In this document: piece after piece, positions 1-64,000 of the stretch
Position numbering within the stretch: the stretch's first letter is position 1
Layout: every line of letters starts with the position of its first letter
NCBI GenBank assembly: GCA_963924565.1
Contig: OZ004607.1
Coordinates: forward strand, 15,500,001 to 15,564,000
From: Ascidiella aspersa
Taxonomy: Eukaryota
Direction of reading: 5' to 3'
Length of the DNA stretch: 64,000 nt
The notes under the pieces: generated by a model
Seen by the model: the letters and a program-made list of their open reading frames with translations, nothing else
Database searches by the model: none
Told to the model about the DNA's origin: nothing
Made by a program: the position numbers and the translations under genes

Positions 1-3000
1 TTCTTCACAAAAATCCGAGTGTACGTCCTTCGTTCGACGCGTTTGGCGACTCGAGTCACTACTGCTGATTAGCGTTGTGCTGCCTTGTGGCTGCTTCACA
101 CCAAAAGCGTACGAGAAACGCGGAGTTCGCGACTGCTCACTGCAGGCGCTCTTTTCACCGTCCAAGTTAAGCTTTGAGCGCGCAGCCAAAAACTCTGACA
201 CTGGAAGTTTCGTTGCATTGACGAAAATTGTTTGCGAACGTCGCAATGGTCGTGCTAAAACAACACAAAATATTGTTTAACTTGGCTGCAGAGTTTCAGT
301 TTGATTAGCTATTAAGTTTAAATTCGATTTAAATGATATTTTCTATGGACCGACAAAATATACTAAATATAGCAAGATATTGGTATTTCGGGGTGTGTGC
401 TTTTTAGCAAAAAGATAAAAAGAAAACTAAAAATGCGCATTTGGTGCTATTGATTTTTAACAAATTTACGATTTGAGTAAAATTAATCAATACACTTACA
501 TTTGACCGGGCTAATAGACGTTTTCTTTTTTCGGTGCTTTGATTTCAGTAACGTCCGCCAAAGTGTTGGCTTCTTTTTGTTATCCTGTTTGCAAAATTAA
601 AATTTTAGGAATTAATCCAACTGCTTACTGCTCATTATATTGCTATGTTGTCTTTTTATTTATTACTTTTTCTTGAACGTCGTCTAAATAAGCGCCTGAC
701 AAAACCTATATATCTCAAATGGATTCACCTGTATGCTTGATTTACTTTCTGACGAGTCTGACGATATCGACTCGAGTAAAATTCCGGCATCATTTCGAGC
801 TAGTTGATTTTCTTGATCGCACAACTTCGACACAATGTGATCATTGTGACGAGCTAAATTTAAAGCGGTCAGTCCTGTCGCCTGTTGGACCTTGCGGAGA
901 TCATCCCCGCTTATTGTCGGTAACGGTTGCTCCGTTTCCGGACCGACAACGGTGTCAACGGCAGACCATGCCACTTCACGAGCTTTTTGCTCCTTTAAAT
1001 AGCTTTGACCAACGTTGGATTTCTCACAAACATTTTTATTATCCTCAACTACCGGACTTTTCTGCGTGCGACTTTTTAATATGTTTTCCTGCGAGAATTC
1101 GCAATTTGAGCTGAGTGACCTGAAAATAATCGTAAAAATTAATTTCTTAAACTTTTACGTTTGGCAGAACAAACTTTACAAATTGTAACATAAAGGTTAA
1201 GCAATTAATTTATAAACTGATAGAATTAGTTACGTTACATCTAAATCGCTCAAGTGTGCCTACAATTTAATTACTTGAATTTTTTCCGAATATACAAACT
1301 GACATGTTTTGAGTTTCCGAGTATAAAACGGTTTCTGAGCCAAGATGGTGGCGTGAAGCAGAAAGCGATTGTGCGGTGTCATATCTTAGGTCGTCGGAAA
1401 AATTCCAGGAAGAATTAAGTCCGCGGTCGAATGTCGACTCCGAGTAAACTGTTTCTTCATCGTAATCTCTTTCAGTGTGACGTTGCACAAACACGGATAG
1501 TCGTTTCGATATTTTTTCTAGTTTTGCATTTCCTTCAACAGCTGACATAGTTTTGCTTCTGTAGAAAACAAAAGCAAAGTCAAAACACAATACAACCAAA
1601 CTGAAAACATAATACTTACATAGATTTCACGATACTTTCGTGATCATCAGTTTGATCATTTAAATGATCCATCTCTTCGTCTATGAGATACGATGCTCGA
1701 ATGCACAACTCTTGCACTTGAAGTTCAGCCTGTGAAATAAGTGATGTAACCCTAATTGACATGTTAAGACTGGAACAAAAACAAGTCACATACAAACGTT
1801 AAGTATAGAATTTATGGCAACCGTACAACTAACAAGTTACCTCCGACAATGCAACATCGCCTGTTAGTTCGAAATCGTCGTATGTTTTAGCATAGAGCAT
1901 TTCTTTTTTACGCAAGTTTGGAACTCCAAATCCGTCTTCTATAAAACCGGAAGTAGTGCCAGTGGATGATATGCCGCTATCAAAGCCCATTTTTCTCTTT
2001 TCTAAACTAGAATGTTTGAAACTCTTTCGGTCGCTAATTGTGCGCAATGATTCGCGACTTGTTGACTGCTGATCCCCGGTGGAAACTGTATCAGAACTCC
2101 GTTTCATAAGAAACCCAGGTATTCTGCCGCAGAACACACTCGGTAAAATCAATTTAGATAATTTGTGCATTTCTTGTTTAACTGCCCGCCACATGTCGAT
2201 AAACGATATTTGCTGACCAAGGTCGTGTTGAAATTGATCCTTTGCATTTCGCCAAGGTTCGGATGAAAGAGATCCACCTTTGGAAATTTGCCAGGCGAGT
2301 GATGATCCATGTTGCAAGTAAGATTTGTACTTTTTATTAGAATTACCATTATCGGTCGTTTTAGAAGTTGAAATTTGTCTTTGATAGACTTTAACGAGAA
2401 GGGCTCGCATGATGACCCTCATAGCAAAAAACACAAAGCAGAAGTAAAAGATGCACAAAGCGGCTCCCACACGACTTCCAGCAGAATTCGTATTGCTTAT
2501 AAAAGTGGATCTTAATCCCAACGACCTTCCAGTAGTTTCTTGGAATGACCTTGCCATTGATGAGCGGTAAAACATGTTTGACCCAAAAAAAAGGTAGCCG
2601 AGCGCGGCCAACATAAACAGCAATACCACGAAGACTAGGTATATAACAGTAGCTTCTGATTTCACTGAGCCAAACATAACCGCCATACCACGGGTGAATT
2701 TGCTATTTGAGCCGTGCCAAGTTACCACAAAGTTAATGCACTGAATGACCAGCAAAACTGTCCAAGCGGCCATAAAATGGCGGGAGATTGTTTCGTTGGT
2801 AATAATAGCGTCAAGATACTCTGGGTAGTTGCTTCCAAGGTGCCCGTTGCTGGTAAAATAATCGGCCGAACGTAACAGGCTTGATCGCAATACTGTAGAC
2901 GCAACTAAGTAGCATACCACCACTGACCACATAAGCAGGTCCAATATTGACATGAAAAAATTGCTGGGTAGAACTAAGCGTTCTCGCAATTCTTTATGAT

Positions 3001-6000
3001 TTTCAGGTGATGACGCATTTCGCTCAATAAGCGAAACAACGTACCGAACAGAAGACCAAGCTACCCAAATGACAAGTAACACCTGACAAAATGCGAGCAT
3101 ATTGCGTTGATTGTTGTCGCCGGCGGTTAAATTCACAGATCGAAATTGGAGCCAACTGCGAGGCTGCTCGGTTCCATATCTGAACTCCAATACACCGACA
3201 ACGGTCGTATAGTGTTTTGTAACTGTGTTATAAGTAAGCAACTGCATTCGTATTGCATCAGGTTCAGTGGTGAATAGATTGTCGTTATTAAACTTGTCCG
3301 GTTGAAACAGATTAAACTCGTATTTCTTTTTGACTTGGTAAACTTTTCCAGATTGTTTATTTGTAAAACTGTCACCCAACGAAACGTTGCCAATGCTACA
3401 TTCAGTAAGATTTAATATTTTAATCATTCTTGCTGAATGAGTGCTGCATTTGTCTTCTACACGTTTGTGCAAGTTCGTAATTTGAACGGTTCCAAGAAGT
3501 AGTGTGTTTTCGCTTCTTTGAATGCGACTGGATACGTTTTCAAACTGTCTTTCATTTTCATTCGACATAAGGAACCTTTTGCACCAAATTCGCCAATTTC
3601 GAAGCGTTCTAATATCGCTAAAACCAGAAACGCTGGAGTTTTTTGAGCAGTTTGTAGAGAGAAAATTCTTGCCGGCAATACATACACCACTTTCGAAGAG
3701 CTGTCGAAAATGAGCTCTATGCTGACTGGCTTCCTTGCTCCAGGCGTTTTGTGTGGCAGTAATAACAGCAAGTGTCAAGGCCAGGTAAAGAAGTTGCAAC
3801 CAGGAAAAAAGTGCACATTTTGCCGCCGCATATCGCCTCAGTTTCTTCGAAAGTTTTTGCAGTGGATTTTGCTTGATTTTCCATTTACCTTTGTCGTTAT
3901 ATGGAGGTGCGATGTTGCGCAAATACCGCATTCTTCTTCGTTCGGACAACCTTTTTGTAATCTCAGAGCTGCTTATTTCATCCTCTTCGTGTTGTCCAAA
4001 TAAAGAATAATGGTCTAAAATGGAAAAAAAATTCGAGTGCAAAAGTAGTGTTAAGCACGCCGATGTGCCTATTTATTTCAACAACGAAGTCTATGGTAAA
4101 CAACAATAGTATAAGGTGTTAGATACCTAGACATATTATTTGTGCGTTTCGTAATCGTCAAATTGGGGAATTTATGTGAGTAAAAAGCGTGTTTTTATGT
4201 CATTGATATAAGTGTAAATAAAATGGGAAATATGTTAATTAACTTACCACGGTGCTTGTACGCGTAATCGTCCACTGGCGCAGCGTCGACAGTAGGAAAG
4301 AGTTGCTCCAAGGTTTGAGTAGCATCCTGGCGCATCACAACGTTGCGCATAGTGGCAATCAGCGCAGAACAAAGGACAAACAGAATCTCGACTACCACTG
4401 CAGACCAGAAGATTGCAAAGCACGCGGTTTCGAGCCAGCGGTCGAAATCTGAGTCGATTAGGTACTTTGTCGCTCCATAAACGGTACACATGACGCTGAT
4501 CATAGCAATGATCATGTAATACGCCCAGGCAATGTAGCTGCATTGACGAGGCAGGGGTGCTGTGTTGATTGGCACGATAGGGTTGAGTTTTTCGCATGGG
4601 ACCAGCTCAGGTCCGTCCATGGCAAAAAATGAAGGATTATCCACGAGTTCGTCGACATATTCGTTATTGGCGCTGTAACAGAGATTTCTTTTATTTGTAA
4701 ACCGTACAACTTTTAAAAATCACATTTGTTACATGAAACTATATATGGGCTATAAAATGGCCTTACAATTTATTAGAAGAGAAGAAAAGGCAAAACCGAT
4801 ATTTATATATTTAAAGGCAAATACCTATTAAAGGATGCACCATCTTGCTTTTGAATTTCTTCTCGTTCAGGTTCGCTAAACGAAACGAATGATTTATTCG
4901 TTTGTAAGTTCGAGTTAGGTGGCGACGACCTGTCACTCAACACTTGCAATGAGTCGTAACGATGATCTGGACCTATATAAAGTTACATCATTGAAACGTT
5001 GCTTTACTTATTGCATTTTTAAAATAAAACGATTGAAAGAATGACAGCACAATCTTCTGAAATGCTATCCTATAATACCCACAACATACTTCTGGTATGA
5101 GTTACATTAGTGGAGTCAGTGGAACCACTAAATGGTGTCCCCATACATCTCGCTATTTCCTCATTGTATAAACTTCCGTCAGATTTTAAACTGATCACGC
5201 TTCCAGGAAGGAAAGTGGAAATTTCGTGGTGGCCAGGTTTGTTGAAAGTGCCGTTTTCTGTCTCCACGTCCATTTCTTTGCACTGGAGCCACTCGGTAAC
5301 GAACTTGTTTGGTGTTTCGTTGATGATGTCGTCAAGCTCAATAAAGTTATGCATTACCGTGGCAGTTTTTCGTAGATTTCCTGAAAGAAATAGATTTCCT
5401 GATAACTACTGATCGAAGTAGGATCCACATAATACTCAAACAAGGAAAATAGCCTAACAATTACCTGGTGGTGTGTCGTTGTATTGGTCGTTACCGGATT
5501 TGTTCATTGGTAAATCGCCATAAAAATTTGCAAAAGGAGAATGAGTACTGTTACTCGTGCTGTCTTCCATGACTACCGAGATTCGATCATCACGTTTTGT
5601 GTACCTGTAATAATGTTTGTATAGTATAAATGTAATAATAACACAACTAATATACTACCGACGAACGACAAGAGTTAAATTGTAGCTTCGCTATGGCGTA
5701 CCTGAATATTAACTGTGCTGGAATAAGGAAAACGGTGGCACACACTGCGATAATAAAGCCCCAAGCAACATTTTCGCCAGTAAAACAAGAAACTCCTAAG
5801 AACAATCTCTTGATTATTTGTATGACAGGGAAAAACAATAATTAACTGGTTATTTTACTTACCATAGCCGTACTCATTCGACTCCGTCATAATCGTCTTG
5901 ACAGAAGCTAAAGCCATGACAACGATGCATAAAGTCATGGCGTGGGCTATTCTCTGCGCACGACTTAATATTCCCCACCTTGCACATGCAAAAATTGAAA

Positions 6001-9000
6001 TGGTGCTGCGGGAAATACATCACTGATTGTTAAAAAAATATAAAAAAAAAACTTACTTTATTAGTTTCTTAAAGTTTCCAATTTATAACCATTATTATAT
6101 TAGTTTATTGGTTTCCAATATAATATTACAACGCAAGCTAACCTGTGATAATCAAGTATCATATTTTTGCCACGAATCGCCATTTGACGTACAAAAGACG
6201 GTTTGCATTCCATCGGCCACAGGTTCCTGCTGATCCGGTTGGCGCCCCTGTCCAGGGCTAACCAAGAATCACACGGAAAGAACCACCTATTACCGTTCGT
6301 GACGTCACGAATGATGACGTAGTCGAGAAACCATCGTGGACAAGGTCCAGTGTGGCTATGCCATATCGACATCTTTCTGGGAGAGCCGAAGTTTTCGGGA
6401 AAGGTGACAATAAAGGTTTTGATGGAACCTGGATAGAGGATCACAATTCGATTTGACTCAAAGTAAAAATCGACACTGTATTAGCAAAAACACACGTTAA
6501 CAAACCTGTTTCAAAGACGAATGTTCCATTTTGCGTAACAGTCATTGATTCCATGTCGTAATCAGATGGAACCCTTAGCTCCCTGGCCTCGTACTTCTTC
6601 TCTGAACCATATATTACCATGTGAACTAAAGAAGAGGTTCCACTTCCCGGCCAATTTCCAGTGTGAAATGTAATTTCAAATATCTATAAAAAATAGGTTC
6701 GGCAAACGAGAAAATTAGCCTAATTGCACAATTGTAACTCGTTCGCCAAGTAATACAATTTATACATGTGGTTGTGACCCTATACCTGATTGTGATCGGG
6801 TTTGTTGTCCTTATGTATAATTGGCACCCTGCCACTTGCACCTCGATCGTCAGCCCCGAAAGTCCTTCGCATCCAGCTTCCGAGGCCAACAGCTTTTGGC
6901 TCACCAGTAACATCATCCACCTCCGGGAAGCTTCCGCTTCGCCGCAAAAGAAAGCGATGGATGCAAAAAAAGCAGCAGAAGGAACAAATAACAAAGACCA
7001 GAACCTATATTATACACATTTCATTCATTATTGCAACGGTCAGATGCATTGCAAATGTTGCGAATCGAATGTCGTTATTTTAACAAACATTTGAAAATGC
7101 CTTTTTTATGTTGTGACCGAAAATACGCGGAGATCATCACACTATATATATATAAATGGTTTAATATAAGTCCGTACCACTAAAGTAGGAGTAAGGGCTG
7201 ATGCTTTTGCGACTAGAAATGCTTCTTTTGAAATAAAAGTTGTCTTTAATCTTTGAAACGAGCTGGTAAAGGTTGAAAGATGTGTTACCGAACATACGGT
7301 TTGCTCAAATCTTGATTCGTTTAGCACCTGAAGTCACGTAACAACAGTTGATTAAAATGTTCGCGCTACCTACAGATGAACACCAAGAAGATTACTAACC
7401 TCGCAACCGGCGGTACTCCAAGTGTTCGCCTCAGATTGCCAGTAGAAGCAGTCAGAGTTCCAAATTTTTAACGTGTAGGGTATATTGGGTGCTAACGAGC
7501 GATGTCTGAAGTAAGTTTTGCCGATTTTGTGATCGAATAAAGTAACATAGAATATCCCGGGTCCCAGTAAGTATCCAGGTGATAACATAAACTTGACAGA
7601 TTGCGTTGTTCCTGCAAATGAAGGGATGCTAAAATTGTAAAGACACCGTCAGTATAGACTCTAGTTCAAACGCATTTTGTTAGCATATCGGTTAGGACAA
7701 GGCCTTTACATAAAAAATTATTTTCGTAACAGTTTACAATCCTGAAAAATATATTTTTAAACGATTTAGCAAGTTCGTACTCCGGTTAAATTATACGATA
7801 ATTGAAAGTACTTTTTGTTTAAAAAAAACGTTTCGAAAAAAAACTGTTAGAGATATAAAGTCTTACCAGATTTGAGAACACTGCGGCTGCTTTGTTTTGG
7901 TATTGTAGCCAATTTGATAATTACTGTGTCGTTTAAAGGGTCTTTAGTCGACAAAGGGTGATCTGTTAAAGCCACAGCAATTTCAAATGGCCTACAGAAA
8001 CAAAAAAGTTGTAACCCCTGAATAAATGACAAAGTTGTACAAGTAGCGTAATGTTTACCACAAACCTGTTGAAGGAATTATCTACCGAAAGAAGAATATG
8101 TAGTGTCATGTTTTCCACTTCGTTGAATTTAAATTCATGCTGCGATAGTCTGTCTTGTGCAACAGTGTAGGAACCGTCAACGGAATTATTGGTTTGCTAA
8201 ATCAGAGTCAAATGTTACTATAAGATGATTAACAACATTTAGATAAAAAAATTACCGAGATTGGTCTTTGCGGTAAGCGTATCGTGATGGGCTCTGTCAA
8301 GTGACTAACATTAACCACCGAGGTACGTTCATTCATCATCCACAGAGAAAGAGCACTGGAGTCCATCTAAGTCAAAATATCACCATAATACAAGTTTCGC
8401 TGTTTTCAGGTTTTACTGAAAAATGGTTAATCCACACTTACTTGAATTGAGTTCTTCGCCTGGTAAAAAATATTTTTATTCATAAATGCAATTGAAGATT
8501 GAAACAATGTTGTAGTATTTTTGCTTAAGTAAAGACTAAGACTTGATGAGGGAAATTGCATCTCTGCCTTTGGAAAAGAATCTGACAAAACATACAATTA
8601 ATATATTAACAAATCCATTAAACTTATGTCATCTTATGAAAGGTTTAACAAAAATCTTACCTTTCTCTATTATTAGCGAACTTTTTGCTCGTTGAACCAA
8701 TATTTGAATTCCAACTGCGGTAATAGTACAAGATCCAAAATACAGGCTGCGGTATTTTACGACATCTGAAAAGAATTAAATTAATTATATTAATACCCGT
8801 ACCTGTAGAGGACTCGGCACGAGTAGGTATTCAATATCACTATAACGATTGCAGACGAGAGGTCGAAAGATAACAATTTACTAACCAAAATAGAAATCAC
8901 GCAAATCCCTCTCGATCAAACCAATGTGATTTAGAGAATCTTTTATACTTCGACGCGAGCGTAACTCAGATCGTGTAGCAGGCTGTCGCGAAGAGAGTAT

Positions 9001-12000
9001 AGCATTTAAAGCACATAACGAATGTTTGACAATTTCTTCTGCTTCTTTCAAGATCTCCATTTCACCACCTAAGACCAGTTTTATCGTATAATTATAAACT
9101 ATAAATCTAAACTGCTTTTTCAAGTTATGTAGAACCTGTTTTAACACAGTAAATCTTACCTAGTGCTGACAGTTGTTTGTTGACCGATTCCTCAAAATAT
9201 TTGTGCCTGATTTTTTGCTCTCTCGCACCAGTTGCCATTTGCCTGCTAACTACCAGAGTTCGAGTCAAAATATCTGAGGTTTGAGTTAGGGTCATGCTCA
9301 ACATAAATTCGCTATAAGTTAGGACGCGCGAAAGCGTCTCAATTAAATCGTGGGTTGCTCTCAGTCGCGCGCAGCACTTGTATTTCGCCAGCGCTTCCAC
9401 CAATCCTTTCGTTATGATTTGTATTTGTTTACCGACGAAATCGTGTTTTGTCATCATGTTGTTCACTTCGGATACCTAAAATAAAAACAAAACTGTCCAA
9501 TATTGGTCTATTTACTAAACGTAACAATTGCTGGACCTAAACTGTGTAAACACGTGTTGATTTGTACCCGAGGGATTAGGTCGTTCATAATCAATGGACA
9601 ATTATAACGACCCTCGCATTGAAAGCATACACAGCTATACCCACAATGGTTTGGTTTTTGGTACAAACAAATTGATTCAAATGCAAGAACAACACAAATA
9701 ACCGCTATACCTCATGAACAGTGGCGTATCCAGGGGGGGTTGGGGGTTCGGACCCCCCCCCCCCTTTTCGTAAGTGACAATATCGTTTTTTGATCGTTTT
9801 TGTCAGCGTTTAAACTCACCATCCGAAGCTGCGTGTTTTTCAATGTAATTGGGTCAAGCGTCTTAAGCTAATGCGAAACCAAAATCAAACGCAAAACGCC
9901 GTTTGTTGTTTGGTCGACCGTAAACGCAGGATATTTTTTCTTTCGCATTTCCTTATTCGTTCAGGTTGGCTGATTAGCAAGTGTGTGTTCGACAATTAAC
10001 AACAATAAATCAAGCGGTCTCCGCCTTTTTCTCGCTTATAACGTCGAGTTAGGCGGTGCTGATGTTTCCCGCAGTTTGCCATTTCATATACTTTTCGACT
10101 ATTTTAACTACGTAAGTGCGAAAAATTTTCGCGCTTCGCGCGAATGACTTTTACACGTCCGTTTTGTTTACATTTTAATGCTGTCTTTTGAACAGCGCTG
10201 CTTTACCGTTGCGCCGTGGAGGGCTGCCAAGTGCGTCGCGGACAAATGCCAAGTGCGTCGCGGACAAAACGTATTCAAAAATATTGGACATATTTTTTAT
10301 TTTTTAGTTTCGGCAATGTGATAAAACTTGCAATAAATTTAAAAGAAATGCCGTTATACCAAAAAAAATCGCGCTCGCTTCGCTCGCCAGGTCTGCCCTC
10401 TCTTAAAAAGGTTAACATCAATGATTTTACAACTATTTAAGTGGCGTTTTTATGTTGTGCTAGTCGAATAACACCCGGGAAAACTATCTTCGTTTAGTAT
10501 TGCAGGTGGCGAAAGACGTGCTTGTAATTTAGCGTGGTCCCGTACATGGATCTACCAAAATCAATCATATATACTTATCGGTCTTGTTTTCGATTTACTC
10601 CTGAAGTTAACGATTGTACACTAAGCGGTATCATTTATGACGTTATCACAATCGCTATTTTACGACGTCATATCCGTCACTATTTTATGACGTCATTAAC
10701 GTGACGAAAAAGCGGGGAATTCCCCAAGTTGAAAATTCGGGACCCCCCTTTTTAAATTTCTGGATACGCCCCTGCTTATGCATGCTGACAGTATTGCGAC
10801 AAAGTATTTATTATACCTTTAAGCGTTTAAGAGGATAACTAATAAACTTAATTTAATTTCTTTTTTGCAGTAATGTACGTTCTTTATCATACCGATGGCA
10901 TGGAATCAAGTATCATGTTCACGAAATTCAATATGGCGTTGTCGTCTCCTTCAACCATTAAAAGTTGCAACTTACTTTTCTTTCCAACAGTTTGCTCATA
11001 TCTGAATTTCAAAAGTTGCATAGTGTTGTATGAAAGCACATCAATTAAACTGCATAACAGTCTTAACTCATATCACAACTTACGCAAAATTCAATTCCAA
11101 AGAAAGCCCTTCGCTTCTTGAAGCATTTGCACCACTAGTAAAATTCATTGGGATTACACAGACTTTCGTGATTGCACCAAGGTTGTTGACAAGTGAAACG
11201 TGAACAAATACTGCCAAGTAAAACAAATTAAAAAATAATTACACGTGATCAGGCCCTTAAATATCTGAAGTATTTCAAACACAGAAAGTTACGTTTTAAA
11301 GAAACTATACCTCCATTTTTTGAAACAGGCAAAGTGAATGAGCGTTCGTTATGAGAGCCGAAGTAAATCGGCCTTGTTTCGCCATCTTTTCCTAAGCTGT
11401 AGCGAATGTCGTACTTCAGCATTGCTTGCTGCAGATTAAAAATTAATACATTTTACAAAGTGAAGTAAACCTCTATAAACTTAAAAGACTTTATTGTTTG
11501 TCTGTCTCACCTGCGTGACAACGGTGTCGATAAGTTTGTTTTGGATGTTTTTCCATTGGACACAATGGAAGCGAAACTGTTGGTTGCCCTCTTTCACCAC
11601 GCTGCACCAACCCATGCTGGGGCCTCTATTGGCACGCAAGTAAAATGTTCTACTTCCGTGCTTTATCACGTTATGCTTGCCTGCAATGCCAAATAGAAAA
11701 AAAGTCATCAGTTGCTGCAAAAAATGAGTAAACCTGTACAAATGACAGTTGTTAAATTGAATTATTCCTCCTATGGGTTTTACTTCTTCAGAAAACCAAC
11801 TAAAATATCGGTAAATTCGATTTTTGAGCGAAGGTTACCAGATGTTTGAGTTCAGGTGGTCTCATAAGGCAAGGCTGTGACCCTTTTAAATTTATCAAAA
11901 CTTTTTATTTGAAAGTTTTAGTTCAGTTAAATAGACAGTAAAGTTCCAATTTTTGATAACAATTTTGTTAATTGTTACCTGTATAATGAGTAGCTTCTGC

Positions 12001-15000
12001 CTTCACGGCGTAAGTGCGACCTTGAGCAAGTTTGTTGCTCATGAGAAGCAGTATCTGACCCGACAAACTTCTGTTACCATTAACGTCAGGAATTCTGCCA
12101 AACTGTTCCAGCTTTAGTTTCTGTTGGATAAAATCCTGAAATGCATAAAGTTGATGAGTGCTTTGTATTGTGAGATGCCATCAACAGTCAAAATATGTCG
12201 CTGATCTACCTGAAAATGTACATTCGGAGGTAATCCGGCGATTTTATCCTCATTAACCAGTCGATCCCCTTCAAGATCTAGCGGAGTAACCAAATGTGCG
12301 TTCCGGTTCTGATTGCGCAGCTGGTTGACGAGATCCAAACCAGACATGTTTCCAAATAATTGCAACCCGGCCGGCGAGTTGGCATCTGTTTGTTGCTGTC
12401 GAAACGCTGTTAAACAACAAAAGTCGTTGATAGACTGTAATTGTATGCAGGGGCGCAATAGGGGAGACTGGTTTGTCGGTATGCCAGCCCCTTCTAACTG
12501 CGAATGTCAATGTAAAACGCAACCAAATGTAGCAAACTTTTATCCAGTTTGCCTTCCTAATTTGGATTCTGTTATTTATTTTACTTCGTAAATGGCAAAA
12601 GTTTTGCGCTTTGCGCAAATTTAATTTGTCGTTTTATAGGTTTCATAGGTTTACAATTTTAGCCAATTTAATTAGTTGATGCATATTATTGTTAGCGCTT
12701 CGGTCAGGTTTTTTGTAAGGGTTTCAACTTATACGTTAACGGCGCGCGTGATTTGGCATAGCAGGTTTCAAAGGTTACAGTTTAGTATGAGCCATATGAT
12801 GAAACTAACTTTATGAATCGTAAAATGTAACGGCGAACTTACCCTCGTGTGTTCTGTTTATGTGGGTCGCAAACCTTCCACCCGCTAATCCTTCGGATGG
12901 GCCAGCTTCTCTGGAGGTTGGTTGATCACGCGTGCCGCTGCTCTCGTATATTTCTATACTCGAAAATGTAGCTATGTAATATTTTGGTGTACATTTTTGC
13001 AAAAATATTCATTGCTAAAGGTTCTTCGATTTTTAAGATAATTTAAGGAAACGAGCAACATCTCATTTTTCTTACCAAACATATTATAGCTGTTAGGATT
13101 GGCTGGCAGAGCTCCAGCCGAAGGCGTTGCCCCAAATTCCGCCAAGTCAAGGAACTCAAATCCACCTGGGTTGTTTGGAATTCCCGTTTCTAAATTTAAA
13201 TGCTAAACACTTAAAACGCTTTCAGTAATCAATATTATTATTATCTAATTGCGTGTACCTCCTACTTCTTCCCAAGTGAAACTTGAGACGCTCACGCCGT
13301 CGCTTTCGTTCTCCTTGGGATGAAACTTGTCTTTACTTGTGGGTAGCTGTCCGTGAAAGTTTTCGTCATCTATAAAGGCTCTTATTTTATATGACTATTG
13401 ATACAAGTTAAAATAAACCTACTTACAGTGTTGTGGCTTCGGGCCATCCAAAGACGATTGGTTCGAAAAAGCTTGGTCAATATCGAACTGGGTAATTGAT
13501 TCTGAAAGTTTATAATTAATTATACTGCTGCATCAAAGTCTTTGGTTAGAAATCGTGTTTCTTGGCCAGTAGTATGGGTCGATCCAGGTTGGGGGCAAAT
13601 TATTTTTGTGGGTGTATTATTCTGTTTTTAAAATTATTCTCAAATCCGTATTACTTACCATTGTTGATGGAGTTGGATGACCAACCGTAAATGTTCTCAA
13701 CACTCGGTTCAACGCAATTGGATAATGCTAGGAAAAATTTATAGAGATATAATCATAATTGAAAAATAGATGGAACGATTTTTTCTTTATATATGTTTAT
13801 TTAATTTACTATTCTACTTACCATTTGAATTTGGTTCATTGCCATCGTCCACAAGAGAGATGGTCCAGTCGAAACGAACATGACCACCGTCGCAATTGCT
13901 GCATTCGGCAAACAGCAACGTTTCAGCTTGCAGGTTTACTGAGGACTTGGTGCATGTTGGACAATGAATATTTACGCTGTAAATGACATACGTGGTTGGC
14001 ATAATGAAGCATTTATTATAAGTTTACGCTACACAAAGTACACCATCATTTAACTTTACGGATTTTAGTTAATCATTAAACGTTAAATGCGGCGTTTATT
14101 AGCGACAAAAAAGTATAAACTTACTGTACGACTTCATTTTCGTCAACAATCTTGACGACAGCCGTAGCGGTGACAGTTTGTCTTTCATGTTTGGAAACAT
14201 CAACCTGCGATGGAATGATTTAAGAAGCATTATGATAACAGATCATTTCTCAATAAGCTTCAGTACCTGGAAAACGAATGTTGAAAAATCCCTATTGAGA
14301 TTCTCGGTCTTGAGGACGTAAACCGGTTCATTAAAATCGATGTAGCTTAATGGCACTGCTGATGTGGCAAATGTTTGAGGTTCAAAGTACGACCAACCCC
14401 TATTGTATGATCTGACGCTAGCTTCGTCCGATTTGGTTGAGGTTGAGAAAGAAGAGGGGGCAGTCGTTGGAAGTGGCATGAAACACGATTTTTCAGGTTC
14501 ATGGAGTACAAAACATTTCCAGGAATATCTGCAAATTATGCCACAGTTAAAAATAATAACCATATAGTGAGGTTTCTTTTATTATATGCCTTAAAACTAG
14601 CATTGGATTCAAACAGTTTAAGCGAAGCACTAATTTCAACATTGGAAATAATAGAATCTTGGCAATTTTGTACGGTCATTTGCATTCACTTAAAACGTTT
14701 CATGAAAAACATAAACCTTAATTGTGAGTCTTTCGGAAAATCTGGGTCATAGCTGTGAGAGGCATCGAGCTCTATAGTAGTGTCACGTGATGTAGTCATA
14801 GTGGTCCCACCGTCTATTAAAGCCACAAGCGGCGAAGCTTCGACAAGAAAGTCAACTTGAGCGGTCGCAAACAGAACGGTCCCAACCAGTGTTGTCTAAT
14901 GGATGAAATTTTTCAGATAAAGGTAAACTAAAATCGTTAGGCAGTGAAGGGTATTAAAAAATGCCACTTACATTAACTGTAAGTTGGTAAGCTCCATACT

Positions 15001-18000
15001 CAAGAGCTCCAGACGGCAAATTAAAAAAGTGCTTTGTGCCACTAAATAGGGCACCCGAGTAGTTGACTGAATCCGTTCGTTTTCGTACTGTCCATTGGTA
15101 GTCGATTCGTTCAACGTGTGAGCAGTTAAAAGCAACATTGGCCTCCAGATTTAATGGATACGACCGAAGCTAGGTATATCATGGAAAACGACCGTTATTA
15201 ATTAGAGTAATACGCCACAAAACAACAGCATTATTTAAAACAATAAAACATTTTCTCTGTTATATAGGCCTACTGACATAACTATTATTTCTGTCGCATG
15301 TCTCTTGAAATTGGAAAAATACTTTTGTCATCGGACAGACACTTTTGTCATCTATTCCACCTAAATTTTGCTCTCTATTTCGGGAGCATACAAGGCATCT
15401 AACCAACTGCTAAGTTAGAATTTTCAGTATGCTTGTAAAATCAGCTACGTTATTTTATGTCATCCATATGTAATCTTACCACTCTTGTAGGCATCGCTGT
15501 CATCACAACTGTAGGGATTGGACAATTTTGTCTCATAACAAATACTTGTTTTTGAAACCGCAGTGTTTGTAACTCATTCCAGTACGTGTAGTTAACTAAG
15601 AAAAATCCAGGTCTACAAAAAAACAAAATGAATACCATGTCTTTTAAAATTGTATATTAAAATATGATACACAGGTTCGTATGATAATGAGTAATGATTA
15701 GGGCGAGTAATGATTTTTGACAAATTTTGACCTAAAAGTAATTTATTTTGACAAAATTTTGACCTGTTAGAAATACATTGATTTAAATAACCTAGGCGTC
15801 GTTAATCACGCGTTTTTTATACCGTATATTGCTCTAATAAAGATTTAATACGGTTAAAATAACTTTGAACATAAATCAAAACTAGTTTATTTTGATAAAA
15901 TTGAACGACGAATTTCAAAAAGCTGACTATAGTTTTTTTTTAATTTTGTAAACGATTTATGTGCATTTTTATTCGATTTTGACTTAAAATTTTTTTGACA
16001 AATTTTGACCTAATGTGTGGATTTTGACAAAATTTTGACTTTTTTTGACTAGTCAAATAATAATCACCCTAGTAATGATACATCACAATAGATGCTCATA
16101 TCTCTTTCTATGCACCCAAATTGTGGAATGTGCAATGTGCTATTAGTAATGTTCCGAAAATTAGCTTAAGCAAGCACCTAAAAAGTTTGACTGCCGTTGG
16201 CTAAAAAAAAGTTTGACCCACTGCTATATTGTTATATTTTGTTAATTCGGAAGGTTGCCCAAACCCAAAACATTTAGGTTGCTGGGCATGCTAGAGCAGT
16301 GTATCACCTTCTATTCAAACAGGTTAAATACAAACATTCAAAACTGTACGATTCTAGATAGCGTCTTCGATCGGCCAAACCACTCCCATTGCTATTCTCA
16401 TACCTTTTAAAAGCATGTAGAACCACACTGGTGTTGCGAAATATTTTTCCATCGCCCATTATCCACTCGTGTGCAGCTCCTTGCGATACCGAAGAAGTAA
16501 ACCTTTGTTGAAAAGTATTAATCACTTTTGCATTGTACAGCAACCCATATGAAAATTAAACAGGTTTAATCTTGCTGGTATAATACACTTAATGGTAGAT
16601 TTTCCTCATGTTTTATTTAATAGCCCTTTAGATTTATAACGTAGCTACTTACGTTACTTTCCTTCCAACTTTACAACTTGGAGGTCCATCCACCATTACA
16701 TGATAAACATCGTCTATCAGTGTCACCTCCAGCGGCTCAGAAGTCACTGAACTTAATTGGTTGCTAACTATACAGCTCACGTTATACCTAAACGGAAAAT
16801 GTCAGTTGTTTGTAAAAGTTGGGATATTTTTTTGAGCAAATATAAACATGTAACTATTTCTCACCGGCCGGCTTTTGCGAAGCGATACTCGGTATAGTTC
16901 CTGTAATAGACTGGTCTTTGTTTAGTCACGTTACTGGCATCCGTGAAACTCCATTTGTAGTAGCGACTTCCAGCGTTGCACGGGACGACTTCAACGGTAA
17001 AGGCGGCAAATTGCCTTGCTAACATTGTGGACTGGTTGAACTTTGTCTGAACAACAGCCGCTGCAACACAAACGTGTACCTTAAAGATGGATAAAGCACG
17101 AGGCTATATCTTTGATCAAGTAGCTTAACCGGCCACTCGGCCAAAGTTCGTATGACATTCTTCGGCTATGTTTTTTATTGTACACTTTGAAATCATTTGA
17201 TCGATCTAAATCAGGAACACATTTTCAAAACAACATTTAAATGCTATTTTGGCGAGACGGAGTATAAAATGTGAGATACTCACAGACTAATTTTCTTTCG
17301 GCGACAACCTTCTTTCTTAATATTTCGCCGCCAATCTTGTTGAAGACAATGACCCTCAACCAATGATCTCCACTCCTAGTGTATTTGTGCTTATTCATAG
17401 TAAGACCTAGTGGCAGACAAAATAAAGAAGGTTTCTGTGATATAGCTTGCCTGAATTTAGCAAATTCGCTCTCGTTTGTTATAATTAAACGTTACTTAGT
17501 ACCTGCGTTGTTGTAAACCTTCCCATCTCCCATCGTCCAATTAACCGTGAGCTGTTGTCCGTGCTTGGCCCCGATCAATCGCATCAAAGCGACTTTTCCC
17601 ACCTCGAAAACAAACGAACTGTTCGAAGCGAACGAGACATTTGGTTTGCTTTGGGCGTAGAAGAGATAAGGCAGCGATTTGCTCCGCGACGCCACCTCGT
17701 TAGTTTTGTCTCGGTAGTCTACCGTGTAAGCCGTGACGGTCACATTGTAAGCACCTTCGTCTGTTAAATATTACCACAAATGGTAAAAAAGCATCCGTAC
17801 AAGAAAAAATGATACAACACATTTCCTGGTAAAAGTTTGGTTTGAGCATTTAAAAGAAAATTCACGTTTATCGGATTTTTTTCGCCGCGTTATTTACGAC
17901 CGTAAGACTAGGACCAATAAACAAACTTGTGAAGGTGTATTCCAGCGTCGCTTGGTTGGAGACAGCCAGCGGGCCCATCCCGGCTGTTTGTGTTGAGTTG

Positions 18001-21000
18001 ACATACAGCACCTTCTCGCCAGATGCGCTCCGGTCGAGCGTGTTGTTAATGTGGAAAATAAACGCAACGCCGTGTCCGTCGCTTTGGGCCTTGAAAGTTA
18101 CTGCGTTGCATTTAAATCTGCCTTTGGTAGTCGGTTTGAGCTCGCACTTCCGAACCGACCTGATTAAAATACACGAATAATTATAATTCGTAAGTGAAAC
18201 AGATTTAATATCGAAACTAATGTTTGGTAAAATATTGTATTACAGTAACGTTAAAAAGAGTAATTAAGAAAAAATGGTACCTATTGCCCATGTTATTATA
18301 CCAAATTAAATTACTTTAATTGTATTCCGCTTGTTTTGACGTAAGGTTGAGAGACGATTACTGTGTTGATGTCGTAAAACGCTGAAATCGTTACAACAGT
18401 CACCAATTTGGCAGGCTTTGAAGAAATCTCACACTTGTATTGACCTGACAAATCAACAGGAAAACGTAAACATTTTTTTAATTTTTTCGTGCCATACTCA
18501 ATTTTGTTTTTTTTCGTTCGAAAAATGATAATCTAACCGACCTGGTTCCGAGACATGAAAAGGAACTACGAAAGTTTTCTTTCTTTCATGGTTTAAAATT
18601 GCCGTGGAAAAGTTAGTAAGAGTGTCTTGGTTCCAAGAAATTACACAGCTTAAAGCTGTGGTAAGCTGGTTGGCCTTTAGTTCTACGAAAACCTCTTCTC
18701 CAATACCGACGCGATCTGTTTAAAAAGTCAATGCATGTAAACATAATTACCATATTTTCTATAATAACTGAGTTGGTTTAAACAATTTTTGTTACCATCT
18801 CAATGTATTAGTCTTGCAGTCTTACAAGAGAAATTAATAGGTCTAGCAGTCAGGAGTTCTGGTTTTTAGTAAATATAGAAGCGACCTAATTTCAGATCAC
18901 AGTCAGCTAAATTTAGACCTGAAGAACGATATAAAAAGCATGTTGTTGTTTTATAGAGTAGGTAGAATTATTACTTCACCCATCACGGAAATCAATCAAC
19001 GTAGAAATAAAGTGTTTAGTAACTACTACTAATTATCACATGTGCCTTTGTTCCGTGATTGGTAAAACTTTCTTTGGAAAAACATTTCGATAAAATGACA
19101 TGAAAAAGCAAGGTCTCGTCGGTTTCATATAAAACCGTCTAACGAAGAAACAAATTAGATTTCCTCCATTTTTTTCTGTTTAACTTAGTCTATTCAATTA
19201 AGTCTATTTTATATTATGTCTGTTTGAGAACCATTTTACTAAACCAACCACTATTAAAACAAAAAACTTGCATGGTTTGGAAACATAACCGTTGTCGCTT
19301 TTGCGTCGTATTTCTAAAGAGTAAGGAGGAGTAGTAGTGACGTCATAGACAGTTACGAAATGCACAATTTCCCTCGTGACCAGCGCGTCTGACCACCACC
19401 GAAATGTGAAGACAACTTTATGTGTTCCGCTGTTTTTGTAGCGCCTTTTCAGGACGTATTTTGCCCATCTGAAAGTAAAGGCAAATAAAGTATAACATCG
19501 GTTATGTATCGTTCAACCCCTAAAACTTGCAAAAAAAGATGAAATAAAAAAATCAATCAATACATGCCTTAATAAAAAACAATCAATACATGTGATTTAA
19601 AAAAATATCTATATTATTTGCAATGTTATAAAATCCAATTAATTTTTTTCGAAATAATATATGTTCTTACTTGCTCTCGGACATAGAAGCGTTAACAAGC
19701 GTGAGTTGTTTCTGGTCAAACGTTTGCGACCACCCATCGTCAGACCATCGAACGTGCAATTCGAATGCTCGACTGAGGTTGACACAAAGGTAAAAAACGG
19801 AAAAGTCTCCGAGATACGCAAGTTCCGACTGACAATGTAATATAAACCATTAATGTGGTGGCAAAATGTTCAATAAATTACTTGTGTGTATGCTTTTCAG
19901 AAGCAAAATATCTTACCTTGACTCTAAATTGAGTAATAGCCTGTCGAACGTTAACAGTGAGAGAAACATTGGCGCTGCTGATATCATTGCGTACCTCCAA
20001 CCACAACTCATACTTTCCAGATTGGTTAAAATGATGTCCAAACTATAATTGAGAGGTAAATATGCTTATTGTTTATCTTCGCGTAGTGCAATGCTACAAT
20101 GAATAGTGGGCAAAACAAATACATATCTGTACTAAATACACTAACGTTAACGTGTACCTCGCGTTGGCAAGAAACTTTGCTTTCCGAAAAGTTTAGCGTT
20201 GGCGCATTCTTTCTTCGAATGCTCCAGCCAAAAATTAAATGACTGCCGTGCTTCACTTTAGCCTTCCACTCTCCAAAAGGTGTTGTATCCAAATATAGCA
20301 CAGTGTCACCCTGGAAAAACATACATTGCGGATCAAACGGTTCGAGCTATTTGCCACACACAGTTGGCTATTATACTGTCATATACAGAGGGATGCTTGC
20401 TTTTTTAAATAAACACATGAAACTAAATATTTTGTCCTACAGTAATTACCATTGCTACCTTAATTTTTATGTTTCCAATTAGTTCTTGAACCGTCACGTA
20501 TGTCGAGAACAAAGTGTTTTCTGTTCCCTGGGCTAGAAGCAATGCTTTCCATAGTCCAGGAGATCGAAACACGTGTTGCACATGTGATGCTCCCCCAACA
20601 ACAGGTAGAGACGAATTGTCGTCGGAGAAGAAGACTGGGTTCAAATATATTTTAAGACCACAGTTGTTATATTGTATAATGATGTACTTTATCAATTCAA
20701 ATGAAAATTGACTTCAATTTTTTCATGCATTTACCTAAACACTTTCTTCCGGCATCTAAAGGACAATTCGTCTTTATCGCAACATCAGCGGCCAATGCGA
20801 CCACATCCGGTAGTTGCAGTAGTTTAAACGGAGGCTTTACCATCACTAATCTTAGCGGTAACACAAGCTGAGCGGTGCTTATTGTCGACTTTGCTTCTAC
20901 GGTTGCTGAACAGTTAACATTGCCGGGACAGCTTGGGAAAATCGTCACCAGTGCCGACGCGGTTTCTATCATCAAATGTGGATCATCGGTTCCAATATGG

Positions 21001-24000
21001 AACATCCATTTGTATAAGACATCCTTCGACTTGGTTGGGAAAACTAGCAAAATAGGAATTAACTTAGTTTGCAAAAATATGATGTTGTCATACAAACGCC
21101 TATTGTAAATGAATCAACAATAGGTTTCAAATCCCTAAAGCAACAACAATCCTAATAATATGGTTTTGCATCAAATACTAACCATCGTTGATTACTGCAA
21201 TTAAAGTATTTTCTACTCCATTGTAAATGGCCGAGGAATAGGTGTTGTCGGATCTCACCACTTTCAACTGATTTATCATGGTTCCAACGGTAACACGATT
21301 CATCGCAACCAAATTTCTGCCCTTCTTGGTCACGTGATTTCTCACCCTAACAAACACTCGAAATATCCCACCGCTTCGAAACGCTTTAGTCATAAATCGA
21401 AAAATGGAAGGTCCTGAAACAGAAAAAACGGAAATTAATAGGTTTTTCATAGTATTGCTTAGAATCTTTGAAAAAACGTATTAGTATAAATGTTTTACCC
21501 GAATATGTTCCTGTTTTGTTCTGAAATGACTGAAATCCAGATCCAATAAAGCAGGAAATTTCCATGTTAATTTGAAAATGACTTCCTCTGAGCCACAAAA
21601 GGTAAAATATGCATTATATATTATGAATGAAAATAATCTTACCACATACCGGTAACTTACGATTTTAAAGAAACTGTAATTTCTGCACGGTCTCCAATAT
21701 TTAAGTGCTTCGGTGTGTCCAACTTTAGACCGGTGAGGGGTTCTTCACAACAAATATTTGCCTCTTGTTCGATGCGTGAAACAGAGTTTTGCACAAAAAC
21801 CCTGATTTTGTGGCAACCAAGTTGAGACGGCCTATGCCAAGACAAGGAAAAAAATTAAACTATTCAAAAATGGTAAAAGGATATTTAAAAAGTATAGCCT
21901 CTCTGTAAAAGTCATTGTTTAAACTTAGTTGAGCAGTTTCCAGAATACTTACACGAATATTTGTGATTCATTATAAGGTGCCAACTCTCTTAATGCTGTG
22001 CCGTTTTTTGCCCCGTTCAGAAGCCAAAATATCGTGAAGTTGGATCCTGCAACATCAACCGTGTGATATTCAGGCGTTCATCGCGTTTTGTTAAGCCGGC
22101 TATAAAATTTACCTTTCCCGACTCGTACGTTTAGTTCCACTTGTTGACCAACTCTTACGTGAGGATCGCTCGGCTGCGTCACAAGAATGACGTCACCCAG
22201 TTCCTCTTCGACAAATATGAGGCAAAACTCTTGTTCCACGTCGTAGCGACCGGACTCGATGACACGAACGAAGTACATTCCCGGTTGATTGAAAGAAAAG
22301 CCTAACGGCGAAGACCGAGGTTTTTTGTAAACCCTTTTCCTGAAACATTGCATTTTGTAAGTTGTGTTGCTTTGAGTTGCTAAATTTAAGGTGTTATCAA
22401 GCAAGCCGACTTGTGCGTACAGCAGGCCATACGTTGAGGTATAGAGGTTAAATATAGAACTTAAAGCGCTACCAATTTAACTTTATTTTGCATGCAAGCT
22501 TTATGTATATATTTTTTATGTTTACCATCGGGCTGAGGTTCGAATTTCTTGGGGGTCGTTTGGGTTGTAGGGGTCGTCCCGAATGTCTATAATCCATAAG
22601 AACACAACTCCGTTTGCCCCTCTCACTTCCATCCTGTAACGTTAGTAGCAATACCGTAACAAACTGTGAGTTCTGCAACATGATTATTCCTTAAGCCTTA
22701 AGTTACATACGTTGTCCTGTCACCGGTTCTAACCAAGTTGTCGCATATAAGAGTGTCCGTAGATTTTTTGTCACCGATTACTCGAACAGCTTGATCTAAC
22801 CTGGATGCTGTTTGGTACGACGAGTTTGAAATCTAGAACAAAATTTTGCAAAATAGGACCACGGCCATACCGCTATATAGAGTTGACTTTCAAAAAACGT
22901 GTTAAAATAAGCAATCGCAAAAACACCCCTTGGTGCATTACCTGAACATCGACTGTATAGAAGCCTGACTTTCTATAGACGTGCGAAAAATAAATGCTTA
23001 ATGTGCAGTGATCGGTGTAGCACATTGTGCAGTTGGTACTAGAGCCAAAAAATATATAATTGTTGTTAAACATACGGTAAAATTACTGCATGGTTGAAAA
23101 CATTTTCATAAATAGCCTACCTTGGTTTGTTAGAGCCTAGTTGTAATGGTGCACTTCGCCATAAACTTTCTTGTGGCAAAACCTCATTCTCGATATCTCT
23201 GTATAAAAATACGTGTCTGAGGGTATCTTCAGTCAGGGGAGGCCCCCTAGGGCCTGAGGAGTTAGCTAGGGGAGCACGAAAAACTAACTGAACAACTTTG
23301 TTTTGATTTATTTTTTTCAAGTCTTTGTTACCGGGTACACGAATATTTATTTTTAACTCCTTTTTAGTCGTGACTGACACATATCATTTTATTCCAATTG
23401 CTTAATCTCTCCTTCTCAGTGATATTCATCTTGTTCTGCAGTTTCTTAAATTGAGGTACAGTAACCTAAATGTGTACACACTGTGCAATACAGTGTTGCC
23501 AGAGATAACTGCCCCACGGCCGCATCATCACCCAAACCATATTTTAGCCAACTTTTACTATATAAATGCATATGCGCTAGTGTTCACGTTTACTACATTT
23601 TTTCCGTTAGAAAGAAATATTTTCAGCGCATAGACACCATGCACACTATGACATATTTTGTGCTTTGTGAAATTATTCATTCTAGAATGTCAATAAATAT
23701 CATTATGCTGAGAAACTTACAACTTTCCCTAATACAATTCGTAATTGTGACAAAATAAACAACTTTATTGTGCTGGTTTACATAATAAAATTGTTAAACT
23801 AACGTTAATCACAGATATCAAGGGCTTTCGCATAGTTTGCCAGGTTTACATTTAAACCCCTTTACACTATCTGTGCAGTGCTTTAATTTATCTGACAACA
23901 TTGCCTGCGTTATGCACATCATGGTGGCTATCAAATATTATTCGGAGAACAGGCGCTATAGTTTCGAGAAATGGTGTCAAGGCCCTTGACTCAAGGGCCC

Positions 24001-27000
24001 CCATAAGTTAAGGAATCCCTGATTAATTACAATATGTTGCTTTCATTAGCATGCCTGGTACCGGTATAATTATATTGTACTTACTGCGGGGCGGCACGAT
24101 TGTTAAAATCTAGGTGTCTTTCCCAATTTAAGAAGGTTTGTTGACTCAAATCAATGGACATGGAACGATCGTCGCCGAAACGAATTTCAGCATGAACTGA
24201 CTTTCGCAAATTTACTTCGACAGTGGCCTGTAGACATAGAGAATGTTCAAGTAAAGGTTAACTACAAACAAAATTTCACCAGACATTATAGCTAACCCTG
24301 AAGCACACTTTCGATCCAGTACGATAAACGGCATTCGATATCACTGGAGAAGGTTCTGGTTCCGGCGAAGACTGGGTTGAAACACTATTGGACAAGTAGA
24401 CAGTCCGACTTGGAGTTTGCTGCCAGTCGGGGATAGGGGGCGACGGACAAGTTTCCGCACAGCTTACCGTTTGAACTTGGACATTTTTTATGGTAGGGGT
24501 CATGATGACAAGATATAAAGTGTCCGTAGCCCTTCCCAAGTGATTGCTGGCCTCAACAATGACAAAGCACACTCCGCTGTGATTGAACGTAATCACCTGT
24601 GACGAAAAATCCGGATTTTTAAGATCAAAAATCATTTTTTATTAAAACCACGCAACGTTGGTGTAAACTTGAACACAAATCCACGAAAGGAACAAAAATA
24701 CTATAATTAAGGTTATAGGCTACATTATTTCTTCCAAGCCACACATTTGCAAACGAACCTGTTCGTCGACAGTGCACCTCTCCGGAGTGGTTGCACAAGA
24801 ACTGGCTTTCTGCAGGTGAGGACTTGAAGAACGTCGCTCTCGAAAGCAGAAGTTCCAGTTAAATGTCACGTTAATTCCATGCTGAATAGTCGCACGCAGC
24901 TTCACTCGATTACCTTTCATCACGGCAACGTAAGACTTAAAAACTGTTGGACGAAATCATGTCGTATATATAAAAAATTTGTCCTAAGATTTTAAGGTCA
25001 GAATAAAAATTTTACGAAAAAACAGACCCGATGATGCGACAGTTTTCGACGTGCATGAAGGCTGAAGCGAGTAGTTCAAAGCAAATCTGACTTGGAGATC
25101 CTGCGGTCGTTCAGATAGTACTATGATCTTTAGCAAGCCAGAGTCACTCGACAATATGTTGGACGCATTCACCTCTAAAAATAACTTGGTTCATTTACAA
25201 TATCAACAGAACAGCGTGATTTGCTTAAATTTATATTTATTTCAATTGTTGTGAATTTTGGAATTTTTCGCAAAAATATGACAAGGCAGTGTCAATAAAA
25301 TATATATAACTTACGGATATTACGTGGTCCCATTTTCGTAAACGTGTATTTTACCGTTAGTCGTGCCTCTGCATTGGCAACTGTCATCGTATAGCGACGT
25401 GGTGAGCTGTTCGGGTAGGCGACTGAAACGTTTACGTTACGAAACAAGCCATATTCCGGCTTGAAGTCTAAATGATGCAGAAAATATGCAAAGATGGTAC
25501 ATAAATAAGGGTTTTTGCAGATAATTAAATTAGATTTGTATCATAAAAAAAACACGAGTTACAAAGTATCGATACGAGAAAACATATTTGTCAGCAAGAA
25601 CGAATGAAACATACCTGTCCAGCGTTGAAGCCCAGAGCCCATTTTTACGACAACTTCAACTTGAAAATCTTGGTTAGCCATGGCTGTTATCGAAGAAGCT
25701 TGGACGATAACATTTGTAATATATGGCGCATCCGTTTTATAAACACTGAAAACGCGCAATCCTCCACATGGAAGGTCATAATTTCCGTCCAGACACCTAC
25801 AAAGCGCAATTTGATAAATATTAGATCAGTGATTTTGAGCCCGTGGGATGGTACGCACTTGTGCGGTTTAAAAAAAATTGTAAAGCGGATGATTAACGTC
25901 GTGCGGATGACAATGGTGCATGGTATCATTTTTTATTATGTGTAATACAGTAATCAAATAAGCTGGTGCGTCCACTTATGCGTTACAGGTACAGTAATAT
26001 GATCTCGTATAGTGGTTCATTGCAGCTTAAGATATCTAATTTATATCGGCCAAGGCTTAGGCCTTAGGCACACGGTTTTAATACAAAAACACTTTTATTG
26101 TTATTTTACAAATAAAACTAAAGGTTGCAAACTCACTGAACTTGTTTCGTGCAGAAGGAAGTTTTCCGAAAAAAAAAGTGCGGATGGAAATTGTAAAAGT
26201 TGAAAAGCACTGTTTGAGATTATTGTCTAAGTTTTTTACGAAATTGGCTATGACAGTGCTTCCCAACCTTTTTCAGTTCGCGATCCACTTTTAATGCAAG
26301 TTTTATTGTGCGACCTAAAAATAAGATATGACCAAACGAATAAAGTAACATAAAACCTGCATCTTTACTACTGGCGTACGTAGGCTACTGAAATAGTTAA
26401 TGCGACACAACACATCTAATTGTTATGTATTTGTGATATAGTTGCATAAATGTTACGTAATAATAATGCTATAGTTTCCCGATCTAATAGAAAAGTGTTA
26501 CATTTAGAAATGCTTCGCGGCCCACCATAAATAGCTTCACGACAAAGCACTTGGCTAACAGACTGTAAATGTCAGCTTTATAACATTACCTGAGATGGCA
26601 AGCTCCTTCGTCTACTTTGCTTAAGTCAGTGACATCTTGAATGCAACAACATATTGTGCCCTTTAGTACACCCGTGAATGGATATCTGGTTAAAAATATA
26701 TTTGTATATACGATGATCTATAAATATTCCTGATACATTTGAATGAAATATGTGTGGTTAATAATATCATTTTTATTATGGTGATCACGTTTACATAACT
26801 AAATTTATTTATATGTTTGTATAGGGAAGTTAATTTTTTTACAAATTCCCGCAAACAAAAAAAGAAAAACGTTTAAATGCAATTTGCAGAGCTTGGCAAA
26901 GATTGTATGTCAGGGGTTCTTAAACTGGGGTCAAAAGACCCCATGGGCGTAAGTGAACTACGTTTTTTAGTCCATGAAAACCAAACCAAATCGTAGTGCT

Positions 27001-30000
27001 AATTACAAATTAGGTGACTTTTTCAAACAAAAATAGATGAATTAAAAAAAATGGTTTGCCCTCTTTTGATAAATTTCGGTCGATTTCAGTCATATTGAAT
27101 CACAACAAAATACAGCACGTTTCTTGAGTCTACTCGTTTTGTGACGTCATCTCTGAAAATTTGTAAGCCGACCCTGGTCGAAGCAAAATATTTTTTAAGG
27201 GTCGGCGTTAAAATATGTGGGGGGCTGGGGGGGGCAGGGAGCTGTCGTTGGGGCATAAGTCTGTAGAAATGTCGTGGTATTGCAAAATCGTGTCACCATT
27301 TCAAATTTTTTCAGTTAAACTCAAATTTGTAGTGTTAAACCTACTTTGACCTATTGTAACGCATTTTTTCTAGTATGTTACTGCCTGCTGTTCGTGAGAA
27401 GTTTTGCAACAGTCGACCTCAAGCTTGCAATTCTTTGTCTGTCGCCTAATTGCTAAACATTGTTACGTCACTTACAACCAATATTTGTGTTTTTCTAGTT
27501 TACTCCGTATTTATTTGGAACGTTTAACCAGCATTTTAATTAGTTTGTAAACGGCAAGTTAGAACGATAGCAAAACTAATACAAGCAAGTCAGAACATTT
27601 TTTTCGTCAAAATAACGGTATTACTATTTTGGCTCGTAGAGATTTGTTGTTGTTCCATTGATAAATTTTGTTGTAAACTTAATTGTGTTAAAGCCAGCTT
27701 AAGAGGACAAAGAAGAGTTGAGTTGAACATACTTTCAGATGTTTACTATTGAAAATAAGTTTTTACAGAGAGCCACAAGGTTTTGTGCTATCAAATGTCG
27801 AAAATTCGCAAATCCGTGGTGATGTTAAGTGCGTCATTACGACCCTCAAAACTTATAAATCACCGTGATAAAAAGCATTCTCGAAGAAAGAATGATGCCG
27901 CCACAAATTCTAGCTATTTTTTTTATAATCGAGGGGAGCCACGAGTATTAAAAGGCTTTCTAAGGGGGACACGAGGCATAAAAGGTTGAGAACCGCTGGT
28001 TTAGGCCTTCCACTGTTTTATGTCCTTTCCAACACAGGCTAAATATGTTGTAAAACATATCTTTGGATGTAATTAGATGACATAATTAGTAATTAAATTA
28101 GTAATTAAAATAAATGCTAATAATAGATTAATTGAACGGCATCATTAAATTTTTAACGCATATCAGAGTGGTTCTCATATTCTGCAAGATAATCTCTCGC
28201 GTGACTGAGAAAAATTTAATACCCGTAAAAGCAAACAGGCTGCGTTATTTTCCCGTTGACAGAACTACTCGATATAAACATCAAAAGGTAACGTCAAAAT
28301 ATTCATGATAACGTTTTCTCTTCTCATTCATTAATTAAACTATGTGCAAAGCTGAAAAAAACAAGAAATACACATTGTGAAATACAGCGCACCAAAATCA
28401 AGCCAAAGCCACCAATTGCGTTGTTGATGAATATCACAGTTCAACATGTGAGCGATTCGCCTCGGGCGTACGAGGCTAAATTGTGTTCATCGTTTGTGGA
28501 AGAATGACAAAATACCAGGTTTTCAAATAGCGCGCATTTTAGCTTTTATAATTTCGTGCAATATATATTGAAGTCTTAGGTTTAGTTCATTAGAATGCCA
28601 AATATAAGAAGAAAAAAAAACATAACAGCGCCTAGTATCCAACGAAAACAAATAGTAAACAACAAACAATATTTATTTCTTAAACGTTCATAAAAAACCT
28701 GTGGTCACAACTGAAAACTAACAAAATACCAATATTTATTAAGTATTATATATTCTTGTAGAGCAAACCTACAAATTGATAGTCATTCAGTACAAAATTA
28801 TACATACCCAGCCAAACGACAATATCTTGAGCAAATAACAGGTGTAGCTGTTTTTGTTTCCAATTTTTCGATGTTGAAGTGATAGGCATTATCGAAAATG
28901 TTGTAGCAGCCGAAATGCCATTTACCTGATTCTTCAGCTGTCATTGATGGAATATTTTTAATTTAGTAGAACAAATTGTCAATGGTCATACAAGGTTAGA
29001 AAGGCAAACGGTTATCCTAAATAGGCACATTAGTAAAAATTCATTCTTCATTAAACTTGACAACGATGAGACAAAACACCGATAATCGTTTTTAAATATT
29101 TATTAATAGTTTGTTTCTCAGTTACATTTTGGGTTTTCAGACATCAATCGGCATGTTGTTTTCGAATTTTGCCATCGGTGGTCGAAAGGTTGTGGCTATA
29201 CAGTAAGCCAATATTGGATCAAATATTTAGTAATGTTTCAATAAAAAGTCAAACAGCGAAAAAATGCTTAAGGGTCTGTATATTTGGAGGATTTTTAATC
29301 TACAATAGGCTAGCCTTCCTAGAGTTTACACAACATACTCATTTTAGAAAGTGGTCAAATCGATTAAGGAAAGCATTACATTTTGGAACAAAATGTGTTT
29401 TGCTGAAATATTAGGTAGTTTAGAAACCGTTTTTTTTTCTTTTAAATTATAGTGACGGTCTCCAAGGTTATAGTTTGACGGAAATAGTTTCTTTTTAAAT
29501 AGTCTTCTGTTGTAGATACAAAACATGTATGGACAACATACCCTAATAAGTTTTCATTTGCGAAAATTAAAGTTCACTTGCGAGCCCGTGTACCACATGG
29601 TGGTGACGTTATAACACAATATAGTGGAACGGAATCGCGCAAAGCAAAAAAACAATGCTTTAATAATGTGTTTAAACTACTATAGTAGAATTGTTAATAT
29701 AGTTGAGCTTACTTAAAAAAATAGTTTGTTTGTAATTCTCTTTTTATAAATCGTTTTTTAATACCGCCATGATTACAATAAAGAATAACGCAAAGATTAG
29801 CGAATAACGCACTATTAAAGCGATTATAAAATTTTATTTTAGTATCAGTCCTGTGTCTTTGAGAGTGGGGTTATTGTGAAGTAATGGCTACACTAGTTAT
29901 ATTGGTTCATTCGTGTGTGCTTTAATATACTATACTTTTCTATGATATTAGAGCACAATTGTAACTCAAGCAAAACTGCATCTCACATAACACGACTACA

Positions 30001-30126
30001 AAACACATGCCAAAATAAAGCACAAAAATATGTCAAAGAAATAAAAAGAACCTTACCAAAACATTGCTGATGGTTCGTAAACAAGAATATACAAATAGAT
30101 AGAAACAGTGTTAAGTGGATTTTCAT
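1..30126 (-). CDS. PKD1L1: Polycystin-1 family protein, PKD1L1-like (about 72 exons in window, >4,600 aa, 3' end outside the window)
   Basis: Hand splicing from ATG 30126 gives a continuous frame through GT-AG introns with matching phases. First exons 30057-30126, 28808-28937, 26590-26685, 25615-25796; last exons 4248-4672, 1841-4014, 1620-1729, 1304-1558, 729-1119, 500-584, 1-254. Motifs: REJ (PLVALIDGG..LDASHSYDPD), GPS (CFYW..WSTAGC..CSVTHLSTF), PLAT (FEITFHTGNWPGSGT..IWHSHTGPCPRWFLDYV..FPCDSWL), DYHSTISIF..SRAQR, multi-TM C-terminal region. The PKD1L1 rather than PKD1 call rests on remembered similarity: REJ insertion ending EGDRLV and pre-GPS RSLAPNIPYTLKI. Family is secure; orthology is less so. 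Confidence 0.88.
1841..4014 (-). CDS. 2,174-nt exon: TOP/polycystin channel region plus start of cytoplasmic tail
   Basis: Lies in the 737-aa ORF. Acceptor TTTTAG before 4014 and donor GTAACT after 1841. About six hydrophobic segments, including ALGYLFFGS..SMARSF. Confidence 0.9.
6220..6683 (-). CDS. PLAT/LH2 domain
   Basis: IFEITFHTGNWPGSGTSSLVHMVIYG..FETG|SIKTFIV..MSIWHSHTGPCPRWFLDYVIIRD..WFFPCDSWLALDRG. Confidence 0.9.
7268..7450 (-). CDS. GPS motif of the GAIN domain
   Basis: CFYWQSEANTWSTAGCE|VLNESRFEQTVCSVTHLSTF across two exons, followed by hydrophobic TM1. Confidence 0.9.
9719..10774. mobile_element. Non-autonomous hAT-like element in a polycystin intron
   Basis: TIR CAGTGGCGTATCCAG / CTGGATACGCCCCTG; degenerate 8-bp TSD CTCATGAA/CTTATGCA; internal 22-bp tandem duplication at 10225-10268. 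Confidence 0.85.
11083..15520 (-). CDS. REJ module with long low-complexity insertion
   Basis: LRSYPLNLEANVAFNC..YQWTV, PLVALIDGG, LDASHSYDPD, YSWKC, CSNC..FDWTI, then a Gly/Pro/Ser-rich insert (about 13727-12210), then GPSMGWCSV..FRFHCVQW. Confidence 0.85.
15520..25730 (-). CDS. Array of PKD/Ig-like repeats (about 1,500 aa, roughly 13-15 units)
   Basis: Repeated PKD motifs in about 28 short exons: WTMGDG, WIMGDG, FGDD, HVYRKSGFYTVDV, HVFRSPG, VNASNILS, VEASNHLG, VQNSVS, VRNDIS, VSNQLS. Unit count is estimated from length. Confidence 0.8.
15699..16071. mobile_element. hAT (Ac-type) MITE
   Basis: Termini TAGGG..CCCTA, perfect 8-bp TSD GTAATGAT (nTnnnnAn), many TTTTGAC subterminal repeats. 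Confidence 0.9.
25735..28937 (-). CDS. WSC domain of the polycystin (exons 2-4)
   Basis: Spliced translation WHFGCYNIFD..TPVICSRYCRLAGYPFTGVLKGTICCC..CHLRCLDGNYDLPCGGLRVFSVY fits the WSC cysteine pattern (GCY..CxxxC..GY..CxC..CxxxC..CGG..VY). These exons are mostly missed by the ORF track. Confidence 0.85.
26254..26552. mobile_element. Degenerate Buster-type hAT MITE
   Basis: Left end CAGTGCTTCCCAACC, eroded right end AAGCACTT, flanks GGCTATGA/GGCTAACA. Confidence 0.55.
26911..27998. mobile_element. hAT MITE remnants (probably two partial elements)
   Basis: Left end CAGGGGTTCTTAAACTGGGG, related to the 40742 family; right end AGGTTGAGAACCGCTG; flanks do not form a TSD. Confidence 0.65.
30057..30126 (-). 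CDS. First coding exon of the polycystin gene, signal peptide
   Basis: Translates MKIHLTLFLSICIFLFTNHQQCF, then a GTAAGG donor in phase 1 that matches the next exon. Confidence 0.8.
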
Positions 30127-30868
30127 GTATCCACCAACGCGCGACGAAACTGTATTCCACATTTTCTACCTAATCCACGTATTTCAATATTTCCAAAGGT
30201 ATTCCATACTTTTTCGCAAAACTAACGTTACAAACTCTTAATAGCTGTTGACCTTAATACAATACAACGTGTGCTGCGTTAAATCACTACACCTTGTAAT
30301 CTGATAAAAGACAATCTTCGTAATCTGTAAACTATTATTTTGAGACTTTACGTTCACGTCTTGATTTATTGACCAAAATCGCGATTCTCGTCTGTCTGCC
30401 TTTTTCCTAAATCCTGTTTTGTTCTAGGGTCAAAGCCTTATCACACTTCGCATTTAGTACACCGCAGCTTGAAGCAAACTTACAATGAATCCAAGGCTGA
30501 TGTGCGAAGCTTAGCTTCTTTCGTGCCCCCAGGCAACTCGGAAAAATTTGCCAGCAATCAATTGACTTTCAACACGTGAATTCAAATATGTTTGAAAATT
30601 GTCTCGCGTAAATGTTTGTCATGCTGCTATGCCTATACAGGGTTGCCATTAGTCTAATGCCACCCAAAAAAGACCAATGGCAAAATAATATTTTATAGCG
30701 AACAATCCAATGACATTAAGCGTAGATGGGTAGATGGGTTTGTATTCAAAACTTGCTTTGTGGCAAATTCGACACAATAAAGCCGTATCCGTAAGTCACG
30801 TTTTTTTTGATAAGAAGTAATTTTCATAAAAGAAAACCTTAACAATCAAAACAAATCTTGGAGCAGTG

Positions 30869-31023
30869 CAGGGGTTTTTTAAGGTTTGGTTTGGGTGACC
30901 GCTAAGTAGTTTTAAGAGACCGCAAGTGTTTCATTTAAATACCAAAAAATAGCCATATTAGTTGCAAGTCCAAATTTTGGTAAACCGCTGGAGAAATTTG
31001 AAAAACACCTTAAAAAAACACTG
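30869..31023. mobile_element. 155-bp MITE inserted at the terminus of another MITE
   Basis: TIR CAGGGGTTTTTTAAGG / CCTTAAAAAAACACTG, perfect 8-bp TSD GAGCAGTG; the host end CAGTGGTTCCCAAACTGTGGGCC follows at 31027. Confidence 0.85.
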
Positions 31024-32435
31024 GAGCAGTGGTTCCCAAACTGTGGGCCACGGTCCAGTAGTGGGCCTCGAGACCATGTTCAGTGGCCCATAGAGCTATT
31101 CAAAGAAAAACGCTCAAGTTTAAACGAAACAAACGTATTTTTTCTTTACTGCCTTCTTAAATTTAATTAGAATCAAGTGGAGACAAAATACTTATATGCA
31201 AAACTGGTCTTATTCGATGTGCACTAGTCATCGCGTGTGTAGAGAAATATAGAAAAAGCTGAAAACATTTTTCACAAAATAACGAATGAAAGATACTAAA
31301 TACATTGCCGCCTCGAAGAGTCGGTTGGTATCTCACTTATATTTTGTTTCGCTACGCAGTTAACACGGCAATCCACTTTTTAAACTCAGTCTGTTGATAA
31401 AGATATTCAATTCCATGTAAAACTAATCCGGAGGTAAAAAGGATTATTGAGTTATTGTTAGAATTAATTTCAACCAGGGCGATATTTCTTATTCGGAAAA
31501 TAGGCTAAAGCAGTAGTTCTCAAAGGGCGCCACTTGGCTCACTTTGGGGGGAATTTAAAATTTTGAGGAGGAAATTTGTTCAAGGGAAGAATTGGGGAGG
31601 AAAAGTGGATGATAATGGATCACTTTTTATTATTTGGTATTTAACACATAAAGTTTAAATGGGAACGTCTACTTACTATATGACTTAAGTAGCCTAATGT
31701 GAACTGAAGACAATACGCTGCTTTAACTGTGTAACCTACGTCATAATAGACTCTGTTTGGTTTACAATTTCGATTGTTTCGTCACATTCAGTAACGTTTA
31801 CTAGCACCAGGTGTCTGTTTTATACTGTTTGTTTGTTTTAGCATGGCTATAAGTACGTAAAAGTAATAAAGAAAGGGTAAAACATAAGATTTTAAATTTT
31901 GCAAAATGCCAAAGTCAATCCTCGAGAGCAACTTTAACCAATTCACTCATTTAAAAAAACAGCTAATGTGGTTGGATCGACAAGTCTGTGCTAAGTATGC
32001 CAAATTAACGGTTGTAGAGCAAACACTTTTTCCATTTCCGACTACATATTTAGTTTAATGTGGTTTTAGTGGCATACAGATATTTTGACCCAAAAGAGGA
32101 ACATTTAAGATTTGCAAACGCGAAAATCTTCAGGCAAAACTTACATGCTTTTTTTAAACATGAAGCTCATGGTTCACATTAACAATGAAAACACTTTGTA
32201 AACACGTTATGTCAATTTTGGCGAGAACAACCGCACATGCCACCGAAAAAGCGCCGAGGCCACGTCGCAATCAAATCATAGCGTTGTCTGCTGCGGTCAG
32301 CTGTGGTTCTTTCATGACACTTCTCTCAATTTTTAAGTTACTGTAGTTGGTTTTTGCCAAATAAGGTTGCTGAAATGAGAAAAAACTCTATGCAGAGTTA
32401 ATCCTAACATTGGATAGGTTATTCAAATCCTTACA

Positions 32436-33052
32436 CAAGGGTCGGCAACCTTTGTGTAGTAGTCGCGGGCCAAACTCTGCGGGCCGCACAACATATGTTA
32501 AATGAGATTTTGTGTTATTACAACTTTATAACAATTGTGAATCAGGTGGGCCTCGGATTTTTTTGCACTTTGAAAACGTGTTTATAATAACTTTTAAGGA
32601 GGCAGTAAAGTCTTGTAGCAAGTTGGCTAAAAAAGCGTATACTTGGTTTAAAATTCGAGTCCACACGTCGTCACCCCCCCTAAGTGTAATAAAACTACTT
32701 TGAGAAAACGCGATAAATTTGATAGTTAATATATTTTAGTGTTTGTTAACTATTTGGGGCACACCTGGCGAGCGAAGCGAGCGCGATTTTTTTGGTATAC
32801 CGGTATTTGTTTTAAATTTCCTGTTTTTGTTACATTTAAAAAAAAATTGTTAAAAAATATTTTTCGTTTATGTTTGAATACGTTTTTCGTTTTCCTCGAC
32901 GCACTTGGCAGCTTTCCACGGCGCAACAGTAAAGAAGCGCTGATCTAGAATTTTTCGCATTTACACACTTAAAATAGTCAAAAAGTATTTAAAATATGGA
33001 CTCGTGTCTAATTTTTTAAAGAGGCGGCGGGCCGGATGAAGTATGTTGGCAG
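32436..33052. mobile_element. Truncated hAT MITE (family also at 37926 and 57089)
   Basis: End CAAGGGTCGGCAACC; internal sequence matches the reverse complement of 57089-57851. Confidence 0.75.
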
Positions 33053-33666
33053 GATGGTTCTGATACAGATTTGCCTTAACAACAAAAAAGCTTTTAATTG
33101 TATTTGGATTTAAGTTAGTTGTTATATAGTCGAGGTCAGAGTACGGTCACTTAAGCCGTCTCTGCAAATCTATAAAACGCCGCTTTGCGCGAGTGCGCGA
33201 AACGAATTTTACCATTTTTTTGAAATATTCATTATATGGCGCCATAAGCTCGTACACCACTACAAAGCTTAAAACTATGTGTTATTTTTGCGAAAATAGG
33301 CCATACTACCTAGGGAACCGCGAAAATAAGCTGCCTATTAAGTAAAAAAAATGTACATATTTTTTAGTTTGGGGGGGGGGCATGGCCATATCGCCCCATC
33401 CCCTAGATCCGCCCCTGTGCGCAGACTATGATAATAAAACACAGAATGAAACTGATGATTTTTGATGAATACACTTTTGTCTATGACGTTCGTCATGACA
33501 TAAAAAAGAATAACAGGGCTGACCAATACGAAAGTACCCCGCGAAGGTTATCCGACATTTGATAATTCGTCATGCAGTTATCCTAACCTTAAACCGTTAT
33601 GTTAAAGACTAAAATGGCTGTTAGAGGTGTACTCAGAATAACAAAAAGCGACAAATCGAGTGAACG

Positions 33667-34149
33667 TGAAATAGACAGCACCATATGTTTTCTCAAATAA
33701 ATTATACAACATTTATTTTACTACGATTAAAGCAATATCTGTTGTGAGACTTTGTTTTATAAGCGTTAATTCTTGTATTCAGTTTGAAATTATTTATGAA
33801 TAAAATAAAATGGACTATTTGGTCTATATCAGGGGTTGTTAAACTGGGGTCCATGGACCCCTTGGGTGTCCGTGAACTTGTTTTAGGGGGTCCATGAAGG
33901 CCTAATTAAAGAACTAGTGTATACTTAAAGATATTAATTTTTAAAAGAAAACACTTTAATTAAATTTAAACGGGTTTGTACTGAATGCACCGGTATAGTT
34001 AGACTCCATTTAAGTTTCACATTTTTCGGACCGAAATAACAGAGTCATGAAGTCTATTTGTATTTTTCTTTTGGAGCATTTCTTGTCTACCGGGGTTTTG
34101 GCAAAGCAAAACAAAATTTAGGGGTCCGCGGTAAAAAAAAGTTTAAGAA
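33667..34149. repeat. Left copy of 483-bp inverted duplication (about 160 bp unique flank plus truncated MITE)
   Basis: Reverse complement of 40748-41230, with about four substitutions seen by eye. Confidence 0.92.
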
Positions 34150-34562
34150 ATAAATTTTCGGCCCATATAAATAGCGGCAAAAACAAGATATGTCCCGAAA
34201 ATAAATTTTCGGCCCATATAACTAAAATCGTTTATACGGGAAATATGTTTTCTTATACCTTATAGTTTTTACTGTGACCACTGGGGGCACGAGTACCACA
34301 GTTTTAGAACTCCTGTTTAAATTTGTTTGGACAAATTTTAAATTTTGGAGAAATCTTGCTTAGAAAAAATCTATAGGCTTTAACACCTCAACCACTATAG
34401 TGATTTGTTTTATATTGCTTTATAGGATATGATATCCGACGAATATTTGTTGAAAAAGGAGCAGGAATTTGTTTATAATAATATTTTTTAAAAAGGTTAT
34501 TTGTAGACTTAAGGCAACGTATACTGACTTTCCATCCTAGTTTAAAACTTATACCTGTAGAG

Positions 34563-36229
34563 CAGGGGTCGGCAACCTTTTTTGCAATGCGGACCGGTTT
34601 AAAACTCAAATTTTTGTGGCGGACCGGCCTTAAAAAAACAAATGTTTAGTAAAGAAAATTTCAATGCGAAGTTTAAGCTTGTTTTGTGCAAAGAGGTGTT
34701 TCCGTCTGGAAATTAATTATTAAACTTAATGAAACCCGCGGGCGTTTTCCTAATTACACTTTATAGCAGTGGTTCTCAACCTTTTTGTACCGGTGACCCC
34801 TTTTTGATGCTTTCAAATGGCCGCGGACACTTAACATATTTCTGGTGTGATATCTGCGTTTATTAATTTTTAGTAAATTAGTATATGTCTGTCTAGTGCA
34901 CTGTGTTGAGTAAAGTAGCACACAACACCAATTTACTTTATTACACGTTTAAGTGGTTTCTGTTGCTGCATCGCCGAAGCAAGTCTTAAAATGCGTGGTA
35001 GTGTTTTTGACAATGCTAGACGTTATCTTTGAAAATGATAGCATAAATCAAAATCCAGTACATATGAACTGTTGCAATTTCTCTGCCTTCCGTTTTACAA
35101 TCTATTGTGTTACATCACAATGGAAGTGCTCTGTCACACTCATGCGATTTACAACATGTTACAGTTGTTACACTGTGATTTTATCATTTACCAAGATTGT
35201 GATTAAGCATGTTACCAAGCGTTAGTTATTTCCTAGCGTTAATTAAATTAATAATGGTATATTTATAAGTTTTTGTGGACCCCCTAAAAACTTTTTGCAG
35301 ACCCCCAGGGGTTCGCGGCCCCGCTTGAGAACCACTGCTTTATTGTATACCATTAAATTACATTTGTATAAAGTGGTGGGATTCAAATTTTGTCAGCCGG
35401 TTCTATTACAAATGCCATATTTTTCAGCTGGTTCTGTTATAAAAAGTCATATTATTAGGCAGAACTTCGTTTTATGAAGATAAATAGAAGGCAGTGCAAT
35501 AATTACTGAAACTGTAAAAATTAACCGTGTGTAACTGTTACTTGCGAACCATGTGTAACTGTTACGTGCGAACTTGACCATCACACTTGTGCTATCTCTC
35601 GATACGTTTTAATTGTGTGTTCGTACAGCGTAACGATTTTCGTACGTTTCCATGGTGTCACGTCCATCACGGACGACGGTTGGAACTCAAATAATTCACA
35701 GTTGAAACAATAACCACCTTCTGAAATCTGACGCAATATTAGCTGATGTAATGATTGCATCATCCTGATAGATGGCGCATGGGAAAAGAACAATTTTTTT
35801 ATATGCGAATAACATCTGATATAACACTTAAACATTCAATAAAAATGACAAGTACGCCATATGGATACGTACTGTTTTCTGGACTTGAAGTGTGATTTAA
35901 CTTATAACAAATAAAAAAATCTCGTTTTGTTTCAATTAATATGCACAAGGGTGTATAATGCATTTATGCAACTTATATGGCCACAGCACAATAGTTGTTT
36001 TAAACCTCACGAGAGCTTGATACTAAATGGGATTTTTGACCATACCAACCAACCATGGAGCATATTCGAACGAAAGTCAATGTGTTTTAATAATAAAAAA
36101 ACATTTAATTGTTTTTCCGTTTTTTCAAGGTGTTTATGTACAGTTCGGGTTTAAATCAAAATTTTATTTTGGCAACCCTCCTACGGACCGGTAGCAAACT
36201 CCTCGCGGACCGGCGGTTGCCGACCACTG
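34563..36229. mobile_element. Buster-type hAT non-autonomous element (outer element of a nest)
   Basis: TIR CAGGGGTCGGCAACC / GGTTGCCGACCACTG, perfect TSD CTGTAGAG, CGGACCGG subterminal repeats. Confidence 0.9.
34767..35337. mobile_element. Buster-type hAT MITE nested in 34563-36229
   Basis: TIR CAGTGGTTCTCAA / TTGAGAACCACTG, TSD CTTTATAG/CTTTATTG. Confidence 0.88.
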
Positions 36230-37774
36230 CTGTAGAGCATTGATCCGGAAAAAAGGGGGTCGCTGCAATGTGGGCGCTGCCGGGCAACGCGCATTTATTA
36301 ACCGGTGCCCCGCGGATCACTACTGCCATGCAAAATATCTTGAATGGGATATAAAAAAATAATCTAAAACAGAAACAAGTTTTTTTAACTATCTCGTTTG
36401 GCGAACATCATTTAACCTACAGTACTTTAAAGATTTATTTTAATGCATATGTTATAAAAACTGACAAACAATTCAAGAGAATTTTGTACCAAAAAACAAA
36501 TTCGCGCACGCCTCACTCGCCTGTTGTGCCACTATGTTTTTAGAAGTCTACAGGTGGGCCTGACGTCAAAAAGGCTATATGAAATCATGCTGCAGAATGT
36601 AGTTTGTATAGGCAAGGGATCTCAAACAGGCGACCGGTGAGCCCATTTTGTGCGGCCCGCGACGCCTATAGCAATGAATATAAACCTAATATTGTTTAGT
36701 AATTGTGTTTTCTTGATTGTTAGCCTTTTATGGTCATCGTGTGTAAGGTGGTCCAGACCCATACGCTGTATGCAGTGTTGTAATGACTTCAGTCAATGAC
36801 ATGACTGAAGTGCGCTTATAAACCGGTTAATCTCGCAATGTAGATATTAACCTTTTTGCAAACTAGGCACGGGGCTATTTCCACATTTTGTGGGTATTTG
36901 AACTACGTAAATGCCTTTTTTTGCGCTTAGCTTAGCGCGAATCTTTTTTAAGCATCCGGTAAGTATCTTTGTGAGGAATTTGTTCACCCTAAATACCAGA
37001 AGCATACCCTGAAACTATAAACAATCAAAGTTTCGCCAACTTTGTATATCTTTATGCATTTAATCGCATTCTTAACAATTCTGTGTTTGGGGTAAAACCT
37101 CTTCATGGTAAAATCAATACATCAACTCAGCCTGAAATAAGCAGAACTTTCAACCTGTTAATTTCTAATTTTAATAGGCCGTGTAACACACTGTTTCGTG
37201 TGACGTAATAATTCCTAAATCTTAAAACACGCTATGACGTTCGGTCTATTAATAAGATAAGAAAACGAAAGCATAAATATTTTAATCGCAGCCGGCATAA
37301 AACAAATTTCTTGTTCAATATTTTAAAGATAACACAACAATGAGGCCCATGTAAAAGAAACTTGCAAAAAATGAAAACAATACAGGTTTGATTTCGCTTT
37401 AATTATCATTCAGTATGGAAATAAATAAATAATCGTGAATCGCGGAAGTATTACATTGTTCACTGACATACAGATTCTTTCTTTGTTGTGAGATGAGAAG
37501 TTAGCCACTAAATGTTGTCTTACATCAGGGGTGTCCAACTCAAACATGCCGGCGTGCCAATTTTTATCTTATAACTTCTTCCCGTGCCAAAGTTTCGTAA
37601 CTGATTCTTTTTAATCTTAAAGGCGCTTTTTAACAAATAACAAAAACGTTTATTTATTTACACATGGAAAACTAGTAGGAATTCGTTTTATTGCGGTTAA
37701 GTGTCCGTCGGTGAGCCGACTTTTGCTTATTCACACCATGACCAAGCTGCTAGTTTGTGAATGCTAGCCTCCAC

Positions 37775-38867
37775 CAGGGCTGCCACTCTGATTTTCAATT
37801 TATCCCAAGGTTTCATGTCTAAAAATCCCAAGAATTGGAAAAAAATCCCAAGATTAAAAAAGCTGAAATATAAGAGACTGTGGCGGACTTTGAGGTGTGC
37901 ATCCATGTGTATTGAAGCTCTAACACAGGTTTTGGCAACCTTTTTTCTAGTCGCGGACCAATATCAAACTGATAAAGGTCTCTGCGGGCAGCACACAAAG
38001 TTTACAAAGAAGCGTGGTATTAAAATGCTAGAACAACTGTGAATCACGCGGGCCTCGATTTTTTTGCACTTGAAGACGTGTTTGATCACATTCAAGTAGG
38101 CAGTAAATTGTTTTTTCGAGCCCACACCTCGCCATACATACGAAGAAACTTCGAAGAAACGCGATAACTTCACTCTAGCGAAGCGAGCTTGATTTTTTTT
38201 TAGGTAAACCGTGTTTTTTTATAAATTTCTTGTAAGTTTTTTATTACATTGCCAAAAATACAAAAATGTTGATATTTTTTAATCCGTTTTTAGTTTGTCC
38301 GCAACGCAATAGCCAGCCTTCCACGTTGCAACGGTAAAGAAGCGCTGAGTTCTATAGTTTAAAAGACAGCATCAAAGCATAAACAAACCGAATGCACAAA
38401 GATCATTCGCGCGAATCGCAAGACTCTTTTTTGCACTAACGTATAGTTAAAATAATCAAAAAGTAAAATTGACTCGTGTCTAGTTTGTCAAATAGGCGGC
38501 GGGGCGGATGAATTACATTTGCGGGCCGGTTCCGGCGGTAGGTTGTCAACCCCTCTAATAGCTCTAATTATCATTGTCGATTGGGTCTGTTTAATTAGCG
38601 CCGTCACACAAGCTAGTAAATGAACAGTTTCGTCTAACAAGCAAGTAATAGCATTGTTACGTCACATAAGTACACCCACGAGCTGGTAAATAGCTATTTC
38701 CTTATTCGTATTTGGAAATGAGTCCTTAAATACAAGCAAAAAGGTATTTGTAATTTCAACCTGCTATGAATTAAAATTCCCAAGATATGGAACGGATATC
38801 CCCAGATCCCAAGGTCTAAGCTGAAATCCCAAGATCTTGGGAAAAATCCCAAGGAGTGGCAGCCCTG
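37775..38867. mobile_element. hAT (Blackjack-like) element nested in 37526-39633
   Basis: TIR CAGGGCTGCCACTC / GAGTGGCAGCCCTG, perfect TSD GCCTCCAC, ATCCCAAG subterminal repeats. Confidence 0.9.
37926..38554. mobile_element. hAT MITE nested in 37775-38867
   Basis: Ends CAGGTTTTGGCAACC / GGTTGTCAACCCCT, flanks CTCTAACA/CTCTAATA; same family as 32436 and 57089. Confidence 0.8.
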
Positions 38868-38932
38868 GCCTCCACTCGTGATTGCCGCGATTGTTTCATA
38901 TTGTGAACAAACAATGGCAATTGGCTCTATAA

Positions 38933-39473
38933 TAGTGATTTCCAAACTTTTTTTCTCGCGTACCATTTTGAGCTTTTGTGCAATGTTGATGTACCACCTA
39001 AGTTAGACCTTACTAGAATTTCTCAAACTTTAACTATTTTAGCATATTACCGGTATACAAAAGAAAATGAGCATGTAAGCAGAATTAAACTTTACCAAAC
39101 GCCATACCAGGAAGACAAAGAAGCCATAAATTAAACAAAACCCAAGGTTCAATGCGATAGTTGTTTTTTCTTCACCAGCTGGTCAATACATACGACAATA
39201 CTACAACGCTCATTATTAGTTTATTACTACATATATATTAAGCCAGCTAACAATTAGCGTTTTATTATCTTGAACACGATAAGTGTTACGTCATAAACGT
39301 GCGAAACCTCAAGTTGAAGGTAACTAAAATGCAGCATTGCAAATAACCCAATCTGAAAGTTTTAAAAGTTGAACGTTTTCGAAATAGATACGTATGCTGA
39401 AGTTAGTCGCGTACCACTTGACAGACTCTCGCGTACCACCGGTGGTACGCGTACCACAGTTTGGGAACCACTG
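38933..39473. mobile_element. Buster-type hAT MITE nested in 37526-39633
   Basis: Ends TAGTGATTTCCAAAC / GTTTGGGAACCACTG, perfect TSD CTCTATAA, GCGTACCAC repeats. Confidence 0.88.
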
Positions 39474-39918
39474 CTCTATAACAAAGTTAGTATTTCTTGA
39501 CAATTGCCTGAATAACAAATTGAGCTTTTTTTTACAATTGGCTAAATAACAATTTTTTGGGGGGCCGTGCGTGCCATTTTTTATTAGGTCGCATGCCACA
39601 TTTGGCACGCGTGCCGCTTGTTGGACACCCCTGTCTTACATCGTTTTTAAGCGTGCATTTGAAATTTGTTACTACGAAACTACGAGAGGCGCAACGCATT
39701 GTTTTAATGATAAAACACGAAGCGCTAAATACTATACTGTGACGCTTTGTTGGTGGTTACTGATTACTACTGATAAGTAAGCATTTCGTACTGATTTAAA
39801 TTTACTGGGTATAGTTCTTTCTTTTTGTTTTGTTTTTAGGGTATCTAAATGACAAGCAAGCCGTTTTAAATTCCTATCACAGTTACTTTTAGGCATTTTT
39901 TTATACGCATAAAGATAC

Positions 39919-40487
39919 AGGAACACTCAATACGACCTAAAAAGCAACAATATAAAGCTGAAAAATCTATAAAACAATAGTATTAAGAGTTAAGACCAAC
40001 TAAATAATAAAGCCAAATACGCAGTAATATAGGATCGAAATCGTCCGAAGAAGACCTAAACCTGCCGGAATACGTCCTAAATTCACCGGAATGATAAGGA
40101 CTAAATGGCCAAAATAACCCTTAAACTGTAGGTAGCGAGTATGGCACGATCGGGGCCGTCGGTCTGGCATCGGTCGTTTTGGTGTTTACATTCGTACGCC
40201 CTAGTTTGACGGCTCAGTTAGGGCGCCGCTGTTTTGGCAACGGATGGTTTAGCATTGTTTTGAAATTATTAGGGGAGTTAGTGATGTATACTTAGAGGTG
40301 GGGTTTGGGGTTAGGTAAAATGTTGCATAGGCCTGATTCTGGTCATTTAGGGTTTTTTTTTCGTCGGGTTTAGGACTAACCGATTTTGACGGTTACGTAT
40401 TTGTCCTACAGTACTTTGGTCTTATTCCGAAGCGTGATTTATTCCAAAGTTTATGTTGGTCTTATTTCGGTCTTATGGCTGGAGTCC
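39919..40487 (+). mobile_element. Non-autonomous DNA element, GG..CC family with telomere-like core (full copy)
   Basis: 8-bp TSD AAAGATAC, imperfect terminal inverted repeats, related copies at 43329, 46205, 50263 and 61895. Confidence 0.8.
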
Positions 40488-40741
40488 AAAGATACCTTGT
40501 TAAAGCATCGGAATAAAAAATAAATGCCTAATTTACTTTTAGTTATAGAAATATATCATAGCCAAACATAAGAAATTAATTCAGGGTTTCCTAATTTCAC
40601 TTTTTACTCTGTACACAAACCCTTTGGGGGTCTGCGGGCAAGATATACATTGGTAGATAATTTAAAACAATCATTTACCATAAATCTATTTTTTTTTATC
40701 TTGCTGCCTATTTTGCAAGAAAATATTCTGTCTATATAGAC

Positions 40742-41067
40742 CAGGGGTTCTTAAACTTTTTTTTACCGCGGACCCCTAACTTTTGTTTTGCTTTGCCAAA
40801 ACCCCGGTAGACAAGAAATGCTCCAAAAGAAAAATACAAATAGACTTCATGACTCTGTTATTTCGGTCCGAAAAATGTGAAACTTAAATGGAGTCTAACT
40901 ATACCGGTGCATTCAGTACAAACCCGTTTAAATTTAATTAAAGTGTTTTCTTTTAAAAATTAATATCTTTAAGTATACACTAGTTCTTTAATTAGGCCTT
41001 CATGGACCCCCTAAAACAAGTTCACGGACACCCAAGGGGTCCATGGACCCCAGTTTAACAACCCCTG
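40742..41067. mobile_element. Buster-type hAT MITE (complete copy)
   Basis: TIR CAGGGGTTCTTAAACT / AGTTTAACAACCCCTG, TSD ATATAGAC/ATATGGAC. Confidence 0.9.
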
Positions 41068-41230
41068 ATATGGACCAAATAGTCCATTTTATTTTATTCA
41101 TAAATAATTTCAAACTGAATACAAGAATTAACGCTTGTAAAACAAAGTCTCACAACAGATATTGCTTTAATCGTAGTAAAATAAATGTTGTATAATTTAT
41201 TTGAGAAAACATATGGTTCTGTCTATTTCA
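40748..41230. repeat. Right copy of 483-bp inverted duplication
   Basis: Reverse complement of 33667-34149. Confidence 0.92.
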
Positions 41231-42525
41231 AAAGTACGCAAGGGTGTCTTCAAAATTGTTTTTTTAACTAGTCAAGCTGGTAAAATCATACATGGAAAAG
41301 AAAAATACGAATCAAAAGGCTTTTAGACCTTTCCAGGAATATATTTTTATTGGAATTTGAAAAAAATAACCTGCTTAACCTTTTAAAATAACATTCCTAA
41401 TATAAAACCTACAAAAAACTAATGGTTTCTATCAAAAAGCATCTTCAGACACGGTAAAAAGTAATGCACGCGCTATCTCGCAAAAAACGCGTTTAGTCGT
41501 GTCTGTCTGCTGTGCGTAAGATTTGCGTCAAGTCTGGTCGGTGGAGACGCGACAACAAAAGAAATAGCGTTCCATCTCATCGGTCTCGATCAGTCTGCTT
41601 TAAAGCGTTTTTGTCTAACCGGTGGGGATTCACCCTAAGCCCTGAAAATATACCCCAGGACAAAATATACTACAACCGCACCCCCGTCTAGTTTTAATCT
41701 ACTATTATTGCCACCTATACGACAGTGAAATATATTGGAAACGAATTATCGCCAAGAAAGTTTTGTTTTTTCTTTTTATCTATATCTGCATATATTTACT
41801 AATTAATTTTACCAGATTTTTGAACGATAACTTTTGTTCTGTGCAAAACGCATGAAATTAATTAGTGATAACGTCGCAAGGATACGTCATAACGAAGCGG
41901 TATAAAACAAAGCTTGAGAAAACTGTTGTTTGTCGGTCGATCTCGTGCACTACAAAATTCGATTTTGTGTACTAAAAGTTCGATCTCGTGTACTAAAAAA
42001 CAAAGCTTGAGAAACCTGAGGTTGTGGTTTGATCTCGTAACTAAAATATTAGTCTTAATTAGTGGTTCTCAAGCTGCGTGCCGCGGGAAACCCTGTGCCT
42101 TTAGAGATTCTTATGTGTTCCGGGAAACATTTTGTAAATTTTGCAAAACAAAGTAATATAAATTTATATGTCAAATATGCGAGACTTCGATGTACACGAG
42201 ATAACTGATATTATACAATTTACTTGATACCTTTCCGTCCAGTTTGTTGAGTGACGCGAAGTTATAATTGTTTGGTCTTGCAAAAGCAGTGCCGCGAATT
42301 TAGTTTTAATTATTCTTTTAGCGCAGGCTTAAAAAACATTTTGCGTCGGGATTTTTGTTTGGAGGATTAATGAATTTTATTTCAGATGTGACGTAACATG
42401 TTACATTGCAACGTGACGTTACGATTCAAGTAGTCCTAAGAAACGTCCTGTTCTTTATTCGGCGTGCAAATATGCAACAGAAGTGCAGTTAAATCCTGTA
42501 CAAAACATTTTTCGTTTGTTTAAGG

Positions 42526-42892
42526 CAGTGCTTCTCAGTTCTCATCCTTTTTTCTTTCGTGGCCCATTTTCGTTGCACAAAAATTCTGTGGCCCACTAAA
42601 TGTTTATGAAAAAAACAACTATGAAATAGGTTTAGAACAAAAAACAGCAGAACATGTTTCAAAACAGAATATTTCTTTAACCGTGCATTTGTGAGATACT
42701 ATAGCTGCCGAACAATAAATTTACATTCCTTCAATTTCTCCCCAAGCCATTATTTTTGTAAAATTAAGTGTACTGACACAAAACAAAAATTAATTTTTCA
42801 TTAAATCTAGCTTTATAAAATTGGTCTGTGGCCCACTCAAAATGTTCCCATGGCCCACTAGTGAGTCATGGCCCACTGGTTGAGAACCGCTG
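42526..42892. mobile_element. Buster-type hAT MITE
   Basis: Ends CAGTGCTTCTCA / TGAGAACCGCTG, perfect TSD GTTTAAGG, GTGGCCCA repeats. Confidence 0.88.
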
Positions 42893-43328
42893 GTTTAAGG
42901 TGACAAAACTTTCTAAGTTAAACCGTGTTTTTTTTTATTTTTTGCTATAACCGAAATACCAATAAGCGCATTTTATTAAAAGAGCGAAACTTAGGCGACC
43001 TAATTCTCTTCATTGAAACTTTTGTTAGCCTATAGTGAACGAAACACAAATAAAACAATTGCATATAAGATCAAATTTGATTCACATGAGCCATGACCAG
43101 GGCCGGATTAACCAATAGGCTAATAAGGCTATAGCCTTAGGTCCTGGAAAAATTCGGCCCTCAATTGTTTAAGGTTAAATTTTTGTAAGGCTGAAGTGAT
43201 ACAGATCCAGTACCGGTACAGTATAGTTTTTGCTTTTATGTACCTTGTGTGTGAGTAGATAAATAAATCGTTTTATTTATGCTGCAAACAAGGAAGAATT
43301 TTCCATATTATGTGCTTTTACTTTTAAG

Positions 43329-43873
43329 GGGAACACAAAATAAAACCTAAAAAGCAGCAATCAATACCTAAAGCAGAAAAATCTATAAACTCGTATTAAG
43401 ACCGATGACATAATAAAGCCGAAAACGCCGATTACTGCCCAGTACAGAATAAGATCAAAATCTGTCCAAATACGCCCTAAATTCATCGTAATATTGCCTA
43501 AATGGCCTAAATAAACTGTAGGGAAAGGCTATGGGTCGATTGAGCGCTGTGTTAGGTATGGCATTAGCCGTTTTGGTGTCGACGTTTGGACGCCCTAGTT
43601 TCACCGGCACCATTAGGGCGCCGCTGTTTTTGTATTGGATTTTTGGCCCTGTTTGGGGTTATTGGTGTGGGTTAAAATTATTAGGGGTGTTAGTGATGTA
43701 CTGAAGGTTGAGGTTTGAGATTAGGTAAAGTGTTGTTTATGCCTGATTCTGGCCATTCTTATTTAAACTTAGACGGTACTACGACTATTAGGTATTGGTC
43801 TCCTATTTTGGTCTTATTCAGAAGTGTGTTTTATTGCGACGTTGATGTTGTTCTCATTTCGGTCTTATGGTTG
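43329..43873 (+). mobile_element. GG..CC family copy
   Basis: Collinear similarity to 39919-40487 (GGGAACAC..CGCCCTAGTTT..GTTAGTGATGTAC..GGTCTTATGG). Confidence 0.75.
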
Positions 43874-43903
43874 TTAGAGGTTTGAATGCCGACATCATTC
43901 ATA

Positions 43904-44120
43904 AGGTTGTTTAACACTAGACGTGTCTGGCGTTGACGTACAACGTTTATAAAAAAAATGCTTTCGGTTGCGGAAGTTGAAGCAGTCAACTTTCACGCTT
44001 TCTGTTAGGAGCGAGGAAATTTGCCGTTAACGCTGTTAACGTGTTATGTGTGAACTGGACGCCGCTAGCGTTGAATGCCAGACGCCTACGCTAAAAGCAA
44101 AACGTGTCTAGTGTGAACCA
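43904..44120. mobile_element. Degenerate palindromic MITE, PIF/Harbinger-like
   Basis: Inverted ends ..TTAACACTAGAC.. / ..GTCTAGTGTGAACC.. with internal inverted TCTGGCGTT / AATGCCAGA. Confidence 0.5.
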
Positions 44121-44605
44121 AAAACGTATACGTATGGTGAGGAAAATGTAATTTTAAATATAGGCTACGTTTTGTAATAGGGGAGATATGGGATCAGTGA
44201 CTCAGGAGCTTATTTACTCGTTTGGGTGTTCAAAGTGGAATATTATATCCTTTTATTGCGTTTTATCGCAAAGTTTTGCGCCTAATCGTACGTTTGCGAG
44301 TGGCAAGATTGGATAAAGGCCTGTCGATGGAACGAAACAATTGTGCTACTTTATAGCCTACGTAGCCATCCAGTGCAGCGTCAGCATTTTTTCGTGCAGC
44401 CTATTACTTGACGATAACCTTCGCCTAATCTTTAAGTTTCCGTCAAATGCATTTGGGCAAGCAACTAAATTGTAATGCCTGGGTCAAAGATTTCCCAATT
44501 TCCTTAACAAGTTTGCAAAAGAACATCGTGAAACGCGCAAGGTATGCTACAGGGTTACTCAAGGTCAATTTTTAGGCCAATATCCAGCTGGGTTATGGAC
44601 TAGGG

Positions 44606-45773
44606 CAGGGGCGTGCAACCTGCGGCCCGCGGGCCAAATGCGACCCGCGGAACCAAAATATGTGGCCCGCGGATGCTTTGGTTTTTGGCCCGCACCACTA
44701 AACATTCAGGTAACTGTTAAAATATTGAAACTTGCTGACTGTTACTCCTTATATAGCATGTATTTTTTTAGTTTATTAGAATTACAATAGAATGTGACTT
44801 GCTAACATATTAGAACAGAATGTGACCTGCTAACATATTAGAATAGAAGGTGACCTACTAACAAAATAAAACTACAAAATGTGTTTTGGATGCTGTTGCG
44901 AAAGCGCACAACTTTGTGTGAAAGTGAACTAAGCGCTGCAACTTTTTTGTTCTTGAAATGCTTTAGAATAGCTAATTAATTTGAGGCCATGTAAAGAAAG
45001 CATATTAAAAATGTCCGTTTGATCTTTTTCGCTCATTTGAAATGTAATTGTTTTATATTCAATTTCAATGTTCATGTGAGTTGTAAAAAAAAGAAACAAA
45101 TTTCTCTCAGCGCAGCTAAAAAGTAGTTTTTTACCACGAACATTTCGATCTAAATAGGTTTACACAGCTGAGAAAATTTATCGCTTTTAAGGTGGCATTG
45201 TTCGGTTCAACGTACGTGTGTAAGCAATTTTTTTGTGGTAGTCACTAACACAGTGGTAGGCCAACTGTGGTCCGTGAGTTATTTTCGAATAGCTTGGTGT
45301 TATCATGTACCGTATAGCCGTACATTCATTGCACTTTATTTTAACAATTGGTGTGGCACATAATGTTTTAAATTTGCTCAGATTGGAAAGACCCAGCACG
45401 TTCCAAATGTGGTCTGGTAAGCCTGTAAAACTATACTTTTTGCCAACTTTAACTCTAGGTAAACGCAAATTTTTCGCGCTTCGCGCGTATATTTCTTTTT
45501 ATATGATGTTTTATATAGCATAGCAGTGTTTTGGTCATTAAGCATCGTAGAATATTTCACCTTAAAACCAAATATCCCCTTGAATCCGCCACTGTTTTCG
45601 TAGTGGTTTTACGTAGTGGGCCTTTAAGTAGCTCTGAAAAGACTACTTTAGGCCGCAACAAAAAGTTTGCCGACTACTGCGCTAACATGTAGACGACGAG
45701 ATATGCAAGTGGCCCGTGGTCTAATCCGAATACACATATTTGGCCAGGCAGTATGAAAGGTTGCACGCCCCTG
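44606..45773. mobile_element. Buster-type hAT non-autonomous element
   Basis: TIR CAGGGGCGTGCAACCT / AGGTTGCACGCCCCTG, TSD GACTAGGG/GACTAGGT, GGCCCGC subterminal repeats. Confidence 0.9.
44786..44863. repeat. 28-bp minisatellite, about 2.8 copies
   Basis: AAYAGAATGTGACYTGCTAACATATTAG repeated in tandem. Confidence 0.85.
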
Positions 45774-46204
45774 GACTAGGTTATTTGGCAAATAATAGAA
45801 ACGAATTATTAAATAAAAAATCTAGGAATCATCTCGGTGAATGTAGTGACAAAACTCGAATACAAAAAACCTCGGCGGAGTCCAAAAACAAGCTTTGAAA
45901 GTATAGGTGCATTTATTCAACTTTTCTCTTACATTTTGAATTAAATGCTGTGGTATGTTGAAGGGTAGATTAAACTTCACATTACGACCTCTAAATCCTA
46001 TTTTACGGCGCAAATAAAACCTGCAGATGAAAAAACGTTTAAAAGTGATCCACTGGTCCCACATCTCGCCTAAACTGTGAGTCTAGGACACTTAATTACA
46101 TTTATTACATGTTTATAATTTGTTGTGTTATTTTTTGTAGCTTCGTTTGCAAAATTAGGCCCTTCCCTGGTAAATAGCCTTAGGCCTACAGTACCCTTAA
46201 TCCG

Positions 46205-46511
46205 CGTCGCTATTTTGGCATAATTTTTGGCTCTTTTGGGGGTTAGGCCTATTGGTGGGTAATCAGTGGGGTTAGAAATAGGGTTGAAATTATTAGGTAA
46301 GTTAGTGATCTACTTATGGGATGGAGTTTGGGGTTAGGGTTAGGTAAAGTGTTTTTAGGGCCTGATTCTGACCATTTTGGTCTGATTACGACGGGTTTAG
46401 GACTTATTTAGACGGAAGCCTACTACGACTATTAGCTACCAGTCCTAATTTGTTCTTATTCTTAGGTGTGTTATTATTCCGACTTTAAAGTAGGTCTGAA
46501 GGCTGGATTCC
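46205..46511 (+). mobile_element. GG..CC family, 3' half
   Basis: Contains GGGGTTAGGGTTAGGTAAAGTG and ends GGCTGGATTCC. Confidence 0.7.
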
Positions 46512-48190
46512 GATTAATCTTGCTAAGATTTTTTGTGTAGCCTGCTTTAACCGATGTAACTACTGCAGTTGGCGAACCAATCGAATAAAACGGCGACCCA
46601 ATGTTTGGTCGCGACCAATGGATTGAGAAACCTTGCTTTCGAAGGAGCCTTATTGTGTTTCGCAGAAAAAGTTAGCACTATGGACTCCACATCTAAATGA
46701 CTGCACCGAAATCACGTTAAAAGTTCGCACAAAGCCCAAAACCCTAATTGCGTTTATATTGTTTTGTTATTTTAATCATTGCCATATTGCAATAAAACGA
46801 TACAGTTTTGCACAAACAGCACATTTCTAGGCAGCGAAGGACAACACGAAACATAAATATTGTACAAAGATTTACCTCATAAAAATATATAAAACATTGC
46901 AGAGATGAATACTAATGATAAAGCAAGGATAAAGCAAAGACAGAATGTGGTACACGTTTAAAAAAAATAAACAAGTTTAACTAAAAAAGGAAAAATTATT
47001 GATCAATTTACAGAGCTTACAGTTTTTTCGTTCTCGCTCATAGAGTTCTTAGATCATCGCACAATTTTTAACGTTGAAAGGATTTACGAATATTTAAGAC
47101 TAAACCAACCTTGCCTTAGTAATTTAATAAACTTTTATGCCGTCTTTAATTGGCTCCACTTTACAAGTATCATGTGTCTCAAATCTATTAATAGCGGACA
47201 GGGACAACAAAGTGTTGAAAAATAATATAATGAATACAAAATTGGGACCTCAAATTTAAAAACAGTTCCTTCATATCAGCACTTTTCATATACTAGTATT
47301 AGTTCACAAACTTGGTATTTTCTTACACTAATAAAGGCTTGGGTATTTTTTTTATGTTTATATTGTTTTACTTTTTTATCCTTGGTATGATGTTTAACTC
47401 CCCATCATTGTTACAAAATTAACTGTTTTGATAAAAGCATTCTGGCAGGTGCGCAGGTGCGCAGCTCATTTTATTACCAGTTTTTTGTGTCCATCCCTGA
47501 TTTAGTAAATTGCAAATATATATATTATGTCGTGTTAGCATTTTAACAACCCCTATGTGTAAAACAGTTGGCGCTGTACACTCGTCTTAGTGAAAAGAAC
47601 TTGACTGGTCACTTTTAGAAAAGTGATTGCTTCTAAATATTTTCAGAGCTGTTCGTTTGTTTTGTAAATAAACAACTTTCTAAGTGAGTTGTAACATTCC
47701 ATTGTTGTTTATATAAGTTTAGGCCAATAATATTCAGATTGAGGTACAAAAAATGTTTTTCTTATTGCTGTCATTCAATCGGTGGTTTGCTATTAATTTT
47801 GTAAATGCCTAGTTTTATTAGTTACTTAAAACATGATCTACGACCGTTTATCTTAGGCCCTATAAGATTTTAAATTTTTTTTCCAAAAACAATCAAATTG
47901 GTATATCTACATGGTAATTAATTAAGCTGAAACACTTTAGAAAGTAAGGATCTCCCGCGGACAGTAAAATGTAAAAGAAAGATTCTTGTCTTATAAGACT
48001 GTTTATTTATAAAATAAACAGTCTTAACATCTTGGTAATTAAATAGTAAGAAATAGGTACTTAGCAGTAAACCATAAAGAGAGAAATTTAAGATTCTATG
48101 TTAATATTTATGGAGTTTTATATTGGCAGATTTTACAATTGCTTGAACAAAAAGAACAAAATTTAAACCTGACATAAATGAATTCCCAAC

Positions 48191-51100
48191 ATGATGCGAA
48201 AAAATAAAAAACTCGTTGAGGGTGATCAGACAAATGAATGGAGAAAATCTGGAAGCTTTGTTAATAAGCCACAAAGGGGATGGCTTCACCCTGACAATGC
48301 TGTTATGGGACCCGGAGTAGTTTATTCAGTCCAGGTAAGCTGTTTAGCATTAAAAAAATAATATATATATTATTCTCTAGTCTAAAGATTTTTACCAGTT
48401 CTTTCAGTCTGGTTGAAATCACTGCAAGAAAAAAATTTGTTAAAATTTAGTTTAGAAATGAATTTAATTTTTGTTTTTGCCAATTTTAGGCAATCACTAA
48501 ATTGTTTGTTTTGCAATGTGTCGTCATTCTCATCATTTGTTTATGTGACAGATGTGTAACTCTCACAGTGGACTGATTTTACATTCCCAACATTTGTTTT
48601 TTGCATGTTGTACAATTAGATTTGTTTATTTGTTGTTTAATTATCAGTTTGCTTGATTGCCAGTAGGGCCAGTTTACACTTGCCAAAGATGTTGGCATGC
48701 CCTCTTCATTTTTAGTAGTTGTGCAAGCTGGCATTGTCTTTAGCATTTAATATAAGTTATCCTAGATCAGCACATTGAGTCCAGTAGAGCTGATACCAAA
48801 AAACAATGTTTGCTTAAGGCCACTCACCAGTCGGGAAGTGGGTGTCAATCAGTACTCATAGAGCAAAATTGCACTTAACCCTGTACATCTTTTGTATGAT
48901 AAGATATAATAGAAATATGATTGGTAGTGTCATGTTAACACGTGATTAGGTAGTTGGATGCACTATGCAAGGATCTGTAATGTAGCCTGATAATGAATTG
49001 TCAAGCCAAAAAGCTCCAGTAGATTGACATAATCTTGATTAAGACGTTCCAATACAAGCTTGTATCGAGTCACATTAACTAAAGATGATACTGTTCGTAT
49101 TGAAACATCTTAATCAAGATGATGTCGATCTACACTACCTATTTGGCTTTGCAATTCATTATCAAGCAACATGTGATTATATAATATAGAAATTTCAAAC
49201 TGTTTTATTTCGCAGTTCAGAGTTCACACAACAATATAACAAGTATAATATAAAAAATGTACAATAAATATCCAGCAAAACATAGTATTTAAACTTACAG
49301 CTAAAATAGAAGTAAGTGAGTAGGGTGTCAAAGCCAACAAATACCTAAATTGAATATTCTAATCACGAACACTAGCAATTGTATATTAGGGTGGAGTGAA
49401 AAAAATAAAAATCACTAATTCAAAAAAAGTCCCCACTGAATAGTTGCCTTTGGTCCCAAAACTAAGTTTAAAAATGTTTTTAGGAAGTTGCCTCGAATAC
49501 TCAGGTGACAACCCTGACGCAAAGGTCATGCAGGGGTCAAATCCCATAAAAATGCTATAACTCTGTGACCGGTGGTGCTAGAGAGTTAATTTTGATGCCA
49601 AAAGAAGCGGAATGTGTACTTTCTTATCTGTCCTAAAATAACTATTTGTCCTAATTTAACTAAAAATATACTTAATTTAGAAAATATCGATTTCGAGTGC
49701 CTAAACCTAATGCCGAAATAAGTGGACTATCCAAGACCATTTTTATGAGTAATTAAACATTGTTGGTGCTGGTATCAGTCTAGTTACTAAAACATTTGAT
49801 TTTGATGAGACTTACTAATCCACTTATTATACAAAAAACTTTTATAATGTAACTGATAGTGAGTAAATGTTGGATAGTCCACTTATTTAGGCATTAGGTT
49901 TAGGCACTCGAAATCGATATTTTTTAAATTAAGTATATTTTTAGTGAAATTAGGCAAATAGTTCTTTTAGGGCAGATAAGAAATGGCACATTCCGCTTCT
50001 TTTGGTATCAAAATTAACTCTCTAGCACCAGTGGTCACAGAGTTATAGCATTTTTATGGGATTTGACCCCTACATGACCTTCGCATCAGGGTTGTCACCT
50101 GAGTATTCGAGGCAACTTCCCAAAAACATTTTTAAACTTAGTTTTTGGACCAAAGGCAACTATTGAGTGGGGACTTTTTTTGAATTAGTGATTTTTATTT
50201 TTTTCACTCCACCCTATTGTATATGTAATAGAAAAATAAGGACCAATATATATACATTAAATGGACTTCAGCCATAAGATCGAAATACCAACATCCACGT
50301 CGGAATAAAACACAGTTCAGAATAAGCCCAAAATATGGCTAATACCTAATACTACAGTCAGTCTAAATGGGAATAAGTCCTAAACCATCAGTCGGAATAA
50401 GGCCTAAATGGTAAGAATCAGGCCTATATAACAACTTACTTAATCCCAAACCCAGCCCCTAAGTACATTACTAACTATCCTAATAATTTCAACCCTGACC
50501 CATTTTCTAACCTTACCAATAACCCCAAACGCGACTAAAACCCGGTGCCAAAACAGCCGCCGTTCAAACTAGGTCATTCCCATGTCGACAACAGCCTTTG
50601 TTTCCTGTTTCTGTACAAGTCAAATTTTGTCAGTTTTCGGTTTTTGTATGAAATATTTTGACTAAAAACCTTGTTCTTATGTTTTTTCTACCCAGTTAAT
50701 GAAAGGATTTAGATTCTATCAGAAAACTGTAGTTCTGCATAAGAGAGGGTAAATGGTATCCAAACAAACTAAATACAGAGTATGAGATATTCATGCCTGT
50801 CAACAATTTCTAAGCTGGATAATTGTCCTTGATACTTAGTGTACTTGGTTTGAGTGCCAGTATGCCAAACACCTAATACTGGCCATACAATCACGTAGTT
50901 TTGTGTTAGTTATTTATTATACAACATATATAAGTGATAAAAATAGTAATCAAATGATCTAAATCAAAAACATTTTACTTCAAGGCACAAGTTAAACTAT
51001 AGACAGTCACTTGTTATCAGCAATCGGCCCAGGAGTTGAACTCAAAACCCAGTAATACTAATGCTTTTTTATTTTGTTTCACCAACGCACATTGTTACCA

Positions 51101-54100
51101 AAACATCATTTAAAACTGTCATCTTGCTGATTATAGCAAGTAAAATATCTGTGAAGTATAGTTTTCACACAACAATGCAGGAACATAACAAAGCAACATA
51201 GCCGGCGTCAATTAAAAATGTTTTAAAGAGCTTTAAGATGTAAGCTAAACTACCTTAATCAAATTAAAATGCACTTCTTAAAATCTGACAAAAAATACAA
51301 TACCATTAGGCATTTTATAATTAAAAGAAAAACCATACCACCCTCTGCATAATGTAACAGGATATTTACTTGCCCTTTAGGTGCCATTGGGCTCGGAAAG
51401 TCATATTATACATGATAGATCTATACCATATGTATTTAGAAAAAAAAACTCTGTTACAATTTTTAATTTAAAATTTTTAAATAACTTAAATATACTACTA
51501 TATTTAGTACCTTGGCTGTATTGAAGTGCGTCAAAGTATGAGGACATTGGATTTTGATATGAGAACGCTAGCAACAAAGTAAGTTTGTTAGTTTTTTTAG
51601 TTATACTTTAATACATATAGCTTATAAACTGTAACATAATAATATGTCTTTTGGTATGCGGAATGTTGGATTCTTTTTTAGTATTAAGAAAACTCATCTT
51701 GATAGTAGTTTGTTACCAGGTATTTTCAATTTTGCCAGTTGCATGTGATAGTTACAAAGATTTAGAAAAGAAATGCTAGTTAAGTGTAATCCCAAAATGT
51801 CTAACCAGTTACACTTAAAGTATTGTTATTTCACACCTCAAAATACAGTTGTTTATCATGACTACTATATTTCCTAGGGAAGCTATCTGGCGTGTTTTAG
51901 CTGCTTCTGGGGTAAACCCACTTCCACCAGCGGTTTCCAGAAGAAAAAAGCCCCCTAAAGATGTTACCCGAATTCTTGGAGACCGACCAAACCTACAGTT
52001 TTCCCAGGCCATAATCAATCTAACAATTTCAACAGCAAGCCTTACATTGGTTGTAACCAACACAGGACAGGTATTGACATTAACATTAAGATACAACAAA
52101 CAAAACTTAGTTTAAAAAAAATAAATCTTAAAGCCAAATAGGTGAAGTACATCTTTATCTTATTTAAAAAGACGTTTTGATATGCACTTGTGACATTATC
52201 AGTTAATCACAATTGCGTAGTGAAACATCTTGATTACAAATGGGAAATGGTGTTAATTTACTTGACCTATTTGGTTTTGACATTTCTTTACTGTAGCAAA
52301 AATTTTATTTCGGTTTCAGTTTATTGCCAACCATCAAATGCAATCAATTTCATTTGCATCGGGAGGTGACCCAGACACGATTGATTACGTGGCTTATGTT
52401 GCAAAGGATCCTATTAATAACAGAGGTAATGCATTTTAACCATTGCACAGTACTTTCACATAAATCTGCTTTATTACCTATTATACTGGGGAACACAATT
52501 TTGGTTGACTGCGATCTAACAATTGTTTTTGACTAACTTTTGGGCGCTGCAAAAAAAAATGACATCAGTTTTTGTCTATCTCATCAAGTTTTTGAGCTAG
52601 GCACCCACCATTTTTTTGAGAACCCATGAAAAGTGCAACATTTAAGACATCTGCGTTTATTGTATAAAACGCTTTAAAAACTACAAGCAACCAAAAGTAA
52701 CTCAATTGTTTTCAAATAAAAATTTGTACAGCTTTATTCTGTTCCTTTAACGGATATTGCTTCTGCAGGACAAATAAAGTGCGAGTTTTAGGGCAAACAA
52801 TTGACGCTTGTAGGAGTAGCTTTTCCTGTCATGTTTAAGCTGTTGGCAGTCTCACTTAATATTCCAGCAATAGTCAGCCAGCATATGTAAGTCCCTATTT
52901 CCCTGATCTTTCTCCTTGCTCATCGCTGAAAGCACCAAGGTTTTCCGGAAAAGCAAGATGGCTATGCAACAAAATGCTTCTTGATACTCATGTTGCAGCC
53001 GAGTTCTTTATAACTTCCCAATAGCTTCTGAACAATTTTGACATAATTCTCTATCCTTGTATTCCCAAGAAATCCCTTGATGATGTTTTTTAATGATAAC
53101 CGCGTATTTTCTTCCAATTCGTTCATCTTTGATGAGATGCCGAGTTAGTCGACCATCAAATACACCAGCCCTAAGTTTTTGTATTGACAGGCCAGGAAAA
53201 GCCAAAACGAGGTAATTGAAACAGTTGCTTTCAGTTGACAATACTTTTGCTTCATCAAATTGCTTCATTAGGCCGAGCTTTATGTGCATCTCTGTTAGCA
53301 AGTGGCTCATGTAAAAAACATAGACAAATATTAGGGATACTTTGTGTATCCATGTTGCTCACCAAGAAGAAAACATACCATTTTAAGGTTAACACATATG
53401 ATCCAATTGCACTTGTGATGTTGGAACAATTCGATGACTCTTTTTATGTTTCAGGATTCTTCACAAAGACTAACTGAATGTACATTTTAATTAGCTCATA
53501 CGCTTTGATTTTATTGTTTATATTTGGTAAGGCTTCTCTGCTTTCTGTTCTCAATTCCATATGGATATATTTCTTAAATCTTTTAAATTTTATGAAACTA
53601 CAGCGAGGCAACACATGATTTGAGTCAGCGTAGTTAGCAAGCTTTTTAAACCTATATCGACCTAAATCGATGCCTGTGCGTTTTTCCCTTAATTATTATT
53701 CAGTTAAACCTTGTTGTATATGACTTACTATATGATTACTTTCTGCATTCCTATTACGTATGGAAAAGCAATACGGCTGAATTCGTGAAAAGTAGCATAT
53801 TTTTGATGTATGCCATAGAGCAAAAACTTGACGTGATAGAAGAAAACTGGCGGCATTTTTGAAATCAGCACACCGGAATTACCTTAAATCAAGTGCAAAA
53901 TTCAAGTCAACAATTTTTTTTTGCAAAATTGTTTCCCAGTGTTATTTAAAGATGGTATACATGGATATTAAGTTTGTTTTTTTCAGCTTGCCATGTTTTG
54001 AAGTGTGTTGATGGTCTTGCCCAAGACGTTATAAACACTGTTGGCCAAGCGTTTGAACTTCGATTTAAAGAGTATTTAAAGAATCCACCTAAAGCTGTCA

Positions 54101-57100
54101 CTCCTCCAGATCGAACTGAGCCTTTATTTCATGATGGAAAATCGAGGTAACAGAATGTGTTAACTTCTTCTTGCTGTAAATAAGTGTACAATCATTACTT
54201 TAAACTGATTGTGTGGCCTTCTACATACTTAAAAATGAAAGAAAATGAAAATTCCTTTCTATTGCAATGCAAATTTTTCAGATGGGGTGATGATGAACCG
54301 GAGTACTACAATGAAATTCCTGGTAAACTTGCACCTGAATCTGGTTTAAAACGTTTAGATGATGATGTAACCTCTCCACATCCGTCAACCTCATCTCGTT
54401 CTCAGGAATATATAAACAATGGAGTCCAGGTAAAACTTGTGGTTTTACTTTTACATTTTTGTTCAACTTTCTAAAATTTACTTTTGTTGTTATATTTTAT
54501 GACCAGGTAGTTATTGACAACATTACAACTACATTTAGTTGTATGTACGACAACTACTTATTTTTTATATGTTATGTACACTGGAAATAGATGTTTTTTT
54601 CGTTTTTTTATAGCGTTCTGCTAAAGAAAGTAATCCAATATACATAGTAACATAGGCACAATATTTTTGAGAATATTTCTCTCACTATACACTTCCCTAG
54701 TCTAAAAAGCTTGCCTTTTAAAAAAAAAATAATTTTTTTACAGTTAATGGTGTTGTATCATTTGATAACATATTATTCCAATCAGATGCTGCTTATTTGA
54801 TTAATCTTAGTGTCCTGGTTTTTATCTACATTTTTAAATAAAGTTTTTACAATGGCCTTAATGGGTGTGGGTGGTTCAAAGCTTTTTAAGTAAAATACAA
54901 TTTTACTTTAGATATAGGGCTTGTCAGTAATTTTGGTTTTGTTTTACCATATTGAAACATTACATTTTTAAGGCTGAAAGCTGTTCTTCACCTCCTGTTT
55001 CCACCCCAAATCCAACCCCTACCCCACGACGAAATGTTAGAAACTTTGAAGATCACAACTACGTCAACACCAGCTTGAAACCGTATGAGGTTTGCAAAGC
55101 GGCAACTTTCGTTTTTAGTTAGGCCGAAGAGCAAATTATTATTTACACGTTTAGCAGTGCACGTTGTACAGTAATAACAAGATATAGCCTGGAGACGTGC
55201 GCAACCTTTGCCGCATCGTTGTGATGGCTAACAGCCGCCTTTTGTGCTTATAAAACTTCTGGGAGCACATCTATATACCGCTACATACCGTGCGTTTCTT
55301 GCTACAGATACCCGGAAACGCTCGTTTAGCCCAGCAAGCTTCGACCTCGCACGCAAAGCAATCGGACAGAAATTTAATCGAACTTTCCACTCCACCCATG
55401 TCGCCAAACAAACGTGAGTTTGCTGATGTTGTGTGGTTCAACTTGACATGGGTATTGGTTATTTGTCAGAGCGGTTGACTCGTTACGTATTTAATTATTG
55501 TCATTTCCAAACATGCGTAAATGTAGTGTTGTTTGATGAACTTGAACATTTTGTTTTTCAACTGTGGAATACTCGCGATAGTAGTTGAAACCTTCGTTAG
55601 TATTTGTTGGCGCATGCCGAAACTATCCATTCCAGTAAAATTTTGATGTTCGTGTTGCTTAAACACAAAACTAATGCAAAAAACACAATCCACTCCTGAG
55701 TTGTAGTTTATTTTAGAAAGTACAAGCGAACACCCAGAAAAAATACAACAGAAAAGCTTAACAAATAAAAAAAAGCCCGAGCTACTAAAAAAATTAAAAA
55801 GCTATGTTCTGAGTACTTAAATATTCTGTTAATGCAAACTTTGCAATTCCCTGTTTTTTGTATTTGGTGCTTGCAACCTAGGCCTTCTCTCCCGACTAAC
55901 GAAACTACTTTTTGCTAGCACAGCATGTCAATTTATTTTGATTATATATTCTCTCGTTGTTGTGCGTCAACGTAACTGTTGTGGCCAAGCGACATTTCTA
56001 AGGTATTCTACCGTGTCGTTTAATAGAGGTTGTATAGCGTAGTTTTAACCTAACGACTTGAATCTCATATACATGCAGTCTTTTCGTGATAGATGTGAAT
56101 GCAGGTGTCGGTGGAGCACTTGCGATTGCTGCTGCGATAGGAGTTACTCGCGATGAACGGCCAAACGAGCAGCTCCAGCAGAAGAGACCTTCCGTGGACG
56201 CCTTCGATATGCGTAAGGCTCATACTGTAGTACTAGTATTTATCAATATTAACTAAGGTTACCGATGAATATTCTGCATTCAACATCGTATGTTCGTGAT
56301 GTGAATCATTCCCTGGATGCGCTTTTGTACGCCTACATTTACGTCAAACTTCGTTGATTACTTTGATTTGACTCATTGTTCATGTAATTAAAGACCGCTA
56401 CGTTTCTAGATCGCTTAAATATGTTCTCCTAATCCAGTGGTTCCCAAACTTTTTTATTCCGTGGCCCAAATTTGGTTCGTAAAACAGTTCGCGGCCCACC
56501 ATGTGCCGTAAATCTTTTCTTGTACGACATTTAGCCAATTGACCAAATAAGACTTATCGCCCTGGCTAATACATAAAGCGAACTTTTACCTAACAGTAAC
56601 TGAATAATCCTTTTTCAGTTTTAAATGAAATTGAATATCTTTTTTAACAGACTGAATTTCAAAAGTGCACTGTCGTGTTAATTGCGTAGAGAAAAAAACA
56701 TAAGTAAGTCTATCTACCCACTGATCGAGGCGTCAACGTATTTCATAAAAAAAGTTTTTGAAAACGCGATAATGTGAGTTGTCGAAACTTTTTTCATTGG
56801 TAGTTGTAGGGTAAGATTCAAATTATATGGTTGCAATATTTAGGAAAATAGCTCTATGGCCCACTGGAAATGATCTCGTGGCCCACTACTGGGCCATGGC
56901 CCACAGTTTGGGAACCATTGTCCTAATCATAGAACTTAACATGTATGGTCGAAATGTGTTGTAGCGAGGTGGTCATTATTTTGTCCAAACTCCTAATAAG
57001 ACACCTGCTAAATCTCTGTGTAACAATGAAAATCGCAATATATCCCACTGGGTGACATATGAAAACTACTACTAAACACCAGTTAAGGCAAGGGTCGACA

Positions 57101-59884
57101 ACCTAGGGCCCGCGGGTGCGGCCCGCCAATGTGGCCCGCCAATGTAATTTATCCGGCCCGCCGGCTCTTTGACAAACTAGACACGAGTCCATTTCAAATA
57201 CTTTTTGACTTTTTAACTACGTAAGTACGAATAATTTTCGCGCTTCGCGCGAATGTATTTTCTACATCCGCTTGCTTACGTTTGGATGGATGCTGTCTTT
57301 TAAACTAGACCAGCGCTCTTTACCGTTGCGCCGTGCAAGGCTGCCAAGTGCGTCGCGTACAAACGAAAAACGTATTCAAAAATATTGGACATATATTTTT
57401 TAACATTCTTTGATGTTTTTATTTTAGGCTATGTAATAAAAACAAAGAAACTTAAAATAAATGTCGGCATACCAAAAAAAATCGCGCTCGTTTCGCTCGC
57501 CATTTTCGCCCGGACTCTAAAGGTTTACAAACAATGAACTAGATTAATTACATTGAAGTTTTTCCTCTAAGTACTTTTATTACACTTTTCATTAGTAGTA
57601 TGGATGGCGACGTGTGGACTCGAATTTTAAACCAAGCAAACGCTTTTTTTCGCGTTATGCGCCATCACTTTACTGCCTCCTTAATGTATTTAAACACTTT
57701 TTAAGTGCAAAAAGAGATCCGAGGCCCGCCTGATTCACAGTTGTTCTAACATTTTAATATCACAATTCTTATTTAACATTTTGTGCGGCCCACAGAGACC
57801 TTTCTGGGTTTGGTTTTTAGCCCGCGACTAGAAAAGGGTTGCCGACCCCTAGTATAGAAGATCATGATTTCAATGTGTACCATTTTAAGGACCCTTTGCC
57901 AACTCACTGCACCCACCCGCCACCCCCGGCACCCTGGCCAGCAACGCTCTTCAGGGTGAGCCTTGGTTTCATGGCAACGTAACGCGAAAGGAGGCCGAAA
58001 AGTTACTCACATGTGACGGCGACTTCCTGGTTCGAGAGTCGAACACCACCAAGGGCCAGTTTGTGTTGAGCGGTGTGCAAGACGGCCAGTTCAAGCACCT
58101 GCTACTGGTCGACCCCAATGGCGTTGTGAGTATGCCTCTCACGCTTTGATCAAAACATGAATCGTTAACGGTAGCCGTGTTGTAACCAAAGTATAAATTT
58201 CTACTTGGACCTGATGAAGCACGGTTGTGCGAAAGCCTGGCAAGATTTTCAATATACCTTTTTATACAGTGTCACCTGATTACCCTATTTAAAATTAGAC
58301 AAATACATTTAATTATCTGTAAATTACTGAAGTTCACTAAATTGTTTCAGTTGCCCAAGTCAAGTCCCAGTTAAAGCCATTTTCGCAGCAAATCAGGTCG
58401 TGATATTACATCAAAATCAATTATAAGTGCCAAGCAAGCATCATTAAAAACATTTAGCAAGTTAACTTTTTTGCATGTTAAAATGGAGGCAAACCAAAAA
58501 AGTTTTTTATTTAAATAAAGCACTTAAGTTAAAGTCAGATCAAGCCATTTGCAATCATTGACTTTGACTTAAGTTCGACGCAATTTATGCGTTATATAAA
58601 AACTCTTTTCTGAAAACTGGCTACACTTAACATTTTTTATGCGGACTGTGATCCTAATGAATGGTCTTGCTAAACTATTAAGACGGTGTGGTTATTATAT
58701 TATATATATTTTTACTGGATTTCGTGCGTCTATAGTAACGTAAGGAAAACCAGCCTATAACGAGGTAAATTACTTTAACCCCTAGCCTTGTCTTGGTTCA
58801 TTTCTTAGCTGGTGAGCCGTGAAGCTCTGTTTGGTGAATTTTTCTTCAGAATGTTTTAAGCAGTGCTTTAGTGTATCCCGCTGGCCGAGGTAACGTTCTA
58901 TTTATTTCAAAACCGCGATTGCACTTTTTATCAGTTTGTGGTCGGTTTACGGTGGTTCTCAACCGTCGTACCGCGGCACCCCGGGGTGCCATTTCTAATG
59001 CCCAAGGGTGCCGCGAGATTTGGGGAATCTTAAGGAATTTGATTTTTGCTATTGTTGGAAAGCTTTTTGATATACCTCTTTGTGTATGTTTGGAGTATTA
59101 TTATTTTGTATTGTATCAGTTTCGTTGAGTGGTACATTATAGGAAACCACTTAACGAAAATTCCAGAATGATCCCGCAATCTATTTATTTTCTCTCGGCT
59201 GCCGTAGCCATAAAAGGCTGAGACCACTGTTTTTAAGGTTTTAATATATATATATATATATATATGTATGCAGGTTAATAAAACGTTGTAACCTAATTGT
59301 TGAGACCATCTCAATGTTCTAATTAGGTTGAGTCTAATAAAATTTGTTTTACCACTATTGTACATTTTTTGTTTTTCATAGTTAATGGCTAAATTCAGTT
59401 TTATCAATTTAAGGTTTAACCTTATCGATTTTATTTTGCCTATCCACATTTGGGTGTGCTTGTGTTTTAAAGAGTTTTTACGTAAGAGAAAATCTATTTT
59501 GCAAAACTAAGTATTAAGGATTATTGTCGTTGTGTGATTATATATGCTAATGCTATCACGTTGACGTTTGTGGTGAGTTGTCTACAAATGCTTTTCACCT
59601 CCCTAATACGGACGTGTTGCGCCGTGTCAAGTGTGTCAGCTATTAAGGTATTCATATTGCTTTGCAGAATGTGGGACGAAATATCCTTACGTTCTAAAAT
59701 TAGAATAAAATTATCCGAACGTTTTTTGAAATCTTACAATGTTATTTAGGTTCGGACCAAGGATCGCCAGTTCGACAGTGTCGGTCATCTCATTTCCTTT
59801 CATCGTGACAACAACCTCCCAATTGTGTCATCCGGATCATGTCTTCTGCTTCGACAGCCGGTCACCAGGCAAATTGAAAGATGA
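48191..59884 (+). CDS. SHC1: Shc adaptor protein (PTB-CH1-SH2), about 511 aa, 11 coding exons
   Basis: Exons 48191-48334, 51508-51578, 51878-52070, 52320-52425, 53987-54146, 54282-54429, 54973-55089, 55308-55413, 56093(or 56105)-56212, 57890-58125, 59750-59884, all GT-AG and in phase. Diagnostic peptides: [123 protein letters not shown]. Probably a single co-ortholog of vertebrate SHC1-4. Confidence 0.96.
48980..49172. repeat. Old palindromic element (about 87-bp arms) in Shc intron 1
   Basis: ATGTAGCCTGATAATGAATTG..GTATC pairs with GATAC..CAATTCATTATCAAGCAACAT; a related palindrome lies at 52130-52279. Confidence 0.75.
49387..50216. mobile_element. 830-bp fold-back MITE (hATm-like termini) in Shc intron 1
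   Basis: Arms 49387-49734 and 49870-50216 are about 95% reverse-complementary; termini TAGGGTGG / CCACCCTA; perfect TSD TTGTATAT. Confidence 0.93.
50263..50592 (-). mobile_element. GG..CC family, truncated copy
   Basis: Begins GGACTTCAGCCATAAGA, the reverse complement of the family 3' end. Confidence 0.72.
52484..53941 (-). mobile_element. Internally deleted Chapaev3-type (CMC) DNA transposon filling Shc intron 4
   Basis: Termini TACTGGGGAACA / TGTTTCCCAGTG with 3-bp TTA duplication, plus transposase remnants on the minus strand. Confidence 0.82.
52862..53310 (-). pseudogene. Frameshifted Chapaev3-like transposase fragment
   Basis: [69 protein letters not shown], with frameshifts and deletions. 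Confidence 0.85.
56435..56920. mobile_element. Buster-type hAT MITE in Shc intron 9
   Basis: TIR CAGTGGTTCCCAAACT / AGTTTGGGAACCATTG, perfect TSD TCCTAATC. Confidence 0.92.
57089..57851. mobile_element. hAT MITE in Shc intron 9
   Basis: Ends CAAGGGTCGACAACC / GGTTGCCGACCCCTA, GGCCCGC repeats; family shared with 32436 and 37926. Confidence 0.85.
58950..59229. mobile_element. Degenerate hAT MITE in Shc intron 10
   Basis: Ends CGGTGGTTCTCAACC / GGCTGAGACCACTG, with GTGCCGCG-type subterminal motifs. Confidence 0.65.
59244..59265. repeat. (AT)11 microsatellite
   Basis: Perfect AT run. Confidence 0.9.
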
Positions 59885-61465
59885 GTTATTAAACAAAACT
59901 TTCCTCTAGTCTTTCCATCAAATTTATTTTTGTGTTCCATCTCGTGTCAGCATTTATTTCGCGATTAAGGAGGCTTTATCATACTCTTCCTTTCAAACAC
60001 GTTTCACCAATATGTGATATTGGTGCACGTCCGATGAGATTTTTAATTTTGTTTGTTTCATCACCGGCGGTGTACTACTTTCTATTTTCGAGCATTTGTT
60101 ATATTCAACGAAACCGCGAAAAGATCTTAAATTTATATAAAAAATACATTATTTAACAATCCTTTGCATCAAGGACTTTGCTACCTTCGAACTGTTTCAC
60201 GTTGTTGACAGTAACTAACCACTTAATATTTCGCGCTTTGCTGAGAAATGCTGGTTCTTATATTCGCTTTTGTATTTCTCTATTGACTTCCGACCTGTTG
60301 TGCTTATGTTAAGTGTTATATTTGCTTCTTAATGAGCAGTTATCATTTGCCTTTTGCTTGTTTTTTCGATTTTCTCCCTTTGTAAATAAATTATTATTTT
60401 TAAAAGGGCTTAACTATTCTTGTTAAGATCTTCGTTCAGTTTTAAAATTTTATTACCAACTTTTCGGTTTTTAATATTTTATTTAGCAAAAGCGTAGTTT
60501 AACAGCGCTAGCTGCTACATTCAACTTTGTTTTGGTTATACTCTCTTCAGCTGTGTTCATTTGCCCCTTTTCCCTTCGATTAACACAAATCAGTTGCAGT
60601 TGTATAAATCTTGTTTTACACACGTTTATACAGTTGGTGTTTCACACGTGATCGAGTCTTAAAAATGTTTAAACCCACACAAGAACCCGGCTTGAACAGT
60701 ATCTTGTTCAATGTTTTTTGTCGTGCATTTAAAAAAATAGTGTTGTTTAATCATGGCTTCCAGTAAAATGTGGAGTCTGTTGGTGCTACGTTAACTATAT
60801 GTACAGTCAAAGCCAATTACTGGGGATGCTGTTTCCATAGTAAAGTAAAATGAAAGTTATAGCTTTAAAAAAAACTTTTCCTAAAATTCTGATGAATTTA
60901 TTCTTTATTAAGCAGTTGGCAAAAGACGTTCAAGACGACACGTTTTGGGTGACTTTGCTTATGCTATGTTATATTTTTGTTTTGTTTTCGTGTTGTTCAT
61001 CCTCTCATTTGCAATGCTCGATGATACAACAATTAGTTTACTTTACAGAGGTATTGTTATTGAAATATGCACCATTAGTTGGTAAGCGTTTAATGCCATT
61101 TCTCTTGTGTTGGTAAATGTGACACGCACTATTTCCAAGACGTCAATTTTGTGATACTACCAACAATCAGTAAAATTAATTGCACTCTGGTTGAGTCTAA
61201 GATACAGCAAAACTGTAATAGTGCTGGGTTATTTCGCACAGCCTTGTATATACATAAACTGGTTATCGACATAACAAGATCTCAAGCATATAAACGCAAT
61301 CCAATTCATCAAACGTTGTTTCGCCCTGCTAAAAAAATACGCCTATCTTAATTTTTATTAGTATGTCGTATGTTGTCATGCTTGGTCAGCTTGTCTTTTT
61401 CTTGCATTGTTCCTCAACATTTTGTATCAATGTAAATACAGTCAGTTTCGTGCAGGCAGAGTCTT

Positions 61466-61471
61466 AATAAA
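61466..61471 (+). promoter_or_regulatory. Candidate Shc polyadenylation signal (3' UTR about 1.6 kb)
   Basis: AATAAA followed by T/GT-rich sequence, at the end of a T-rich, repeat-free stretch after the stop. Another AATAAA lies near 60385. Confidence 0.4.
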
Positions 61472-61894
61472 AACATTTTTTGCGCTATTAACTCATTTTT
61501 GTGAAATACTGCAAAATTGCGTTTATTTTTAAAAGATAATTGAATCTGAAAATTGAAGTTTAAACTTGCCTTAAGCACAATTTGAGCGTCACTGAACTAC
61601 ATTTGCTTGTTTTTGTAAGGTTTCGATGGATAAACGATGTTTGTTTTGTGCGCTTGCCTGTATTGGTAACGCACTCAACACTTACTTTCACATACGCAAA
61701 AACTTTTATTTAAAAAACTTAGGGGGAGGACTTACATCAACTAATTATTGTTATGAATCCGTTTTTCATATCACTAAAAAGGAAGTTATTCTACTTATAA
61801 CCAAAACCACTTGTGTTGCTTGAAAAATTTGGTCAACCTTATACAGCAAAATAGTAGCCTACATGTTAAAACACTATTCGAAATATATGACTAC

Positions 61895-62319
61895 GGACTA
61901 AAAACTTTAACATCGGGATAAAACAAATTTCGGAATAAGACCAAAACAGGACTAATACCTATTAGTCGTAATGTATAAATCGAAAGAAATCCAAAACCGT
62001 CGGAATAAGACCTAAATGGTAATAATCATAGTCCTATACAACTTTTACCAAACCCCACCCGTAAGTACATCACTAACTTCCCTAATTATTTTAACCGTAA
62101 CCCAATTTCTAAGCCCTACCATTACCCTCCACTATCCTCAAACAACCTGATGCCAATGCAGCGCCGGTGAAACTAGGGCGTGCCAAACGTCAACACCAAA
62201 ACGGCCGATGTCAGACCGACGGCCCCCTACTTTATTTAGGCCTTATACGATAAATTTGGGACCTATTCTGAGATTTTGCTTTAGATATTGTTGCCTACTA
62301 GGTCTTATTGCGCGTTCCC
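61895..62319 (-). mobile_element. GG..CC family copy
   Basis: GGACT..GGTCTTATTGCGCGTTCCC with flanks ATGACTAC/ATTACTAC. Confidence 0.78.
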
Positions 62320-62609
62320 ATTACTACTTCAATTCACGTAGAGCTGTGGAATCAAGACTTTTTGAAATCAAAATCGAGCCGAACTAACCTAGGTAATGCT
62401 GTACGCCTTTATAATAATAGCCAGATTTTTTTCGAATTGACAGTGTTTTTAACTGGAGTTTCGTAAATACGTTACTTTATTGCTCATCGTGCAATCACAC
62501 GCGTTTTATTAGTTATTATTATTTTGTGATGCTGTTTATGTGAAAAGTTTCAAAACGTCCCAAGCGATTCTCCTACTGTTTGTCGCGCATCACAAAAGAT
62601 ATTTCTAAT

Positions 62610-63565
62610 TATGCCTCGGCAACCTTTCGTATACAGTGTGCCAATTTATAAATAATTTCAAAATATTACCAACTCGCGTGCCAAACATTTTTCTATGTTT
62701 AGTTTTGCACTGGCGGAGTCGGTCCGGCCAAATGTGCAATTTCAATGAGTCCCGAGTCCGGATCAGACTCTAGTCTACAGCCTTATTTCACCGATTTGCG
62801 TAACTAAAATAAGATGAATTTTGCAGCAATCCACTCATAAGGTTCATAGAAAATATGCCACCACATGCTATTCCACCTTCCAAATTTACAGTTTGCTGCG
62901 TTATTAGTTTCGAAATTTAGTACTGCGCATGCGCACACGTCGGACTCGGGTAGTTTTACCCAGTCTTACTCGAGCCCCATCCGACTTCTCAGCGCTGCTG
63001 TTATCTGACATCTATTTTACGCATCTTGGGAGTCGCCAACAAACCTAATTTCAGAAGTTAAATTCTGTAAAGATACCCTAACTACTGAAAATAAAACGAA
63101 CTGTCACGAACACATAACTGTGCCCGCTACTTTGGAATATACTACGATTGTTTTCAGTCGATACCGAGGTGTTAACTGTTATTTTCGCTTGGTTTCTTAG
63201 TCGCACAAAACACACGTGCTTACTTTTAATGTAGAATACCCTGCCTTAGCGCAGTAAACATCACGCAAATTTTAGGGCATTGTAACGTAATACGAATGGT
63301 TAGTCGTAAACAACAAGTTTAACGCCCACAAATATAAGTTAATAACAGTTGAGACGCTAAATTGTGACAGGAACGCTGCAGATCAAACTGGAATTGTGTG
63401 CAACCATTTATTTCGCGCAAGTGTTAGTGATGCGATAGTGATGGTGTAATGGCTGTATTTTTCAATGTGATATAACGTACGTGCGCGTTAAATCATTTGG
63501 CGTGCCCTGAAAAATCATCTTGCGTTCCACTTTTGGCACGCGTGCCAGGGGTTGCCGATCCCTTG
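62610..63565. mobile_element. hAT element with a nested GAGTC/GACTC-repeat element (about 62709-62997)
   Basis: Ends ..CTCGGCAACC / GGTTGCCGATCCCTTG; the TTTGGCACGCGTGCC motif is shared with the right end of 37526-39633. Confidence 0.65.
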
Positions 63566-64000
63566 GCTAAAACATACTGCTAAGTCAATTGAGATTCGTC
63601 CGCACTGATTTACTGCCAGGACATCTTAACAACACACAACAAAAACGAACTACTTTACGCACTTGGTTTATTAGTTTTTGTTTTAAACACGTGATGCTTT
63701 TTTGAATTGAAATTCTCTTTTTTTCAATTATCTTTACCAAACTCGCAGCATGTCCGGGCGACATACGGCCCGCGCGCGGCCAGATCCAGCCCGTCAGTAA
63801 AAATCATCTGGCCCGCGACCTCTTTTTCAAACTGGACACAAGGTCATGTCTCATATGTTTTAACTATTTTGACCTTTCCAAAAGATTTTCGCGCTTTGCG
63901 CAAATCTTGTTTCCCTTTAAAGTACATTTTTTCTTTTTATCGAGTTTTCTCATACCAAAGGGCGGGACACATGAAAACTATAAGTGGAAACTATTTGTAG

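What the first reader, a model, noticed from the sequence alone, without database searches (positions are those of the whole stretch)
1..30126. Giant hybrid-architecture polycystin: PKD1-like ectodomain on a PKD1L1-like core
Seen: an intact frame of more than 4,600 aa with signal peptide, WSC and about 1,500 aa of PKD repeats, but no LRR or C-type lectin segment. Established: human PC1 has LRR, WSC, C-lectin and about 16 PKD domains, while vertebrate PKD1L1 (the left-right organiser partner of PKD2) has only two PKD domains. Inference: the REJ insertion and GAIN-proximal motifs look PKD1L1-like, so this may keep an ancestral long-ectodomain PKD1L1. The WSC domain would suit a carbohydrate or matrix sensor. 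That would be of interest if the host is an ascidian, where left-sided Nodal depends on contact with the vitelline membrane.
Basis: partly seen in the sequence, partly recalled or inferred. Interest (0 to 1): 0.72.

Follow-up and report, generated by a model that had tools for sequence, protein, structure and literature searches.

The report
Sea-squirt PKD1L1 with long ancestral ectodomain
This is a real, transcribed sea-squirt gene for a giant membrane protein of about 4,700 amino acids that is likely the so far unlabelled tunicate version of PKD1L1, the vertebrate left-right sensor, and it likely keeps an ancestral long outer arm that vertebrates shortened rather than being a hybrid, which makes it a testable candidate for how sea-squirt embryos tell left from right.

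Summary
Observation confirmed. A 73-exon model on the minus strand gives 4,715 aa: signal peptide, WSC, about 1,600 aa of PKD-like repeats, REJ with a ~230-aa insert, GAIN/GPS, PLAT and 11 TM; no LRR or C-type lectin. It is collinear with Phallusia (43%) and Clavelina (34%) proteins that carry WSC in one chain. RNA reads lie on the right strand; two introns are confirmed, none over the WSC exons. The genome's real PKD1 is another locus. The four tunicate proteins group with PKD1L1-type invertebrate sequences (99/95; union with PKD1 rejected only at p-AU 0.03) and share five characters with the PKD1L1 rows of a published alignment (read by eye; no named PKD1L1 could be fetched). 'Hybrid' is unsupported: WSC-PKD-REJ is routine in invertebrates, and the annelid PKD1L1 cDNA begins in a homologous repeat far upstream, so the long ectodomain is probably ancestral. 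The channel part escapes Pfam and has a trimmed TOP domain but still folds like a polycystin. Ten literature searches found no tunicate PKD1L1. A role in vitelline-membrane-driven left-sided Nodal is untested.

The parts
1..30126 (-). PKD1L1-type polycystin gene, 73 coding exons, 4,715 aa; the last 9 coding bases lie just beyond the window start
   Evidence: model; collinear tblastn with P0001/P0010
30057..30126 (-). exon 1: start codon and predicted signal peptide
   Evidence: sequence; similar hydrophobic N-termini in P0001 and P0010; no RNA reads here
25615..28937 (-). WSC domain, split over exons 28808-28937, 26590-26685 and the start of 25615-25796
   Evidence: Pfam WSC on orthologs
15480..25796 (-). 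array of degenerate PKD-like beta-sandwich repeats, about aa 124-1726 (exons 4-33)
21588..21660 (-). intron confirmed by 3 spliced RNA reads
11084..15169 (-). REJ domain (exons 34-48)
   Evidence: Pfam REJ
12210..13727 (-). low-complexity insert of about 230 aa inside REJ (exons 39-44), same place in Phallusia, Clavelina and Ciona
   Evidence: Pfam REJ spans 667 aa in P0001 against 448 in PKD1 P0017
7178..11001 (-). GAIN region ending in the GPS motif with an intact His-Leu-Ser-Thr site, then the start of TM1
   Evidence: HLST in 4 of 4 tunicate proteins
6143..6683 (-). PLAT domain (exons 60-61) with PKD1L1-type characters and a linker two residues shorter than in other paralogs
   Evidence: Pfam PLAT
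5796..5862 (-). intron confirmed by 5 spliced RNA reads
4248..6005 (-). TM2-TM5 and the long cytosolic loop
   Evidence: hydropathy
1841..4014 (-). single 2,174-base exon: TM6, trimmed TOP domain, TM7-TM11 (channel part), start of the tail
   Evidence: no Pfam channel hit; polycystin fold by prediction
1620..1860 (-). conserved amphipathic helix in the tail, likely the coiled coil (spans the 1730-1840 intron)
   Evidence: conserved in 4 of 4 tunicate proteins; coiled-coil role inferred

Best explanation
This gene encodes a 4,715-aa, 11-TM polycystin-1-family protein that is likely the tunicate ortholog of PKD1L1, likely retains an ancestral WSC-plus-PKD-repeat ectodomain that vertebrates trimmed to two PKD domains, and is predicted to work as the receptor subunit of a ciliary polycystin channel with PKD2. 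Shown: gene structure, domain order, transcription, polycystin fold of the predicted channel part, exclusion from the PKD1 group in the trees. Inferred: self-cleavage at the GPS leaving the ectodomain attached; assembly with the PKD2-like gene at G000:C9:13.35 Mb as in solved PKD1/PKD2 and PKD1L3/PKD2L1 complexes; bending of, or matrix contact with, the long ectodomain changing calcium entry. The most likely job is mechano- or contact-sensing in ciliated cells; left-right patterning is one possible use (about 0.2), not shown.
For: Trees on 28 rows: the tunicate clade joins 6 PKD1L1-type metagenome loci at 72/93 (LG+F+G4, 326 columns; bootstrap/SH-aLRT), 90/93 (mixture model) and 99/95 (485 columns); PKD1 + oyster PC1 + own-genome locus A form a separate group (99-100). 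AU tests on 485 columns: with PKD1 p 0.031, with locus B 0.038, with loci C/D/E 0.011. Profile test: 4 of 4 tunicate proteins score highest on the PKD1L1-type profile (192-204 bits against 132-162 for PKD1 and 142-160 for L2/L3); 0 of 5 other own-genome loci do. A PKD1L1-type PLAT exon finds this window first among 17 matches in the genome. By eye against the 121-row alignment of PMC6294549 supplement 5: Trp in the strand before the GPS in 13 of 14 ungapped PKD1L1 rows and 5 of 93 others; Gln just before the first PLAT strand in 14 of 15 and about 3 of 96; Glu in the E-x-R/K-E-L motif in 14 of 15 and about 3 others; shorter post-PLAT linker in 15 of 15 (two residues in 13) and about 3 others; last helix with Arg and without the usual Asn-x-Phe motif as in human and mouse rows. 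The tunicate proteins have all five. Teleost PKD1L1 REJ spans about 580-600 aa against 440-470 in Pkd1/Pkd1b (PMC5318412), matching an insert. The Platynereis PKD1L1 cDNA is 13,396 bases and its first 400 bases, translated by eye, match model aa ~333-530. Locus A, not the window, is the PKD1 match (summed tblastn 562 against 86 bits; C-lectin hit iE 3e-6).
Against: The tunicate stem is very long (1.8-1.9 changes per column), so attraction cannot be excluded. AU tests on the 326-column set did not reject any rival (p 0.057, 0.082, 0.086), and those on 485 columns are marginal; the L2/L3 test was not reached. All 16 non-tunicate hits of the word-based search were PKD1/PC1-type or unnamed, none PKD1L1. 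The PLAT-exon reciprocal hit is helped by exon layout; the GPS-exon search ranked the window 44th of 53. The Ciona model P0011 (2,803 aa) begins in REJ, so the long ectodomain is seen in 3 of 4 ascidians only. WSC was not seen on any non-tunicate PKD1L1. No expression site, partner or phenotype was tested.
Confidence: 0.72

Rival explanations
1. A true hybrid or a second, fast-evolving PKD1 duplicate that lost LRR and lectin (or a PKD1 ectodomain shuffled onto another core).
For: Length and WSC+PKD array resemble PKD1; all named non-tunicate hits are polycystin-1; PDB sequence hits of P0001 among polycystins are PKD1 only; 326-column AU p 0.057.
Against: Locus A is the PKD1 ortholog; PKD1 characters such as the short Cys-Gly PLAT linker are absent; ectodomain similarity to PKD1 is generic; AU p 0.031 on 485 columns; no PKD1L1 chain appeared among the PDB hits, so that search could not have shown it.
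Confidence: 0.07
2. A tunicate-specific polycystin lineage of unclear origin whose tie to PKD1L1 is a long-branch artefact.
For: Stem 1.8-1.9 changes per column; in the tree without L1-type rows it joined unnamed P0026 at 80/88; channel part hits no Pfam polycystin model in 3 of 3 named orthologs.
Against: The L1-type rows are not long branches; the discrete characters and the two-residue deletion do not depend on the tree; the longest row (locus B) did not attract it.
Confidence: 0.1
3. PKD1L1 by descent, but used as a non-conducting adhesion or matrix receptor, or on sperm in the manner of s-Themis/PKDREJ, rather than as a ciliary channel subunit.
For: TOP domain is shortened (83-86 residues between two anchor strands in 2 of 2 tunicate proteins measured, 93-126 in 6 other polycystins, and the Gly-Gly-Tyr-type motif is missing); ascidians use polycystin-1-like s-Themis on sperm (PMC7018956); coral WSC-PKD-REJ protein is in skeletal matrix (PMC4890752).
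Against: All 11 TM segments, a pore-helix-like segment and the tail helix are kept; predicted fold matches polycystin channels best (Z 16.6, rmsd 7.7 over 384); s-Themis has a hypervariable region and a nested v-Themis gene instead of WSC/PKD repeats; vertebrate PKD1L1 also has a shortened Pfam channel match.
Confidence: 0.11

Closest known systems
PKD1L1 (polycystin-1-like 1) family, vertebrate and invertebrate (PMC6294549; PMC5318412; PMC4894641)
   Same: PKD domains next to an insert-bearing REJ, GAIN/GPS, PLAT with the same diagnostic residues and deletion, 11 TM, weak match to the Pfam channel model.
   Different: About 1,600 aa of PKD-like repeats plus WSC against two PKD domains in vertebrates; much faster evolution; trimmed TOP; channel part in one 2.2-kb exon; a tunicate-only insert of about 30 aa between TM1 and PLAT.
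PKD1 / polycystin-1
   Same: Size, WSC, long PKD array, REJ-GAIN-PLAT-11TM.
   Different: No LRR, no C-lectin; REJ insert; separate branch; this genome has its own PKD1 at G000:C1:18.89-19.0 Mb.
Coral/anemone WSC-PKD-REJ-GPS-PLAT proteins (PMC4890752) and sea-urchin SpREJ6/7/10 (PMC1934368)
   Same: WSC plus PKD repeats plus REJ; SpREJ7 also has a split REJ.
   Different: Orthology to these was not tested; unnamed P0026 with this architecture does not group with the window once L1-type rows are added.
Ciona s-Themis-B / PKDREJ (PMC7018956)
   Same: Ascidian polycystin-1-like protein with REJ, GPS, PLAT and channel part.
   Different: s-Themis has a hypervariable N-terminus and a nested v-Themis gene; WSC and PKD repeats are not among its listed domains.

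Membership tests
Polycystin-1 family | REJ, GAIN/GPS, TM1, PLAT, 11 TM in this order | tested here: met
Polycystin-1 family | C-terminal six TM with TOP domain homologous to PKD2 | tested here: met
   No Pfam or PDB sequence hit, but language-model neighbours are PKD_channel clusters (0.96) and the predicted fold (pLDDT 66) matches polycystins first
PKD1L1 | Groups with PKD1L1 in a tree | tested here: inconclusive
   Groups with motif-defined L1-type loci (99/95; AU 0.011-0.038 for three rivals; not rejected on fewer columns); no named PKD1L1 could be included
PKD1L1 | Clade-typical residues and two-residue deletion around GPS/PLAT | tested here: met
   By-eye counts on PMC6294549 supplement 5
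PKD1L1 | Longer, insert-bearing REJ | tested here: met
   teleost spans; that the insert sits at the same place as in vertebrates was not checked with a tool
PKD1L1 (vertebrate form) | Only two PKD domains, no WSC | tested here: not met
   14 repeat segments marked and WSC present
PKD1L1 | Ciliary partner of PKD2 acting in left-right patterning | not testable with these tools
   A PKD2-like locus exists; no expression site or phenotype available
PKD1 (polycystin-1) | LRR and C-type lectin in the ectodomain | tested here: not met
   orthologs also lack them
PKD1 (polycystin-1) | Groups with PKD1/PC1 | tested here: not met
   locus A takes that place
s-Themis / PKDREJ | Hypervariable N-terminus, nested v-Themis, sperm expression | not tested
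   No PKDREJ or s-Themis sequence was obtained; polymorphism and testis expression not examined

The most novel reading that the evidence does not exclude
This is the ascidian PKD1L1, and it is the missing receptor on neurula epidermis (or its monocilia) whose WSC-tipped ectodomain binds vitelline-membrane proteins after neurula rotation and, through PKD2, switches on left-sided Nodal. Chordate left-right breaking would then share one polycystin sensor, read out by matrix contact in ascidians and by flow in vertebrates after loss of most of the ectodomain.
Probability: 0.15. Interest if true: 0.85.

Novelty: new variant of a known kind. Interest (0 to 1): 0.45.

Why it matters
PKD1L1 is central to vertebrate left-right sensing (PMC4894641, abstract), yet a published family tree had no tunicate in that clade and databases call the ascidian orthologs 'uncharacterized' or 'PKD1-related'. 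Naming the gene gives ascidian embryologists a concrete candidate for the receptor behind vitelline-membrane-dependent left-sided Nodal (PMC8276506, passages), and suggests that the two-PKD-domain vertebrate protein is a truncated descendant of a PKD1-sized ancestor. Taken alone, the domain order is ordinary for invertebrate polycystins.

Tried and rejected
Word-based search with the channel exon among longer proteins: 0 of 4,496 candidates. Search with locus B's channel exon to fetch named PKD1L1/PKDREJ: only PKD1L2/L3-type, 3 hits. The search for related loci in metagenomes: 120 pattern matches, none confirmed. No RNA holder was listed among indexed runs; the raw run X5 was laid instead. Atlas with the REJ-TM3 part returned unnamed REJ+PLAT clusters, no paralog name. 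GPS-exon reciprocal search was swamped by other GPS-bearing genes. Single WSC exons do not hit Pfam. Folding exon 8 alone gave pLDDT 52, not used. The alignment in the PMC5318412 supplement is a picture and could not be read; the tree strings in the PMC6294549 supplement are cut at 400 characters, so clades were read from taxon order and the main text. Three look-ups of earlier scan notes gave nothing relevant. Rows dropped from trees: L079, L081, L097 (under 150 columns), duplicates L080, L089, L093, five further PKD1 proteins, and a 9-bit L083 segment judged spurious. Neighbouring genes (SHC-like upstream, LDLa-GPCR and ATP synthase alpha downstream) gave no synteny argument. No complex was predicted.
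Full report
Observation. The window holds a compact, intron-rich gene on the minus strand. A splice-aware first pass, tblastn with its closest relatives and hand refinement gave 73 exons, 4,715 codons and canonical splice sites, 71 GT-AG and one GC-AG. The model is 43% identical to a Phallusia protein of 4,731 aa, 34% to a Clavelina protein of 4,768 aa and 33% to a Ciona model of 2,803 aa that starts in REJ; these are named 'PKD1-related protein-like' or 'uncharacterized'. The host is therefore an ascidian. Domain order: signal peptide, WSC, PKD-like repeats (about aa 124-1726), REJ with an insert, GAIN with an intact His-Leu-Ser-Thr GPS site in 4 of 4 tunicate proteins, TM1, PLAT and ten more hydrophobic segments. 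LRR and C-lectin profiles find nothing in the window. RNA run X5 covers the gene on the expected strand at low depth and confirms 2 introns; it has no reads on exons 1-2. That WSC belongs to the same chain rests on compatible phases and on the two full-length orthologs.

Paralogs in the genome. Pfam REJ, PLAT, PKD and channel scans show at least five other polycystin-1-type loci and a PKD2-like locus. Locus A (C1:18.89-19.0 Mb) is the PKD1 match: summed tblastn 562 bits against 86 for the window, a C-lectin hit and a weak WSC hit, and a place beside oyster PC1 and vertebrate PKD1 in every tree. Loci C and D also carry WSC-like and PKD repeats before REJ (WSC hit weak, iE 0.22). By eye, loci A, C/D and E correspond to the three Ciona rows in the published family alignment; none of those rows lies among the PKD1L1 rows, and the Ciona ortholog of the window gene was not in that set.

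Which paralog? Three capped protein searches and one representative search returned PKD1, PKD1L2 and PKD1L3 but no named PKD1L1. I therefore used two routes. First, the trimmed alignment of Bezares-Calderon et al. (PMC6294549, supplement 5; parts 1, 2, 9-12, 16, 17 of 20 read): the 15 rows around Platynereis PKD1L1, which include the human row that I take to be PKD1L1 by elimination among the five human queries, differ from the other 106 rows in a Trp before the GPS (13 of 14 against 5 of 93 ungapped), a Gln before the first PLAT strand (14 of 15 against about 3 of 96), an E-x-R/K-E-L motif (Glu in 14 of 15 against about 3), a shorter linker after PLAT (15 of 15 against about 3) and, in the mammalian rows, an Arg-bearing last helix. 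The tunicate proteins show all five. These counts are by eye. Second, a DNA pattern for a PLAT motif of those rows found 36 metagenome loci, of which 12 encode polycystin exons carrying the other PKD1L1 characters as well; the window itself does not have that motif, so the choice does not favour it directly. With 6 of them added, the tunicate clade joins them at 72/93, 90/93 and 99/95 on 485 columns (bootstrap/SH-aLRT). AU tests reject union with PKD1, locus B and loci C/D/E at p 0.031, 0.038 and 0.011 on 485 columns but not on 326 columns (0.057, 0.082, 0.086). In a profile test 4 of 4 tunicate proteins, and 0 of 5 other loci, score best on the L1-type profile. A further shared motif before TM6 (Arg-Tyr-Leu-Arg, then Pro-Pro) occurs in the tunicate proteins and in L101, the one L1-type locus that reaches it. 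Against: a very long stem, partial L1-type rows and no named reference. I put orthology at about 0.85.

Hybrid or ancestral? The ectodomain resembles vertebrate PKD1 only as generic repeats, 20-27% identity in non-collinear pieces. The Platynereis PKD1L1 cDNA in the same supplement is 13,396 bases long; only its first 400 bases are shown, and translated by eye they match model aa ~333-530, including a Tyr-Thr-Asp...Cys-Thr-Leu stretch. The remaining length fits a protein of the window's size. A long ectodomain is thus probably the older state of PKD1L1 and the two-PKD vertebrate form (PMC5318412, passages) a reduction. WSC on a non-tunicate PKD1L1 was not seen directly; sea-urchin SpREJ7 has WSC and a split REJ (PMC1934368, passages) and may be one, untested. 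WSC-PKD-REJ-GPS-PLAT without LRR or lectin is described in coral and anemone (PMC4890752, passages) and seen in unnamed P0026, so the architecture is not rare.

The channel part. It hits neither Pfam polycystin model nor any PDB sequence (likewise 3 of 3 orthologs). The TOP domain is shorter (83-86 residues between two anchor strands in the 2 tunicate proteins measured, 93-126 in 6 others; 8 of 16 proteins could not be anchored) and lacks the Gly-Gly-Tyr-type motif. Yet the Atlas places it with PKD_channel clusters and the predicted model (12 sequences, pLDDT 66) matches polycystin channels first (Foldseek E 2e-11; Z 16.6, rmsd 7.7, 384 aligned; TRPML follows at Z 12.5). This divergence would explain why channel-based surveys missed the gene.

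Mechanism. By analogy with solved PKD1/PKD2 and PKD1L3/PKD2L1 complexes (titles) and with mouse PKD1L1, which needs an extracellular PKD domain, localises PKD2 to node cilia and responds to flow (PMC4894641, abstract and section titles), the protein is most likely a GPS-cleaved receptor subunit that couples force on, or contact with, its long glycosylated ectodomain (49 sequons) to a PKD2 channel in cilia. All of this is inferred. In ascidians left-sided Nodal needs contact of the left epidermis with the vitelline membrane (PMC8276506, passages; the primary papers were not read), so the gene is a fair candidate receptor; but PKD1L1 also exists in annelids and molluscs, where its role is not known to me, and nothing here shows where or when it is expressed.

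Novelty. Searches pairing PKD1L1 with Ciona (7 papers), ascidian (3), tunicate (5), amphioxus (5) and wider term sets listed no paper on a tunicate PKD1L1 or on a long-ectodomain PKD1L1; most were seen as listings only, the library lacks most subscription journals, Szenker-Ravi et al. was seen only as cited in PMC12344233 (one passage), and tunicate databases could not be checked. Also seen as passages: PMC7018956 and bioRxiv 10.1101/2024.07.17.603829 (its supplements are closed). Verdict: a real gene, probably the tunicate PKD1L1 in an ancestral long form; not a hybrid; moderate interest because it makes an open developmental question testable.

Noticed in passing
G000:C1:18.89-19.0 Mb (L026-L037): The genome's PKD1 ortholog (locus A), with C-lectin and weak WSC hits but no LRR hit in the 120 kb fetched; it may lack LRR or the exons lie further upstream.
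   Followed up: partly
G000:C2:33.72-33.76 Mb and 33.85-33.90 Mb (L046-L060): Divergently oriented pair of polycystin-1-like genes (loci C, D), 93% identical in the GPS-TM3 core but clearly more diverged in their WSC/PKD exons; could reflect gene conversion of the core.
   Followed up: partly
G000:C1:32.87-32.90 Mb (L038-L041): Locus B: a long-branch polycystin-1-like gene whose channel part is also one large exon (642-aa frame); not assigned to a subfamily.
   Followed up: partly
window 57889-58146 (+): SH2 exon of an SHC-like adaptor gene (best PDB hits SHC); about 25 kb upstream of the polycystin start hold no recognisable gene.
   Followed up: partly
L044 (10 kb before the window), about 4400-8060 (-) and 1-2000 (+): An LDL-receptor-repeat 7-TM gene whose frame changes several times without obvious introns (possibly decayed or retro-copied), and the 3' exons of an ATP synthase alpha gene (names from sequence likeness, recalled).
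   Followed up: no
window 9600-10900, 15630-16300, 25830-26500, 27340-28000, 30680-31340: High-copy repeats in introns and upstream, deep in both RNA and DNA runs; likely short mobile elements.
   Followed up: no
P0002-P0009: Unnamed proteins 21-28% identical to the channel exon, apparently the same single large exon from other tunicate-like genomes; they share the motif before TM6.
   Followed up: partly
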